Origin: an uncultured Bacteroidota bacterium
Lineage (GTDB): Bacteria; Bacteroidota; Bacteroidia; UKL13-3
Assembly (NCBI GenBank): GCA_903927505.1
Contig: CAIYNF010000114.1
Coordinates: 1,152-65,151, forward strand
DNA: 64,000 nucleotides
Reading direction: 5' to 3'
The notes under the pieces were generated by a model. That model was not told where the DNA came from and did no database searches. It saw nothing but the letters and a program-made list of their open reading frames with translations. The translations under genes and the position numbers were made by a program. Shown here one piece after another: positions 1 to 64,000 of this stretch. Each line of letters opens with the position of its first letter. Position 1 is the first letter of the stretch.

Positions 1-1071
1 AACCCTTGCACAACAATCTATATTATTTGTACCCACAACTGCACGTGTAAATTTTTGCATCAAATAATTTTCTTCATTGGTGCAACGTGCCGAGGAAATG
101 GCGGCAAAAGAATCTGGCCCGTTTTTCTTTAATATCTCCGTTAATTTACTTGAAATAAAATCGTAGGCCTCATCCCAAGTTGCAGGTTCTAACTGTCCAT
201 TGCGCCTTATCAATGGTGTTTTTATTCTATCAGGATGCTTGTAAAATGCAAAAGCAAATCGTCCTTTCAAACAAGTATGCCCTTGGTTTACCTCCGCATT
301 ATACGGTGCTTGGATCGACTTAATACTACCAGATTTTACAGATACTTCTAAATTACAACCCACCCCACAATAGGTACAAATTGTTCTTATTTTTTTATCT
401 GCTACTATTGATTTTGATTCGTACACATCACTAATGGCGGAGGTTGGACAAGCCTGTGCACAAGCACCACAGCTTACACAAGCAGATTCATTAAATGTTG
501 TTTCTTGTCCTTTTACTATATGGCTATCAAAACCTCTACCGGCCATACTCAATACAAATTGTCCTTGCACCTCATCACAAGCACGCACACACCTAAAACA
601 ATTGATACACTTAGAAAAATCTGATGTCATATAAGGATGACTTAAATCTTTCTTTCTATCTAAATGGTTCTTGCCTGCTGGATAACGCACATCGCGCACG
701 CCCACTTGTGCTGCCACTGATTGTAGTTCGCAATTATTATTTACTTCACAGGTTAAACAATCCAATGGATGATCTGTAAGCACCAACTCTACAATATTTT
801 TCCTAAGCTTTAATACCCGATCAGAGCTTGGATAAATAAAAGAGTTTGGCATCACAGGGGTATGACAAGATGCTTGTGTTTTCACTGGCCCGTTCTCCGC
901 CAATGCCACGTCTACACTGCACACACGACAAGAGCCAAACGGATCTAAATTGGGTGCATCACACAATGTTGGAACTAAATTTTTTCCTTTTATTCTGCGA
1001 ACAAAAGCAAGAATGGTCTCCCCATCTTGTATTTCAAAAGCTTCGTTGTCTATATAGGCAATCTGACTCAT
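1..1071 (-). CDS. Formate dehydrogenase alpha-like molybdopterin oxidoreductase, N-terminal part (continues beyond position 1)
   Basis: Absent from the ORF track because it runs off the edge. My translation from the ATG at complement(1069..1071) reads MSQIAYIDNEAFEIQDGETILAFVRR..CRVCSV (2Fe-2S), then CINCFRCVRAC and CVSCGACAQACP (4Fe-4S), CTYCGVGC (MopB cluster) and NNIDCCARV. The frame stays open to position 1. Confidence 0.8.
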   Translation of the reverse strand, partial: MSQIAYIDNEAFEIQDGETILAFVRRIKGKNLVPTLCDAPNLDPFGSCRVCSVDVALAENGPVKTQASCHTPVMPNSFIYPSSDRVLKLRKNIVELVLTDHPLDCLTCEVNNNCELQSVAAQVGVRDVRYPAGKNHLDRKKDLSHPYMTSDFSKCINCFRCVRACDEVQGQFVLSMAGRGFDSHIVKGQETTFNESACVSCGACAQACPTSAISDVYESKSIVADKKIRTICTYCGVGCNLEVSVKSGSIKSIQAPYNAEVNQGHTCLKGRFAFAFYKHPDRIKTPLIRRNGQLEPATWDEAYDFISSKLTEILKKNGPDSFAAISSARCTNEENYLMQKFTRAVVGTNNIDCCARV

Positions 1072-1081
1072 ACTTCTTTTT

Positions 1082-2734
1082 TTATGCTTTAAAATAAGGG
1101 TTCAATTCTTCTGGAAAATACTGCAATGCATTTCTAATTGGCAATGGCAATCCGCCTCCAAGTGCACAGAGCGAGCCAATCTCCATAGTTTCAATTAAAT
1201 CGTCAAAAAGGTCCCTGTCTATTTTTGGTCCATCGTTTTTTGCACCCGCAATTAATTCATGGCCTCGGGTTGAACCAAGTCTGCATGGAAAACATTTGCC
1301 ACAACTTTCATGTGCTGTAAATTGAAACAAATGTTCCATATAATCTATAATTGGAAAGTCATTGGGTAAACAAACCACCGACGCATGTCCCAATAAAAAT
1401 TTCTCTGCGGCAAAGGTTTCAAAATCTATACTTAAACTGTCAATTTTTGAAAGCGGCACCAATCCTCCTAGTGGGCCACCAATATGCATAGCCTTCACAG
1501 GAGATTTAAATCCTTGTCCCAATTCTTCTATTACTAATTTTAATGGCGTTCCCATTTCAACCTCATAGATACCTGGTCTATTAAAAAAACCATCTAATGA
1601 AACCAATTTGGTACCCGTAGATTTTCCTTTACCTAAAGACGCAAACGCTGCTCCACCTTCAGAAATTATGAAAGGAATATTGGCAAGTGTTTCCACATTA
1701 TTTACAACAGTTGGCTTATTAAACAAACCATGCTGCGTTGGATAAGGAGGCCTAACACGTACCTCTGGCCGCTGGCCTTCAATACTAGAAAGCAAAGCGG
1801 TTTCTTCACCGCATATATAAGCACCTTGGGCAGAAATTACTTTGAAATCAAATTGAAATCCAGAACCTAAAATATTTTCACCTAAGAAACCTTTCTCCTT
1901 AATTTGTGCAATGGCATCATGTGCATTTTTAATGGATTCTGGGTATTCTGCACGAATGTATAAAACCCCAAAATTTGCTCCCATAATATAGCCACCAATA
2001 ATCATTCCGAGTAAAACAGAATGAATTTGATGTTCTAACAAATACCTATCGCTATAGGCTCCTGGATCGCCCTCATCTGCATTACAAACAATAAACTTTT
2101 GCTCACTGGCGGTGTTTTTTGCCGATTCTAATTTAAAGCCTATTGGAAAACCTGCACCTCCTCTTCCACGCAAACCAGCTGTTTTTAATTCTGCTAATAA
2201 AGCTTCTGGTGTTTGCTTTAATGCTTTTTCTAAAATTTTGTAATAGGCATCAATGCCAGGAAAATTAGCCGTAAGAATCTGTTTCCCCAAAGCTCCTACA
2301 AAATAATTTTCTTGAAATGGGTAGCTTTCTTTTTTTATTTCACCAATATGATTTACCGCATCACCTGAGTAATTATGGCCATTTACATGAAAGGCAGCAT
2401 TCTCATGACATCTTCCCAAACAACACATTTCACCAATTTCATTGGCTTCAAAATGTTGGCTTAATTTATCCGTTAAATCTTTTTGTTTTCCAGAGGTTAA
2501 ACAAGCACTGCCATTGCATACATAAACCTTTTTACCCTTATTTTCTGGACGTAAGAAATCATAAAAACTTGTGGTACCATAAACATTTGCCTCTCCAAAT
2601 AAGAAAGCTTGTGCCAAGGCTTCTATATCTTCTTTATTAGGAGTTCCAGCTTGCTTGGCGCGCTCACCTAGGGCCTCAAACAAATTGTTTTCTAGTCCTT
2701 TTCTACCAGAAAGTTCACTTAAATTATTCGACAT
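1082..2734 (-). CDS. NAD(H)-binding diaphorase subunit, fused NuoE-like [2Fe-2S] and NuoF-like FMN/[4Fe-4S] domains (FdsB/HoxF-like)
   Basis: 550 aa. The N-terminus has VYVCNGSACL..CCLGRCH (thioredoxin-like 2Fe-2S). This is followed by GRGGAGFPIGFK (FMN/NADH site) and ESCGKCFPCRLG (N3 4Fe-4S). The stop lies 10 nt upstream of the FDH-alpha-like start, so the two are probably one operon. Confidence 0.85.
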   Translation of the reverse strand: MSNNLSELSGRKGLENNLFEALGERAKQAGTPNKEDIEALAQAFLFGEANVYGTTSFYDFLRPENKGKKVYVCNGSACLTSGKQKDLTDKLSQHFEANEIGEMCCLGRCHENAAFHVNGHNYSGDAVNHIGEIKKESYPFQENYFVGALGKQILTANFPGIDAYYKILEKALKQTPEALLAELKTAGLRGRGGAGFPIGFKLESAKNTASEQKFIVCNADEGDPGAYSDRYLLEHQIHSVLLGMIIGGYIMGANFGVLYIRAEYPESIKNAHDAIAQIKEKGFLGENILGSGFQFDFKVISAQGAYICGEETALLSSIEGQRPEVRVRPPYPTQHGLFNKPTVVNNVETLANIPFIISEGGAAFASLGKGKSTGTKLVSLDGFFNRPGIYEVEMGTPLKLVIEELGQGFKSPVKAMHIGGPLGGLVPLSKIDSLSIDFETFAAEKFLLGHASVVCLPNDFPIIDYMEHLFQFTAHESCGKCFPCRLGSTRGHELIAGAKNDGPKIDRDLFDDLIETMEIGSLCALGGGLPLPIRNALQYFPEELNPYFKA

Positions 2735-2888
2735 ATATTTGTCATGGTTTAAATTTGTTAGTATTGCTGTGCCAACAAACGCTATGCAATGTAGGAAAAA
2801 GGAGGCTTTCCTAAAGAAATTATGTAAACATTTTACCTGATTTTAAAATTAAGTGTATATTGTAAAATACGGTAACAAAATAGAGAGG

Positions 2889-5051
2889 GTGAAAATTACA
2901 CACATTAACAAACGCATCTTACTGATTTGCATTACTTTAATTGCAAACCTAAGTTCTTTTGCCCAAAACTATTTTGACCCGAACCAATTACAAAATCCAA
3001 AAAAATACGGGCCAAGCATTAAAGCCAAATTTAAAGAGAAATTTGTTTATGAATACAAAGTTACACCCGGCAAACATGTGGTGTTTCTTAAAAATGGCTT
3101 GCGCAGCTCAGATTTTATTGCTCCTAAACTTTGGACAAATATTCAAGATACGGTTTTCCCCTACCGGGTAGATATTGTTTATTCGCGCTACCCCTTGCAC
3201 GATAGTATTTACAAAGAAATCTATCCCTTGCTTTGCAATAGACTCCTTCATTTGTTTCAATTAGATGCCAGCTTAAACGATCCAAATTTTACATGGAACA
3301 CCATCCTACAAACACATATTGATAACGACGATCAGGTAAATACCCTTTTCCATGGAGTTGTTATTTGGTATAGAACAGCCGAAGAAGAAGCTTTGTTAAT
3401 TGATTCATTAGAAGAAAAAACGCAAGACAATGTTTCGGTTCGAACCGACAAAAATACACAAGGAGGAATCAAAGATTTAACAGAAACTATTGAAGGTATA
3501 AAGCAATCTAACTTGTTAGATGAGCAAACCAGAACTGCCATTCAAAACAAACCGCTTGATGTGCAAAAACAATTAATTAAAGAGCAGCTTCAAAAAGAAA
3601 TTATTAAACCTTCTACCATCAAATTGTCTGAAAGAACACCTTTAGAAATGTTTCAATTTAAAAGGCAGGTAACAGAATTTTTAAAGAATAATCCATTTAC
3701 AGACAGCGTTGTTTGGAAGGTAATGGACAGGCATCCAGAATGGGCAGATGCCTTGGTGGTAAACGATTGGACAGGCAGTATGTATGGGTATGGCGCACAA
3801 GTGGTACATTGGCATTTATTAAATTACAAAACATCTGGCATTAGATTTATTAGCCTATTTAATGATGGCGATAACAAAACAAATGCAAATAAAATAATTG
3901 GCGAAACAGGCGGCATTTATTCTGCAGAAGCATCAGACATTCCAAAAATAATTAACCTATTTAATTTAGTGCGACTCAATGGCGGCGGAGGCGATAGACA
4001 AGAAAACAATGTTGAAGCCATTTTAGAATCCATTAAAAGATTTCCCAATCAACAAGAAATAATATTAATAGCAGATAATTTTGCATGTATTAGAGATATA
4101 GAATTGGCAGTTAAAATTAACAAGCCTGTGCGCATCATTGTCTGTGGCTACAGCAAAGAATTTGGCGTAAATCCACACCTCGCCTACCTTGCAAAGATTA
4201 CCAATGGCGGCCTTTATACCTTAGAGCAAGACCTGGAAAATTTACGCTTAGAAACTTCGGGAATTGGTGAAATAAAAGAATTCAAAGACAGGCGTTTTTT
4301 AATAAGTCCAATCAATTGTTCTCCACGCCCTATTTATGAATTAAAATATGGAAAAGAATCTTTTAAAACCTATACCAATTACGATTCTGCTTTCATTGAA
4401 AAAGACAAGGTAAGGCAATTGGAATTAAAAGAAATGGATTTGCTTAAATGGCCTGTTGGAATAAGTAAAATGAGAAATTTATTGACCTTAAACCTTAGCA
4501 AAAACAAACTAAAATCAATTCCAAATAATGTAAAACAACTCGAATTGCTAAAGGACATAAACCTTGCTAACAATGAATTAACAGCTCTTCCCAAGACATT
4601 TACCAAATTAACAAGTCTAGAAAATTTAGATATTAGCTTTAATCAATTACAAACATTAAGTCTCTTTTTTTCCAATTGGTTTTACCTAAAAAAACTCAAT
4701 GCATCCAATAATTTATTAGCAGGCATAGATGGATTAAATCAATTGAAAAACATTCAATATTTGAATTTAAGTTTTAACAATATTGCAGAACTCCCTGCAG
4801 AAATTCATCAGTTAAAAAGATTGGTAAGTTTAGATTTGAGTAACAATAAACTCCTTTATTTACCAAGAACCATAAGCGGCTTAAGTAAAATAGAAGAGCT
4901 TAATTTAGAAAACAATAATATTGGCTCATTGCCCCCGTATCTTTATAGGTTACGCAAATTAAAAACGCTCAATCTGGCAGGTAATCCGCTTGGCGAGAAA
5001 GAAAAAGATAGAATAAGAGCAGAACTTCCTCAGGTAGAAATTACCTTTTAA
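2889..5051 (+). CDS. Secreted vWA-like domain / leucine-rich-repeat fusion protein
   Basis: The ORF is open from 2853 (GTG). A GTG at 2889 gives a classic signal peptide, (M)KITHINKRILLICITLIANLSSFAQ. The central region has a MIDAS-like DWTGSM with ..LIADNFA.. (about 3750-4180). The C-terminal part (about 4430-5000) holds about nine 23-residue LxxLxLxxNxL repeats. The start codon is uncertain. Confidence 0.7.
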   Translation: MKITHINKRILLICITLIANLSSFAQNYFDPNQLQNPKKYGPSIKAKFKEKFVYEYKVTPGKHVVFLKNGLRSSDFIAPKLWTNIQDTVFPYRVDIVYSRYPLHDSIYKEIYPLLCNRLLHLFQLDASLNDPNFTWNTILQTHIDNDDQVNTLFHGVVIWYRTAEEEALLIDSLEEKTQDNVSVRTDKNTQGGIKDLTETIEGIKQSNLLDEQTRTAIQNKPLDVQKQLIKEQLQKEIIKPSTIKLSERTPLEMFQFKRQVTEFLKNNPFTDSVVWKVMDRHPEWADALVVNDWTGSMYGYGAQVVHWHLLNYKTSGIRFISLFNDGDNKTNANKIIGETGGIYSAEASDIPKIINLFNLVRLNGGGGDRQENNVEAILESIKRFPNQQEIILIADNFACIRDIELAVKINKPVRIIVCGYSKEFGVNPHLAYLAKITNGGLYTLEQDLENLRLETSGIGEIKEFKDRRFLISPINCSPRPIYELKYGKESFKTYTNYDSAFIEKDKVRQLELKEMDLLKWPVGISKMRNLLTLNLSKNKLKSIPNNVKQLELLKDINLANNELTALPKTFTKLTSLENLDISFNQLQTLSLFFSNWFYLKKLNASNNLLAGIDGLNQLKNIQYLNLSFNNIAELPAEIHQLKRLVSLDLSNNKLLYLPRTISGLSKIEELNLENNNIGSLPPYLYRLRKLKTLNLAGNPLGEKEKDRIRAELPQVEITF
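3437..3446. repeat. GGTTCGAACC iterated palindrome, copy 1 (inside the vWA-LRR CDS; read V-R-T)
   Basis: Exact 10-mer read from the sequence. Flanks give TTTCGGTTCGAACCG. Confidence 0.9.
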
Positions 5052-5058
5052 CCGTTTC

Positions 5059-5068
5059 GGTTCGAACC
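5059..5068. repeat. GGTTCGAACC iterated palindrome, copy 2 (16-nt spacer between two convergent genes)
   Basis: Exact 10-mer, preceded by TTTC. The last base is also the first base of the SPFH gene stop-codon complement. Confidence 0.9.
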
Positions 5069-5967
5069 TATTTTGCGTCGAGTATAAGCGGTGAATTTCC
5101 CCTGCCCATAACAATAACTTTGCTATTAGGAGACTTCGCCAATTCTAAATTTGCCTTAATGGTTTCGTATTGCAATTGTTTATCTGTAAGTCCACTACTA
5201 ATAATACGTTGGTAATCGGCAATACCTTGTGCTTCTACCCTTTTACGTTCTGCTTCTTGTTTTTCTTTCTGCAAAACAAACTGCATTTTTTGCGCATCTT
5301 GTTCTGCATTAATTTTAGATTCAATACTTGCTTTTACAGATACAGGTAAGGTTATATTACGAACCAACATTTGCTCCAAAATAATTCCACGTTCTTTAAA
5401 ACTCTTTTCAATTGTTTTAAAGATTCTGTTTTGAAATTCATCACGCTTAGAAGAATACAATGCCACCGCTTCATAATACACGGCATTGTCGCGAATAGCT
5501 GTACGCGTTATAGGACGAACAATTTTTACATTATAATCCAATCCCGTTTCATTTAATATTTTAGGGGCATCTGCTGGAACAACTTTAAAAAGCACGGTTA
5601 AATCAATAGCAACTTCCAAACCATCAGCCGTAAGAATACGAATAGCATCATCACCCTCTTTATCTCCTTCATCATGAATGCCACTCATGGTATAATTTTG
5701 GGTTTTCACATCCATTTCTTTTACATCTACCAGCGGATTTATAAAATGCAAACCACTTGGCAATACATCATTTTGAACTTGTCCAAATAATACCTTTACG
5801 CCTACAAATCCAGCATCAATTTGTTTGAAACAAGAGGTGGAAACACCCAATACCAATAACACAATTCCAAAAACACGAATTCCTGCACCCACTTTTTTTG
5901 TGATTTCGTTTGCCGGCATAAAAAATGCAACAGCAAGAACAATTAGACCTAAAGTAATAAATATCAT
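5068..5967 (-). CDS. SPFH/band 7 (prohibitin-like) membrane protein
   Basis: 299 aa. One N-terminal TM helix, an SPFH core (..GVKVLFGQV..GLHFINPL..), then an E/K/Q-rich coiled-coil tail. Confidence 0.8.
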   Translation of the reverse strand: MIFITLGLIVLAVAFFMPANEITKKVGAGIRVFGIVLLVLGVSTSCFKQIDAGFVGVKVLFGQVQNDVLPSGLHFINPLVDVKEMDVKTQNYTMSGIHDEGDKEGDDAIRILTADGLEVAIDLTVLFKVVPADAPKILNETGLDYNVKIVRPITRTAIRDNAVYYEAVALYSSKRDEFQNRIFKTIEKSFKERGIILEQMLVRNITLPVSVKASIESKINAEQDAQKMQFVLQKEKQEAERKRVEAQGIADYQRIISSGLTDKQLQYETIKANLELAKSPNSKVIVMGRGNSPLILDAK

Positions 5968-6227
5968 TGTCTTAAAATTATTTGTATTTATAAATTATAA
6001 AAAACAAAGATACATTTTAGCTAGCGCAAGCAGCCAAATATTAAAAGGCCTAAATAATATTTTAAGCAATCCAATTATACATTCAAATGAAAACGCCTAG
6101 CCACACTACCCTAACAATCATTAGATAGCGTAATCCACAATTAATTTAGAAGAATCTAAGAAAAATTCAATAAAACTACTTGATAATTAACGCTTACTTA
6201 ATAAATTGTAGGTATAAAACACACGAC

Positions 6228-6476
6228 ATGGAAAATACAAACCCCACACTTTTAGAAGCAACAAGCGAGATGGAACTGGAGCAGGTTGATAGTCGGAAAA
6301 TACGCACCCAAAGGGGCTTTACACTAATTGGCTTTGGCGCTATTATTTTAATAATTGGCTGCATCTTAAGCATTATTGCAGATCCCAGTCACCTTATATA
6401 TGATTTCATTTTATACGGACCAACAACTTTAGGCGCTATAATGGTAATTTATGGCATGTACAAAGTGATGGAATAA
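6228..6476 (+). CDS. Small hypothetical membrane protein (two predicted TM helices)
   Basis: ATG at 6228 (MENTNPTLLE..). Two hydrophobic stretches, GFTLIGFGAIILIIGCILSII and ILYGPTTLGAIMVIYGM. I recognise no family. Confidence 0.4.
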   Translation: MENTNPTLLEATSEMELEQVDSRKIRTQRGFTLIGFGAIILIIGCILSIIADPSHLIYDFILYGPTTLGAIMVIYGMYKVME

Positions 6477-6665
6477 TATTAAAAAAAAATAAAATTACTT
6501 AAAACACAGTATTATAAAGAGTTACATTAAAAATGAAACTCTTTTTTAGTGTCTATTTTTATATATTTTCCACAATTTGTAGTATTTTTTCTTTTTTTTG
6601 TATAGTTTTGTTTCGGTTATTAATGAATGGAGATTCATTTGACCACAACCTAACCTTTACTCAAA

Positions 6666-7367
6666 ATGAAAAAATTATTAACTTTAGCAATTACTTGTTT
6701 ATTACTAGCAGGTACAAATTTTGTTCAATCCCAAACACGTCATAATCCTTGGGCCTTAACTGGTATGATAGGAATTACTGAGTATAGCGGAGATATGGGC
6801 AATGGTTTCTTTAAATTTGATTTAAAGCCAACCAGTTTCTACGATTTAGATGGTAATTTAAGACAAAAAAATGAACCTGGGGTTGCCGGTGCAAGCTTAA
6901 CCCGCTACATCAGTCCTAAACTAAATGTTTCACTTTCTTATTTGCATGGAGAATGGGGATTCCATACCCAAGACAACAGTTCTTATTTCTTTAAAAGAAT
7001 GAATTCTGTTGACGTACATTTTCAATGGAAGTTTTTGGGATTATATGATGATCCAATTATCAATCCTTTTATTATTGCTGGTATTGGATACCGTAACATT
7101 CATATGAAAGATAGTTTAACCAGTGGTTTGCAAAACGAAATTACCCTTCCATTAGGTTTGGGTTTAAACTTTAGATTAACAAAAGGAATGTATATCACGG
7201 CTCAATCCTATTTTGCATTCACTTCCGCTGATGCTGGCGATGGAAGAAGTATAGATTTCAACGACAAAATATGGAACCATACCATAGGCTTGAGTATTAT
7301 ACCAAACAATTTAAAGCTTGGTTTATTTACACACGCTAAAAGATACAGATGCCCTCATATTAGATAA
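6666..7367 (+). CDS. Outer-membrane beta-barrel (porin-family/OMP_b-brl-like) protein
   Basis: 233 aa. Signal peptide MKKLLTLAITCLLLAGTNFVQS, alternating beta-strand pattern with aromatic girdle residues. Followed by a terminator. Confidence 0.55.
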   Translation: MKKLLTLAITCLLLAGTNFVQSQTRHNPWALTGMIGITEYSGDMGNGFFKFDLKPTSFYDLDGNLRQKNEPGVAGASLTRYISPKLNVSLSYLHGEWGFHTQDNSSYFFKRMNSVDVHFQWKFLGLYDDPIINPFIIAGIGYRNIHMKDSLTSGLQNEITLPLGLGLNFRLTKGMYITAQSYFAFTSADAGDGRSIDFNDKIWNHTIGLSIIPNNLKLGLFTHAKRYRCPHIR

Positions 7368-7390
7368 GTATCAATTCCTCCCTAAAAGTA

Positions 7391-7422
7391 AAGCCATCTC
7401 TGCAAAGGGGTGGCTTTTTTTT
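7391..7422 (+). terminator. Rho-independent terminator after the OMP gene
   Basis: AGCCATC..loop..GGTGGCT stem followed by T8. Confidence 0.6.
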
Positions 7423-7580
7423 GTGTCTAAGCTACTGGCAAGGTATAAATAAGAAGACACAAAAAACATTGCAGGCAACTATTTAACCACTTATTTAAGT
7501 ATTGTTCTACCTAAGTCAATTATACATAATTAACAAAGGATTAGGATATAAATAAGCCATTAAAGTACAATTGGCTTTAT

Positions 7581-7635
7581 TGGAGGCACATGGATTCGAA
7601 CCAAGGTGTCTGAATCAGCTGAGCTATTTGATAAA
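7581..7635 (-). pseudogene. Decayed tRNA-Val copy lacking the anticodon arm
   Basis: 7582..7606 is identical over 25 nt to the acceptor-3'/T-arm of the adjacent tRNA-Val (7679..7703). The D-arm region matches with one mismatch. About 24 nt covering the variable and anticodon arms are missing, the 5' acceptor strand has diverged and there is no CCA. Confidence 0.6.
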
Positions 7636-7644
7636 TTTTGGGCA

Positions 7645-7674
7645 TAAAAAAAGCCACCGAGTTATCGGTGGCTT
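7645..7674 (-). terminator. Rho-independent terminator directly after tRNA-Val
   Basis: GCCACCGA-GTTA-TCGGTGGC perfect 8-bp stem, with T7 on the minus strand. Confidence 0.7.
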
Positions 7675-7752
7675 TGGTGGAGGCACATGGATTCGAACCA
7701 AGGACCCTCTGCTTGTAAGGCAGATGCTCTGAACCAGCTGAGCTATGCCTCC
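7675..7752 (-). tRNA. tRNA-Val (anticodon UAC), CCA encoded
   Basis: The reverse complement folds by hand: acceptor GGAGGCA/TGCCTCC, D stem GCTC/GAGC, anticodon stem TCTGC/GCAGA with loop CTTACAA, T loop TTCGAAT. There is one T-T mismatch in the T stem. Confidence 0.9.
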
Positions 7753-7785
7753 ATTTTGATTGCGTTGCCGCTCTCAAGGGGAGTG

Positions 7786-7816
7786 CAAAGATAAGAATGA
7801 AGCTGAAAAATGCAAA
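7786..7816 (-). promoter_or_regulatory. Bacteroidota sigma-A type promoter candidate for tRNA-Val (TTTG-N19-TAtcTTTG)
   Basis: The minus strand reads TTTGcatttttcagcttcattctTATCTTTG. This matches the -33 TTTG / -7 TAnnTTTG consensus at canonical spacing, about 30 nt upstream of the mature 5' end. Confidence 0.45.
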
Positions 7817-7949
7817 TAAATAGTAGGCTTAAATAGTAAAAAATACGCGAAGGCCTTGTATTTACTCATTATCAGTATTTTAAAATAAAATCAATCTTCC
7901 GCCACTAATTTATATTTCACGAAAGGAAGCAAAGACAAAACACAAGGCA

Positions 7950-7988
7950 TAAAAAAAGCCCCTTACACAATGTATAAGGGGCTTTTTT
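7950..7988 (-). terminator. Rho-independent terminator after gldN
   Basis: GCCCCTTA..TAAGGGGC stem flanked by A7 and T6. It could act in both directions. Confidence 0.7.
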
Positions 7989-8001
7989 ATTAAATGAGTG
8001 T

Positions 8002-8838
8002 TTAGTACTCCCAAAGGTCATGTTCTTTCTCAAACAATTCGTTTTTAACACGCTCTCCTTCTAAGATAGCGGCAACTCCATTGTCTTTAAATTCTGCATA
8101 ATCTTTAATATACATATCTTGTTGATTGGCCTCTTTAACCACATAACTGTTGAACAACCTTTGCTCAAACCAATCGTCGTAGGTTAAACGCGCTGCATCA
8201 TTTTGGCGATTGAATATCTCAAAGTTAATTAAGAAATGACGCAAATCAATCCCATCCTTTGAGTGGTATTTAAACACACACAAATCTGCCTCACCTAAAT
8301 CTACACCACCTAAACGCATGTTATAGCGAGGTGAAATAGATACGATACGCACATACATTTGAGAATGTTTTTTATCGAAAATCCAATCTTCCACAATTCT
8401 GAATTTTTGAATACGCAATTCAGGAATCATTGCATTAATGATGGTATCCGTTTCAGTAAATGTAGGATCATTTGGATCAATTGGAACGTCTACATATTCT
8501 GTATCTGTACCTTGGCTCATAAATTTCTCAATAGACATTTGTGATGTCAATGAGTCGTTTTCATAAGGCACTAATTTACCATCTCTAACAGCATTATAAA
8601 GAATAATGCTCAATGGGTTTTTAGGCCAAGCCATAGATTGATTAACCTTCTCACGTGTATCAACGATACGTACTACCCTTTTGGCGTACATTACATCTGC
8701 CTCACGTAAATAAGGCCAAGCAATAACTTTGCGTTCTGTAACTGCCTGGCGGTTGTATATAAAATCATCATATACACCTTGGGCAAAATTGCTATACGAT
8801 AGCAACAGAAGAACAATGATACCAATTGATTTTTTCAT
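8002..8838 (-). CDS. gldN: Gliding motility / T9SS protein GldN (PorN)
   Basis: 278 aa. Signal peptide, then ..WPYLREADVMYAKRVVRIVDTREKVN.., the conserved GldN N-terminal signature. Last gene of the array. Confidence 0.85.
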   Translation of the reverse strand: MKKSIGIIVLLLLSYSNFAQGVYDDFIYNRQAVTERKVIAWPYLREADVMYAKRVVRIVDTREKVNQSMAWPKNPLSIILYNAVRDGKLVPYENDSLTSQMSIEKFMSQGTDTEYVDVPIDPNDPTFTETDTIINAMIPELRIQKFRIVEDWIFDKKHSQMYVRIVSISPRYNMRLGGVDLGEADLCVFKYHSKDGIDLRHFLINFEIFNRQNDAARLTYDDWFEQRLFNSYVVKEANQQDMYIKDYAEFKDNGVAAILEGERVKNELFEKEHDLWEY

Positions 8839-8854
8839 TTTCCTAAGATTCTAA

Positions 8855-10387
8855 TTATTGTCTAACCTCTAATACAAGAGATGAAGGGATAGGCACAGGA
8901 CCCGCAGGACCTTTAGCTTTTATATTCATCAAGATGATACGATCTCCTGGACGGGCATTCATCAAAATTGATTTAGCACCACCAGTTAATTGCTCACCAC
9001 TACCTTGTTCAACTCTAGCACCACCATTTTTGGGTGCATACACTAAATTCCAGCTAATTGGCGTGAACTTCACACCTTCAAAAGCGAAATCTTTCAATGC
9101 AGTTAATACGAAATTTACTGCTTTTAATTGTCCCATTGAAACAGAACCTGATTGCTCAATTGGTCCTAACATTGGAGTAGGCTTAGGTACTTGACGAACG
9201 CGGTAAGTTGCAAATCCCATCGTTTTTCCTTCAACCGAAGCTGAAATTTTAACTTCACGGATCGAACCATCAACGGTTAACAAATATTCACCACCACTTC
9301 CAACTTTTCTTAAATTACCTCCAGAACAAGTTACATCTACTTTGTTAGCAGAGAAACCTGGTACTGACACTGAAATTGGGTTTTCTAAACCAATATAAAC
9401 TACGTTCATTTTGGTTGCAGAAATTACAGCTAAAGGAGCCAAGGCAAAGAAAGAACCTTCTTTTTCATAGGTTTCTTTTTTACCGCTTGAATTGGTTGTA
9501 GTAATAACTGCTTTGAATTTGTTTTCACCTTCTCTACTTGCAGTCACTTCATATTTACCAATTCCACTTTCGCTCTTTAATGCACTACCATTTACTGAGA
9601 TACTCGCTTCAGATCTAGAACTAGATGCAGCTAAAAAGATTTCAGCTTGGTATTTGTTACCAATGGTAATGTTAGTTCCATTTACAGGGATAATTTGAGG
9701 AGTTAACTGGTCAATGATCATTACATTTTCTGTTAATGAACCTCTGAAATAATCCAATACTTGTGATTCAGTGTTTTTGATGTCATTTTGTGTTTTTGAC
9801 AACAAAGCAACTACCGCAGCAAGAGGAGTATGTTCAAACATTTCTGCCTCCCAAGTTTCTTTAGAATCTTTAGGATCTTCAGTACGCAAATCACTTTTAA
9901 TTAATTCTTGCTTTTCTTTAGGCATTAATCCTAATAAAGCATTTCTAATTGCATTGATTTTATCTTTTACTTCTTTACCTTTTCCTTGGTTAATCATTAA
10001 ATTAGCGTGTAATTCAATGTTACTTGGTTGAGCAACCTCTTCTTCAGGGTTACCATCCTTGCGACCATCAGCATTTTTAATCAATAATTCCTTTAATTCA
10101 GTAAAATATTTAACGCCATCATCAGCGATTTTTTTTGCTTCAATTGATTTATTGTATGCAAGTGTTCCTGTTGGGTCGGCAGGGATATCAGTGTGATACC
10201 TAGCTATAGCAGCAAGTGTATTGACATTCTTCTTATCAATATTTTCACCCGCACGATCCATACTTACTTCTACCATGTGGAAGGACTTCAAGATTTCAGC
10301 AGATACGTTTAGCGCTAACAATGCTGTTAACACCAAATACATCATGTTGATCATCTTCTGCCTTACAGATACTTTACCTCCAGCCAT
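8855..10387 (-). CDS. gldM: Gliding motility / T9SS protein GldM (PorM)
   Basis: 510 aa. Canonical start MAGGKVSVRQKMINMMYLVLTALLALNVS (single TM helix) and a long periplasmic region. Confidence 0.9.
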   Translation of the reverse strand: MAGGKVSVRQKMINMMYLVLTALLALNVSAEILKSFHMVEVSMDRAGENIDKKNVNTLAAIARYHTDIPADPTGTLAYNKSIEAKKIADDGVKYFTELKELLIKNADGRKDGNPEEEVAQPSNIELHANLMINQGKGKEVKDKINAIRNALLGLMPKEKQELIKSDLRTEDPKDSKETWEAEMFEHTPLAAVVALLSKTQNDIKNTESQVLDYFRGSLTENVMIIDQLTPQIIPVNGTNITIGNKYQAEIFLAASSSRSEASISVNGSALKSESGIGKYEVTASREGENKFKAVITTTNSSGKKETYEKEGSFFALAPLAVISATKMNVVYIGLENPISVSVPGFSANKVDVTCSGGNLRKVGSGGEYLLTVDGSIREVKISASVEGKTMGFATYRVRQVPKPTPMLGPIEQSGSVSMGQLKAVNFVLTALKDFAFEGVKFTPISWNLVYAPKNGGARVEQGSGEQLTGGAKSILMNARPGDRIILMNIKAKGPAGPVPIPSSLVLEVRQ

Positions 10388-10420
10388 TTGTTATAATATT
10401 GTATTTTCTAAAACTAAGAA

Positions 10421-11215
10421 TTAATTACCACGAACATTCATTGCAGCTAACATGTTACCATATACGCTATTCAATGATGATAGATTTTTGTTTAATTTAT
10501 CCATTTCACCTTTGAAGTGTTCTGCATTGGCGTTGGTATCATTTAATGTGCTAACAACTTTAGATAAGCCACCAACAAATTCGTTGATTCCTTTTAAGTG
10601 GTTATTAGATTCAGCAATTTCTAATTCATAAATTGAATTCAATGAAGCCAAGTTCTTGGTCATTTTTTCAATTTGAGCACCATATTCACGTGAACCTTCA
10701 GATGCATTTACCAGACCTTCCATTGCTGTAACGGCTTTGGTATAAGATGTATTGATTCCAGTTAAAGAATCAGCAGCAGCTTGAACATTTTTAGTGTAAG
10801 TGTCAGTTGCAACTGCAGCTGTTGAAAGATCTTTCATGCTGCTTACGTTTTCGGTTAAGGTACGCATACCATTACCTAAACTATTAATCAAATCTGGACC
10901 AATTTTAGCTTCTTCCATCATTTTATCTAATTGTTGCGTGATGGTACCTTTATTTGAAGATTTTTTATCTTTAGGTTCCATACCAGCTAATTCAGGATAA
11001 ACCAATGTCCAATCTGGTTCTTGGTGAGGTGGTTCAAATGCAGAAACAAAGAAAATAGCAGCTTCAGTTAACAAACCAACCATCAACATTAAATCTGCAC
11101 CCTTCCAATGGAGGATTTTAAAAAGAGCTCCAATAATTACCACTGCTGCACCAATACCATAAGCTTTGGCCATGAAAGACTTGAAGCCTTTACTTTCTAA
11201 AAAACTGTTTTTCAT
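10421..11215 (-). CDS. gldL: Gliding motility / T9SS protein GldL (PorL)
   Basis: 264 aa. Two N-terminal TM helices (..GAAVVIIGALFKILHWKG..LMVGLLTEAAIFFVSAFEP) and a helical cytoplasmic tail. Confidence 0.9.
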   Translation of the reverse strand: MKNSFLESKGFKSFMAKAYGIGAAVVIIGALFKILHWKGADLMLMVGLLTEAAIFFVSAFEPPHQEPDWTLVYPELAGMEPKDKKSSNKGTITQQLDKMMEEAKIGPDLINSLGNGMRTLTENVSSMKDLSTAAVATDTYTKNVQAAADSLTGINTSYTKAVTAMEGLVNASEGSREYGAQIEKMTKNLASLNSIYELEIAESNNHLKGINEFVGGLSKVVSTLNDTNANAEHFKGEMDKLNKNLSSLNSVYGNMLAAMNVRGN

Positions 11216-11269
11216 TTGATTAATAATTTAAATTAGTTGATTGTTTGATTGATTGAATATTTTTTGTGA

Positions 11270-12562
11270 TTACTTTTTGTCTCTGTTTGAACGGCCAACA
11301 TAGCTTTGAACTAAACGAAAACCTGTGTAAGAATTTGCACTATCTTGGTATTCATATGAACGGCTACCATTTTGAATATAATGTGCAATATCTTTCCAAG
11401 AACCGCCTCTGATAACTTTACGTTTCAAAGTTTCTGAATCTTCTTCTTTTGCGTCGTATTGGTAATCTGAATTTAAATCATGTGTAAATAAGTGACCAGA
11501 TTCTGCATAAGCTGTTACAGTCCACTCTGCTACGTTACCACTCATGTCATACAAGCCAAAATCATTAGGGAAATAAGACGCAACACGAATTGGGTAAACA
11601 CCACCATCTGCGCCATAATCGCCACGACCAGGTTTGAAGTTGGCCAATGAACAACCTTTAGCGTTTCTTACATAAGGACCACCCCAAGGGTACATTGTTT
11701 GATCTCTACCTGAACGAGCTGCATATTCCCACTCATATTCGGTTGGCAAACGGAAAGCGGTTACGCCATTTTCGCCATTTTCAGCATAGAATGCATTTAA
11801 GTGGAAAGTTCTCCAATGTGCAAATGCACGTGCTTGTTTCCAATTTACACCAACTACAGGATAGTCGTCATATTTTGGATGCCAATAGTACATAGTAGCG
11901 ATAGGCTCATTATAAGCGTAAGTAAAATCACGCATAAATACCAATGTATCAGGATATATTTCTACAGTCTCTTCACGTTTAAAATCGGCACGGTTTTTCT
12001 TATAAGCATCTTGCTTATGCAATTGAGCCGCTGCACGCAAATCAATATAATCGTATTTGTACTTCAATTTACGCACATCAATTTGCTTGGTGCGGTAGTA
12101 AATTTCATTACCTTGGTAATACATGTCATTGATTTCACCATTTTTCATGTCTTCTGGTTCCATACGCATCTTATAATTGATGGCATGCTCTCCAGTTTCT
12201 TCCTCAGTGATCGGATCAATCAATGGAATCCAATATTTATCTCCCAATTTTTCACGGAAGATTGAGTCCATCACATCATCAACAAATTGACGGTACTCAT
12301 TATTGGTGATTTCGGTTTCATCCATGTAGAAAGCCGTAATGGTGATTTGCTTATTGGGCGCAATCATTGCATTAGGGATGTCTTGCTCATTGGCTCCTAC
12401 GTGTATTGTTCCTGAAGGAATATACACTGTACCATAAGGCTGTGGGTGAAACCAGGCACTTCTACCTTGAATTCCCGTTAATTCTCCTTTGTCGCTGCTC
12501 AAACCACAACCAGTTAAGGTTAGGGCTAAAGAGAAGAAGAAAAACCATTTTAATTGCTTCAT
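11270..12562 (-). CDS. gldK: Gliding motility / T9SS lipoprotein GldK (PorK), FGE-sulfatase fold
   Basis: 430 aa. Lipobox LTLTGCG. SUMF1/FGE-like motifs (..YPVVGVNW..A.AFAHW, MSGNVAEW, RGGSW, GFRLV). Confidence 0.9.
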   Translation of the reverse strand: MKQLKWFFFFSLALTLTGCGLSSDKGELTGIQGRSAWFHPQPYGTVYIPSGTIHVGANEQDIPNAMIAPNKQITITAFYMDETEITNNEYRQFVDDVMDSIFREKLGDKYWIPLIDPITEEETGEHAINYKMRMEPEDMKNGEINDMYYQGNEIYYRTKQIDVRKLKYKYDYIDLRAAAQLHKQDAYKKNRADFKREETVEIYPDTLVFMRDFTYAYNEPIATMYYWHPKYDDYPVVGVNWKQARAFAHWRTFHLNAFYAENGENGVTAFRLPTEYEWEYAARSGRDQTMYPWGGPYVRNAKGCSLANFKPGRGDYGADGGVYPIRVASYFPNDFGLYDMSGNVAEWTVTAYAESGHLFTHDLNSDYQYDAKEEDSETLKRKVIRGGSWKDIAHYIQNGSRSYEYQDSANSYTGFRLVQSYVGRSNRDKK

Positions 12563-12672
12563 CGTATGTAAACTATTAATGACTGTAATGTGGCAAAATT
12601 ATTAATTCGAACTAATAATACAAGTAAAACTTAATTTAATTTGTAAAGATAACGTTAGGTATTGTCTATTTA

Positions 12673-13674
12673 TTACATGAATCGTGGTGTATATCTTGAT
12701 CTTAACACCGGAACTCTTTTCGGAATTGTGACACCAAAGCAGTAACGAAGCATGATTTCATGCGATCCAGAACTGTATTTTATGATGCGAGAAGTGGTTA
12801 AATCATAACTATACCCAACATTTAGGCCAAATGGGAACTGGTAACCTACAAGTAAAACAGCGGCATCCATAGGGCGCCATGTTAAACCTCCTCTTAAATT
12901 TTCGTTCCAAACCAAAAAGCAATTTAAATCTGCCTGAATTTTAGCTGGATCCTTTTTAACAATAAGATTTGGCTGCAATTTCATGGTAGCATTTAACTGG
13001 TATTCACCTCCTGTTACAAAATACATGTGCATCTTGCTGTCTATAATGGTTCGGTTCGGACCAAACTCATAGGTAATTTGGTTTTGATTTAAGTGTGTGG
13101 CAGAAGCACCAGCATAGAAATTATCTAAAATACCAAACAAATTATCTTTTGTGTAATATAAACCAAAATCTACATCTAATGCACTTCCACTTACTGCTAT
13201 ATTAGGGATTTTTGGGTCGTTAGGATCTAAAGCTTTCAATTTGGTGCCATCCAATGTGCGTTGCATATAACCAACACCTACACCTGCTGCTAACACTCCT
13301 CCATCACCAAGCGGATGACGGTAAGATAAGGTTAAACGAGGCATGGTCATTGTTTCAAAACCTAATTCATCACTTACAATGGTTCCACCAATTCCAAAAC
13401 GTTTGCCTAATGCAACATTGATGCTACCCACCAAATTTACTGGGGCTTTGCCTTGTGCTAAACCGTTAACAGTTTGCCCTCCAAAACCCATCCATTGTGT
13501 ACGATGTAGCAAGGTTGCACAGATTTTACCATCTGTTGCACCAGCAAAACCAGCATTGTAAGCCAATTTATTATACATAAACTGACTGTAGTGCGGATCT
13601 TGTTGCGCCTTTATTTCATTGGCACTAACAAGAATTGCTATCCCTAAAAAAACACGTGTAAAGATTGACCTCAT
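12673..13674 (-). CDS. porP: PorP/SprF family T9SS outer-membrane protein
   Basis: 333 aa. Signal peptide then QQDPHYSQFMYNKLAYNAGFAG, the family signature. Lies immediately upstream of gldK, as in the porP-porKLMN arrangement. Confidence 0.85.
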   Translation of the reverse strand: MRSIFTRVFLGIAILVSANEIKAQQDPHYSQFMYNKLAYNAGFAGATDGKICATLLHRTQWMGFGGQTVNGLAQGKAPVNLVGSINVALGKRFGIGGTIVSDELGFETMTMPRLTLSYRHPLGDGGVLAAGVGVGYMQRTLDGTKLKALDPNDPKIPNIAVSGSALDVDFGLYYTKDNLFGILDNFYAGASATHLNQNQITYEFGPNRTIIDSKMHMYFVTGGEYQLNATMKLQPNLIVKKDPAKIQADLNCFLVWNENLRGGLTWRPMDAAVLLVGYQFPFGLNVGYSYDLTTSRIIKYSSGSHEIMLRYCFGVTIPKRVPVLRSRYTPRFM

Positions 13675-13787
13675 TCGCTTTATTTTAAAATAATATCTAG
13701 AAAACGTAATTACGAATATAGAAAATATCTTAAAAAAAAGGAAGTTTGTTGAAAATTAAAGAAAAAATATAGCTTTCTAGACACCTG

Positions 13788-14546
13788 CTAAACCGACTTA
13801 TTGTGGGCTTCGATGTGTTTGTCTACTGCTGTAATCATAGATGGTGAAACCGGAGTTGGCGCCTGTACATTAACCACCAAACTCGCTTCTACCATAGCTT
13901 TGATGGTTGTTGCACCAAATCCAGCAATGAGCGTTTTATTCTGTTTAAACTTAGGGAAATTCTCGTAAAGAGAGCGAATATCGGCCGGACTAAAAAAAGC
14001 AATAATATCGTAATTTACATGAGTTAAATCTGATAAATCTGCCGATTTGATCCTATAAAAGAAAGCTTCTTTGAAATGAAACTTGCTTTTTTTCATGAAT
14101 TTTTCAATGTCTTGTTTGCGCCAATCACTGCAAGGAAATAAATATTTTTCTGTAGGATGATTCTTAAACAATGGAAACAATTCGGTTTCTGTTCCTTTTC
14201 CTGTGAAAATTTTACGCTTTCTTACCTGAATATATTTAGCCAAATAGTTGGCAATACTTTCGTTCACACAAAAGTATTTCATGTCTATAGGAATCTCCAG
14301 TTTTAACTCTGTACACATGCGAAAAAAATTATCGACAGAATTACGCGAATTAAGGATCATCGCTGTGTATTCAAGGATGTTTACCTTTTGTTGCCTAAAT
14401 TCTTTTCCAGAAACTGGTTCCACCTGAATGAATGGACGGAAATCCATTTTCAATTTGTGCTTTTTCTCTAAATCGTACCAGGGCGACTTCTCATTTTCAG
14501 GCCTTGGCTGAGAGATCAGAATACTCTTAATTTTTGCTTTTTTCAA
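13788..14546 (-). CDS. Uroporphyrinogen-III synthase (HemD) family protein
   Basis: 252 aa. ..ILISQPRPENEKSPWYDLEKK.. resembles the HemD-like proteins annotated in Bacteroidota. Assignment is by recall only. Confidence 0.6.
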   Translation of the reverse strand: MKKAKIKSILISQPRPENEKSPWYDLEKKHKLKMDFRPFIQVEPVSGKEFRQQKVNILEYTAMILNSRNSVDNFFRMCTELKLEIPIDMKYFCVNESIANYLAKYIQVRKRKIFTGKGTETELFPLFKNHPTEKYLFPCSDWRKQDIEKFMKKSKFHFKEAFFYRIKSADLSDLTHVNYDIIAFFSPADIRSLYENFPKFKQNKTLIAGFGATTIKAMVEASLVVNVQAPTPVSPSMITAVDKHIEAHNKSV

Positions 14547-14547
14547 T

Positions 14548-15489
14548 CTACCAGCTATTTAAAAACAGTTTGAACAGAACTAACCATGGTAATAATTCCA
14601 AGGCGCAAAGATACAAAAATATGTACAAAAATTGAAACTTCCCTGCTTGTGGCCCCATCATTAAATTCTTAATTTGCCTATAAATTACTGATATTAAGAT
14701 TATTATAAAAATTAAAGCGGATATAATATTACTGGTAAATGGATCGGAAACGAATACAAAAAATAGGTTTAAAAAGACCAAGGCCACTCCCAAAATATTA
14801 TTTACCACAATTGCATTGATGAGTGTAATGGTAGAAAGGCTTGTTAGTTTAAAGATGCCACCAAGTATTAAATTCAATAAAACTTTACCTAAATAAAATA
14901 ATAGTAAAACCAATGAAAATTGCCAAAACAAAAGATAATAATTTTCAGATTCTATCACATGATTTATTTCAAACAAATTGGTTAAAAAGAGTGATAATGA
15001 CAAAATAAAGTTCAAGAATAAGCCCAAATTACTCAAAAAATAATTACCTGATTTATCTGAATATTTGGAAAAATCTGCATGTAAATCAAATGCTGATAAC
15101 AAAATTTCATCAAAGCGTTTCACGTTCATTAAACGGATAAGCGCTAAAAATAAAATGGTGAGGAATAAAATCCAAAATTTCCAATTATCCTTTTGAATTG
15201 GTTTTAGTTGAATGGCCTTTAACCTAGGTAAATCTCTTTCCTGGTCTTGGCTTTTAAATTGTATAGCAATACCATGTATTTGCTCATGAATGAAAAAGAA
15301 TGCCCGCAGCAACTCTTGATGCTTTAAACTATCCAGTAAATTTCGAGGTTCATGCGCTGCAATTGTCAAATTAGTATCGGTTCGAGCCAAAACGGTATCA
15401 AGAACAGGACTTACCTGAATAGTATCTTTGGCACCAACAAGCAAAACTTGGAGCAACAAAATCAATAAAATATAGATCCTTTTGTTCAT
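14548..15489 (-). CDS. Multi-pass membrane protein, DUF4271-like
   Basis: 313 aa. Signal/TM start, then about 6 TM helices. Sits 1 nt from the HemD-like gene, a pairing I recall for DUF4271. Confidence 0.45.
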   Translation of the reverse strand: MNKRIYILLILLLQVLLVGAKDTIQVSPVLDTVLARTDTNLTIAAHEPRNLLDSLKHQELLRAFFFIHEQIHGIAIQFKSQDQERDLPRLKAIQLKPIQKDNWKFWILFLTILFLALIRLMNVKRFDEILLSAFDLHADFSKYSDKSGNYFLSNLGLFLNFILSLSLFLTNLFEINHVIESENYYLLFWQFSLVLLLFYLGKVLLNLILGGIFKLTSLSTITLINAIVVNNILGVALVFLNLFFVFVSDPFTSNIISALIFIIILISVIYRQIKNLMMGPQAGKFQFLYIFLYLCALELLPWLVLFKLFLNSW

Positions 15490-15496
15490 TTATTAA

Positions 15497-17266
15497 TTAA
15501 AAAAAGCTAACAAACCCAAAATGAATTTTCGCACTTTGCACCTCAAGTGAATTTCCTTTTTGACTTCCCATTGCATAATACAAGGAAAATATCCCTGCCC
15601 CAGTTTCAATGTTCATCCCCGCTCCTATTCCCCAGGGTTTATCTGTTACCTGCGGATTATTCACCTCATTTTTATAATAAGCGCCATTCCAAAACACTAA
15701 AAAACTTGAATTTTGTTGAAACAGGTATCTCAATTCTAGGTTTGCAATGATAAACTTATTTGCAAAAATACTTTGTTCATCGAAACCCTTAAGCGTTTTT
15801 AATCCACCAATGCGGAAAAGTTCGTTCAAAAACAGGTTTTCATTTGCTATTATAGCTCCTTTGGCTTGTGTGAGTAATACAAAATGAGAGGCTACTTTTG
15901 TAAACAACATTAAATTACCCTGGCACTTATATTGTAAACTCATTAATTTAACCGAATCATAAATGGCGTATTTATTTCCATTGTTAAGGAGTGCTACTTC
16001 AGAAATACTGGCGTTTTTCACTATTTGTTTTGTACCGGCGCCTGCTTCTAATTCTATTAAATAACCCTTTTGAGGATTAAAAAAATAATCCAATGTAGCT
16101 TTTCGAATGGCCAATCCATAAATATTATTTTTAACATCATTTACCAATGGTAATTTTTTATTTAATGCAACAAAATGGGTGTCGGGATTGAGCACCTGAA
16201 CGGATTGCAATTGCAAGTAAATTTTAATGTAATTATTTCCTGTAAACCTATATTGAAGACCAATATCATTGTATAATTCGAGCCAAGTAGTATCAAACTT
16301 CATGAGTTTAAAAGCATAATCTATTCCCAATTTTGAATTTAGAAAATAGGGCCAATTCATTTTTAGTTGTAAATCTTGGCTATTGTTTAAAAAGCCACGG
16401 TAAGCCAATTCAAAGTTTTTTCCCGAGCCTAAGATATTTACTAATTTTAGGTTTAAATCACCCGTTAAAACTAATTTATTATTGATGCTGCTATTTGGTG
16501 CAAACCCAATAACACCATCAAAACTAGAGGCTTTGCGCTTATTGATGTATACATAAGGTTTTGCCTTATTCCCATAAAAGTATACCCCTAAAGGTTGCGC
16601 AACTTGTAGGTATGCCAATTCGCTTAATCTGGCGTCTAAATTCTTTAGTAACTCTTCTTGGTAGGGTGCACCAGGTTTGATATTGGCGTAATTTTGCAAA
16701 AAGATTTTTTGAATATTTGCAGTACCCCCAAAATCAATGCTGTCAAAAAACACCAATTGGTTCTTCTGCAAATTGATTGCTGCACGCATACCATTTGAAT
16801 CTGCTTCAAGGCTATCGAGTGTGACAGTTGCAAAAGGAAAACCGTTGTTTTCGGCATGAATGATTAATTGGTTTAGTGCAATAAAAAGTTGTTTGGGATT
16901 TATTAAATTAGGCTTATTGGAAACAAAATTAAAATTGGCAATATGCTGCCATTCTTGGGGAACATTCCCCATTCTTAATTCCTTTAATTCAAAAGCAGGC
17001 CCGGTTCGAACCGAAATAAATACGGTATCATTTTGCCAAATTTCATTTTGTATAAAAGCACTTAAGAAGGCAGATTGGTAGCATTTGAGCAGGATTTCAT
17101 TGTTATTTCTTTTAACAAATAAACTATCCCCTTTGAATGAATTGTTGAGCTGTTTTTCAAGCAGGAGGTTTTTGGGTTCGACCCGACAAATTGGGGTATA
17201 CAGCTTTTGGGCCTGCGCAAAAATTGCTAGTCCGAACAAAACAAATATGAGGCTGTATCTTTTCAA
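15497..17266 (-). CDS. Omp85/BamA-TamA family outer-membrane protein
   Basis: 589 aa. Signal peptide MKRYSLIFVLFGLAIFAQA, a POTRA-like N-terminal part, and a C-terminal barrel ending ..IHFGFVSFF. Confidence 0.6.
   Translation of the reverse strand: MKRYSLIFVLFGLAIFAQAQKLYTPICRVEPKNLLLEKQLNNSFKGDSLFVKRNNNEILLKCYQSAFLSAFIQNEIWQNDTVFISVRTGPAFELKELRMGNVPQEWQHIANFNFVSNKPNLINPKQLFIALNQLIIHAENNGFPFATVTLDSLEADSNGMRAAINLQKNQLVFFDSIDFGGTANIQKIFLQNYANIKPGAPYQEELLKNLDARLSELAYLQVAQPLGVYFYGNKAKPYVYINKRKASSFDGVIGFAPNSSINNKLVLTGDLNLKLVNILGSGKNFELAYRGFLNNSQDLQLKMNWPYFLNSKLGIDYAFKLMKFDTTWLELYNDIGLQYRFTGNNYIKIYLQLQSVQVLNPDTHFVALNKKLPLVNDVKNNIYGLAIRKATLDYFFNPQKGYLIELEAGAGTKQIVKNASISEVALLNNGNKYAIYDSVKLMSLQYKCQGNLMLFTKVASHFVLLTQAKGAIIANENLFLNELFRIGGLKTLKGFDEQSIFANKFIIANLELRYLFQQNSSFLVFWNGAYYKNEVNNPQVTDKPWGIGAGMNIETGAGIFSLYYAMGSQKGNSLEVQSAKIHFGFVSFF
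17003..17012. repeat. GGTTCGAACC iterated palindrome, copy 3 (inside the Omp85-like CDS; read V-R-T)
   Basis: Exact 10-mer. The 12-mer CGGTTCGAACCG is complete, and GGTTCGAACCGAAA is the reverse complement of the shared 14-mer. Confidence 0.9.
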
Positions 17267-17323
17267 ATATTATTGAAACGTTTTGGAAACTCAAACATTG
17301 CAGGCGTAATTCGCAGGAAACCT

Positions 17324-18457
17324 ATGGCTGGCATTTATATACATATTCCGTTTTGTAAACAAGCATGTTACTATTGCAATTTTCACTTTAGTACGCTCCT
17401 CTCCTACAAAGAAAAGCTTGTGGCAGCAATTGCAAAAGAATTATTTTTAAGAAAAGACAGTTTAGCTGGAGAAACAATTGACAGTATATATTTTGGAGGA
17501 GGTACTCCTAGCCTATTGAGTGAAAAGGAATTCTATGCCATTTATGAGGCAATCCTAAAAAATTACGACACCTCAAGCTTAAAAGAATTTACGTTTGAAG
17601 CAAATCCTGATGATTTATCGGATACATTTTTAAATTGGCTAAAAAACACAGCCGTTGACAGGTTGAGTATAGGCATACAAAGTTTTGAGGATGTTCATTT
17701 AAAATTTATGAACAGGGCGCATACGGCTAAAGAAGCTTATGAAAGTGTGCAAAAGGCAAAACAAATTGGCATCAACCGAATTAGCATAGATTTAATTTAT
17801 GGCATTCCAGGAATGGAAATGCAAACATGGGAAAGCAATTTAACCAATGCTTTTTCATTGGAAATTGATCATTTATCGAGCTATTGTTTAACGCTAGAGC
17901 CCAATACTGTTTTTGGCAAATTGGCTAAAAAAGATAAAATGATTTTGCCTTTAGAAGAAAACAGTTCTAGCCAATTTGAAAGACTTCAAAACTTGAGCGA
18001 AGCAGCTGGATTTGTACAATATGAGATTTCTAATTTTGGAAAACCAAATGCCTTTGCCATACACAATACCAATTATTGGAACGGCGCATCCTACTTGGGA
18101 GTTGGACCAGGCGCACATAGCTTTTTCCCCGGGCAACGCATGTGGAATATTAGCAATAACCAACACTATATGCGTAGTTTGGAAAAGGATGAATTGCCAT
18201 TAGAAACTGAATCATTGAGCTTGGCAGATCAATTTAATGAATATGTAATGACAGGCTTAAGAACCATGTGGGGGATAGACCTTGCCTTCATTGAAAACAA
18301 TTTTGGACATGATTATTCCAATCAAATACGAAAGGATTTAGAAAAGCATCTTGCTTCCGGTAAGTTGATTGCCAAAGAAAATAAATGGGTACTGAGTAAG
18401 GAAGGAAAATTCTTTGCTGATGGCATTGCCTCCGATGCCTTTGTAATAAACCCTTAA
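17324..18457 (+). CDS. hemW: Radical SAM heme chaperone HemW (HemN-like coproporphyrinogen III oxidase family)
   Basis: MAGIYIHIPFCKQACYYCNF (CxxxCxxC), GGGTPS, and a HemN_C-like tail. ATG at 17324 is preferred over the TTG at 17273. Confidence 0.85.
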   Translation: MAGIYIHIPFCKQACYYCNFHFSTLLSYKEKLVAAIAKELFLRKDSLAGETIDSIYFGGGTPSLLSEKEFYAIYEAILKNYDTSSLKEFTFEANPDDLSDTFLNWLKNTAVDRLSIGIQSFEDVHLKFMNRAHTAKEAYESVQKAKQIGINRISIDLIYGIPGMEMQTWESNLTNAFSLEIDHLSSYCLTLEPNTVFGKLAKKDKMILPLEENSSSQFERLQNLSEAAGFVQYEISNFGKPNAFAIHNTNYWNGASYLGVGPGAHSFFPGQRMWNISNNQHYMRSLEKDELPLETESLSLADQFNEYVMTGLRTMWGIDLAFIENNFGHDYSNQIRKDLEKHLASGKLIAKENKWVLSKEGKFFADGIASDAFVINP

Positions 18458-19353
18458 GGTTTTAATTTAAGGCAATTGTAAAACACTAAACTATCCAATT
18501 CATTGGGTTTTTGAAGCAATAAATATTTTCCATCTTCACTAATGCTCATGCGGTTTACATTTCCTTCAAATTTATTTTGATAAATTTTAGTACCTAAAGA
18601 ATCGCAAATAAAAAGCACTGAATTTCCTTCAATGGCAGGGCTTAAAGCCAATATTGCAATTTGTTTATAGTGAGGAATGGGAGCTATATAAATTTGAGAA
18701 ATACTGCTTATGGGTATTTGATGAAAATAAGAAAAGCCATTGGCGTTATTTACAAATTGAATGCGATTTCCTTCAATATTTGTGACTGCCAAAGAATCAA
18801 ATAATTGGGAAGGTGCAGCAGAAAAATAATTCTTACCAGCTTTGTAATTTAGCTCACCTATTCCATTTACATTTATCTCAACCTGAGCTACCTGCTTGCT
18901 TTTTAGAGGCTCCATTATTATTTTGGCAATGCTTAAGTAAGGCCAAAAAAATAAGTAATAAATCATGCAAGGCAAGAGAATGAGCAAGCTTAAATTCATG
19001 GCTTTGAAAACATTTTCCTTAAAAAGTTTTTGGCCAATAAAATAAAGCAAAAAGGCTATAAAGGCTCCCAACAAGGCAATAGTTAAAGAAAAAGGCAAGA
19101 ACCAAAGATAAGATTCGAATACAGGTATGCCGATATGAAAAAATGCGTTTAAGGCATGAAGAAAAACAAATGAAAATGCGGCAAGTGTATAAAAAATAAA
19201 TGCGAAAAACAATATGCTGTAGGCCTTAACAGTGGCAGTTTTCTTAAACTTTTCTTTCACATAGAAAAAAAAGAAAACTACACTTAAGAAAGCAAATGTG
19301 AGGCCTATAAAACTCAATTCATTTAATACCGGCCAGAGTAGTAAACTATTCAT
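18454..19353 (-). CDS. Hypothetical membrane protein (about 5 TM helices plus a ~150-aa C-terminal domain)
   Basis: 299 aa. Hydrophobic N-terminal half. No family recognised. Only 1 nt separates it from the upstream M23 gene. Confidence 0.45.
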   Translation of the reverse strand: MNSLLLWPVLNELSFIGLTFAFLSVVFFFFYVKEKFKKTATVKAYSILFFAFIFYTLAAFSFVFLHALNAFFHIGIPVFESYLWFLPFSLTIALLGAFIAFLLYFIGQKLFKENVFKAMNLSLLILLPCMIYYLFFWPYLSIAKIIMEPLKSKQVAQVEINVNGIGELNYKAGKNYFSAAPSQLFDSLAVTNIEGNRIQFVNNANGFSYFHQIPISSISQIYIAPIPHYKQIAILALSPAIEGNSVLFICDSLGTKIYQNKFEGNVNRMSISEDGKYLLLQKPNELDSLVFYNCLKLKP

Positions 19354-19354
19354 G

Positions 19355-20407
19355 TTAATTTCTAAATTGATCGTTACGAATAAGCCAAGTATTTTCTAAT
19401 TTTTCCCAAGAAAAAACGCGTTTTCTTTCAAGCAATTTGAACCTAAAAGGCAGGCCCGAGCTTAATGAATCGTTAATAATACTTTTATCTTGTAGGTGCA
19501 TGTGCAGGTGGGGAAAGCTGCTATTGCCGCTGTTTCCGCTCAAAGCAATAAATTGACCTTCGCGTAGGGTATCGCCTAAATTTATTTGCAAACTACCTGC
19601 CTTTAAATGCGCTAAAAACAAATATTTATTTTCGGCCAATTTCATTTCAATATAATTCCCTGCAGGGTTAATGCTATCATCACCGGCATAAATTTTCTGT
19701 GTAGGAAAACCATCTGCTAATGCAAATACAATTCCATTACTTGGCGCAAAAACAGAATCGCCAAAGGAATTGAAATCACAGCTATCTTCACCATTGTTAT
19801 TAAAAAAGTAACCTGCCTCATTAAGTTTAACCATATCAATTGCGAAACGTTGCGGAGGATAATTGCTATGGTAGTTTACCCATTTTTCTTTTCCCGCATG
19901 CATGGCAAGCCAAGTTCCTTTAACAGGCAAATTAAGTATTACACATTCGCTAGTAGGAGGATAGTTATATGTTGTAGGAACAATAAATGCAGCAAGGATA
20001 AAAGAGAAACTACAAAAGATACTGATTAAGAAAAATACCATGCGTTTTACAAATCCATCCACCAATGCTTGTGAGGCTGTGAGCGATAATATCATTTCTT
20101 GAATGGTGATATATAACATCACAAAAATAAAAAACCAATAAGGTAATTTAGGGGCTATTGGTCGGAATTGCGCAACCGTAAAAAACCAAACAGGAATATC
20201 AGCTAAAAAGGCCAGTAGTCCAACAAAAAACAATAATTTAATAGCAATAACAAACCAACCTGATTTTGCAGGGTGAATCCAATGTCTGGAAGATTTTGTT
20301 TTTAATACGGAGAATAAACGCAGGAGTGCCACTACCAAAAAAATGAATGAGGCAATCCATAAACCTTGGGAATAGGTGTTGCTAAACTGAGCTAAATTTT
20401 TTTCCAT
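19355..20407 (-). CDS. Membrane-anchored M23 (LytM-type) metallopeptidase
   Basis: 350 aa. About 5 N-terminal TM helices. C-terminal GNYIEMKL..LFLAHLKAGSLQINLGDTLREGQFIALSGNSGNSSFPHLHMHLQD carries the HxH motif. Confidence 0.75.
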   Translation of the reverse strand: MEKNLAQFSNTYSQGLWIASFIFLVVALLRLFSVLKTKSSRHWIHPAKSGWFVIAIKLLFFVGLLAFLADIPVWFFTVAQFRPIAPKLPYWFFIFVMLYITIQEMILSLTASQALVDGFVKRMVFFLISIFCSFSFILAAFIVPTTYNYPPTSECVILNLPVKGTWLAMHAGKEKWVNYHSNYPPQRFAIDMVKLNEAGYFFNNNGEDSCDFNSFGDSVFAPSNGIVFALADGFPTQKIYAGDDSINPAGNYIEMKLAENKYLFLAHLKAGSLQINLGDTLREGQFIALSGNSGNSSFPHLHMHLQDKSIINDSLSSGLPFRFKLLERKRVFSWEKLENTWLIRNDQFRN

Positions 20408-20414
20408 ATACTAA

Positions 20415-21647
20415 TTATTCGAAGCGCAGTGCTTCAATAGGATCTAATTTACTTGCCTTGATGGCAGGGTAAAGACCACTTGCAAGTCCAACAATAACAC
20501 AAAGTGTTATTCCACTTAACATCCAAAGCCAAGGAATAATAAAACCTACTCCAACTAAACTTGTGACAATATTACCAATAATAATTCCGAAAATAATTCC
20601 GCCAATACCACCAATTTGGCAGATCACAACAGCTTCAAATAAGAATTGCTGACGGATCATTTTTTGAGTTGCGCCAATTGCTTTTCTGATACCAATTTCT
20701 CGTGTTCGTTCCGAAACAGAAACCAACATGATATTCATTAAACCTATAGCAGCACCTAGGAGTGTAATAAAACCAATAACTGTGGCGGCAATGGTAACAT
20801 AGCTTAAATTACTAATCAATTCTTTGGCCACATTGTCTGCTTTCATGATACTGAAATTTTCTTCACCACGAACAGGTATTTTTCTAATTTTTCTAAATAA
20901 ACTTGTGGCTTCCTCTACAGCAAAATCAATAGTTGAAACGTCTTTTACAGCTACAGTTATTACACTGCTCATATTGGGCATAGAAAATGTTTGATAGGCA
21001 TTTTGGATTGGCACAATTACTAAACGATCTCCACCAAAGCCCATGCTCGACCCCTTTGATTTAAGATAGGCAATTACTCTAAATTTTGCCCCACCTATAA
21101 AAACACTTTCGCCCAATGGATTGGTGTTTGGGAATAGTTTATTTTTTATTTCAGTTCCTAAAATAACCACATTGGAGGCGGAGACAACTTCCTTCTCAGA
21201 GAAATTCCGACCTTGTTCAATATCGTATGCAGCCACATTTAAATAATTCACATCTCCCCCCATTACCATAATATTGGGATCTGTTTTGGCACTTTGGTAC
21301 TTTACGGTACTAGCAAAACTGGCATTTACAGATAAGGATGTTGTGGAAGGAAATTTAAATTCTGCTACAAACTTATCTGCTTCAGATTTAGAGATTGCTT
21401 TAAACTTTTTACTTCCCCTACCGCCACCAGAAAAGCGAATGCCTTGTCCCCTATTTTTAATATTAAAGGTATTGGCTCCCATACTGGAAAATGAGGTATT
21501 GATACCAGCCTTAATACCATCAATGGCAGTAAGAATACCAACCAAGGCCATAATTCCAATTGAAATAATTAGGGCTGTAATGGTGGCTCTCAATCTATTT
21601 CCATTGATAGAATTTAAAGCAATTTTTATATTTTCGTTAAATGTCAT
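20415..21647 (-). CDS. ABC transporter permease, MacB/FtsX type
   Basis: 410 aa. TM1, a ~240-aa extracytoplasmic domain, then three TM helices. The C-terminus ..YPAIKASKLDPIEALRFE is the family signature. No ATPase gene is adjacent. Confidence 0.8.
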   Translation of the reverse strand: MTFNENIKIALNSINGNRLRATITALIISIGIMALVGILTAIDGIKAGINTSFSSMGANTFNIKNRGQGIRFSGGGRGSKKFKAISKSEADKFVAEFKFPSTTSLSVNASFASTVKYQSAKTDPNIMVMGGDVNYLNVAAYDIEQGRNFSEKEVVSASNVVILGTEIKNKLFPNTNPLGESVFIGGAKFRVIAYLKSKGSSMGFGGDRLVIVPIQNAYQTFSMPNMSSVITVAVKDVSTIDFAVEEATSLFRKIRKIPVRGEENFSIMKADNVAKELISNLSYVTIAATVIGFITLLGAAIGLMNIMLVSVSERTREIGIRKAIGATQKMIRQQFLFEAVVICQIGGIGGIIFGIIIGNIVTSLVGVGFIIPWLWMLSGITLCVIVGLASGLYPAIKASKLDPIEALRFE

Positions 21648-21943
21648 ACGGCCTTTGCCTTCTCAACAAACTTAAAACCTTTTCTTCCATTTTGTTCCTG
21701 GAAATCTATGAGCATGCCCGCAAAAAAGAAAATCTGACCGGCATTATAAATTACTTCAATTCCATCCACTTCCAAAGACCTGTCTTTTTCTGTTTTTGCA
21801 TCGAAGCCTATTAACAAACCTTTGTCTTGCGAATTTTTCTGACGGATTCCAACGCGTAAAAAATAATCTTCAGGAATTTGAAGGGTTTGTTGGTAATGTG
21901 CAATGGCCTCTTTGGCGGCTGTTGTAAACTCAATCATTTGCAT
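21644..21943 (-). CDS. HesB/IscA-like domain protein with no cysteines
   Basis: 99 aa. The pattern ..LRVGI..GLLIGFD..EVDGIEVIY..AGMLIDF..KGFKF parallels the IscA fold, but the sequence contains no Cys. Overlaps the permease start by 4 nt. Confidence 0.45.
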   Translation of the reverse strand: MQMIEFTTAAKEAIAHYQQTLQIPEDYFLRVGIRQKNSQDKGLLIGFDAKTEKDRSLEVDGIEVIYNAGQIFFFAGMLIDFQEQNGRKGFKFVEKAKAV

Positions 21944-22073
21944 AGGGCTGCAAGTTAATCAATAGGATTGGAATTGCCTATTTCCCAAAAGGATTGATTT
22001 ACATTTGAGGCTTCGAAAAAATAAAATTGGGAGAATACTTGGGCGAATCCTTATTTTTCAAGAAAAATTACAC

Positions 22074-23123
22074 ATGCTAGATTTCTCCTTACTAACACTT
22101 AGTGCTGTTTCTGTTCACCAAATTGGCAATAAAACCAATGGCGAACCTATTATTATTTCTAAAGAAACCGTATCAAACAAGGATGAAAAATTAGAAGAAT
22201 TATTGCTGCAATATTTCCTAAAACCCTTTCACCAGCCGGAGTATTTTCATTTAAGTTTTAGCAACGACGACCATGAATTAAACCCGGTTTATCATTATGC
22301 CAAACAGTGTTTTGAGCAGGAAGGAAGTTTCCATATTCAGAGTATCCATTTGGCAAAACATTTATATGAAACAGCTTTACATCCCAATATCAAATCTGGA
22401 GACTTTTATGTGGCACAATTTAAAGATTTGCAATATGAAGGTAATTTGGTTCAAGCTATTGGTATATTTAAGGCCGAAACCAAGGACCATTTTATTAAAA
22501 TGCAAAGAGCAGGCACTGGTTTTAGTGTTAATTATGATTTAGGAACACCCATAGACAAACTGGATAAAGGTTGTTTGATTATAAATATTGACAGTGATAA
22601 AGGCTTTAAAGTATGCGCTGTAGACCGGGTAAACAAAAGTGCTGAGGCACTGTATTGGAGAGATCAATTCTTGAAAATAAAACCATGCAGTGATAATTTT
22701 CATTTTACAGAAAACTTTTTAACTGTTACAAAAGACTTTGTTACCAAGCAATTAAAGGAAGAATTTGAGGTAAGTAAGGCAGAACAAATAGATCTACTCA
22801 ACCGGTCGGTAGCCTATTTTAAAGACAATGAACGCTTTGATCAACAAGATTTTTCTAAAACAGTATTTGGCGATCATGAAGGTTTGATTACATCATTTAA
22901 GGATTACCAAAAACAAGTTGAAACAGAATTAGACATTGAAATAAGGGATGGATTTGACATTTCTGACCAAGCAGTGAAGAAGCAAGCACGGGTATTTAAA
23001 AGCGTATTAAAACTAGACAAGAATTTCCATATATATATACACGGAAATAAAAATTTAATTGAGAAAGGTACAGAATCCGACGGCAGAAAATTCTATAAAA
23101 TTTACTATACAGAAGAAAATTAA
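22074..23123 (+). CDS. Nucleoid-associated protein (NdpA/YejK, NA37-like)
   Basis: The start MLDFSLLTLSAVSVHQIGNK resembles Bacteroidota NA37-family proteins. ATG at 22074 is preferred over the TTG at 22005. Confidence 0.55.
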   Translation: MLDFSLLTLSAVSVHQIGNKTNGEPIIISKETVSNKDEKLEELLLQYFLKPFHQPEYFHLSFSNDDHELNPVYHYAKQCFEQEGSFHIQSIHLAKHLYETALHPNIKSGDFYVAQFKDLQYEGNLVQAIGIFKAETKDHFIKMQRAGTGFSVNYDLGTPIDKLDKGCLIINIDSDKGFKVCAVDRVNKSAEALYWRDQFLKIKPCSDNFHFTENFLTVTKDFVTKQLKEEFEVSKAEQIDLLNRSVAYFKDNERFDQQDFSKTVFGDHEGLITSFKDYQKQVETELDIEIRDGFDISDQAVKKQARVFKSVLKLDKNFHIYIHGNKNLIEKGTESDGRKFYKIYYTEEN

Positions 23124-23129
23124 TTCCAT

Positions 23130-23822
23130 TTGAATTACCGTAATCGAATTATTTATTTAGTTGTAAAAAAACTAAAAATTAGTCATGCCGAAACCAAAAA
23201 AGCATTGGCTAATGGCGAGATTTATTTGGATAAAAATAAAGTATTTGAAAACGCATTAGTTGGACCTTACCAAGAACTAAGCTTCAAAAATAGCTACATA
23301 CAAAATCCTGAGGATTATAAATATTTTGCCTACCATAAGCCCAAAGGAATTGAATGCACCTTAAATGAAGGCATTACAGATTCTTTAAATGGTAAAATCC
23401 CAACTGGTTTATTCTATGTTGGCAGATTAGACAAGGCTTCAGAAGGATTATTACTAGTAACAAATGATGGCCATTTGTATAATAAAATCATACAGCCTGA
23501 AAGAAAAATTAGAAAGGTTTATGAAGTTTGCCTAGAAAAAGAGATGCAAGAAAACTTCTTAATTAAAATGGCATCAGGCGTTGAAATTTTGGGAAAGAAA
23601 ACTTTGCCATGTATAGTTCAGGCAATTGACAATTATAACTTTACAATTATACTAGAGCAAGGTATGAACCGACAAATTAGGAGAATGTGTTTTGCCTTGG
23701 GGAATTATGTTGTTAAACTTAAAAGAATACAAATAGGAGAAATTGAATTAGGCCTTTTAAATGCTGATGAATTAAGACCATTAATTGATGCGGAAATTAG
23801 CTATCTGAGAAATTTATCCTAA
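23130..23822 (+). CDS. Pseudouridine synthase, RsuA/RluB/E/F family
   Basis: 230 aa. Catalytic motif VGRLDKASEGLLLVTNDG, and ..GMNRQIRRM.. near the C-terminus. Confidence 0.8.
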   Translation: MNYRNRIIYLVVKKLKISHAETKKALANGEIYLDKNKVFENALVGPYQELSFKNSYIQNPEDYKYFAYHKPKGIECTLNEGITDSLNGKIPTGLFYVGRLDKASEGLLLVTNDGHLYNKIIQPERKIRKVYEVCLEKEMQENFLIKMASGVEILGKKTLPCIVQAIDNYNFTIILEQGMNRQIRRMCFALGNYVVKLKRIQIGEIELGLLNADELRPLIDAEISYLRNLS

Positions 23823-23865
23823 ATAAAATAATTAATAGTATGTTTGATTGTCAATTAGCTAAAAT

Positions 23866-24420
23866 ATGTTAAAAAAGGTTTTAATAATAACTGGTGTTAT
23901 AGTAATTGGTTTGCTTTTGTTTTTCAATTGGTTCAAAAAGGATACAAAGAAACATAGTCCTGCGGCAAGTGTAGAATTTAACGACAAGGATTTACAAATT
24001 AAAGTAAATTATTGCAGGCCCTACGCTAAAGGTCGTATTATATTTGGTGAAGAAGAAGCCGGGGCATTGCAACCATTTGGCAAATATTGGCGCTTGGGTG
24101 CGAATGAAGCAACAACAATTGAAACAAATCAATCAATATTTTTTAACGACAAAGAATTGCCAGCTGGAAAATATGCCATGTATGCCTATCCGGGTCATGA
24201 TAAATGGACCGTTTGCATTAACAAAGAATGGGATAGATGGGGTGCGCAGGAGGCAGATATTGAAACGGATGTATTAAGAACAGAGGTAGCTACAAACAAT
24301 GAGGTAGAATTTTTAGATCAATTTGAAATTAGCTTTGAAAAGATAGATACAATTGGCAATTTCAATTTAGTTTTCCATTGGGACAAAACAATGGTTAAGG
24401 TTCCAATATCCAGAAAATAA
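23866..24420 (+). CDS. DUF2911-like protein
   Basis: 184 aa. N-terminal TM/signal, and ..YCRPYAKGR.IFG....PFGKYWRLGANEATT.. as I recall for DUF2911. Confidence 0.5.
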   Translation: MLKKVLIITGVIVIGLLLFFNWFKKDTKKHSPAASVEFNDKDLQIKVNYCRPYAKGRIIFGEEEAGALQPFGKYWRLGANEATTIETNQSIFFNDKELPAGKYAMYAYPGHDKWTVCINKEWDRWGAQEADIETDVLRTEVATNNEVEFLDQFEISFEKIDTIGNFNLVFHWDKTMVKVPISRK

Positions 24421-24425
24421 AAATT

Positions 24426-25166
24426 CTATTTATAAATTCTATGGGTGGCAATACCCCATTTTTTTAATCGGTAAAAGATACTGGTTCTAAGTACGCCTAA
24501 ACCATAAATACTGCTCCTTTTAAAGTTTATTGATGAGGCTTCCTCAAAATATTTGGTTGGACAAGTCACTTCTGCAATTTCATAGCCTTTCATGAAAATT
24601 TGCGCACAAATTTCATTGTCGAACACAAAATCATCACTGCATAAATGGAATGGCACATCCTTTAAAACCTTTGCACTAAAAGACCTATAGCCTGTATGGT
24701 ATTCAGATAATTTTTGTCCCATTAAGATATTTTGAAACAAGGTTAGCATGCGGTTGAAAATGTATTTATACATTGGCATACCACCATGCAGGGCACCTTT
24801 CCCAAGAATACGTGAACCAAATACAACTGGATAAACATCAAAAGCAATGATACTGCTCATGGCCATGATTAATTTGGGCGTGTATTGGTAATCTGGGTGC
24901 AGCATAATTACGATGTCTGCATTGAGCTCCAAGGCCTTTTGGTAACAAGTTTTCTGGTTACCGCCATATCCTTTGTTTTTTTCGTGTTTAATCACATGCT
25001 TGATGCCAATTTTACGACCTAATACTGAGGTATCGTCTTTACTTGCATCATCCACAAGGATTACCTCATCCACAATATCAAATGGGATTTCTTGATAGGT
25101 TTTCTCAAGGGTTCTAGCGGCATTGTAGGCTGGCAGAACTACTACTATTTTTTTTCCGTTTAGCAT
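24426..25166 (-). CDS. Family 2 glycosyltransferase (polyprenol-phosphate sugar transferase-like)
   Basis: From the ATG at complement(25164..25166): MLNGKKIVVVLPAYNAARTLEKTY..VDDASKDDT..DYQY. The 53-codon upstream extension in the ORF track overlaps the neighbouring gene and looks spurious. Confidence 0.75.
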   Translation of the reverse strand: MLNGKKIVVVLPAYNAARTLEKTYQEIPFDIVDEVILVDDASKDDTSVLGRKIGIKHVIKHEKNKGYGGNQKTCYQKALELNADIVIMLHPDYQYTPKLIMAMSSIIAFDVYPVVFGSRILGKGALHGGMPMYKYIFNRMLTLFQNILMGQKLSEYHTGYRSFSAKVLKDVPFHLCSDDFVFDNEICAQIFMKGYEIAEVTCPTKYFEEASSINFKRSSIYGLGVLRTSIFYRLKKWGIATHRIYK

Positions 25167-25185
25167 AAATCTGGTGCAAATTAAA

Positions 25186-26517
25186 CTAAATAAAAAACAG
25201 CAAACAAACGAGAACCAATACTGGCAATAGAATTGGCAAACTATAACGCCAAATATATTTTCCAAAATTTGGCATTTTAACACCCGTTTGCTCTGCAATT
25301 GCCTTAACCATAAAATTGGGGCCATTGCCTATATAAGTCATAGCGCCAAAAAACACAGCTCCCACCGACAAGGCACGCAAGAGCAACACACCATCCGTTT
25401 GCATAAATTGATGCACATCAGCAATAGAATTTAGGCTAAGATTTTTACTAGATAAAATAAGTGCCATCACATTTAAATAGGTAGGCGCATTATCTAATAC
25501 GCTGCTAAAAATACCACTGCTCCAATAAATTAGACCAGGGCTCAATACCAATGAATTTCCTTGGGCCACTGCAAATGATTCCAATGATTGTAAAGCGGGC
25601 ATCATGCAAAGAAAAATACCAATAAAAAGGAAGGCAACTTCTTTGATGGCATCAAAATCAAAATTATTTCCTTGAAGTGCTTTCTTATTGGCAAAACGAA
25701 AGCAGATGAAAGAAGCGCTCAGTTGAATTAGTTCCCTTAAAAAAGAAATTTTCTTTCCATGAAAGGCAATATAGGGTAAGGTTTCAAAAATATTTGGATC
25801 GAGGAAAACTGTAGCTACACCAAGGAAGAGCCATATAAAATTACGCTTTCCACTGATTATAATTTTATTGGTATAATGTGCACTTACATCCACTTCATCT
25901 AAACTGGTATTTCGTTTTTCGAAAAAATAAAAGATAAGCAAAAGGCAGCTGATAGCAACTAACCAAGGCGCCCAAAGCTGTGCTATTGTCCAAGTAAAAG
26001 GCACACCCTTTAAAAAGCCCATAAACAATGGAGGATCACCAATTGGTGTGAGTGAACCGCCCACATTTGAAATGATAAAAATAAAGAAAATGATATGATA
26101 AGGCTTTAGGCGGTAGCGATTAATACGCATAAATGGCCTAATAAATAAAACAGAGGCGCCTGTTGTGCCAATTACATTAGTTAAAATGGCCGCTAAAAAC
26201 AAAAATAGGATATTTACCCAAGCCTTTGATTCAACATCAACAAAAAGGAAAATACCGCCACTGGCAATGTATAAAATAGTCAGTAGGCTTATAAAAGAAG
26301 CGTACTCGGCTAAAGTTTCCAAAGGCAAGGCAGAATTTCCAAGAACAAAAACATAATACAAGGCAACAAAGCTTCCTAAACTTATGCTTACATGTTTGTA
26401 ATAATGGTGCCAAAACTCAGGAAATAAAACTGGTCCTGTGGCAATTAACAAAAGTAAAGCAACAAAAGGACTTACAATCCAGAGCGGGGGTGTTTGAAAG
26501 AATATTTCCAATATCAT
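25186..26517 (-). CDS. Ion transporter of the ArsB/NhaD (citrate transporter-like) superfamily, probable sodium:proton antiporter
   Basis: About 444 aa from MILEIFFQTPPLW. Polytopic, and ..GDPPLFMGFLKGVPFTWT.. is typical. The longer ORF in the track would overlap lepA. Confidence 0.6.
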   Translation of the reverse strand: MILEIFFQTPPLWIVSPFVALLLLIATGPVLFPEFWHHYYKHVSISLGSFVALYYVFVLGNSALPLETLAEYASFISLLTILYIASGGIFLFVDVESKAWVNILFLFLAAILTNVIGTTGASVLFIRPFMRINRYRLKPYHIIFFIFIISNVGGSLTPIGDPPLFMGFLKGVPFTWTIAQLWAPWLVAISCLLLIFYFFEKRNTSLDEVDVSAHYTNKIIISGKRNFIWLFLGVATVFLDPNIFETLPYIAFHGKKISFLRELIQLSASFICFRFANKKALQGNNFDFDAIKEVAFLFIGIFLCMMPALQSLESFAVAQGNSLVLSPGLIYWSSGIFSSVLDNAPTYLNVMALILSSKNLSLNSIADVHQFMQTDGVLLLRALSVGAVFFGAMTYIGNGPNFMVKAIAEQTGVKMPNFGKYIWRYSLPILLPVLVLVCLLFFI

Positions 26518-26719
26518 AAGGCGAAAATAAGAAAAAATACCACAGCAAGGATTTAACCGGTAAAACAGCAAGAATAACAATAATTCTTTGGTGAAAAATT
26601 TATAGGCAGATCCAGTTAAACTTCTCAAGTAGCCGTAAAACCTTACCCATCCTAGAAATTTGGGTCGACCCAATAAAAACTTACAAAAAATAAGCTGAAT
26701 TTTAAGTACTTTCGCGCCA

Positions 26720-28507
26720 ATGGACCATATTAGAAATTTTTGTATCATAGCCCATATCGATCACGGTAAAAGCACACTAGCTGACAGGTTATTAGAATAT
26801 ACCAATACAACATCAGTGAGGGAAATGCAGGCCCAATTGCTAGACAACATGGATTTAGAGCGCGAGCGCGGGATTACCATTAAAAGCCATGCCATTCAAA
26901 TGGACTATGAGTTAGACGGGAAAAAGTATAAACTCAACCTCATTGATACACCAGGACATGTGGACTTTAGTTATGAGGTTTCTCGTTCTATTGCTGCTTG
27001 TGATGGCGCATTATTGATTGTAGATTCTAGTCAGGGAATTCAAGCCCAAACCATTTCTAATTTATATTTAGCAATTGAACAAGGCTTAGAGATCATTCCC
27101 ATATTAAATAAAATTGACCTACCCCACTCTATGCCTGAGGAGGTAAGTGACCAAATAATAGATTTGATTGGATGTGATTATGAAGATATTTTAAGGGCGA
27201 GTGGGAAAACCGGCGCAGGCGTGCACGATATATTAAAAGCAATTGTAAAGCGCGTTCCGCCGCCAGTTGGAGATATTAATGCACCCTTAAAAGCCTTAAT
27301 TTTTGATTCAGTATTTAATTCTTTTAGAGGCATTATTGCCTATTTCAGGGTAATTGATGGTGTAATTAAAAAGGGCGATAAGGTGAAGTTCATGTCAAAT
27401 AACAGTGAATATTTGGCAGATGAAGTTGGCATTTTGGGCTTGAACCCAGAGCCCCGTGCACAAATTTCGGCTGGTGATGTTGGGTATATTATTTCGGGAA
27501 TTAAAGAAGCCAGAGAAGTAAAAGTGGGTGATACCATTACCCATGTTGAAAGGCCAACAACAGACTCAATTAAAGGATTTGAAGAAGTAAAACCAATGGT
27601 CTTTGCCGGTATTTATCCTGTTGATACGGAAGATTTTGAAGAATTGCGTGAGAGCATGTACAAATTACAACTCAATGATGCGTCATTAACTTTTGAGCCA
27701 GAATCATCTGCCGCATTGGGTTTTGGTTTCCGCTGTGGGTTTTTAGGCATGTTGCACATGGAAATTATCCAAGAACGTTTGGAGCGCGAGTTTAAGATGA
27801 CTGTAATTACAACCGTACCCAATGTAAGTTACCATTGTTACGATAAAAAAGGCGTAATGAATGTGGTGAACAACCCAAGTGATTTGCCAGATGCCAATTA
27901 TATTGACCATGTGGAGGAGCCTTTTATAAAAGCTCAAATAATTACGCATGTAGATTATGTTGGTCCTATAATGGGCTTGTGTCTAGGCAAACGTGGCATA
28001 TTAAAAGAGCAAAAATATTTAACCACAACCCGCGTAGAGATGGTGTTTGATATGCCATTGGCAGAGGTTGTATTTGACTTTTTCGACAAACTAAAAACCA
28101 TTTCAAAAGGGTATGCTTCTTTTGATTACCATCCAATTGGGTATGTTGAATCTGATTTAGTAAAGCTTGATATTCTTTTAAACAAAGACAATATTGATGC
28201 TTTATCTGCCATTATTCATAGAGATAGAGCTTATGATTTTGGAAAAAGAATTTGCGAGAAATTGAGAGAATTGATTCCAAGACACCAATTTGAAATTCCG
28301 ATTCAGGCAAGTATTGGCGCAAAAGTAATTGCCCGTGAAACCTTGAAAGCATTAAGAAAAGATGTTACAGCCAAGTGTTATGGTGGTGATATTTCCCGTA
28401 AGAGAAAATTACTTGAGAAGCAAAAAGAAGGTAAAAAACGTATGCGCCAAGTAGGTTCGGTAGAAATCCCACAATCTGCATTTATGGCTGTACTTAAATT
28501 GGACTAA
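26720..28507 (+). CDS. lepA: Translation elongation factor 4 (LepA)
   Basis: 595 aa. [34 protein letters not shown], and a C-terminal LepA domain ending ..[13 protein letters not shown]. Confidence 0.97.
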
Positions 28508-28624
28508 TAATTAAAGACAATTATCATAGGTAATTAATCTAGCAATCCTTTATTTCGAACCAAATAGGACAATACAAACACCTCAAGCATCATTTGCAAC
28601 AATTTGAGGTTTAAACACACAACT

Positions 28625-29488
28625 ATGGAATTACTTAACGGAAACGAAGTATCGAAAAAAATTAAGATTGAAATCAAGGAGAAAGTTGATTTCATAAAAG
28701 CATCAGGTAAAAAAACGCCACACTTAGCGGCTATATTAGTAGGTGGCGATGGTGCTAGCATGACCTATGTGGCTGCAAAAGAAAAAGACTGCCATGAAGT
28801 TGGTTTCGATTCAACTGTATTGCGTTTTGACGCCTCCATTACGGAAGAGGAATTGATAAATGAGGTAATTAAAATCAATGAAAATCCGGCCATTGATGGA
28901 TTGATTGTACAATTGCCGCTTCCAAAGCATATCAATGAAAAGAAAATAACAGAAACCATCAGTTATAAAAAAGATGTAGATGGATTTCACCCAATGAATG
29001 TAGGATTAATGTTTAAGGGTTTAAGAACCTTCTTACCTGCAACACCCTATGGTATTGTTAAATTACTAGAACATTATCAAATTGAAACTAGCGGCAAACA
29101 TTGTGTGATAATTGGCAGAAGTGATATTGTAGGCAAACCAATGAGCGCATTAATGCTTCAAAAGAATTGTACTGTTACGGTGGTGCATAGCAAAACTGTG
29201 GATCTTCCATCTTTTACCCGTCAGGCCGATATTGTTATTGCAGCTTTAGGCATACCAGGCTTCTTAAAAGGAGATATGATTAAAGAAGGAGCGGTAGTTG
29301 TTGATGTTGGTATTACCAGAGTAGAAGACAGCAGTACAAAAACAGGGTTCAAATTAAAAGGGGACGTTGATTTTGATTCTGTTGCACCAAAAAGCAGTTG
29401 GATTACACCTGTACCGGGAGGCGTTGGACCAATGACGCGTGTTGGTTTATTGCTAAATACGCTTGAAGCTATAGCACTTTATAAATAG
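28625..29488 (+). CDS. folD: Bifunctional methylenetetrahydrofolate dehydrogenase/cyclohydrolase
   Basis: [14 protein letters not shown].., [34 protein letters not shown]. Confidence 0.95.
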
Positions 29489-29495
29489 GAGATTA

Positions 29496-30365
29496 TTAAA
29501 CCCACTTATTCAACCTTGCTTCAACAGCAGGTAAATAAGGAGCGCCATAATTACATAAATTAACTAGCTCGTAATAGATCTGGCAAAAATCTAAGCGAAT
29601 TTCCCAATCACTGCTTAATGGATATGTGGCAAAATAAGCCTCATAAAATGCTTGTTCGAACCCACCCGACATTTTAGTCATGGCTATATCCATTTCTCTA
29701 TGTCCATAGTAACTCGAAGGATTACACAGAAGTGCGTTTCCCTCATGAGATGTTAGAACATGGTGGCGCCTTAAGTTTCCATGCAATAAAGATGGCGCTT
29801 CTTGCGTAAAAGCAAATTCAGCCAAATCATTAAATCGCTCAAATTTACCCTGGTGGCTCTCATTGAGCAATAATTGTTTAGAGGCGCTCTTAACGGCAGG
29901 CATTAGCCTGTTATGAATGTAAAAGCTATTCCAATTATTACTTGGTTTGTTTTTCTGCAAATAGGAACCCAAATAATTATCCTCGCCGAAACCAAAATTT
30001 ACTCGCGAACATTTATGTAAATTGGCCAATGAGGTTCCAAAATCTCCCCAGAAATTTTTTGATGGAGGTGTTTGTTCAACAAAATCAAGAAAAAAGATTT
30101 TTTTATCATTGAATTCAACTATTCCAATTGGATTTACTGCTGCAACTGTACTTGTTTTTCTAATGCTTTTAATTGCCAATTGTTCTCTTTCGAACAATTT
30201 AGGTAAGTTTCCAACAGGATGCATCTTTACAAAAAAAAGCCCTAAATCTGATAGGATTTTATAGTTTTGATTAAGCGCTCCTCCTCCAATAGGGTGAATA
30301 CCATACACCTGAGGGGTTTTCCCAAATAGCGATTCGAATGCGTTTTGAATTGGAGCCTTGTACAT
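29496..30365 (-). CDS. Fructosamine/ketosamine kinase family protein
   Basis: 289 aa. ..PSLLHGNL..N.. and ..PSSYYGHREMDIAMT.. match the aminoglycoside-phosphotransferase-like fructosamine kinase signature. Confidence 0.7.
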   Translation of the reverse strand: MYKAPIQNAFESLFGKTPQVYGIHPIGGGALNQNYKILSDLGLFFVKMHPVGNLPKLFEREQLAIKSIRKTSTVAAVNPIGIVEFNDKKIFFLDFVEQTPPSKNFWGDFGTSLANLHKCSRVNFGFGEDNYLGSYLQKNKPSNNWNSFYIHNRLMPAVKSASKQLLLNESHQGKFERFNDLAEFAFTQEAPSLLHGNLRRHHVLTSHEGNALLCNPSSYYGHREMDIAMTKMSGGFEQAFYEAYFATYPLSSDWEIRLDFCQIYYELVNLCNYGAPYLPAVEARLNKWV

Positions 30366-30443
30366 AAAAAATCAACCAAATATCAACAAAGTATTAATTG
30401 ACTGTAAAAATCCCCACTTTTACACTTTCAAGCAAATAAAGTT

Positions 30444-31811
30444 ATGGCCAGAATCTTAATAATAGACGACGAAAAAGCAATTCGCAATACACTTCGTGAA
30501 ATTCTTGAGTATGAAAGTTACCAAGTAGACGAGGCTGCTAATGGCGAGGAAGGCTTACAGAAAATAGAAAACGAAGAATACGATGCTGTTTTGTGCGATG
30601 TAAAAATGCCCAAAATGGATGGTATGACTGTATTGGCTAGGGCCAAAGAAATAGATGAAGACCTGCCATTTGTAATGATATCTGGCCATGGCAACGTTGA
30701 AATGGCTGTTGAAGCTACCAAAAAAGGCGCGTTTGATTTTATTGTTAAGCCACCCGATTTAAACAAGTTGTTAATTACTTTGCGCAATACCATAGACCGA
30801 AAGGAATTGGTAATTGAGACAAAAGTGCTTCGCAGAAAAGCCTCTAAAACACGGGATATTATTGGCGATTCGCCTGCAATTACAAATATTTTAGATACCA
30901 TTGACAAGGTAGCACCTACAGATGCAAGGGTATTGATTACAGGAGAAAATGGAACAGGAAAAGAATTAGTTGCACGATGGATTTACGAAAAAAGTTTACG
31001 CTCTAAAAACCCATTGATTGAGGTGAATTGTGCTGCTATTCCAACTGAGTTAATTGAAAGTGAATTGTTTGGGCATGAAAAAGGCGCTTTTACCTCTGCA
31101 ATTAAACAACGTATAGGAAAATTTGAGCAGGCCCATAATGGCACTATCTTTTTAGATGAGGTTGGCGATATGAGTTTATCTGCGCAAGCTAAGGTATTGC
31201 GTGCTTTGCAAGAAAATAAGATTACGAGGGTTGGAGGGGAAAAAGACATTGAAGTGGATGTTCGTGTAATTGCGGCAACCAACAAAAACCTTTTAAAAGA
31301 AATTGAAAAAGGCACTTTTAGAATGGATTTATACCACCGTTTAAGTGTAATTCTCATTCATGTTCCTTCGCTCAATGAGCGCAGAGACGACATTCCGCTT
31401 TTAGCAGAAAAATTTGTCAAAGAAATTTGTGAAGATAGTGGCTTAAGCAGAAAGAATTTTATGCCGCAGGCCTTGGAAGAATTTAAAAAATTAAATTTCA
31501 GCGGTAATATTCGCGAACTTAGAAATATTGTAGAACGATTGATAATATTGGGTCAGCCAAGAATTACCTTAGAAGATATCCAAAAATTTGCGAGCCCAAT
31601 TAATGCGCGTGATGAGGAAAAATCTATCTATGAACGCTTTAGTACTTTACAAGAATTTAAGGAATATGTAGAACGTATTTTTATTGAAGAAAAGCTTAAA
31701 AAGAATGGTTGGAATGTGGCCAAAACTGCCGCTGAAATTGACATTCAAAGAAGTCACCTTTACAATAAAATAGAAAAATACAGTTTAAAAAGAGGAGAGA
31801 GCAACGACTAA
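30444..31811 (+). CDS. Sigma-54-dependent response regulator (NtrC family enhancer-binding protein)
   Basis: 455 aa. REC domain (ILIIDDE..DVKMPKMDG), AAA+ domain with GENGTGKE, GAFTSA loop, R-finger region, and a C-terminal Fis-type HTH. Confidence 0.9.
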   Translation: MARILIIDDEKAIRNTLREILEYESYQVDEAANGEEGLQKIENEEYDAVLCDVKMPKMDGMTVLARAKEIDEDLPFVMISGHGNVEMAVEATKKGAFDFIVKPPDLNKLLITLRNTIDRKELVIETKVLRRKASKTRDIIGDSPAITNILDTIDKVAPTDARVLITGENGTGKELVARWIYEKSLRSKNPLIEVNCAAIPTELIESELFGHEKGAFTSAIKQRIGKFEQAHNGTIFLDEVGDMSLSAQAKVLRALQENKITRVGGEKDIEVDVRVIAATNKNLLKEIEKGTFRMDLYHRLSVILIHVPSLNERRDDIPLLAEKFVKEICEDSGLSRKNFMPQALEEFKKLNFSGNIRELRNIVERLIILGQPRITLEDIQKFASPINARDEEKSIYERFSTLQEFKEYVERIFIEEKLKKNGWNVAKTAAEIDIQRSHLYNKIEKYSLKRGESND

Positions 31812-32602
31812 AGCGTTTCTACTTCTTCAAATTCTATTACAACTTTCGAACCTGGTTTGAGTCCTAATAATTGTGCCCCTCTCCCTCTGTTGATGGCAAT
31901 CATCAAGTAGTTATTTTCGTTGAAAAGAAGTAAATCTTCTCCAATACCTCCATTATAAAATTGATTGCTTACCCTATCTATTGAATGCTTGCCCCAATAA
32001 AACAATTTAAAATTTCTATTGGCACAAATTTGGTCGAATAATTCCTTTGAAATATTTGTAATGGCATTTTGGTATCCATCTACATAAAGAACAGTACCCT
32101 TAATTATATTCTCAACAGATGTTGCTTGAATTCCTTGCTTGATAGTTAAAACTTGTGTTGGTTCGGCCAAACCAATTAAGCTACCTTGGCTTAAAAAATT
32201 TGCCACCAATGGCAGAAATACATTTTTCTCAGGAAATAAATCATTCAATGAAAAATGTGCCTCTAAAACTTTATTTACTTTGCTTGGCATTTCATCAAAT
32301 AAAAGAGAGAAAATACCATTATCAGCACCTAAAAAATAGTGCCCATCTGCTTCAATAAATAGAAATTGTTTGTGCAATGAAATATTTGTATCGAGGCAAA
32401 TTAGGTGAATTGTACCCTTTGGAAATTGGTGATAAACAGACCTAAGAATAAAAGCAGCCTGTGTTAAATCAAAAGCCGGAATATGGTGAGACACTTCCAC
32501 AACGCGGGTTTCGGGCAATAAGCGCATGGCCGAACCAAGCAAAGCAGCAGTATATGGACTACCAGGTCCATAATCAGAAACCAATGTTATAACAGAGTTC
32601 AA
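31808..32602 (-). CDS. SAM hydrolase / SAM-dependent halogenase family protein (DUF62)
   Basis: 264 aa. ITLVSDYGPGSPYTAALLGS.. and the two-domain length are typical of the family. Confidence 0.6.
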   Translation of the reverse strand: MNSVITLVSDYGPGSPYTAALLGSAMRLLPETRVVEVSHHIPAFDLTQAAFILRSVYHQFPKGTIHLICLDTNISLHKQFLFIEADGHYFLGADNGIFSLLFDEMPSKVNKVLEAHFSLNDLFPEKNVFLPLVANFLSQGSLIGLAEPTQVLTIKQGIQATSVENIIKGTVLYVDGYQNAITNISKELFDQICANRNFKLFYWGKHSIDRVSNQFYNGGIGEDLLLFNENNYLMIAINRGRGAQLLGLKPGSKVVIEFEEVETL

Positions 32603-32648
32603 TTTCTTTTATTATTTTCGTACAAATTAACAGCAAGATCAGCAAAAT

Positions 32649-33641
32649 TTGAATACCAAAGAAATCTTAATTGAACATCTCGACCCTTCTGAGGCTTTTG
32701 GCGTTCATAATAGCCACTTAAAAACTTTTGAAGCACATTTTCCGCAGCTGAAAATTGTAGCCAGAGGAAACCAAGTAATACTGAGTGGTAAGCAGCAAGA
32801 AATTGAACTTTTTGAAGAAAAGTTCAATCACATGATTGCCCATATACAAAGGTATGGTGGCATTTCTGCGCTTCAACTGGAAGGAATTTTTAGTGGAAGT
32901 ATGTCGCAAGAAAATAAATCAGCAGACAATGCTGAGGTAAAGGACCAGGGCGATATTATTTTGTATGGTAACCATGCAAAAGTAATTCGTGCAAAAACGC
33001 CTAACCAAAAGAAAATGGTTTCCTTAATGCACAACAATGATATTTTGTTTGCAATTGGTCCTGCGGGCACTGGTAAAACATACACGGCAGTAGCATTGGC
33101 AGTAAAAGCATTAAAGAACAAAGAAATTAAACGCATTATTTTGGCTAGACCTGCGGTGGAAGCTGGGGAGAATTTAGGTTTTTTGCCAGGTGATTTAAAA
33201 GAAAAGATAGATCCTTATTTGCGCCCACTTTATGATGCCTTAGACGATATGATTCCAGCAGATAAACTGAAATCGTATATAGAAACACGTGTTATTGAAA
33301 TTGCACCTATGGCATTTATGCGTGGAAGAACATTAGACCATGCTTATGTAATTTTAGATGAGGCACAAAATGCTACAGATTTGCAGTTAAAAATGTTTTT
33401 AACCCGAATGGGGCCGAACGCAAAGTTTATTATTACTGGCGACTTAACACAAATTGATTTACCACGTAAGGGGATGTCGGGTTTGGTGAAAGCGGTTAAA
33501 ATACTTAAAGACATTGAAGGAATAGAATTTGCCTATCTCACCTTTGAGGATGTAGTAAGGCATAAATTAGTTAAAAATATTATCAAAGCTTATGATGGCA
33601 ACAATGATAATGTAACAGACAGTAGCGATCAAGCTAATTAG
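32649..33641 (+). CDS. phoH: PhoH family ATPase
   Basis: 330 aa. Q.KMV..M..NDILFAIGPAGTGKTYTAVALAV, RIILARPAVEAGENLGFLPGD, ILDEAQN, GDLTQIDLP. Confidence 0.9.
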   Translation: MNTKEILIEHLDPSEAFGVHNSHLKTFEAHFPQLKIVARGNQVILSGKQQEIELFEEKFNHMIAHIQRYGGISALQLEGIFSGSMSQENKSADNAEVKDQGDIILYGNHAKVIRAKTPNQKKMVSLMHNNDILFAIGPAGTGKTYTAVALAVKALKNKEIKRIILARPAVEAGENLGFLPGDLKEKIDPYLRPLYDALDDMIPADKLKSYIETRVIEIAPMAFMRGRTLDHAYVILDEAQNATDLQLKMFLTRMGPNAKFIITGDLTQIDLPRKGMSGLVKAVKILKDIEGIEFAYLTFEDVVRHKLVKNIIKAYDGNNDNVTDSSDQAN

Positions 33642-33653
33642 GCAAAGCAAATA

Positions 33654-34922
33654 ATGAAACGCAGTAATCAAACCATGTTAATTCTAGGTCAGATAAGCGA
33701 AAGCGCTATATCTGCCTTCAGCGCATTGCGCAGCAATATGGTTCGAACCTTATTGTCGACACTTGGAATTACAATTGGGATCTTTTGCATTATTATGGTT
33801 TTAAGTATTGTAGATTCTTTACAAAAGAATTTGCAAGACAGTGTAGACAGTTTAGGTAAAGATGTTGCCATTATTGAAAAATGGCCTTGGGAATTTGGGC
33901 CAGATTACAAATGGTGGCAATACATGAATAGGCCAAATCCCACCACTACTGAATTAAAGAAAATAGAAGAACAAACTACCTTAGGTAAAGCTATTTCACT
34001 GAGCATAAGCCTCCCTGGCACAATAGTAAAATACAAGAATTTCAATGCCGAAAACGTTGAGGGCATGGCTGTTTCACAGGGCTTTCCTGATGTTAGGTCA
34101 TTTGAATTAGAATATGGAAGGTTCTTCACTGAGAACGAATCCAAAAATGCAGATCAAGTTGTGGTAATTGGATCGAACATGCGCGAAAATTTATTTCCAA
34201 GTATTTTTCCCTTAGACAAAGAAATACGTATTAGGGGTAAAAAATTTAGGGTAGTTGGCGTATTTAAAAAAGAAGGCGAAAGTATGATTGGCAATAGCAT
34301 GGACAATGTATTTGTGATCCCAGTAAGTACTGCCGCAAATTTTATTAGATTAAATAGTAATAATGTAAATAGTCGTATTCAGATTAAGGCAAAAGAGGGG
34401 GTAAGTGTAGACAGGCTAGAGAATGAATTAATTGGAGTAATGCGAACGGTAAGAAAATTGCGCCCAAATGAAGAACCCGATTTTGCTATTAATAAAACTA
34501 CTTTATTATCAAAACCATTGAAGAGCTTATTTGGGGTAGTAACCCTTGCAGGATGGATAATAGGACTGTTTGCCATTTTGGTTGGCGGCTTTGGCATTGC
34601 CAATATTATGTTTGTGAGTGTTAAAGAAAGAACCCAGCAAATTGGTATTCAAAAATCATTGGGAGCTAAAAACTACTTCATACTCATTGAATTTTTGGTT
34701 GAGGCAATTGTACTCTGTTTGGTTGGTGGTGTGGTTGGATTAATAAGTGTTTACTTCATCACTTTAGGTGTGAAAAGCTATTTTGATATTAATTTATTTT
34801 TGAGCACTGGTAATATTCTTACAGGCATTATTGTATCGGTAAGCATAGGAATGATTTCTGGTTTTATTCCGGCATATACAGCCTCAAAGCTAGATCCAGT
34901 AGAAGCAATTAGAGCCAAATAA
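33654..34922 (+). CDS. ABC transporter permease, MacB/FtsX type (second copy)
   Basis: 422 aa. Same architecture as 20415..21647. The C-terminus reads ..IPAYTASKLDPVEAIRAK. Confidence 0.8.
   Translation: MKRSNQTMLILGQISESAISAFSALRSNMVRTLLSTLGITIGIFCIIMVLSIVDSLQKNLQDSVDSLGKDVAIIEKWPWEFGPDYKWWQYMNRPNPTTTELKKIEEQTTLGKAISLSISLPGTIVKYKNFNAENVEGMAVSQGFPDVRSFELEYGRFFTENESKNADQVVVIGSNMRENLFPSIFPLDKEIRIRGKKFRVVGVFKKEGESMIGNSMDNVFVIPVSTAANFIRLNSNNVNSRIQIKAKEGVSVDRLENELIGVMRTVRKLRPNEEPDFAINKTTLLSKPLKSLFGVVTLAGWIIGLFAILVGGFGIANIMFVSVKERTQQIGIQKSLGAKNYFILIEFLVEAIVLCLVGGVVGLISVYFITLGVKSYFDINLFLSTGNILTGIIVSVSIGMISGFIPAYTASKLDPVEAIRAK
33740..33749. repeat. GGTTCGAACC iterated palindrome, copy 4 (inside the permease CDS; read V-R-T)
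   Basis: Exact 10-mer. Codons are atg gtt cga acc. Confidence 0.9.
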
Positions 34923-34923
34923 G

Positions 34924-35793
34924 ATGTTTGTAAGTGGATTTACAATTGTAAGAAATGCTATTAAATATGACTACCCTGTTGTAGAATCTATTCAATCTTT
35001 GCTGCCCCTTTGCGACGAAATTATTGTATTGGTTGGACAATCAAGTGATGACACCCTGCAACTCATACAAAGTATTGGTTCGGCAAAAATAAAAATACAC
35101 ACGTCGATTTGGGACGACAGTCTTAGAGAAGGTGGAAGGGTTTTGGCAGAAGAAACAGACAAAGCTAAAAAACTGATTAACCCCAAAGCTGATTGGTGTT
35201 TTTATATTCAAGCAGATGAGGTGGTAAATGATGAAGGAATTGAACTTATAAAACAGTCGATGCACCATCATTTAGAAAACAAACAAGTAGAAGGACTATT
35301 GTTTTCATACAAACATTTCTTTGGCAATTTTAATTATGTGGCAAATAGCAGGGGTTATTACCGCCATGAAATTAGAATTATTAGAAACAACCCAAGCATC
35401 CATTCATACAAGGATGCACAAGGATTTAGAATAAATGGCCATAAGTTAAAAGTTAAAAAATGTGGTGGTGAAATATTTCATTATGGTTGGGTACGCCATC
35501 CAGAAATAATGAAAGAGAAAATTAAAGACTTTCATCAATTGTGGCATACAGATGAATGGATAAAAGCACAAGAAAAATTAATCAATGATTTTGATTATTC
35601 AGATATTGATGCCTTATTGATTTTTGAAGGGAAGCACCCTAATTGTATGCAAGAAAGAATTCGTGTTAAGAATTGGGAGTTTATTCCTAATTACAACGGC
35701 CATGCCATTGGTTTTAAAAATCGCTTATTGTATTGGTTTGAAGAAAAAACTTCTTACCGACTTGGAGAATACAAAAATTATCAGTTGATTTAA
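34924..35793 (+). CDS. Putative glycosyltransferase (GT2-like)
   Basis: 289 aa. Starts FVSGFTIVRNAIKYDYPVVESI... Lies between the permease and an O-antigen-ligase-like gene. Weak assignment. Confidence 0.45.
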   Translation: MFVSGFTIVRNAIKYDYPVVESIQSLLPLCDEIIVLVGQSSDDTLQLIQSIGSAKIKIHTSIWDDSLREGGRVLAEETDKAKKLINPKADWCFYIQADEVVNDEGIELIKQSMHHHLENKQVEGLLFSYKHFFGNFNYVANSRGYYRHEIRIIRNNPSIHSYKDAQGFRINGHKLKVKKCGGEIFHYGWVRHPEIMKEKIKDFHQLWHTDEWIKAQEKLINDFDYSDIDALLIFEGKHPNCMQERIRVKNWEFIPNYNGHAIGFKNRLLYWFEEKTSYRLGEYKNYQLI

Positions 35794-35795
35794 CA

Positions 35796-37037
35796 ATGGA
35801 AAAAATCAGGTCTTACCTGTTCTTTTGGTCGTGCCTGCTATTAACAGCAGGCTTGTTGTTACTTGATATCATTAGAATCATGCCCAGTATTGGTATGATT
35901 TCAATTGTACTTATTGGCCTCAGTTATTTTTACAAACCAATATACAGCAATCACAAAGCAGACACAAAACCCTTTATGGCTTTAGCCTTTACCTTTTTAA
36001 TTTTAGTTCCCTCCTATTTTTATTCTAGTAACCTTAGTTATTTATTTGAAAAATGGCAAATAGCCCTCCCCTATTTGCTATTGCCATTGGCCTTTATAAA
36101 AATACCGCGCTTATCCGAAAGGAGAAATTTCCTCCTATATGAGTTTTACTTTTTCTGCATTTTAATTGTTTGCTTGTTAGCTTTTGGCTATTATTTATTG
36201 AACCAGGAAATTATCAATCAATTATATTTGGAAAGCAGGGTAATGCCTACTTTATTATCACATCATCCAAGTTTAAGTTTGATGATTGTTTTTGCTGTTT
36301 ATGTTTCCTATTGGTTGTTTCAAAGCAAGCGTTATTATAAATTGGCAATTGAAAGAAACCTTTTCATTGTTGGAGGGGTCTTTTTGTTCATTTTCCTTCA
36401 CGTGTTTTCGGTTAGAAGTGGTTTGTTGGCAATGTATGTTGTACTTTTTATTGAACTAACAAAACTTGCAATTCAAAAAAAGCAAGTAAAAATTGCCTTA
36501 CTGACAGGTTTACTTTTTATTGTTTTAGGAGGAATTACGCTATTGGTTTCACCCACCTTTAGTAATAAAATTGCAAATACCACCAAAGACTTGAGCAATT
36601 ACCAGAATAATGGAAGTGTAAATAATCAAAGTTTGGGAAGTAGAATTATTTCTTACAAAAACGGTTTGAGGATTGCGCAAGAAACAAATATTTTATTTGG
36701 TTGTGGCTTGGGCGACATCAATGATTTAAACAATGAAATATTTAAAAAGGATTACCCTGATGTTACAAAACCCATCATTCCACACAACCAATTTTTATTT
36801 TATCTGGCAGCAATTGGCATCTTAGGGGTTTTATTATTTGGAATAGGATTCTATTACCCACTTTTTTACAAACAGGCCTATGCTGATCCTTTGTTATTGG
36901 TTCATTATACAATTATAAGTATTGGTTTTTTATTTGAAGCGCCATTAGAAAGTCAGGTTGGTGTTGCCTATTCTCTTCTTTTTATACTTCTCCCACTGCA
37001 CCAAAAATTCGGAATAAAGCATTACAGCAATAAGTGA
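35796..37037 (+). CDS. O-antigen ligase (Wzy_C) family membrane protein
   Basis: 413 aa. About 10-12 TM helices with a larger loop containing ..SRIISYKNGLRI.. and ..PHNQFLFYLAAIG.. (the H-N-x-F motif seen in the family). Confidence 0.55.
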   Translation: MEKIRSYLFFWSCLLLTAGLLLLDIIRIMPSIGMISIVLIGLSYFYKPIYSNHKADTKPFMALAFTFLILVPSYFYSSNLSYLFEKWQIALPYLLLPLAFIKIPRLSERRNFLLYEFYFFCILIVCLLAFGYYLLNQEIINQLYLESRVMPTLLSHHPSLSLMIVFAVYVSYWLFQSKRYYKLAIERNLFIVGGVFLFIFLHVFSVRSGLLAMYVVLFIELTKLAIQKKQVKIALLTGLLFIVLGGITLLVSPTFSNKIANTTKDLSNYQNNGSVNNQSLGSRIISYKNGLRIAQETNILFGCGLGDINDLNNEIFKKDYPDVTKPIIPHNQFLFYLAAIGILGVLLFGIGFYYPLFYKQAYADPLLLVHYTIISIGFLFEAPLESQVGVAYSLLFILLPLHQKFGIKHYSNK

Positions 37038-37209
37038 TAAAGGTTATTGTTGTCATTTAAATGTAATAATTTTAGCCTTTAATGTAAAAATTCTAAAAGT
37101 TGAATAAATACTAAGCCATTCGTTTGGTTTGTTGCTTGGCAAGACTCATATTTGATTTTGTTAAATTTAAAGTGATTAAGAACAACTTAACTGAAACAAC
37201 CAAATAAGT

Positions 37210-39825
37210 ATGAAAAAAACATTACTCCATATTTTCACCCTTGCAGCAGTAGCTTTTTCGGCGAATGCGCAAATTTCAAAAGAGCAATTAAAACAAGAAT
37301 TTACGCAAAGCCTTAAAAGTGAGCAATTCTTAAATCCAGAAAAAATTGACTTTACCATCAGTTCGCAATACACCAGCGACCACAATGGTATTACGCATGT
37401 TTATGCCAATCAATTGGTAAATGGATTAGAAGTATTCAATATCAATATTGATATTCATTTGAGCAGGGAAGGTAAAATCATTGCCTATCACCATAACTTA
37501 ATTCCAAATATTTCAGCACAAACAAAGGCTGCAGGTATTGGTGCGAACCAAGCATTGCGCTTAGGATTAGCAAGCGAAGGCATGGTATCTAACACCATTG
37601 CAAATAAGGCTCCGGAGCTTTCAAATGGTTCTTTTAATTGGTTCGACCCAAGCCTTTCTTCTGAAAAATTGACAGTAAAACCAGGTTATTACGCAATTGC
37701 CAATGAAGTTAAATTGGTATGGCAGCTTGAATTTTTAAACAATGAAACCAATGATTGGTGGAACAAGAAAATTGATGCCCAAACAGGTTTGGTTTTAGCG
37801 CAAGACAATTATACCACACATTGTAATTTCAAATCAAATGAGAATCATCAAACATTAAACTCATTTGTATTTGAAGATGAAGCAACACCAATTACAATGG
37901 GTAAAAAAGCTACTACAGGTAGCTACAATGTATTTCCATTGCCATTAGAAAGTCCTGCAAGAGGACCAAGAAGTTTAATCACGGATATAGCTAGCGTAAA
38001 CGCCTCTCCATTTGGATGGCATGATACCAATGGTGTTGCTGGTCCTGAGTTTTTAATTACAAGAGGAAACAATGTTTGGGCAAAAGAAGATACTTTGGCA
38101 AATAACGGAACTAGCGGTGGCTACTCACCAAATGGTGGAGATTCATTACTATTTAATTATCCATATAGTGTGGATGCAAAACCAAGAGCAAATTTAAATG
38201 CAGCCATTGTGAACCTATTTTACTGGAATAATATTTTACATGATATTTTCTTCAATTATGGTTTTGATGAAAAGAGTGGTAATTACCAACAAAAGAACTA
38301 TACAGCAGATGGAATTGGCCGTGATGCAGTGAACGCAGATGCGCAAGACGGAAGTGGTACCAGCAATGCAAATTTCTCTGCACCTGCTGATGGATCAAGC
38401 GGTAGAATGCAAATGTACTTGTGGCCAACCTCAGGTGCATCTTCAACAAACAACACACTTGCCGTTAGCTATCCGACTTCTGTAAAAGGCATTTTTTACG
38501 GCCCACAATCGGTGGCTGGTCCAAGACTTACAACAGAAGGTTTAAAAGGCACCATAGTTTTATTAAGAGATAGCAATGCAACCACAAATAATGGTTGTGG
38601 ATTGATTGCCAATTTAAATGAATTTGCCGGCCGAATAGTATTAATTGACCGTGGTGGTACATGTGGAACTAGCTCTACAGCAAGCAAAACTAAAATTAAA
38701 GCTGCGCAAGCTGCTGGTGCCATTGCCGTAATTATTGCACACAATACAAATGGCTTTACTCCTACTGCTATTTCTGGCGCTGATGCTGCTATTACTATCC
38801 CTTCAATTATGGTTGGATTTGGAACTGGGGTTATGTTAAAATCAGCCTTAGCAAGTGATTCTGTAGTTGCCACCTTATTTGACTCCTCAGCCTTTAATAC
38901 TGCCCGTGTTTACGACAGTGATTTGGAAAATGCAATTATGGCGCATGAATATGGTCATGGTATTTCTATCCGTTTAGCTGGCGGCCCCGCTAATAGCAAT
39001 TGTTTAAACAACAGAGAACAAGGTGGCGAAGGTTGGAGTGATTTCTTTGCATTGGCTTTAACTACCAGAACATGGGAAACAAGTGCAACCGCTTCTAGGG
39101 GTGTAGGAACATTTGTAATTGATCAAGATACCAATGCATTGGGTATTCGTGATTTCCGTTACTCAAAGAGTATGACCATCAATCCAATGACTTATAACAG
39201 AATTAAAACCAATCCAGAGGTTCATTATGTAGGAAGTGTTTGGTGTACCATTTTATATGATTTGTATTGGGACATGATTGACAAATATGGTTTTGATCCA
39301 GATTGGTATAATGGAAAGGGTGGAAATAATAAATTCATGCAAATGGTTATTGATGGAATAAAACTACAACCATGCAGCCCAGGTTTTATTGACATGCGCA
39401 ATGCTATTATTTTAGCAGACTCTATAAATAATGGTGGTGCAAACAAAGATTTATTATGGAAAGGTTTTGCAAGAAGGGGATTGGGCGTTTATGCCATTCA
39501 AGGTTTAAGTACCAGTACAACTGATAATACGGAAGATTATACTTTACCTGGAACGGTAGGTTTGCCATCTGTAGATTTCAATGAAAATGTGCAATTGTAT
39601 CCTAACCCAAGTAATTCACAAATTACCATTGATGTGTTTGGTGGTGCAAGTATTAACCAAGTTGAAATATTTGATATCAATGGAAAATTGGTTCAAACAA
39701 ACCATTTGCATAACAATGGCTTACCAAGCGCAAGCATTGCTTTGCAGCAGCATCCTATTGGACTATATCTTGTAAAGATTAGCAGCAGTGCGGGAACTAG
39801 CTATAAGAAATTATTGATTAATTAA
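37210..39825 (+). CDS. Secreted M36 (fungalysin-type) metalloprotease with an inserted PA domain and a T9SS type A C-terminal sorting domain
   Basis: 871 aa. Signal peptide, FTP propeptide-like region, PA domain (..GRIVLIDRGGTCG..KAAQAAGAIAVII), zinc site AHEYGHGIS. The C-terminal ..LYPNPSNSQITIDV..GLYLVKISS..YKKLLIN is a Por secretion tail. Confidence 0.85.
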   Translation: MKKTLLHIFTLAAVAFSANAQISKEQLKQEFTQSLKSEQFLNPEKIDFTISSQYTSDHNGITHVYANQLVNGLEVFNINIDIHLSREGKIIAYHHNLIPNISAQTKAAGIGANQALRLGLASEGMVSNTIANKAPELSNGSFNWFDPSLSSEKLTVKPGYYAIANEVKLVWQLEFLNNETNDWWNKKIDAQTGLVLAQDNYTTHCNFKSNENHQTLNSFVFEDEATPITMGKKATTGSYNVFPLPLESPARGPRSLITDIASVNASPFGWHDTNGVAGPEFLITRGNNVWAKEDTLANNGTSGGYSPNGGDSLLFNYPYSVDAKPRANLNAAIVNLFYWNNILHDIFFNYGFDEKSGNYQQKNYTADGIGRDAVNADAQDGSGTSNANFSAPADGSSGRMQMYLWPTSGASSTNNTLAVSYPTSVKGIFYGPQSVAGPRLTTEGLKGTIVLLRDSNATTNNGCGLIANLNEFAGRIVLIDRGGTCGTSSTASKTKIKAAQAAGAIAVIIAHNTNGFTPTAISGADAAITIPSIMVGFGTGVMLKSALASDSVVATLFDSSAFNTARVYDSDLENAIMAHEYGHGISIRLAGGPANSNCLNNREQGGEGWSDFFALALTTRTWETSATASRGVGTFVIDQDTNALGIRDFRYSKSMTINPMTYNRIKTNPEVHYVGSVWCTILYDLYWDMIDKYGFDPDWYNGKGGNNKFMQMVIDGIKLQPCSPGFIDMRNAIILADSINNGGANKDLLWKGFARRGLGVYAIQGLSTSTTDNTEDYTLPGTVGLPSVDFNENVQLYPNPSNSQITIDVFGGASINQVEIFDINGKLVQTNHLHNNGLPSASIALQQHPIGLYLVKISSSAGTSYKKLLIN

Positions 39826-39844
39826 TCACTCATTCTAAAAAAAA

Positions 39845-39871
39845 GGCGACCAATTGGTCGCCTTTTTTTTT
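39845..39871 (+). terminator. Rho-independent terminator after the M36 protease gene
   Basis: GGCGACC-AATT-GGTCGCC perfect stem followed by T9. Confidence 0.8.
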
Positions 39872-39898
39872 ATGTTTGTTTATAGAAATCTTTGCCGC

Positions 39899-41089
39899 AT
39901 GGCTGAAAGTCAATTTAAACATTTCAAAAAAGTACTTTTTCTGCTCAATGTGCTTAAGCTTGCCTTAACAGCATTTGGTGGGCCACAGGTGCATTATACC
40001 CAGTTTAGAAAACACCTTGTAATAAAGAAAAAATACATAAGCGAAGAAGATTTAGCCGAATTAAATTCTTTTTGTTCGATGCTACCTGGACCCACCTCAA
40101 CACAAACAATTACGTCTATTGGATATAAATTAGGTGGGCCTGGTTTTGCTTTTCTTACCTTATCTGTATGGATATTTCCAGCTTGCCTTCTAATGGGCAC
40201 TTTGGCCATTTTATTTACACATTTAGCCCTAGACAATCCTAAATTAGAATTTTTAAAATACCTACAACCGATGGCCAGCGGTTTCCTCATTTTTGCTGCC
40301 TATCGTTTTATTCAAATGTTTGTAACAAAACGCTATCATTGGGCCTTATTATTGATTACAGCAAGTATTGGCATTTTGCTTCAATCGCCATTTCTAATTC
40401 CCGTAATGCTTGCAATTGGAGGTGTTATTTCGAGTTATATCAATACCAGGGGAGCCATAAAAAAACCCGAGCCAATCACTAATATTAGGTGGGATAATTT
40501 ATTTTTATTTTTTGGAATCTTTTTATTGGCTGCCATTATTGGTGTTGCCACGCAATATAGATTGATGCTTCTTTTTGAAAATCATTTCAGGTATGGAAGT
40601 ATTGTTTTTGGTGGCGGTAATGTTTTAATACCATTAATGTATAACCAATTTGTAGAATACAAACATTATATAGCTGCACCTGAATTTTTAGCAGGCTTAG
40701 GCTTTTTACAAGCCATGCCAGGACCAGTATTCTCTATTGCCACATTTACAGGTGCCATGAGCATGAAAGATTTTGGCTTTTGGGGCCAAGTTGCAGGAAT
40801 GATTTCAGGAACAGTTGGCATTTTTTTACCCGGAATTTTATTGTTGTTTTTCGTTTATCCGATATGGGATCAATTGAAACATTTTGCACCTGTAAAAAAT
40901 GCTATTGAAGGGGTTAATGCTGCTTCTGCAGGATTGGTTGTTGGGTCGGCCTATTTGCTTTTTTTACCTGTGGAGGTAAATGAGGAAAATATGCTCGTAT
41001 TATTAACAACATTATTCTTATTATTGTCAACCAAAGTTCCTAGTCCGCTTATTGTTTTGGGCTGTTTAATCGGAGGTTATTTTTTGTAA
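39899..41089 (+). CDS. chrA: Chromate transporter (ChrA family, duplicated CHR domains)
   Basis: From the ATG at 39899: ..LKLALTAFGGPQVH.. in the first half and ..FGGGNVLIPLM.. in the second. Polytopic. Confidence 0.8.
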   Translation: MAESQFKHFKKVLFLLNVLKLALTAFGGPQVHYTQFRKHLVIKKKYISEEDLAELNSFCSMLPGPTSTQTITSIGYKLGGPGFAFLTLSVWIFPACLLMGTLAILFTHLALDNPKLEFLKYLQPMASGFLIFAAYRFIQMFVTKRYHWALLLITASIGILLQSPFLIPVMLAIGGVISSYINTRGAIKKPEPITNIRWDNLFLFFGIFLLAAIIGVATQYRLMLLFENHFRYGSIVFGGGNVLIPLMYNQFVEYKHYIAAPEFLAGLGFLQAMPGPVFSIATFTGAMSMKDFGFWGQVAGMISGTVGIFLPGILLLFFVYPIWDQLKHFAPVKNAIEGVNAASAGLVVGSAYLLFLPVEVNEENMLVLLTTLFLLLSTKVPSPLIVLGCLIGGYFL

Positions 41090-41733
41090 TGAATTCAATC
41101 AAAAATATCGCAATTATATTTACCCTGTTATTTTTATGTAACTCGGTTCGAACCAAAGCGCAAAGCAGAAACGATTCTGATTTGGTACAATTTACAGGCT
41201 TTGTGGTTAATTACGATAGTACCAAAACCATTCCATTTGCAACTATTAAAATTAAAGGAAGCAGCAGAGGAACATATTCCGATATGCAAGGCTATTTCTC
41301 TTTTGTAGCAAAGCGTTCAGACATTATTATTTTTACTTGTATAGGTTTTGAAACAATGTTTTTTACTTTACCAAATAATGTAAAGGGTTCTAAATTTAAG
41401 AGTGTAATTGCCATGGTGGAAGATACTTTTAGAATGGAAGAAATTGTAATTATTGGCAGGCCAACTGCAGAGCAAATGGATTATTTGTTTTCTCGAACCA
41501 AATTGCCGGAGGACGATTATATTTTGGCGCAAAACAATTTAAGAAGAAAACCATTGAAGGAAATGGCAGATCAACTTGAAAATGATGGTGCCGATAATGC
41601 CAGGTGGAAATTTAATGATTACGCCAACAAAGCTTATTATGGCGGACAGGCACAACCCATTCCAGTTTTAGATGTAATGGCTTGGAGTAAATTTATTCAA
41701 GCGCTCCAAAACGGCGACCTCAAAAGAAAATAA
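41089..41733 (+). CDS. Carboxypeptidase-regulatory-like domain protein
   Basis: 214 aa. Signal peptide, then ..FTGFVVNYDSTKTIPFATIKIKGSSRGTYSDMQGYFSF.. typical of CarbopepD_reg_2. Confidence 0.5.
   Translation: MNSIKNIAIIFTLLFLCNSVRTKAQSRNDSDLVQFTGFVVNYDSTKTIPFATIKIKGSSRGTYSDMQGYFSFVAKRSDIIIFTCIGFETMFFTLPNNVKGSKFKSVIAMVEDTFRMEEIVIIGRPTAEQMDYLFSRTKLPEDDYILAQNNLRRKPLKEMADQLENDGADNARWKFNDYANKAYYGGQAQPIPVLDVMAWSKFIQALQNGDLKRK
41145..41154. repeat. GGTTCGAACC iterated palindrome, copy 5 (inside the CarbopepD_reg-like CDS signal peptide region; read V-R-T)
   Basis: Exact 10-mer. Codons are tcg gtt cga acc (S-V-R-T). Confidence 0.9.
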
Positions 41734-41836
41734 ACCAGGAATTGTACTTAAAATAAGTCAAACAGCGTTGATAGCTGTTAAAAGGTTAAAAAGCTTAAAT
41801 ATAGAGCTTAACTGATCTTTGTAATTTTACCACATT

Positions 41837-42676
41837 ATGGCGGCAGAACAATATTACATCGAAAGAAAAGACCACAAGCATCAAATTTATGGTTTTTTGG
41901 GAACCACTTTGGTGCATGGGATTATTTTAGCAGCATTGTTCTTGGTTGTAATGTACCCACCAGATCCACCCCTCGAATTTCAAGGAGTACAAGTAAGTTT
42001 GGGCGAGCCAGATATGGGAGGAGCTTCTAACGAGCCTGTGCCTAACCCTTCTCAAGCGGAGAATTATGTTCCTATTAGTGAACAAACGGAGGAAACACCC
42101 TTAACTGCTAACGACGAAGAAAGTGTAGCTATTAAAACCAAGGATACACCAAAACCAAAAGATATTAAAGACGTAAAACCTGACAAACCTAAAGACCAAA
42201 TACCTCAATTGGAACTTCCAAAAAAAGTGAACCAACAAGCATTGTTTACCAAAAGAAATAACAACAATAATGCAGGTGGTTATGGCGATGGGGATCAATT
42301 AGGAAACCAAGGCCAAGCAAATGGCGACCCAAATGGAGATAAAGATGGTCATGGCGGTGGCACAAGCGGCTTAGGTAGCGGAGATACAGGTCCTGATGGC
42401 ATTTCTTATGTAATGCCAGGTGGCAGAAAAGTAAAACAACTACCAAACATTGAAGACCATTCAAAATCTGTAGGTAAGGTTGTTGTTAGCATTACAGTTA
42501 ATAGTGATGGACAAGTAATAAAAGCTGTTCCTGGCCAGGTTGGAAGTACCACTACTGAACCCGATTTATTGAAAAAAGCAAAAGAAGGTGCATTAAATAC
42601 CAGGTTCAATTCTAGGTCAGATGGATCTGAAGACCAAACTGGAACCATGACAATTATTTTTAGGTTCAAACCGTAA
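41837..42676 (+). CDS. TonB-like energy transducer
   Basis: 279 aa. N-terminal TM anchor, a P/K/D-rich then G/D/N-rich linker, and a C-terminal TonB_C-like ..GKVVVSITVNSDGQVIKAVP... Confidence 0.6.
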   Translation: MAAEQYYIERKDHKHQIYGFLGTTLVHGIILAALFLVVMYPPDPPLEFQGVQVSLGEPDMGGASNEPVPNPSQAENYVPISEQTEETPLTANDEESVAIKTKDTPKPKDIKDVKPDKPKDQIPQLELPKKVNQQALFTKRNNNNNAGGYGDGDQLGNQGQANGDPNGDKDGHGGGTSGLGSGDTGPDGISYVMPGGRKVKQLPNIEDHSKSVGKVVVSITVNSDGQVIKAVPGQVGSTTTEPDLLKKAKEGALNTRFNSRSDGSEDQTGTMTIIFRFKP

Positions 42677-42702
42677 AAAGATTTCTTTCCGAAATTATTT
42701 CT

Positions 42703-42732
42703 TTTGTTTTCACAAAAGCTCAGCTAATTTTG
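42703..42732 (+). promoter_or_regulatory. Bacteroidota-type promoter candidate upstream of folC (TTTG-N18-TAatTTTG)
   Basis: TTTG at 42703..42706 and TAATTTTG at 42725..42732, about 40 nt before the folC GTG. Motif match only. Confidence 0.3.
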
Positions 42733-42770
42733 AACCTTGATTTTTTCTTAAAGAGAAAAAATATACCACT

Positions 42771-44057
42771 GTGACTTACCAAGAAACGCTGGACTATCTT
42801 TATAGTCAACTACCCATGTTTACTCGTATTGGAAGTGCGGCATTAAAACCCAACTTAAACAATACGCTTGCCTTGTGTGAAGCCCTGGGAAATCCACAAG
42901 AAAAAATCAGGACCATTCATATTGCAGGAACAAATGGCAAAGGTTCTACCAGTCATTTGCTTGCTTCTATTTTGCAAGAAGCCGGCTATAAAACAGGCTT
43001 ATTTACATCTCCCCACTTATTAGATTTTAGAGAAAGAATTCGTGTGAATGGCACCATGATTTCTGAGGAAAAAGTAGTGGCATTTGTAGCGCAACACAGA
43101 ACACTTTTTGACGAAATAAAGCCATCTTTTTTTGAATGGACAATGGCATTGTGCTTTGAACAATTTGCATCTGAAAAAGTTGATATCGCTATTATAGAAA
43201 CAGGTCTTGGAGGACGATTAGATTCAAGTAATGTGATACATCCCTTATTGAGTATTATTACAAATATTGGATGGGACCACATGGATTTATTGGGAAACAC
43301 ATTGGAGTTAATTGCAGCAGAAAAAGCGGGTATTATAAAAGCTAAAACACCTGTAGTTATTAGCGAATACCAACCAGAAACCTTTCCAGTATTTTTAGCC
43401 AAGGCACAGGAAATGGAAAGTTCCATTGTACTGGCCAATCAAAAAGTTAATATTTTATATTTTAAAAGCAACCAACAACAAGCTGTATTTGATGTTCAAT
43501 TCCAATTTGGCGAATTATGGAAAAATGTAGATTGTGAGCTAAACGGAGCCTATCAACAAAAAAACATTGCTGGCGTTTTGGCGGCAATTGAACCAATTAG
43601 AAATGCAGGATATATTATTAGCGATAAAGCGGTGAAAAATGGGTTGTCAAATGTAAAAAGCAATACCCACTTAATGGGTAGGTGGGAAATATTAAAAACG
43701 CAACCACTTACCATTTGCGATACCGCGCATAATGTAAACGGGATTAACTATGTGGTTAAACAAATTGAAGCGCAACATTATGAGCAATTACATTTTGTAT
43801 TAGGAATGGTTAAGGATAAAGAAATAGCCAAAGTTTTGGCTTTACTTCCTAAGAAGGCTACTTATTATTTCACCAAGGCAGCCATTCCTAGAGCACTAGA
43901 GGAAGATCAATTGCAAGCACAAGCCATTCAATTTGGCCTACACGGAAAAACATTTGCAAGTGTTAAAGAAGCCTTGCTTGCCGCAGAAAAAGCAGCAGGT
44001 GAGAAAGATTTAATATTTATTGGCGGCAGTACTTTTATTGTAGCAGAAGCACTTTAA
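42771..44057 (+). CDS. folC: Bifunctional folylpolyglutamate synthase / dihydrofolate synthase
   Basis: 428 aa. (M)TYQETLDYLYSQLPMFTRIG, IAGTNGKGST, and a Mur ligase middle and C-terminal pattern. Confidence 0.9.
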   Translation: MTYQETLDYLYSQLPMFTRIGSAALKPNLNNTLALCEALGNPQEKIRTIHIAGTNGKGSTSHLLASILQEAGYKTGLFTSPHLLDFRERIRVNGTMISEEKVVAFVAQHRTLFDEIKPSFFEWTMALCFEQFASEKVDIAIIETGLGGRLDSSNVIHPLLSIITNIGWDHMDLLGNTLELIAAEKAGIIKAKTPVVISEYQPETFPVFLAKAQEMESSIVLANQKVNILYFKSNQQQAVFDVQFQFGELWKNVDCELNGAYQQKNIAGVLAAIEPIRNAGYIISDKAVKNGLSNVKSNTHLMGRWEILKTQPLTICDTAHNVNGINYVVKQIEAQHYEQLHFVLGMVKDKEIAKVLALLPKKATYYFTKAAIPRALEEDQLQAQAIQFGLHGKTFASVKEALLAAEKAAGEKDLIFIGGSTFIVAEAL

Positions 44058-45091
44058 AACTTGGTCTCTTTAATTGCTTTTGCAAGGTGTTTCACCAAAT
44101 TAGGACCACTGTAAATAAATCCTGTATACAATTGAATTAAGCCAGCACCGACTTCTATTCTTTCAATTCCAGAGGCTACATCGTGTATTCCACCTACACC
44201 AATAATTGGCATTTCACCATTTGTTTTCTCATGAATATATTTTACAACTTCGTTGGCACGCGCTTGCAAAATTTTACCACTTAAACCTCCCGCACCAATT
44301 GCGGTAACCATCTCATTTGAAGTTTTTAGGCCATCTCTTGATAGTGTAGTATTGGTTGCTACCAAACCATCAATGCCGCTTTCTTGCACAATTTCAATAA
44401 CATCATCCAATTGACTATCACTTAAATCTGGTGCAATTTTTAATAAAACAGGTTTGCTAATTTTGCCTTTTTTGATCCATTCATTTCTAAGTAATACCAA
44501 TCGATTTAATATTTCCAAAAGAGGCTTTTTGTCCTGTAATTCGCGCAGGTTGGGCGTGTTTGGAGAACTTACATTTACTACAAAATAATCTACGTATTGG
44601 TATAATTTATTAAAGCATATGGCATAATCTTCAACAGCAGATTCGTTTGGTGTAATCTTGTTTTTTCCAATATTTCCACCTACAATTAATCCTTTAGGAC
44701 GATTTTTTAATCGTTCAACCGCAGCATCTACACCTTCATTGTTAAAGCCCATGCGGTTAATTAAACTCTCATCTGCTCTTAGACGAAATAAACGTGGTAA
44801 TTCATTTCCTGGCTGTGGCTTTGGTGTAACAGTTCCAATTTCAATAAAGCCAAAACCCAATGCACTTAATTCATTTAAGTAGGCTGCATTTTTATCTAAT
44901 CCAGCGGCAAGTCCTACCCTATTTCTAAATTTCAATCCAATAAAATCAAAGCTATTTTCAACCTTAAAGTTTTGCAAACACAAAGCTTTAATAAAAGGTA
45001 TTTTCATAACCATGCGCAAAGCATAAAATGTAACATGATGGGCAGTTTCTGCAGACATCATAAATAAGAAACGACGTAAAATTCCGTACAA
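44054..45091 (-). CDS. pyrD: Dihydroorotate dehydrogenase (quinone), class 2
   Basis: ..LYGILRRFLFMMSAETAHH.., GFIEIGTVTP, NVSSPNTP, GVGGI. The ORF is open to a TTG at 45139. I prefer the TTG at complement(45089..45091), which gives (M)YGILRRFLF. The start is uncertain. Confidence 0.9.
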   Translation of the reverse strand: MYGILRRFLFMMSAETAHHVTFYALRMVMKIPFIKALCLQNFKVENSFDFIGLKFRNRVGLAAGLDKNAAYLNELSALGFGFIEIGTVTPKPQPGNELPRLFRLRADESLINRMGFNNEGVDAAVERLKNRPKGLIVGGNIGKNKITPNESAVEDYAICFNKLYQYVDYFVVNVSSPNTPNLRELQDKKPLLEILNRLVLLRNEWIKKGKISKPVLLKIAPDLSDSQLDDVIEIVQESGIDGLVATNTTLSRDGLKTSNEMVTAIGAGGLSGKILQARANEVVKYIHEKTNGEMPIIGVGGIHDVASGIERIEVGAGLIQLYTGFIYSGPNLVKHLAKAIKETKF

Positions 45092-45302
45092 AATGAGGGT
45101 GTTTTTATTTTCTACAAATTTACAATCCAGGAAACGCAATTAATAACAAAAGTTTACAAAGCGGAGTAAGCCTTTAAAATCAAGGGATTAACGCTATTTA
45201 GAATAGGTATAAATATCAAAAATGTGCATAAATGTTACGCTTTAGACAATAAGAAATTAAAGAGAACCATAAATTCGCAGTCAAATTTAAAAATTATACA
45301 GA

Positions 45303-46094
45303 ATGAATTGGGTTACTAAAATGTTTTCATCCTCATTAGGCCAGAAATTTATCATGGCTTTAACTGGATTATTTCTTTGCACCTTTCTTGTGATTCACAT
45401 GATTGGAAATTTGCAATTATTTAAATCTGATTTTGGACTTGCGTTTAATACTTACGCAGTTTTCATGACCACTTTTCCACTTATTAAAGTAGTATCTTAT
45501 TTACTTTATGCAAGTGTTCTTTTCCATGCATTCAAAGGTTTTATGTTAATAGCAAAAAACAGAAAAGCGCGTCCGGTAAAATATGCTGTACAAGATGGTG
45601 CGGCAAATAGCCATTGGACAAGCAGAAACATGGGAATATTGGGAACAATTATTTTATTGTTCATTGTAGTTCACATGAAAAACTTTTGGTATGAATATAA
45701 GTTTGGGCATGATGTAGGTTATACTGCCTATATCCAAGATATTCATAAAGACACTTTGGTTTCTCAAGCTATGGAACCAACCTATACCCAGGTAAAGAAA
45801 ATTGAAGAGGTAAACTACTCAAATGAATCTGGTCAATACCATGTAACTATTGTAAAAGATCTTTACAAAGAAGTTGCAGTTGAATTTAAAGAATGGTGGC
45901 TAGTTGCATTGTATGTCTTATGCATGTTTGCGGTAGCTTTCCACTTGTATCATGGCTTCCAGAGCGCTTTCCAAACCTTTGGTATAAACCACAGCAAATT
46001 CAATGGACTTATTAAATTTATTGGCATCTGGTTCTTCTCTGTAATTATTCCTGCAAGTTTTGCGGCCATGCCTTTATTCTTTTTCTTTAAATAA
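45303..46094 (+). CDS. sdhC: Succinate dehydrogenase/fumarate reductase cytochrome b subunit (b558 family)
   Basis: 263 aa. ..SSSLGQKFIMALTGLFLCTFLVIHM.., five TM helices with conserved His residues. First gene of sdhCAB. Confidence 0.8.
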   Translation: MNWVTKMFSSSLGQKFIMALTGLFLCTFLVIHMIGNLQLFKSDFGLAFNTYAVFMTTFPLIKVVSYLLYASVLFHAFKGFMLIAKNRKARPVKYAVQDGAANSHWTSRNMGILGTIILLFIVVHMKNFWYEYKFGHDVGYTAYIQDIHKDTLVSQAMEPTYTQVKKIEEVNYSNESGQYHVTIVKDLYKEVAVEFKEWWLVALYVLCMFAVAFHLYHGFQSAFQTFGINHSKFNGLIKFIGIWFFSVIIPASFAAMPLFFFFK

Positions 46095-46112
46095 TTTTTT
46101 GAACATACAGCT

Positions 46113-48116
46113 ATGACATCGAAATTAGACTCAAAAATTCCTGAAGGTAACTTGGAACAAAAATGGACCAAGTACCGTTCAACTGTTCCATTGGTAAATC
46201 CTGCCAACAAACGCAGTTTGGAAGTTCTTATAATTGGTTCGGGCCTTGCCGGAGCTTCAGCCGCTGCTTCTTTGGCAGAATTAGGCTATAAAGTCAAAGT
46301 ATTTTGTTTTCAAGATTCTGCTCGTCGTGCACACAGTATTGCGGCACAAGGTGGTATCAATGCGGCAAAAAACTATCAAAATGATGGTGATTCAACTTAC
46401 CGTTTATTTTACGATACAATAAAAGGTGGTGATTACCGTGCACGTGAAGCAAACGTTTATCGTTTAGCAGAAGTAAGCGCAAATATCATCGACCAATGCG
46501 TTGCATCTGGTGTACCCTTTGCACGTGAATACGGAGGCTTATTGAGCAACCGTTCGTTTGGTGGCACACAGGTTCAAAGAACATTTTATGCTGCTGGACA
46601 AACCGGCCAACAATTATTGTTAGGTGCTTACAGTGGACTGCAACGTCAAGTTGGTATGGGTAACGTAAAAATGTATGCCCGTCATGAAATGTTAGAAGTA
46701 GTTACCATTGATGGTGTTTGTAGAGGTATTATTGCCCGCGACCTTACCACTGGTAATTTAGAGCGTCACTTCGGACATGCCGTATTGTTATGTACGGGTG
46801 GATACGGAAACGTATTTTACCTTTCAACCAATGCAATGGGTTCGAACGTAACTGCTGCTTGGAAAGCACACAAAAAAGGTGCAATGATGGCAAACCCTTG
46901 CTTTACACAAATTCACCCAACTTGTATTCCTGTTTCTGGCGATCACCAATCAAAATTAACTTTGATGAGTGAGTCGTTAAGAAATGATGGCAGAATTTGG
47001 GTTCCAGCAAAAAAAGAAGATGCTGTTGCATTGCGCGAGAATAGGATCAAACCGAACGATATTAAGGAAGAGGACAGAGATTACTATTTGGAAAGAAGAT
47101 ACCCTGCCTTTGGTAACCTAGTGCCACGTGACGTTGCTAGCCGTGCTGCCAAAGAAAGATGTGATGCCGGATTTGGTGTAAATAAAACTGGCGAAGCGGT
47201 GTTCTTGGATTTTGCATTTAATACCATTCGTTATGGAAATATGGAAGCCACTAAAAAAGGCATGCATAACCCAACACAGGATCAAATTGTAGAAATGGGT
47301 CGTGCCGTAGTGAAAGAAAAATATGGTAACCTATTTGACATGTACCAACAAATTACCGGTGTTAATCCTTACGAACAACCAATGATGATTTACCCTGCGG
47401 TGCATTATACCATGGGTGGTTTATGGGTTGATTATAATTTGATGACCAATATCCCAGGCTTATATGCTTTGGGAGAAGCCAACTTCTCAGAACATGGCGC
47501 AAACCGATTGGGAGCCTCTGCACTGATGCAAGGTTTAGCTGATGGCTACTTTGTAATTCCTTACACCATTGGTGCTTATTTAAACAAAGAAATCATGACC
47601 AAGGCTATTCCAACAGATCATGAGGCATTTGTAGCTGCAGAGAATAAAGTTAAAGGTACCATTGATCAATTAATGGGTATTAAAGGAACTAAATCGGTAG
47701 ATTATTTCCATAAGCGTTTAGGATTAATTATGTGGAACAAATGCGGTATGGCGCGTAGTTCTGAAGAATTAACCAAAGCCATTAGCGATATTCAAACATT
47801 AAGAAAAGAGTTCTGGAGTGATGTGCGCGTACCTGGGGATGCAAATGAAATGAATTCTGAATTGGAAAAAGCGGTTCGTGTAGCTGACTTTTTAGAACTT
47901 GGCGAATTAATGTGTAAAGATGCCTTAACCCGTAACGAAAGTTGTGGTGGCCATTTCCGCGAAGAATATCAAACCGAAGAAGGTGAAGCAATGCGTGATG
48001 ACGAAAACTACAAATACGTAGCCGCTTGGGAGTATTTTGAAGGAAACACTTGGGAATTACACAAAGAAGATTTGGTTTACGAAAACATTAAAATTGCCCA
48101 AAGAAGTTATAAATAA
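46113..48116 (+). CDS. sdhA: Succinate dehydrogenase/fumarate reductase flavoprotein subunit
   Basis: 667 aa. [32 protein letters not shown], ..[10 protein letters not shown]... Confidence 0.95.
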
Positions 48117-48118
48117 TA

Positions 48119-48216
48119 GCTTTTAGCTATTGGCCTTTGGCTTGTAGCTGGAAACATTTAATAAAAAAATAACCAATTAATAAAAAGCCAAAGGCTAACA
48201 GCTAAAGGCTAAAAGC
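48119..48216 (+). other. Imperfect long inverted repeat in the sdhA-sdhB spacer
   Basis: GCTTTTAGC (48119..48127) pairs with GCTAAAAGC (48208..48216). GCCTTTGGCT (48133..48142) pairs with AGCCAAAGGC (48186..48195). TAGCTG/CAGCTA pair in crossing order. The loop is AT-rich. Confidence 0.4.
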
Positions 48217-48226
48217 TTAAATAAAA

Positions 48227-48988
48227 ATGGAAAAAAATTTAAATCTCAGTTTGAAAGTTTGGCGTCAAAAAAACGCGAAAGATAAAGGTCAGTTTGAAAC
48301 CTATAAAGTAAACGATATTTCTACAGACATGTCGTTTCTTGAAATGTTTGATGTTTTAAATGAAAGACTTATTGTTGATGGCAAAGAACCAATTGCATTT
48401 GACCATGATTGCCGTGAAGGTATTTGCGGTATGTGCAGTATGTTTATTAATGGAAGACCACATGGACCAAAGCAAGGTGTTACTACCTGCCAATTGCACA
48501 TGCGCAGCTTTAACGACGGCGATACCATTGTTGTTGAGCCATGGAGAGCATCCCCATTCCCTGTAATTAAAGATTTAGTGGTAGATAGAAGTGCATTCGA
48601 CAGAATTATTTCTGCGGGTGGTTTTATTTCAATTAATACAGGAAATGCACAGGATGCGAATTCTTTACCTATTCCAAAAGACGATGCAGATGAATCATTT
48701 GCTGCAGCTTCTTGCATTGGTTGCGGCGCTTGCGTAGCAGCGTGTAAAAATGCTTCAGCAATGTTATTTGTTTCTGCTAAAGTTTCTCAATTAGCTTTGT
48801 TACCTCAAGGTCAGCCAGAAAGAAAACAACGTGTAATGGAAATGGTAGCACAAATGGACAGTGAAGGTTTTGGTTCATGTACCAATACAGGTGCCTGCAG
48901 CGCAGAATGCCCTAAAGAAATATCATTAACGCACATCGCTAGAATGAACAGAGATTATATCTCAGCTGAATTAAGTTCAACTAAATAA
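48227..48988 (+). CDS. sdhB: Succinate dehydrogenase/fumarate reductase iron-sulfur subunit
   Basis: 253 aa. CREGICGMC (2Fe-2S), [11 protein letters not shown] (4Fe-4S), [12 protein letters not shown] (3Fe-4S). Confidence 0.95.
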
Positions 48989-49015
48989 TTCTCCCTAAAA
49001 AGGAAAATCACGTAA

Positions 49016-49051
49016 AACCACGGTTACATTTATGTAATCGTGGTTTTTTTA
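49016..49051 (+). terminator. Rho-independent terminator after sdhB
   Basis: ACCACGGTTACAT-TT-ATGTAATCGTGGT 13-bp stem (one G-T pair) followed by T7. Confidence 0.75.
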
Positions 49052-49102
49052 TTGAGCAAATGCAACAAAAACCCTTAATTTAGCATCTTCTAATTTTACC
49101 CC

Positions 49103-51793
49103 ATGGTAATGGCCAATATGCGTAAATTTATTGTAATTGTAATTTTGTTCCTGAGTGGCATCACTTCATTGTATGCTACACATTACAGAGCGGGCGAAAT
49201 TACCTATAAACAAATTTCTGGCTATACTTATGAGGTAACTGTTTTTACTTATACCGACCCAGGGAATATAGCTGCAGACCGACAAGAAATTGAGGTATTT
49301 TTTGGTGATGGGAAATCTGAAATTGTACCACGTGCAAATGGCAATGGACAAATTGTAAATCCGGATATTAACAATACGATAAAAATGAATATTTATCGTA
49401 CCACCCATACCTATCCTGGTCCTTATAGTTACCTCATTAATATTGTAGACCAAAACCGTGTAGACAATATCAAAAACATTAACAATGGAAACAGTGTGAG
49501 CATTCCTATTTATATTGAATGCCTACTTATAGTAAAACCAGCCATAGGAAACAACCAATCCCCTGTATTGTTAATGCCTCCCATAGATGTAGGCTGTGTA
49601 AACAAAACATTTACGCATAACCCTTCGGCTTACGACCCTGATGGAGATAGTTTGGTTTTTAGCATCATTGCCCCAAAAATGTCGATGGGAATTGAAGTGC
49701 CCAGCTTTACCATACCTGCACATTCCAATTCTTTTAGTATTGAATTAAATACTGGTCAGCTTACATGGGATAAACCAACCCAGGCAGGGCATTATAATTG
49801 GGCCATCTTAATTCAAGAATTTAGAGGTGGCAAAATGATTGGATTTGTAGTGAGGGATATGCAAGTATATATTTATAATAATTGCGATAATTCTCCTCCC
49901 TTATTGACATCTCACAACGACACTTGTGTGGAGGCAAATAAATTGTTACAGGGTACTATTTTCGCCACAGATCCTAATCCTGGTCAGACCATTAAACTTC
50001 AATATTTTGGAGGGCCATTTGTGCAAATGAATAGTCCTGCAAAAATGACCCCTGCCAATCCAGAGGGACCGTATACAGGAGTTACAGGAATTTTCAGATG
50101 GAGTCCAAGTTGCAATGCCATTAGGTATACACCTCATATGGCTGTATTTAAAGCCATGGACAACCACAATACTAATCCATTATTTGATATTAATTATTGG
50201 AATATAAAGGTGGTAGGCCCAGCGCCGCAAAATTTGAGCATTGTAAAAGACAGCAATGGTTTTAAAATTAATTGGGACAGGGACACTTGTAGAATTGCAT
50301 TAGGATATAAAATATATCGCAGAATTGATTCCAGTTATTGGCAGCATGGCGCTTGCGAAACAGGAGTTCCAGCTTATACAGGATATGTTTTATTTGATAC
50401 CACCAAAGGCGTCAATAATGCTAAGTATTTCGACAATAATAATGGCAGGGGAATATCACCTCTTACGAGGTATTGTTACATGATAACCAGTTGGTATTAT
50501 CCAAGAAATGAAGATGGAACTGTAATTTTAATTGGCGAAAAAACGGAAAGTTATGCCAGCAAAGAAGTGTGTGCTATTATTTTGCGCACCCAACCCATTA
50601 TCACCAAAGTTAGTGTAGAGAAAACAGCTGGTGCAGATGGTAAAATTCAAGTAGAATGGATTAAGCCAAACATCTTAGATTCGAACCAATTTAAACCACC
50701 CTATAAATTTCAATTACAAAGGTCGAACCAAGCAAATGGAATTTTTTCAAATGCGGGTGCACCATACATTTTTAGCTCCTTTGCACAATTATTGGATGCT
50801 GCCTACTTAGATAGTTCTCTTAACACTTTAGACCAAAGCTATTATTACAAGGTATTATTTTATTGTACCAATAATGGCAATGATGAATTAATTGAGGAAA
50901 GTAATGTTGCAGGATCTGTTCGTTTGGCGCTTGGAAGCACCGATAATTCATTGCTATTAAGTTGGAAGGCAGATGTACCTTGGATTAATAAAGAAAGTGT
51001 AATTTACAAAAAGAACACAAGCAACACTTTTGATTCTATAGGCATTTCAAGCAATATGCAGTTTATAGATACTGGCTTGGTAAATGGACAGCGTTATTGT
51101 TATTTTGTAGAAACAAAGGGCAATTATAACCAACAGTATTACCCCTTATTGTTGCGCAATAAATCACAAGAAATTTGCGGTATACCAAAGGATACCATCA
51201 GACCCTGCGCACCTACTTTTACAATAGATACGCCTTGCAATTCTTTCAATATTTTAGAGGTGAAATTAAATTGGACCTATCCAACAAGTTGCAACCAAGA
51301 TGTTGTGAAGTATCGCATTTATTGGCGTAAAAATTCAAGTGAAATTTGGAAAATAGTAGACAGTGTTGTTTTCGGTTCGAACCAATACATAGATAAAAGG
51401 GAGCAATTAAAATTTTCAATTGCTGGATGTTATGCCGTTGCAGCGGTTGATTCCTTTAATAACCAAAGTTATTTAACCAATGCCAAATGTATTGACAATT
51501 GTCCGTTCTACAGCATTCCAACTGTTTTTACACCCAATGCAGATGGCAAAAACGATTTACTGAATCCATTTCCATATAGATTTATTGACAAGGTAGATAT
51601 TAGTATTTTTAACCGTTGGGGCCAGGAAGTATTTCACACCAACGACTTGGATATTAATTGGAATGGAACCGATCAAAAAAGCGCTGCAGAATTAAGTGAG
51701 GGTGTTTATTTTTATATAGCCGAAGTGAGTGAAAGTTATTTAGATGGAACTAAAAAACGCGTGCTAAGAGGTACAATTAATATAATCAGATAA
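49103..51793 (+). CDS. Large secreted protein with a T9SS type B (gliding motility-associated, CHU_C-like) C-terminal domain
   Basis: 896 aa. Signal peptide (MRKFIVIVILFLSGITSLYA, possibly starting at 49118). C-terminal ..IPTVFTPNADGKNDLLNPF..ISIFNRWGQEVFH..WNGTDQ..GVYFYIAEV... Confidence 0.75.
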   Translation: MVMANMRKFIVIVILFLSGITSLYATHYRAGEITYKQISGYTYEVTVFTYTDPGNIAADRQEIEVFFGDGKSEIVPRANGNGQIVNPDINNTIKMNIYRTTHTYPGPYSYLINIVDQNRVDNIKNINNGNSVSIPIYIECLLIVKPAIGNNQSPVLLMPPIDVGCVNKTFTHNPSAYDPDGDSLVFSIIAPKMSMGIEVPSFTIPAHSNSFSIELNTGQLTWDKPTQAGHYNWAILIQEFRGGKMIGFVVRDMQVYIYNNCDNSPPLLTSHNDTCVEANKLLQGTIFATDPNPGQTIKLQYFGGPFVQMNSPAKMTPANPEGPYTGVTGIFRWSPSCNAIRYTPHMAVFKAMDNHNTNPLFDINYWNIKVVGPAPQNLSIVKDSNGFKINWDRDTCRIALGYKIYRRIDSSYWQHGACETGVPAYTGYVLFDTTKGVNNAKYFDNNNGRGISPLTRYCYMITSWYYPRNEDGTVILIGEKTESYASKEVCAIILRTQPIITKVSVEKTAGADGKIQVEWIKPNILDSNQFKPPYKFQLQRSNQANGIFSNAGAPYIFSSFAQLLDAAYLDSSLNTLDQSYYYKVLFYCTNNGNDELIEESNVAGSVRLALGSTDNSLLLSWKADVPWINKESVIYKKNTSNTFDSIGISSNMQFIDTGLVNGQRYCYFVETKGNYNQQYYPLLLRNKSQEICGIPKDTIRPCAPTFTIDTPCNSFNILEVKLNWTYPTSCNQDVVKYRIYWRKNSSEIWKIVDSVVFGSNQYIDKREQLKFSIAGCYAVAAVDSFNNQSYLTNAKCIDNCPFYSIPTVFTPNADGKNDLLNPFPYRFIDKVDISIFNRWGQEVFHTNDLDINWNGTDQKSAAELSEGVYFYIAEVSESYLDGTKKRVLRGTINIIR
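51374..51383. repeat. GGTTCGAACC iterated palindrome, copy 6 (inside the type B cargo CDS; read G-S-N)
   Basis: Exact 10-mer, preceded by TTTC. Codons are ttc ggt tcg aac caa. Confidence 0.9.
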
Positions 51794-51797
51794 GAAA

Positions 51798-52391
51798 GTG
51801 TTTACAGGAATTATAGAAACCACAGGAACTGTTTTGGAGCTTATTCAAAGCAATAGTAATTTAGACTTATGGATTGGATCGAACCTAAGCCATGAATTAA
51901 AAATAGACCAAAGTGTGGCACATAATGGCGTTTGTTTAACAGTAGTTGAGCTAAGGGCAAATGCCTATAGGGTAACAGCCATTGCCGAAACGCTAGCCAA
52001 AACCAATTTAGGAAGTTTGTTGATTGGGCAAGAAATAAATATTGAACGCTGCATGTTGGCCAACGGTAGGTTTGACGGGCATATTGTACAAGGGCATGTA
52101 GATGATTGGGCTACTTGCAGTAAAATTGAAGATAAAAATGGCAGTTGGGAATTTGAATTTACTTTGAACCAAATACAACAAGCAGATTTATTGGTAGCCA
52201 AAGGAAGTATTTGCATTAATGGCACCAGCTTAACCGTTGTTCAAAGCGAGGGCAATATTTTTTCGGTAGCTATTATTCCCTATACCTATGAACATACCAA
52301 TTTCAAAGGATTAGAAATTGGGGATACTGTAAATTTAGAATTTGATATTTTAGGAAAGTATATCCAGAAGCAGCTTGCCAATAGGGCATAA
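51798..52391 (+). CDS. ribE: Riboflavin synthase (alpha chain)
   Basis: 197 aa. GTG start giving (M)FTGIIETTGTV. Duplicated lumazine-binding halves (..SVAHNGVCLTV.. and ..SICINGTSLTV..). Confidence 0.9.
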   Translation: MFTGIIETTGTVLELIQSNSNLDLWIGSNLSHELKIDQSVAHNGVCLTVVELRANAYRVTAIAETLAKTNLGSLLIGQEINIERCMLANGRFDGHIVQGHVDDWATCSKIEDKNGSWEFEFTLNQIQQADLLVAKGSICINGTSLTVVQSEGNIFSVAIIPYTYEHTNFKGLEIGDTVNLEFDILGKYIQKQLANRA

Positions 52392-52417
52392 AAAAACCAC
52401 CCGAAGGTGGTTTTTTT
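52392..52417. terminator. Bidirectional rho-independent terminator between convergent ribE and rplI
   Basis: A7-CCACC-CGAA-GGTGG-T7. Confidence 0.75.
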
Positions 52418-52437
52418 AATTAATTAAGTCGTAATAA

Positions 52438-52878
52438 TTATTCACCAACTACTTCAACTGTAATGTTAACTGTAACATCACGGTGTAAGTTTAAAGTTGC
52501 TTCATAGCTACCCAATGTTTTCACATCGTGTATTTCAATTTTACGTCTGTCGATTTCAAAGCCTTTGTTTTTAAGACCTTGTGTTACTTGTAATGGTGTA
52601 ATTGAACCAAATATTTTACCATTTGCACCAGCTTTGGTTACGATGGTAATAGACATTTCTTTCAATTGCTCAGCCATTGCCAAAGCATCGGTTTTCATTT
52701 TTTCACGTTTCAACGCACCTTGACGGTTGTTTTCTTCGTGCATTTTAAGGTTACTGGCTGTTGCCATGATTGCCATGCCACGTGGGAATAAGAAGTTATT
52801 TGCATAACCGTTTTTTACTTCCACAACATCACCTTGGTGACCAAGGTTTTTCATGTTTTCTTTTAAAATAATCTTCAT
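52438..52878 (-). CDS. rplI: 50S ribosomal protein L9
   Basis: 146 aa. MKIILKENMKNLGHQGDVVEVKNGYANNFLFPRG. Confidence 0.95.
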   Translation of the reverse strand: MKIILKENMKNLGHQGDVVEVKNGYANNFLFPRGMAIMATASNLKMHEENNRQGALKREKMKTDALAMAEQLKEMSITIVTKAGANGKIFGSITPLQVTQGLKNKGFEIDRRKIEIHDVKTLGSYEATLNLHRDVTVNITVEVVGE

Positions 52879-52890
52879 TGTCTGGTCTCC

Positions 52891-53169
52891 TTATTTTAAA
52901 GAATCGCCTGTAAAAGGTAATACTGCGATGTGACGGGCACGTTTAATTGCCTGTGACACCTTGCGCTGATACTTCAAAGAAGTACCGGTTAACCTGCGGG
53001 GAAGAACTTTCCCTTGATCGTTTACGAATTTCAAAAGGAAATTTGCGTCTTTGTAATCAAGATACTTGATACCATTCTTTTTGAATCGACAGAATTTCTT
53101 CTTTTGAGGTGCTTCAGGCATGGTGTTAAAAACCATAGCTGGAGATGATGCGTTTGCTTTCTTTTTCAT
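52891..53169 (-). CDS. rpsR: 30S ribosomal protein S18
   Basis: 92 aa. ..KKFCRFKKNGIKYLDYKD..LKFVNDQGKVLPRRLTG...QRKVSQAIKRAR. Confidence 0.95.
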   Translation of the reverse strand: MKKKANASSPAMVFNTMPEAPQKKKFCRFKKNGIKYLDYKDANFLLKFVNDQGKVLPRRLTGTSLKYQRKVSQAIKRARHIAVLPFTGDSLK

Positions 53170-53171
53170 AC

Positions 53172-53582
53172 TTACTTCGCTCCTTCCTGTTTTTGATCTT
53201 TTTTGCCCTGGTTGAATTCACCATTGCGTTTACGTTGGTTGTAGATTACTGCATGTCTGTCTAGAGACACAGTTAAATAACGCATGATACGTTCGTCGCG
53301 TCTGAAAGCTAGTTCAAATTTTGAAATAAAATCTGGTTTTGACCTGTACTCTAGCAAAACATAGAAGCCAGTTGACTTCTTCTGAATTGGATACGCTAGT
53401 TTAGTCAAACCCCAGTTTTCTTCATGAACCAGCTCGCCGGCGTCGTCAGTGATCAATTTGCGGTACTTAGATACTGCATCTTTCAACTGCTCTTCGGAGA
53501 GTACGGGAGTGAATACAATCACTGACTCATAGTCTTTTAAGACAACCGTCTCTGCTGTTTTAGATTTGGTTTTAGTTGCCAT
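53172..53582 (-). CDS. rpsF: 30S ribosomal protein S6 (with a basic/acidic C-terminal extension)
   Basis: 136 aa. ..YESVIVFTP.LSEEQLKD....Y..LI...GGELVHEENWG...LAYPIQK...G.Y. Confidence 0.95.
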   Translation of the reverse strand: MATKTKSKTAETVVLKDYESVIVFTPVLSEEQLKDAVSKYRKLITDDAGELVHEENWGLTKLAYPIQKKSTGFYVLLEYRSKPDFISKFELAFRRDERIMRYLTVSLDRHAVIYNQRKRNGEFNQGKKDQKQEGAK

Positions 53583-53747
53583 CTTTACTGAGGAATTTAT
53601 TTAAAAAGGACCGCGAAAGTAGGCTTTTTTTTGAGATAATCAAGCATTTGCCTAATTATTATGCCAAAAACAATAAATTATATCACAAAATGGTAGAATT
53701 AGGTATTAAACAGCAGATATATAATTCCAATTGTTATTTTTGTAAAT

Positions 53748-55781
53748 ATGATAAAATACCCCATATCATTCTCCAGATTGCCCATTTTATTGGCAATTAC
53801 CCTATTATTAGCCTCCCATACAGGATTTTCTCAATCAAAACAGTTTTCGACCAAAATTGATGTTATCAAAAAACTTCTTTTATCAGATAAAATTGATTCT
53901 GCAAATCAGGTATTTAAAGAGATTTCAACTGAGATAGATCTAAGCAAAGAAACAATTGAAACAGCATTGTTTTATCAATTAAAAGCTGCAGCTGCATTGA
54001 AGCAAGACAAGTTTGAAGAGGAACAAGAATATTTATTATTGTTTTTAAAAACTGCCAAGAAATTACGCGACCATAACCTCATTGCCAGTGCATTGCTTGG
54101 TTTTGCCAGTCATTTTGAAAATATAGGTGATTTAAAAAACGCCACACCGTATTTTTTGAGTGCGCTTGATGAATATTCATTAACCAACAAAATTCAACAA
54201 ATAGCCTATTTGTACAATAAAATTGGCTTGGTTTATTACGCAGACAATAACTTTGAGAAAGCTAGAACCTATTTTATTTCTGCCTACCTCATTTATAAAA
54301 AACATGAAAAGGAAGATATAGAATATGCTTATTGGGTTCAAAACTGCTTATCCAATATTGCATTAACCTATTTACAAACAAATGATTTAAATAAAGCCCT
54401 GGCTTATTCTAAAATGGCCTTGGGCTATTGTCAGACAGCCAATATTGACAAAGTACGCCCAATAGCAGTAATAAAAAGTAATATTGGCTCCATATATGGC
54501 AAAATGGGCAAATATAACTTGGCAGAAAAGTACTTTAGGGAGGGTATTGAAGTTTGTTTAAAACCAGAAAACCATGAGACTTACCACGCCATTCAAAGCA
54601 TCATTAGCTTGGCTAAATTGCTCACCATTCAAGGCAAATTTGTGGAGGCTGAAACTGAATTAAGTAGGGCCGCAAAACTTATCAATGGAAATGTTGCTTA
54701 CATGGGGGCACTCGACAAATATTACAGGCAATTGGCTTATTTGAAGTTTGCCGAAAAAGACTACAAAGCGGCCTTTGAGGCGCAAAATGAATATATTATT
54801 TTGGACGATTCTTCAGATAAAATTTTGGAAAGTAGAGATTATAACAAAGAAATTCTCATCCATGATTTAGAAAACCAAAAGACTCAAAATGAGCTATTAC
54901 GCAGTGAAAATAACTATAAGGGCCTGGCAAATAAAATCATTATCATCATCATTGTTTTTATGATTTTATTAGCCGTCTTGATATTAATTGGGCAGGTAAA
55001 ATCAAAGGATAAAAACAAAAAGCTTGAGGAATACAACCAAAGAATCAATGAACAAAAAAACTCATTGGAAAAATTGAACCAAGATCTTGTAAAGATTAAC
55101 CAAAACAAATCATTCTTAATTCAAAGTGTTGCCCACGATTTACGCACCCCTATTGGAAATGTGATGAATTTAAATGAATTTCTATCTGAAAGCGATTTAA
55201 AAGAACAGGATGCCTCTGGATATATCAAACTTATAAGAAGTAGCTGCTTATTGGCCTTAAACATTATGGAAGACATTTTAGACCAAAGCATGATTGAAAA
55301 GGGCAAGCTTCAGCTCAATTTAAAACATGGTAATATTAAACAGCTCATTCAAGAATCTATTCATCTGCTACATTTTAGAGCCAAGCCTAAGAATATTACA
55401 ATTGATTTTGAAAGTTCATTAGACATTGAGTTGAAAATTGACCATGAGCGTATTAAAAGAGTTTTGATGAACATTTTAATGAACGCTATTAAATTCACTC
55501 CAAGAGGCTGCAATATCTTTATCAATCAATGGATTGAAGGCGACCATTGTATTATTAGCATTAAGGACGAAGGAATTGGCATGAGTGAAGAAATTATCGC
55601 TCAAATATTTGAAAGAGACACGCCAGCTGCTAGGCTTGGACTAGAAATGGAACGCAGCATTGGAATTGGATTAGCAATAACCAAATCTATTGTGGAGAGT
55701 CATGGGGGTGAAATTAAAGTGGAAAGTAAACCTAATTCTGGCTCAACCTTTTACATAGAGTTGCCCCTTTCAAAAATTTAG
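53748..55781 (+). CDS. TPR-repeat sensor histidine kinase
   Basis: 677 aa. Signal peptide, about 350 aa of extracytoplasmic TPR-like repeats, one TM helix (IIIIIIVFMILLAVLILIG), coiled coil, H-box SVAHDLRTPIGNV, and N/G1/G2 boxes of HATPase_c. Confidence 0.85.
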   Translation: MIKYPISFSRLPILLAITLLLASHTGFSQSKQFSTKIDVIKKLLLSDKIDSANQVFKEISTEIDLSKETIETALFYQLKAAAALKQDKFEEEQEYLLLFLKTAKKLRDHNLIASALLGFASHFENIGDLKNATPYFLSALDEYSLTNKIQQIAYLYNKIGLVYYADNNFEKARTYFISAYLIYKKHEKEDIEYAYWVQNCLSNIALTYLQTNDLNKALAYSKMALGYCQTANIDKVRPIAVIKSNIGSIYGKMGKYNLAEKYFREGIEVCLKPENHETYHAIQSIISLAKLLTIQGKFVEAETELSRAAKLINGNVAYMGALDKYYRQLAYLKFAEKDYKAAFEAQNEYIILDDSSDKILESRDYNKEILIHDLENQKTQNELLRSENNYKGLANKIIIIIIVFMILLAVLILIGQVKSKDKNKKLEEYNQRINEQKNSLEKLNQDLVKINQNKSFLIQSVAHDLRTPIGNVMNLNEFLSESDLKEQDASGYIKLIRSSCLLALNIMEDILDQSMIEKGKLQLNLKHGNIKQLIQESIHLLHFRAKPKNITIDFESSLDIELKIDHERIKRVLMNILMNAIKFTPRGCNIFINQWIEGDHCIISIKDEGIGMSEEIIAQIFERDTPAARLGLEMERSIGIGLAITKSIVESHGGEIKVESKPNSGSTFYIELPLSKI

Positions 55782-55828
55782 ACCAAGCTTTTCCGTTTTA
55801 AATTCACTTTTTATTTTTATTTTGCGGC

Positions 55829-57604
55829 ATGGAAAATTTTGTGGTGAGTGCGCGCAAATACAGACCCGATCGTTTTGACACGGTGGTTGGGCAAGAACAT
55901 GTAGTTCAAACACTCAAAAACGCTATTAAGAATAGGCATTTGGCTCACGCCTTTTTATTTTGTGGACCAAGGGGTGTAGGTAAAACAACCTCTGCCCGTT
56001 TATTAGCTAAAACCATCAATTGCACCAATTTAAGTGCGGATTTTGAAGCGTGCAACGAATGTGACAGTTGCAGGGCATTTAATGCAAATGCTTCCTTTAA
56101 TATCTATGAATTGGATGCTGCTTCTAATAACTCGGTAGATGATATTAGGGCATTGGTTGACCAAGTGCGTTATGCACCGCAAGGCGCACAATACAAAATC
56201 TATATAATAGATGAGGTGCACATGTTGAGTACGCAAGCTTTTAATGCCTTTCTTAAAACATTAGAGGAACCTCCTCCCTACGCTAAATTTATTTTAGCCA
56301 CCACAGAGAAACACAAAATCCTTCCAACAATTTTAAGTCGTTGCCAGGTTTTTGATTTCCATAGAATAAAAATAGACGATGCTGTTAAGCAATTAAAAAC
56401 CATTTGCGAAAAGGAAAACATTCAAGCAGAGGAAGAAGCATTGCATGTAATAGGCAAGAAATCTGATGGTGCCATGCGTGATGCCCTTTCAATTTTTGAT
56501 AGAATTGTAAGCTTTAGCGGCAATAAAATTAGCTATGCAGATGTTATTGCTAATTTAAATATTCTTGATTACGATTATTATTTTCGTGCGACCAATTTAT
56601 TGCTTTCAGGAAATTTAGCCGGCAGCTTATTGTTGTTTGATGATATTTTAAGCAATGGTTTTGAGGCCCAACATTTCCTGCAAGGCTTTAGTGAACATAT
56701 CAGGAATTTAATGGTATGTAAACATCCAGACACATTAAGATTACTAGAAGTTGCGCCTAATGTAGCAGCTAAATTCTCACAACAAGCGCAGAGTTGCAAT
56801 AGCAGTTGGTTGTTAAATGCATTAAATATGCTGAACCAAACCGACTTTAATTACAAGCTAAGTAAAAACCAACGATTGCACGTAGAATTGGCATTAATGA
56901 AGTTATGTAACCTTCAAAGAGCGATACAACTTTCTACTCAGCAACCGATGGTTGATGAGAAAAAAAAAATTAATGTAGTCAGCGATACCCCTTCCCCAGT
57001 AATTATAGCTACTCCTCAAATTGTAAGCAATCCAGTTCCTGCAAATCCAGATGCAATTGAAATAACAAATCCTATAACTACTTCAAGCCAAGATTTAGTT
57101 GCTCCAATTGCAATACCAAGCAATGGGAAAACGCAATTAGAGCGAATGCGCGAACAGGTAACAAAACAAAAGGAGGAAGAAGTTCAGCAACAGCAGTTAG
57201 GAGAAGGAATTATTGAAGCAAAAGTTGACAATAAACCTTTTACTGAAGAAGAATTTAAAGAAGTTTGGACGAACTATCTAAACAAACTTGAAAATGGCGG
57301 TAAATCCAGATATACCGCATTTTTAAAAGAATCTCCTATTAATTTTGCTAGCCCAGTAAAAGTAGAAATTGAATTAAAAAGTCAGCTCGAAAGTGAAATG
57401 ATGGAAGAAGAAAGAATGGATTTAATTCCATTTATGAGAAAAACCCTTCAGAATTTTGATTTAGAAATTAACTTCACCATCAACAAAGACAGAATAGTAC
57501 ATTTGAGCAAGGTTAGCAAATCGGATCAACTTAAGCGTATGATTGACAAAAATTCTGAATTGGGTGATTTTGTGCAAGGTCTTGGATTAGAAATTGATTA
57601 TTAG
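55829..57604 (+). CDS. dnaX: DNA polymerase III subunits gamma/tau
   Basis: 591 aa. KYRPDRFDTVVGQEHV, GPRGVGKTT, zinc module C.NC.....C..C..C, DEVHMLS, SRC. Confidence 0.95.
   Translation: MENFVVSARKYRPDRFDTVVGQEHVVQTLKNAIKNRHLAHAFLFCGPRGVGKTTSARLLAKTINCTNLSADFEACNECDSCRAFNANASFNIYELDAASNNSVDDIRALVDQVRYAPQGAQYKIYIIDEVHMLSTQAFNAFLKTLEEPPPYAKFILATTEKHKILPTILSRCQVFDFHRIKIDDAVKQLKTICEKENIQAEEEALHVIGKKSDGAMRDALSIFDRIVSFSGNKISYADVIANLNILDYDYYFRATNLLLSGNLAGSLLLFDDILSNGFEAQHFLQGFSEHIRNLMVCKHPDTLRLLEVAPNVAAKFSQQAQSCNSSWLLNALNMLNQTDFNYKLSKNQRLHVELALMKLCNLQRAIQLSTQQPMVDEKKKINVVSDTPSPVIIATPQIVSNPVPANPDAIEITNPITTSSQDLVAPIAIPSNGKTQLERMREQVTKQKEEEVQQQQLGEGIIEAKVDNKPFTEEEFKEVWTNYLNKLENGGKSRYTAFLKESPINFASPVKVEIELKSQLESEMMEEERMDLIPFMRKTLQNFDLEINFTINKDRIVHLSKVSKSDQLKRMIDKNSELGDFVQGLGLEIDY
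56960..56978 (+). promoter_or_regulatory. A10 slippery tract in dnaX with stops in both alternative frames (candidate recoding or transcriptional slippage site)
   Basis: A10 at 56960..56969 (codons 378-380 AAA AAA AAA). The -1 frame reads AAT TAA (stop at 56971..56973). The +1 frame reads TTA ATG TAG (stop at 56976..56978). Confidence 0.4.
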
Positions 57605-57606
57605 CA

Positions 57607-58212
57607 ATGAACTTAGGTAAGGAAAAAATAAAGAAATCATTTGGCGCAAGAATGCGAAAAGTATTGAGTTATTTCCTAAAAGGATTGCTCATTACACTGC
57701 CTATTTACGCAACGTATAAAATCATTCGTTCATTAATGGAATCCATTGATGCGGTTTTGCTATTAGACACTCCTGGCCTAGGATTTATTATAGTTATTGT
57801 TACCATTACTACCATGGGTTTTATAGGTTCAACCATCATTACGCGACCTATAGTAGATTTAATGGACGATTTTTTCTCGAGCATACCTTTGGTAAAAACA
57901 ATTTACACTTCGGTTAAAGATTTAATTGAAGCATTTGTAGGAGAGAAAAAGAAATTTTCTAAACCCGTAATTGTAGAATTAAATCCAGGAGTTTATAAGC
58001 CAGGATTTATTACACAAGATGATTTAACACAACTTGACCTGCCAGGAATAGTGGCAGTTTATATGCCGCACTCTTATGCCTTTTCTGGAAATTTATTTTT
58101 TATTGATAAAAATAAAATCAAGCCATTCCAAGGCGATAGCAGCAAGCTCATGCAATTCATTATTTCGGGTGGAGCTATTAACCTCAACGATAAAAACGAA
58201 GATACTTTATAA
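57607..58212 (+). CDS. DUF502 family membrane protein
   Basis: 201 aa. Two N-terminal TM helices, then ..IPLVKTIYTSVKDL.. as in DUF502. Confidence 0.55.
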   Translation: MNLGKEKIKKSFGARMRKVLSYFLKGLLITLPIYATYKIIRSLMESIDAVLLLDTPGLGFIIVIVTITTMGFIGSTIITRPIVDLMDDFFSSIPLVKTIYTSVKDLIEAFVGEKKKFSKPVIVELNPGVYKPGFITQDDLTQLDLPGIVAVYMPHSYAFSGNLFFIDKNKIKPFQGDSSKLMQFIISGGAINLNDKNEDTL

Positions 58213-59093
58213 TGGAAACCTTGAAAAATTTTTGCAAACTCATACGGATCAATAACCTATTAATTATTGTTGCCGCACAAATTTTTGCTTATTATTTTTT
58301 GAGTCCAAGCATTGCCATTCAACAACTTTTAGCGCCTAATTTTATTGGCTTATTAACCCTAACATTTTTAGTAGCAGCAGCAGGTTATATTATTAACGAC
58401 TACATGGATGTAATGCTTGATTTGGTAAACAAACCAGAGAAAGTTATTGTAGGTAAAAGTATTTCAAGGCGATGGGCCATGTTTTTACATTTAGGGTTAA
58501 ATGCCATTGCAATTCTCATCAGCTATCAATTGAGCAAGAAATTAGCACTTATGGTAAGTCTTTGCGCATTGAGTCTATGGATTTACTCGCAGTTGCTCAA
58601 AAAAATGTACCTCACTGGAAATATTTTGGTAGCCTTACTTACAGCATTCACCATTTTTATTTTACTCCCATACGATTCAAATGTAATGCAAGCAGGAATT
58701 TGGGTGTATGGCATATTTGCCTTTTTAAGTACCCTTCAAAGAGAAATTATTAAAGATACGGAGGATTTGAGAGGCGACGAAAAATTCAAGTGCAAAACGC
58801 TTCCAATTGTATTAGGTATTAGAAAGACAAAAAAGGTAATTATGGGTTTACATATTATTTTAATTATATTGACATTGCTCTATTGTTCTGCCTTTACCAA
58901 TTTAAGTTTAAGTGGCACCAATACCAATAAATATTTCTTAATTTATATGGGTGTTTTTGTTTTGTTACCCATGGCCTATATGGCCAATCTCATCAATAAA
59001 GCTGATATAAAAAAGAACTTTACACAATTGAGTTTTATTGCCAAAGTAATTATGTTAACCGGCATTTTAAGTATGTGCTTTTGGCGTTTTTAA
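58212..59093 (+). CDS. UbiA family aromatic/polyprenyl prenyltransferase
   Basis: 293 aa. About 8 TM helices. First Asp-rich motif NDYMDVMLD and a second acidic motif ..KDTEDLRGD... The start overlaps the DUF502 stop. Confidence 0.8.
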   Translation: METLKNFCKLIRINNLLIIVAAQIFAYYFLSPSIAIQQLLAPNFIGLLTLTFLVAAAGYIINDYMDVMLDLVNKPEKVIVGKSISRRWAMFLHLGLNAIAILISYQLSKKLALMVSLCALSLWIYSQLLKKMYLTGNILVALLTAFTIFILLPYDSNVMQAGIWVYGIFAFLSTLQREIIKDTEDLRGDEKFKCKTLPIVLGIRKTKKVIMGLHIILIILTLLYCSAFTNLSLSGTNTNKYFLIYMGVFVLLPMAYMANLINKADIKKNFTQLSFIAKVIMLTGILSMCFWRF

Positions 59094-59109
59094 AATTGTG
59101 TTCGAACCA

Positions 59110-60240
59110 ATGAAACCTGCTATAAATGCATTTTTTTTCTATTGCTTTATTTTTTTAAGTCCTCAATTGGTATTGGCTCAAACCGATAATGAAAGAACAA
59201 GAGGTTTTGAAGTAGCTTATTTTACTGGTTATCATTTTGCTTCGAACCCAGTTATAAAGACAGGAGCCAGTTTAAATGGTATTCCCCAAGGTATTGACAT
59301 TTCATGGGTTCAATATGGCTTAAAAAAAGAGGCATTTAGTCAAAGCTTTGGGAAGGCAAGAATGGCACTCCAGGCAAGAATTATTCAAATGAATAATGTA
59401 GATACCTTTGGCTATTGTTTGGGCATACTTCCCTCCTATTTTGTTCCATTATTAAATAAGCAGAAATTTCAAATTGGCATGAAGTTATCCTATGGCATTA
59501 ACTTCAATAGCAAACAATACCATGAACAAAAAAATTTCGATAACAGGGCAATTAGTTCTGGGGTAAATTTTGCATTTGATTGGGGCATTCATTCGCAAAT
59601 TCAACTCAAGGAGAATTTGCAACTTAATTTGGGTACAGGCTTATACCATGTATCCAATGGTAGTTTAAAAATGCCCAATGGAGGCATCAATATTATTTAT
59701 GGAAATGTGGGATTGAGTTATTTTCCTCATGGCAAAAATGGCATTCTTATTCAAAAACCGAATTACCAAATAAGTCAAAAGAAATTGCACTATATGCTCA
59801 ATATTTCTGGTGCATACAGGGAATTAGGCTATTTTAATTATATCACCAAATTTCCTGTTTTCACCATTAGTAACAATGCCTATTTGTCTTTAAATAAATT
59901 ATATGGAATTGGTTTAGGTTTGGATGCATTTTACGATGCCACACAAGTATTATTATACGCGTCCAAATTAAGGATTAGCGATGTTGCCGAAAACCAAAAG
60001 TATTTTTTGGCAATTGGACTATACAACCGAATGGAATTGGGTAAATTGTTTTTCCCACTTGGCATATACCATTATTTAACTCCAATGAAATACGTGAAAG
60101 AACCCATTTACGTAAGATTTGGCCTAGGTTATCAAATCACCAAACACCTTTATTCAGGCTTGTTTTTCAAAGGAACCATTAACAAAAAACAGCAATTGCA
60201 ATCAGATTTTATGGAATGGAGTTTGGGCTTTAATTTATAG
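59110..60240 (+). CDS. Acyloxyacyl hydrolase / lipid A deacylase (PagL-like) family outer-membrane protein
   Basis: ATG at 59110 gives the signal peptide MKPAINAFFFYCFIFLSPQLVLAQ. ..GLYHVSNGSLKMPNGGIN.. contains the H-x-S-N-G catalytic-type motif of the family. Confidence 0.5.
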   Translation: MKPAINAFFFYCFIFLSPQLVLAQTDNERTRGFEVAYFTGYHFASNPVIKTGASLNGIPQGIDISWVQYGLKKEAFSQSFGKARMALQARIIQMNNVDTFGYCLGILPSYFVPLLNKQKFQIGMKLSYGINFNSKQYHEQKNFDNRAISSGVNFAFDWGIHSQIQLKENLQLNLGTGLYHVSNGSLKMPNGGINIIYGNVGLSYFPHGKNGILIQKPNYQISQKKLHYMLNISGAYRELGYFNYITKFPVFTISNNAYLSLNKLYGIGLGLDAFYDATQVLLYASKLRISDVAENQKYFLAIGLYNRMELGKLFFPLGIYHYLTPMKYVKEPIYVRFGLGYQITKHLYSGLFFKGTINKKQQLQSDFMEWSLGFNL

Positions 60241-60259
60241 CAGCAAAGTGCTAATAAGG

Positions 60260-61690
60260 CTAATTTCCAGAGAACCCTGCGAACTCTAGTGTTTGGATGG
60301 AAAGCACTTTGGTTTTTCCTTTTAGGATATTTAGATCAAAAGATTTTTGTGCGCCCAATTGGTTATCTGTATTGTAGGCCATAAAATCAATTTTTTGATT
60401 GCCTGTGTCTAATTGCATTCTGGCGTAATTAATAGAATAAGGCAATAACTGCCAATTGCGTGTATCTGCTTGTTCTGAGATGGCGCTATATAACATAGCT
60501 GCTGCCGCTAATCCTTGTTGGTCTTTGTTTTGTTGGGCTTTATAAACGGCCAATTGTTTTAATGCTACTCGCATAAGGCCTACAGCTAATTCTTTCCCCA
60601 TTCTATCTGCTAAACTTTTGTAGGCAATGGCATTGATATTTTCAGTTAATTCAAATGGCGTTTGCTTATTTGCACTTTGCAATAAAGCCCTTGCATACAA
60701 TGGATTTCTTGTGATGTATTTTGGCAAGGCCAAACGAATAATCTTCATGGCCAACATGTCTTTGTGCTGGTCTTTGTTCTCCACTCTATATGGAATAGAA
60801 ATACCTAATTCTGGATTTACAAATTGCACCCAACCATTGCCATAGTCAATTATGGTTACATTAATGCTAAATTCATCTTTAATTGGTCCCAGTCCATTAT
60901 TCCAAAAGAATAGCACCGAACCTTTTTCTTTGTCCAAATCCTCAGCCTTTAAATTAAATTCGGTCTCGTAGGCATGTTGTTCTTCATAAAAGCCAATTGC
61001 TTTTGCGGTTCTAATTAAATCCTTTTTCAACTGCAGTGGCACATTGGTGCCAAACTGACTTATGTAATCTGTTTTGTATACCTCGTAAGCATTTCTATAG
61101 GAAATAAAGGCATCATTGTATTCGCCCTTTAAATCATAAATTAAACCTATAAGGTTATGGGCAAAGGCATCACGTTTGTATTTGTTTTTATTGCCGTATT
61201 TATCGGTAATTTTCTGCATCTTTTCGAGCATTCGCTTGCCTTCAATTAAGGCTTCATCGGGCTGATCCAAGGCCAAATAGTTGAGGGCTCCATAGTAATG
61301 CAATAATATTTGCTCAAAACTTTCTCCGCCATAGGTTGCCATTTTAGCATTCACTAACATGGTCATAACGGCATCCCCCATATTGAGGTTATAATCTTCT
61401 ACAAAATAATCTGCTTTTCTAAAATAAGCATTGCTTGTTACATAATCACCTTGCATCCAAAGAACGGTTCCTTTGTTAAGGTAAAACAACAAACGATTGC
61501 GCTTAACTTTCTCCCATTTAACATCATCGGACAAAATTTTATTTGCCGATTCAAAATTGCTGTTGTAAACGGCACTCATAAGGGCTTCGTTCTTCTGATA
61601 ATAAGTGGCGCAGCCAGTTAACAGCAGCAAAAATAAGGATACAAAAACGGCATAGGAACCTATGCCGTTTTTTGAGAGAAAGGTCTTCAA
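60260..61690 (-). CDS. TPR-like lipoprotein of unknown function (COG3014-like)
   Basis: 476 aa. Lipobox LLLLTGC. The N-terminal half has TPR-like helical repeats. Sits 5 nt downstream of the LpoB-like gene. Confidence 0.45.
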   Translation of the reverse strand: MKTFLSKNGIGSYAVFVSLFLLLLTGCATYYQKNEALMSAVYNSNFESANKILSDDVKWEKVKRNRLLFYLNKGTVLWMQGDYVTSNAYFRKADYFVEDYNLNMGDAVMTMLVNAKMATYGGESFEQILLHYYGALNYLALDQPDEALIEGKRMLEKMQKITDKYGNKNKYKRDAFAHNLIGLIYDLKGEYNDAFISYRNAYEVYKTDYISQFGTNVPLQLKKDLIRTAKAIGFYEEQHAYETEFNLKAEDLDKEKGSVLFFWNNGLGPIKDEFSINVTIIDYGNGWVQFVNPELGISIPYRVENKDQHKDMLAMKIIRLALPKYITRNPLYARALLQSANKQTPFELTENINAIAYKSLADRMGKELAVGLMRVALKQLAVYKAQQNKDQQGLAAAAMLYSAISEQADTRNWQLLPYSINYARMQLDTGNQKIDFMAYNTDNQLGAQKSFDLNILKGKTKVLSIQTLEFAGFSGN

Positions 61691-61695
61691 GTGGT

Positions 61696-62283
61696 TTAGT
61701 TTTTAATGAACTTCTTAATTTCTTTTTCGCCGATCCAAACTTTTTCATTTGTTTCTAAATCGGTAAGTTCTAAATTAACTTGGTATTTAATAGTTTTTTG
61801 GTTTTTGTATTGGTCAACAATGCTAATGATAACGCCATTTAACATAAAATCAGCACCTTTTTCTTTGCCCCATTTCTTGCGGGTTTCTTCGCTAGAAAAA
61901 GTTTGTTGATCGCTGCGCTCATCGCGAATTTCATTGCGTTCTTCACCACTTTGAACTACACTAACAGTACCTGAATTGATAAAGGCACGTTCCATGTTTT
62001 TAATAAAGGCAATGGTTTCAATGTGTTCTGAAGTTTTGTTCTTAACCTGACCAATAATTACAGTAGGTTTTTTACTGTTTTTCATTTCAAAATTGGTGCG
62101 CCAAGGTCTGTCTAATACATCCTTAATCATTTCTTCAGCAACCAATTTAGAATCTGTATCGTTCCAGCGACCACTAATATCGGTTACAGTATTAGGATCC
62201 ATGCGTTCTACTTTACGAGCGGGGCCGCAATTACTTAAAACCAGCATAGCAGCAAACCCAGAAGCTAAAATTATTTTTTTCAT
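61696..62283 (-). CDS. LpoB-like (COG3417) lipoprotein
   Basis: From MKKIILASGFAAMLVLSNCG (lipobox LSNC). ..DISGRWNDTDSKLVAEEMI..RPW......KPTVIIG.V.N.T.EHI.. resembles penicillin-binding-protein activator LpoB-family annotations. Confidence 0.5.
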   Translation of the reverse strand: MKKIILASGFAAMLVLSNCGPARKVERMDPNTVTDISGRWNDTDSKLVAEEMIKDVLDRPWRTNFEMKNSKKPTVIIGQVKNKTSEHIETIAFIKNMERAFINSGTVSVVQSGEERNEIRDERSDQQTFSSEETRKKWGKEKGADFMLNGVIISIVDQYKNQKTIKYQVNLELTDLETNEKVWIGEKEIKKFIKN

Positions 62284-62344
62284 TGTCTTTTTATTTGATA
62301 GATTCAATTTTACAATTTACATTCCAAAAATAAAATCTTTTGAA

Positions 62345-62869
62345 ATGTATTGGTCAAAGCTACACAAAAACAAACAAAATTTCCTTATTTTACTGACTTT
62401 ATTGGGTTTTAGCTGCTGCAAAATGGAAACAAATTACTCGCTCACCAAAATTGGAAGTGACCAAATATTAAACGGAAGTGTCCAAAAAGAAGTACTTATG
62501 GATGCAAAATTATTCCCATGGTTTAATTATGAATACAGGATATACAAGCCAGACACAAGTATTCTTACTAATTTGAAATTAAAATCTAAAAACATCCATG
62601 CGCTGGTATTTGCCGGCTCTTGGTGTTCTGATACCCAAAGAGAATTACCAAGGTTTTATAAAATCATGGATTTAGCGGGGATTGAAGCCAAGCAAATGGA
62701 TTGTATCATGTTGGATCAAAATAAAAAATGTGCGTATATGAATGTAGAGTCGATACAAATTAGCCATATTCCCACGTTTATCTTTTACAAAGATGGCAAG
62801 GAATGCGGACGGATTATTGAAAAGGCAGATTCAAGTATAGAATTGTCCATTCAATCCTTTTACAAATAG
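62345..62869 (+). CDS. Thioredoxin-fold lipoprotein with a WCSDT motif in place of CxxC
   Basis: ATG at 62345: MYWSKLHKNKQNFLILLTLLGFSCC (lipobox). ..VFAGSWCSDTQRELPRF.. and ..IPTFIFYKDGKE.. indicate a thioredoxin fold. The upstream 84 codons in the ORF track are antisense to the LpoB-like gene. Confidence 0.55.
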   Translation: MYWSKLHKNKQNFLILLTLLGFSCCKMETNYSLTKIGSDQILNGSVQKEVLMDAKLFPWFNYEYRIYKPDTSILTNLKLKSKNIHALVFAGSWCSDTQRELPRFYKIMDLAGIEAKQMDCIMLDQNKKCAYMNVESIQISHIPTFIFYKDGKECGRIIEKADSSIELSIQSFYK

Positions 62870-62877
62870 CTATTTTT

Positions 62878-62887
62878 GGTTCGAACC
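62878..62887. repeat. GGTTCGAACC iterated palindrome, copy 7 (spacer between the thioredoxin-fold gene and prc)
   Basis: Exact 10-mer. The flanks form the 20-nt near-palindrome TTTTTGGTTCGAACCGAAAA. Confidence 0.9.
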
Positions 62888-62967
62888 GAAAACATTTATT
62901 AATAAAAATTACATGCTAAACAGAACTCCCATTTGTGGGAATGCCTAAATTTTATACCTTGCAAATA

Positions 62968-64000
62968 ATGATAAAGAAAGTAATTCTAGGCCTAGCCGCC
63001 CTCCTGTTTTTAAATTTGGCGAAAGGCAACGACAGCACAAAAGTTAGTTTAAAAACCTTTGCCCCAGAAAACCAACACCCCGTATTGTATCAATTAATTG
63101 GGCAGGTTTTAAACTCCTACCATTACCGCAAAGTAGCCATTGACGATTCATTATCGTCGCAATTATTTGACAACTATATTGAAAATTTAGACCCAGCGCG
63201 CGTTTACTTTTTGCAAGCTGATATGGACAAATTGGAGAAATTCAGGTACCAATTTGACGATGATTTGATGCAAGGAAATGTAGACAAGGCTTTTACCATT
63301 TACAATTTATACCAAACACGTTTATACGAGCGTATTCAGTATACTTTTGATTTATTGAACCAAGAGTTTGATTTTAACCAAAATGATTCTTTTGAATTGG
63401 ATAGAGACCATGCGCCTTGGGTAAAATCGCAGAGAGAATATGATTTATTGTGGAAGCAAAAAACAAAAAGTGAAGCTTTACAATTAAAAGCAGATGGCAA
63501 AGACTTTAAAAGCTATTCTGAAATTTTGCGCAAACGTTATTACAATCTTTTGAAGCAATTGGCCAAAACAAAAAATGAAGATGTGTTTTCATTTTTTGCA
63601 AATGCCTTAACAGAAATTGCAGATCCACATACCAATTATTTCTCACCAAGGGCAGCAGAAGATTTTGCAACTACAATGAGCTTAAGCCTTGAAGGTATTG
63701 GCGCTACGCTCACTACAGAAAACGAGTATACCAAAATTAGGGAAGTGGTAAAAGGTGGCCCGGCAGATAAGAGCAAGCTACTATTTGCCAATGATAAAAT
63801 TGCAGCGGTAGGACAAGGAAAAGAGGGTGAAATGGTAAATGTTTTAGATTGGCGCTTAGACGATGTGGTAAGTTTAATAAGAGGCAAAAAAGGTACAACA
63901 GTGCGCTTAGAAATTGTTTCAAACGATGCCATTAACAATAAAACCAAGATTATTGAAATTGTTCGCGACAAAATTGTTTTGGAAGACCAAGGGGCTAAAA
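62968..64000 (+). CDS. prc: Tail-specific (C-terminal processing) protease, S41 family, N-terminal part (continues beyond 64000)
   Basis: Absent from the ORF track because it has no stop in the window. My translation reads MIKKVILGLAALLFLNLAKG.. ..FANALTEIADPHTNYFSPRAAEDFATTMSLSLEGIGATL.. plus a PDZ region ..VVKGGPADKS... An in-frame ATG at 62941 is an alternative start. Confidence 0.85.
   Translation, partial: MIKKVILGLAALLFLNLAKGNDSTKVSLKTFAPENQHPVLYQLIGQVLNSYHYRKVAIDDSLSSQLFDNYIENLDPARVYFLQADMDKLEKFRYQFDDDLMQGNVDKAFTIYNLYQTRLYERIQYTFDLLNQEFDFNQNDSFELDRDHAPWVKSQREYDLLWKQKTKSEALQLKADGKDFKSYSEILRKRYYNLLKQLAKTKNEDVFSFFANALTEIADPHTNYFSPRAAEDFATTMSLSLEGIGATLTTENEYTKIREVVKGGPADKSKLLFANDKIAAVGQGKEGEMVNVLDWRLDDVVSLIRGKKGTTVRLEIVSNDAINNKTKIIEIVRDKIVLEDQGAK

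Follow-up and report, generated by a model that had tools for sequence, protein, structure and literature searches.

The 10-bp palindrome GGTTCGAACC occurs seven times in the window, the whole 64-kb stretch of DNA analysed here, but the full word is longer and oriented, and the palindrome forms only its core. Among the loci compared, this word is confined to one clade of uncultured freshwater Bacteroidota. We tentatively interpret it as a genome-wide recognition word of the DUS, USS and HIP1 kind, weakly driven or selected, whose most likely reader would be a DNA-uptake or recombination factor.

Over-representation of the word in the window

Exact counting confirmed all seven positions given by an earlier sequence-only reading (3437, 5059, 17003, 33740, 41145, 51374 and 62878), and no other 10-mer is as frequent in the window as GGTTCGAACC when both strands are considered. 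None of 100 dinucleotide-preserving shuffles contained it. The earlier estimate of some 0.02 expected copies agrees with Markov models trained without the motif, which give about 0.01-0.08. Orders 0-3 predict 0.015-0.026 copies per 64 kb, orders 0-6 with copies of at most one mismatch masked from training predict 0.012-0.08, and orders 0-7 with sister and outgroup loci (668 kb) as training data predict 0.017-0.039. The masked model of order 7 predicts 0, because the needed contexts are missing from the masked data. Only unmasked models of order 5 or more bring the apparent observed/expected ratio near 1, which is circular, since the sub-words then stem almost only from motif copies. The excess suspected from the letters thus holds under a Markov background: enrichment is 100-500-fold whichever non-circular model is used, and P(≥7) given a mean of 0.08 is about 4e-12.

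The over-representation is graded by mismatch load. Exact copies number 7 (0.013 expected) and one-mismatch forms 15 (0.72 expected, i.e., about 20-fold enriched), with 15 (12.3 expected) and 119 (120 expected) at two and three mismatches. Copies of GGTTCGAACC were found again in independent assemblies (ENA, Logan, NCBI MAGs) and are therefore not an assembly artefact.

The palindrome within an oriented word

Once the sites were oriented, the word read TT-GGTTC[G/A]AACC-GAAA, asymmetric and about 14-16 nt long (full form close to TTGGTTC[G/A]AACCGAAA). The core carries a short conserved extension, with T at -2, Y at -1 and R at +11, followed by an A-rich stretch. Among 27 de-duplicated CA-type sites, +11 was G in 19 and -1 was C in 6 (p=0.015). 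The claim that the copies share no longer flanking homology is correct past ±4 nt, where mean identity is 0.31 vs 0.295 for random pairs, but it overlooked this extension. Word density is alike in coding and spacer DNA.

Five copies are genic and two lie in spacers, as first described, and the coding sequences are real. The labels LRR, FtsX permease, CarbopepD_reg-like and T9SS cargo were recovered, but the Pfam search did not yield 'vWA' or 'Omp85-like'. The first copy (3437..3446, minus strand) lies at codons S-V-R-T of an LRR-protein gene (2853-5051, plus strand), has the extension on both sides (gtttc-core-gaca) and is kept in the related loci L006 and L001. The second (5059..5068, minus strand) occupies a 16-nt spacer between two convergent genes and reads TAG-GTTCGAACC-GAAACG on the minus strand; the TAG stop of the Band_7 gene (5068-5967, minus strand) overlaps its first G. 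It is conserved in L006, L001, L002 and L003, and no terminator-like hairpin was found at this copy. The third (17003..17012, plus strand), followed by GAAATA, falls at codons S-V-R-T of a gene (15497-17266, minus strand) for a 589-aa protein with no Pfam match. In the orthologue alignment only the window and L006 have the motif at this position, and L005, L010 and L013 read ACTATTCAATTA or similar, with no indel between the two groups; this copy is a recent in-place gain.

The copy at 33740..33749, at codons M-V-R-T of a MacB/FtsX permease gene (33654-34922, plus strand), has the extension on neither flank. The next (41145..41154, minus strand) lies at the signal-peptide end of a CarboxypepD_reg-like protein (41089-41733, plus strand) and reads TT-core-GAGTTA on the minus strand; L290 and L291 share this copy, and the aligned sequence of B1(2017) is GGTTAGAATC. 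The copy at 51374..51383 (minus strand), at codons G-S-N-Q of a CHU_C type IX secretion cargo gene (49103-51793, plus strand), is on the minus strand the full word TTGGTTCGAACCGAAAAC; it is kept in L290, and B1(2017) there has GGAACAAATC. The same full word TTGGTTCGAACCGAAAAC stands at 62876..62893 (plus strand), in a spacer 7 nt past the TAG stop (62867-62869) of a thioredoxin-like gene, where the motif itself forms no terminator.

The window also holds a CA-dialect copy, GGTTCAAACC, at 42663..42672 (plus strand), at the 3' end of the ORF 41837-42676; it is kept in L290 and L291, and B1(2017) there has GGTTTAAACC. Among the one-mismatch copies, the decayed GGTTCGACCC at 17175..17184 is exact in L006, L005 and L013 and a TG-dialect copy in L010, and GGTTCGGACC at 13053..13062, in a PorP/SprF gene, is exact in L006. 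Within genes, the copies occupy the end of a signal peptide and N-terminal or variable protein segments.

Distribution, dialects and turnover in related genomes

We compared 67 related loci, 478 kb in the motif clade and 668 kb in sister and outgroup lineages. The former contain 58 non-tRNA copies of the word vs 0.73 expected, and the latter contain none; counting in relatives, as the sequence-only reading had proposed, thus shows the word to be lineage-specific. It occurs on independent contigs of one clade genome (L297 and L008, both from assembly JAWXAZ01). The evidence for a genome-wide distribution comes from the 64-kb window, from two syntenic regions of relatives and from a few independent contigs.

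The dialects of the word follow phylogeny. Deeper branches and most clade lineages use the non-palindromic GGTTCAAACC and the CpG palindrome is limited to the window's subclade, so that palindromy looks derived, and is probably a 'dialect' of this subclade; together with the asymmetry of the oriented word, this does not support it as the defining property. CG forms outnumber CA forms 13:3 in the window's subclade, whereas the ratio is 2:18 in the rest of the clade (p=2e-5). The two forms are mixed within single genomes, and at one orthologous position some species have CG and others TG.

Density is about one word per 9-10 kb. Between the window and B1(2017), at ~75% nucleotide identity, the turnover of sites is complete, yet B1 has the same density, with 4 copies in 42 kb. 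Sites turn over fast already between genomes 91-94% identical, and per-site conservation is near neutral. In orthologue alignments, sites were gained in place by point substitution, without indels and in part synonymously.

A putative self-DNA recognition word

These patterns are consistent with a recognition word at steady state. Copies arise in place through ordinary point substitutions, many of which are synonymous or affect protein segments under weak constraint; they also decay and are continually replaced, so that density remains close to one per 10 kb although individual positions turn over. In one subclade the central base has probably changed from A to G, incidentally making the core a perfect CpG palindrome. 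Such a steady state would need a sequence-specific reader that gives word-carrying DNA a small transmission or fitness advantage, via molecular drive or weak selection on many sites; near-neutral site conservation fits drive, and equally any weak many-site selection. In the least certain step, the putative reader would most likely belong to DNA uptake or homologous recombination, which would make the word a 'self-DNA' tag like DUS, USS and, on recent evidence, HIP1. The JAWXAZ01 genome encodes two ComEA-type HHH_3 DNA-binding proteins, which are weak evidence for uptake because such genes are widespread. We know of no competence phenotype, reader protein, pilin receptor or uptake bias in these uncultured organisms. 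The open-access literature yielded no report of uptake-sequence specificity in Bacteroidota and no match to the motif, in line with the initial remark that no equivalent was described for this phylum.

The DUS of Neisseriaceae (e.g., ATGCCGTCTGAA) and the USS of Pasteurellaceae (AAGTGCGGT with an AT-rich flank) are likewise short oriented words with a strong core and weaker flanks, and HIP1 of cyanobacteria is GCGATCGC. The likeness to DUS and USS extends to the very large over-representation graded by mismatch load, to the presence in both orientations, in genes and spacers, with in-gene copies at weakly constrained residues, to the origin by point mutation, to the absence from more distant relatives, and to one-base lineage 'dialects' that follow phylogeny. 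In the corresponding studies, uptake-sequence over-representation depends gradually and non-linearly on mismatch load (Bakkali 2007, PMC1939737), DUS dialects are distributed consistently with phylogeny (Frye 2013, PMC3630211), and uptake sequences favour poorly conserved residues (Findlay & Redfield 2009, PMC2817400). The present word differs in its phylum, its sequence and its palindromic or near-palindromic core. Many DUS form inverted pairs or terminators, whereas the two spacer copies here do neither. The word is also about ten-fold sparser than DUS, USS and HIP1, at one per 9-10 kb vs about one per kb (counts in PMC2817400).

The resemblance to HIP1 noted from the letters stands insofar as both are hyper-abundant, short, palindrome-centred words, found in unrelated genes and spacers, non-mobile and with lineage-specific variants; palindromy as the defining property is not supported. 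The HIP1 octamer is a GC-rich palindrome that lies within known methyltransferase sites, whereas the form that appears ancestral here is non-palindromic, and the word is asymmetric and bears no methylation signature. HIP1 is 15-300-fold over-represented, and its sites are kept between genomes beyond neutral expectation, in contrast to the near-neutral conservation here (Xu 2018, PMC5861425). Its function, long unknown, is now linked to transformation: one preprint reports higher natural transformation with methylated HIP1 in a cyanobacterium (bioRxiv 10.1101/2024.09.10.611283), and another, of 2026, proposes HIP1 as an uptake signal (10.64898/2026.06.24.733823).

Alternative explanations

A site for a chromosome-organising protein (parS/ParB, Noc-NBS, SlmA-SBS, matS, or the proposed nucleoid role of HIP1) is the less probable reading that survives best. 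Many dispersed quasi-palindromic sites would let a lineage-specific DNA-binding protein load, bridge or exclude factors, with selection on regional site density and not on exact position. The near-palindromic 14-mer core T-Y-GGTTCRAACC-R-A would suit a dimeric helix-turn-helix protein, but its asymmetry correlates with the central A/G base. Like the known sites, the word is near-palindromic, about 14-16 bp long and tolerated in coding sequence; parS and NBS sites are often inside genes, so that a genic location is compatible with this reading. The outer bases GTTTC...GAAAC resemble those of canonical parS, of which no match with three or fewer mismatches was found in the window. Gene strand and GC skew both change sign at ~18-22 kb, but the window has no DnaA-box cluster or parAB. 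In the parS, NBS, SBS and matS systems, sites number in the tens per genome, are confined to regions and keep their positions. The present word instead turns over fast at 91-94% identity and completely at 75%, mixes CG and CA forms inside single genomes, is surrounded by a 20-fold cloud of one-mismatch copies, occurs on separate, unlinked contigs of one MAG, and is about five-fold or more denser than NBS, SBS and matS. In favour of this reading, a chromosome-structure role has been argued for HIP1 (Xu 2018, PMC5861425).

Methylation-linked repair drive, the model of Elhai for HIPs, is a more doubtful source of the word. Near-matches would become matches through a methyltransferase for the word, TTCGAA or TCGA, together with methyl-directed or Vsr-type short-patch repair, and the word would accumulate as a by-product. 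The palindromic CpG core of the window's lineage does contain TTCGAA (an AsuII/BstBI site) and TCGA (a TaqI site), but the older, more widespread form GGTTCAAACC is non-palindromic and the word asymmetric. We know of no methyltransferase that recognises a 10-16-bp site, and found no methyltransferase, restriction or Vsr gene in the window. The sequence-only reading had counted roughly two dozen TTCGAA, about 16 of them with 5' GG or 3' CC; we find 24 (~15 expected under an order-3 model) and 16, two of the latter being tRNA T-arm-like (tRNA-Val and a degenerate tRNA-Val copy), and no enrichment outside the GG/CC context. Orthologous CG-to-TG changes are of the type expected from 5-methylcytosine deamination and repair, but deamination on either strand of a palindrome predicts equal orientations, whereas 19 sites favour one and 6 the other, and only one of the 13 non-tRNA one-mismatch copies in the window is a CpG transition. 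TCGA is at expectation (80 observed, 80.6 expected), and CpG relative abundance (0.57-0.87) and TCGA observed/expected (~1) are the same in CG- and CA-dialect lineages. CpG and TCGA frequencies thus carry no methylation signature, which leaves the suggested link to methylation at TTCGAA or TCGA without sequence-level support. HIP1 and alternate HIPs do co-occur with cognate methyltransferases (Elhai 2015, PMC4390886).

An action of the word in RNA or protein, as a small hairpin, terminator, processing signal or favoured peptide x-V-R-T, is very improbable. The V-R-T frame is used in four of the five in-gene copies of the window (p=0.045), but clade copies occur in three reading frames and both gene-relative orientations in roughly equal numbers. 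Both spacer copies lie 0-9 nt past a stop codon in sense orientation, and the T...G flank would allow a G-U pair on one strand only. Against this, the typical word folds weakly (-3.1 kcal/mol), the sites have no terminator-like structure or Rfam family, and positions -1 and +11 show no covariation beyond marginal base frequencies. We rejected peptide, RNA and terminator motifs on these grounds.

The least credible source is a small mobile element, with the copies as its remnants or target sites (MITE or REP-like element, transposon footprint, or tRNA T-arm-derived integrase pseudo-att sites); this reading is largely refuted, as the sequence-only reading had anticipated: flank homology is absent past ±4 nt, orthologous gains occur by substitution without insertion or frame change, and copies stand in frame in conserved genes in three phases. 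A scan of viral contigs gave only single matches per stretch, a raw count without a chance expectation. In favour of such an origin, the 5' part TTGGTTCGAA exactly matches the neighbouring tRNA-Val in its T-arm, TTGGTTCGAATCC, with the G/A choice at tRNA position 57, a purine, and an unrelated metagenome contig (L250) has the word at the inner ends of long inverted repeats.

Over-representation of the word

We confirmed the seven exact copies of the palindrome GGTTCGAACC reported by the sequence-only reading, at 3437, 5059, 17003, 33740, 41145, 51374 and 62878. The palindrome is the top 10-mer of the window, above every A/T-rich word, and had no occurrence in 100 dinucleotide-preserving shuffles. 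Its large excess was upheld by Markov models of orders 0–3, which predict 0.015–0.026 copies per 64 kb. Models of order 5 or more trained on the window itself predicted 1.7–6.7 copies, i.e., an observed/expected ratio (O/E) near 1. We discarded these models as circular, because the long sub-words are present almost only inside the motif; for example, seven of the ten copies of GTTCGAAC in the window lie in it. Training data in which copies with at most one mismatch had been masked gave an expectation of 0.012–0.08 for orders 0–6, and of zero at order 7 because they lack the required contexts. Trained instead on sister and outgroup loci (668 kb), the model predicted 0.017–0.039 copies (orders 0–7). 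Since both non-circular expectations stay at or below 0.08, the O/E near 1 under higher-order models that had been named in advance as grounds for refutation did not meaningfully appear. The word is over-represented 100–500-fold.

In the window, the enrichment of GGTTCGAACC dropped steeply as mismatches rose: there were 7 exact copies for 0.013 expected (O/E 525), 15 with one mismatch for 0.72 (O/E 21), 15 with two for 12.3 (O/E 1.2) and 119 with three for 120 (O/E 1.0). The accompanying counts of the hexamer TTCGAA were also right: it occurs 24 times in the window, for about 15 expected (order 3), and GG or CC adjoins it in 16 of the 24. Two of these 16 are tRNA T-arm-like, one in a tRNA-Val gene and one in a degenerate copy of it. 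As first described, genuine coding sequences contain five of the exact copies and short spacers the other two, and there is no wider homology between their flanks (identity of 0.31 beyond ±4 nt, against 0.295 for random pairs).

An asymmetric word with a palindromic core

We oriented each copy by the strand on which G(A) follows the core. Six of the seven in the window then fit TT-GGTTCGAACC-GAAA(A)C. Many copies in relatives have an A instead of the G at core position 6. The resulting CA form, GGTTCAAACC, is intrinsically oriented, and we used 27 such copies, de-duplicated for orthology, to count the flanking bases. Position −2 was T in 24 of the 27, position −1 a pyrimidine in 22 and position +11 a purine in all of them; the three positions after +11 were A in most copies. 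Mirror symmetry fails, with C at −1 in six of the 27 copies and G at +11 in 19 (p = 0.015). Hence, the full word is asymmetric and about 14–16 nt long, and the palindrome is only its core.

Distribution and dialects

We scanned the GTDB species representatives by means of GldK and ordered the 64 resulting loci on a neighbour-joining tree of this single protein. The word, in its CG or CA/TG form, was restricted to one clade of the GldK tree (hereafter the motif clade), with 58 non-tRNA copies in 478 kb for 0.73 expected. We found no copy in 132 kb of the sister clade and none in 536 kb of outgroups. The deep branches of the motif clade (loci L015, L017, L018, L014, L016, L010 and L013) carried almost only the CA form, e.g., L015 has seven copies in 21 kb and none of them is of the CG form. 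The CG form dominated in the subclade of the window, which includes L006, the genome of the relative B1(2017) (GCA_002256395.1; loci L005 and L292), L048 and L290. On a conservative count, the ratio of CG to CA forms was 13:3 in this subclade and 2:18 elsewhere in the motif clade (p = 2e-5). By parsimony on the single-gene tree, the non-palindromic form appears to be the older one and the perfect palindrome a derived dialect.

The half-word TTGGTTCRA reached 2–5 copies per 10 kb in most loci of the motif clade, against about 0.2 from composition. Its counts were elevated, too, in several loci of the sister clade (L023, L024 and L027), which have no copy of the full word, and it may be the evolutionary precursor of that word. 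Some copies of the half-word occupy orthologous coding positions.

Gain and loss of sites

Orthologous alignments showed copies created in place by substitution, with no indels. The copy at 17003 is found in the window and L006 only, where relatives have ACTATTCAATTA or similar, and the protein changed there from TIQL to SVRT. In L015, the copy at 6479 derived from GCACTTAATC by one Ala-to-Gly change and silent changes in codons for Leu and Asn, and in L010 the copy at 6956 derived from a conserved GGnATGAAY segment. A site near the N-terminus of a 589-aa protein has the CG form in L005, L006 and L013 and the TG form in L010, and is decayed by one mismatch in the window. In individual cases, genic copies lay at a signal-peptide end or in variable segments near the N-terminus, and arose by changes that were synonymous or conservative.

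To set a baseline for conservation, we took the fraction of all 10-mers left intact in each pair of genomes. The window and B1(2017), at about 75% nucleotide identity, have no exact copy in common in either syntenic region; B1(2017) nevertheless has four copies in 42 kb. Between the window and its locus L292, at this same identity of about 75%, none of five sites was kept (0/3 and 0/2). Between the window and L006, 3/3 and 3/6 sites were kept for a background of 0.49, which is near background given the small numbers. L017 and L018 kept one of three sites each way (background 0.62), also with small numbers, and the window and L290 (84% identity) kept 3/3 and 3/5 for a background of 0.255, i.e., somewhat above it, again with small numbers. 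From this turnover and conservation across genome pairs, the word population appears to be in a gain-loss steady state, and constraint per site is probably weak at most.

Copies outside the compared loci

Among the 16-mer metagenome matches listed, about eight have the tetranucleotide signature of the window (r ≥ 0.95). They overlap neither the window nor the GldK loci, and several are assigned to the clade by composition. These loci gave three further copies in 46 kb, among the matches listed. One of the eight, the contig L180, has two copies in 22 kb; a protein search intended to place such loci in B1(2017) instead linked it to assembly JAWXAZ01, the same metagenome-assembled genome (MAG) as the clade member L008. 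Another search for this purpose matched a promiscuous Fic protein and was uninformative.

Many of the listed matches with extra copies were rejected as an unrelated rplJ-rplL spacer of high-GC soil bacteria (L245, 5930–6660; L174, L192, L193, L216, L263, L274 and L282), and most of the others looked like chance. In these soil bacteria (about 64% GC), the 16-mer TTGGTTCGAACCGAAA is a conserved spacer element directly upstream of the rplL ribosome-binding site, and the rplJ leader holds a second GGTTCGAACC. The 102 stretches from a 14-mer viral scan had one match each and were presumed to be chance matches. L230 contains a tandem, "iteron-like" array that seems to be low-complexity sequence of unrelated origin. 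In L250, a contig unrelated to the clade, perfect inverted repeats (at least 60 bp long and 1.75 kb apart) have the core at their inner ends, at 1583 and 3336, as in an IS-like or invertible segment. The low-GC viral contig L157 has two hairpin-forming copies of the core 22 nt apart (7138–7169).

Comparison with HIP1 and uptake sequences

HIP1 is a perfect short palindrome, GCGATCGC, and membership among HIP-type words includes a cognate orphan methyltransferase for the word or its core. The uptake sequences of Neisseriaceae (DUS) and Pasteurellaceae (USS) are defined by the preferential uptake or transformation of word-bearing DNA through a dedicated receptor. They occur genome-wide in hundreds to thousands of copies, about one per kb. 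The density of the word, about one per 9–10 kb in the 64 kb of the window and the 42 kb of B1(2017), is some ten-fold below that of DUS, USS and HIP1.

The proposal of a HIP1-like palindrome held in one part: the word is hyper-abundant in genes and in spacers. Palindromy did not hold, being found only in the subclade of the window and with asymmetric flanks. The sequence also differs from HIP1, and most lineages with the word use GGTTCAAACC. HIP words are recognised by an enrichment of at least 15-fold, in coding and non-coding DNA and outside any longer repeat; the 100–500-fold enrichment of the word exceeds this. According to Xu 2018 (PMC5861425), HIP1 is likewise hyper-abundant in and between genes, and its sites are conserved between genomes beyond neutral expectation. 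It has recently been tied to natural transformation (bioRxiv 10.1101/2024.09.10.611283; 10.64898/2026.06.24.733823).

Like DUS and USS, which are oriented non-palindromic words of about 9–12 nt with weaker flanks, the word has an orientation and a core stronger than its surroundings. Its dialects are congruent with phylogeny, on a single-protein neighbour-joining tree, as those of DUS are reported to be (Frye 2013, PMC3630211). Mismatch enrichment is graded and, in individual cases, genic copies lie at weakly constrained residues. Uptake sequences are reported to show a gradual molecular drive with mismatch load (Bakkali 2007, PMC1939737), and Findlay & Redfield 2009 (PMC2817400) report that they lie preferentially at residues of low conservation. 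Overall, the word appears to work like DUS, USS or HIP1, but to be a member of neither family. A literature search of open-access text returned neither the word nor an iterated word of such kind in Bacteroidota, in agreement with the sequence-only reading, which knew of no equivalent there.

Candidate mechanisms

The most likely cause, which we put forward tentatively, would be a putative sequence-specific reader acting in DNA uptake or recombination. We favour it because the behaviour of the word matches that reported for uptake sequences; the traits that would correspond are the hundreds-fold steady-state enrichment, positional turnover, graded mismatches, in-place origin and one-base dialects. 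Two ComEA-type HHH_3 proteins of one clade MAG (JAWXAZ01, the same as L008) are the sole lead to such a reader, and are candidates from their sequence. Both are encoded in L297, one of 240 aa at 515–1237 (−) and one of 673 aa with an N-terminal HHH_3 domain at 10001–12022 (+). ComEA-type HHH_3 genes are common. Names such as "ComEA family" or "predicted porin" are attached to some database homologues of the 673-aa protein, whose gene itself carries a copy of the motif.

In Neisseria, type IV pilins read the uptake word. A more specific possibility, of which we are rather doubtful, is that TTGGTTC[G/A]AACCGAAA serves an uncultured genus or family of freshwater Bacteroidota as a species tag for transformation or recombination. 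The A- and G-centre dialects would then form the beginnings of a barrier to gene exchange, and the reader would be unlike the pilins of Neisseria, e.g., an outer-membrane ComEA-like protein. If true, Proteobacteria and cyanobacteria would no longer be the only groups known to have an uptake-signal-type "self-DNA" word. To our knowledge, hyper-abundant genomic words are rare (DUS, USS, HIP1, Chi and KOPS). Each of these has revealed something fundamental about how DNA is taken up or recombined or how chromosomes are handled. We know of few studies of natural transformation in Bacteroidota, and of no report of uptake specificity there. An example from this phylum would suggest that an abundant group of lake bacteria handles DNA by a sequence-specific system so far unrecognised. 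The dialects, and an origin datable between two sister clades, allow a clean comparative design on the genes that appeared with the word and those that changed at the A-to-G transition, which may help explain HIP1-type words. In practice, the word could mark the clade in metagenome binning and is a candidate tool for transformability.

It is less probable that an architectural DNA-binding protein reads the word. In the window and the contigs compared, the sites do not follow the parS/NBS pattern of few, conserved and regional sites: turnover is rapid and copies lie on unlinked contigs, and the 7 exact and 15 one-mismatch copies in 64 kb weigh against it. Less probable still is a methylation-linked repair drive that creates the word. 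General methylation pressure does not explain the word, its indirect sequence signatures being negative: TCGA occurs 80 times in the window for 80.6 expected, CpG relative abundance is equal in CG- and CA-dialect lineages, TTCGAA without the GG/CC context is not enriched, and CpG transitions are not in excess among the one-mismatch window copies. The orientation bias of the CA copies is also unexpected under strand-symmetric deamination of a palindrome. The remaining probability falls to other causes.

Several other readings were dismissed. An origin-proximal parS-like cluster was rejected, as there are no DnaA boxes or canonical parS and copies occur on other contigs. A peptide motif S-V-R-T was suggested by V-R-T in four of the five genic window copies; we dropped it, as clade-wide the word occurs in every frame and on both strands. 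The antisense-only orientation in genes (4/4 in the window) was gone with more sites. An RNA element was rejected on its weak fold, with no terminator, Rfam family or covariation. A mobile, MITE or REP-type element is excluded, as the sequence-only reading held, by flanks related at random level and by gains through substitution, with no insertion in the alignments.

Gene content of the window

The window is ordinary chromosome of an uncultured freshwater Bacteroidota MAG, with type IX secretion and housekeeping genes and one tRNA-Val. It encodes no methyltransferase, restriction, dnaA or parAB genes. Gene orientation shifts from mostly minus to mostly plus at about 18000–22000, where GC skew changes sign and cumulative GC skew has its minimum (near 18–22 kb); neither a canonical parS nor a cluster of DnaA boxes is present in the window. 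Another palindrome, CACGTG, has 12 copies for about three expected (order-3 Markov), e.g., at 10687, 46441, 46522 and 47125, and was rejected as parS, being without common flanks and without match to the canonical site.

The type IX secretion core (8002–13674, −) comprises gldK, gldL, gldM and gldN as a complete cluster, and porP/sprF lies upstream of it. Several type IX cargo genes flank it, including an M36 peptidase (37210–39825) and a CHU_C protein (49103–51793). The tRNA-Val gene (7675–7752, −) adjoins its degenerate second copy (7550–7650, −), which was not called by ARAGORN or Rfam. The two match over 57 nt of acceptor and T-arm (79% identity) and 19 nt of D-arm and anticodon (95%). The spacings of these segments, 97 and 119 nt, imply that the degenerate copy has lost about 22 nt internally. 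A GC-rich hairpin follows both copies, and in relatives the locus has two or three T-arm copies.
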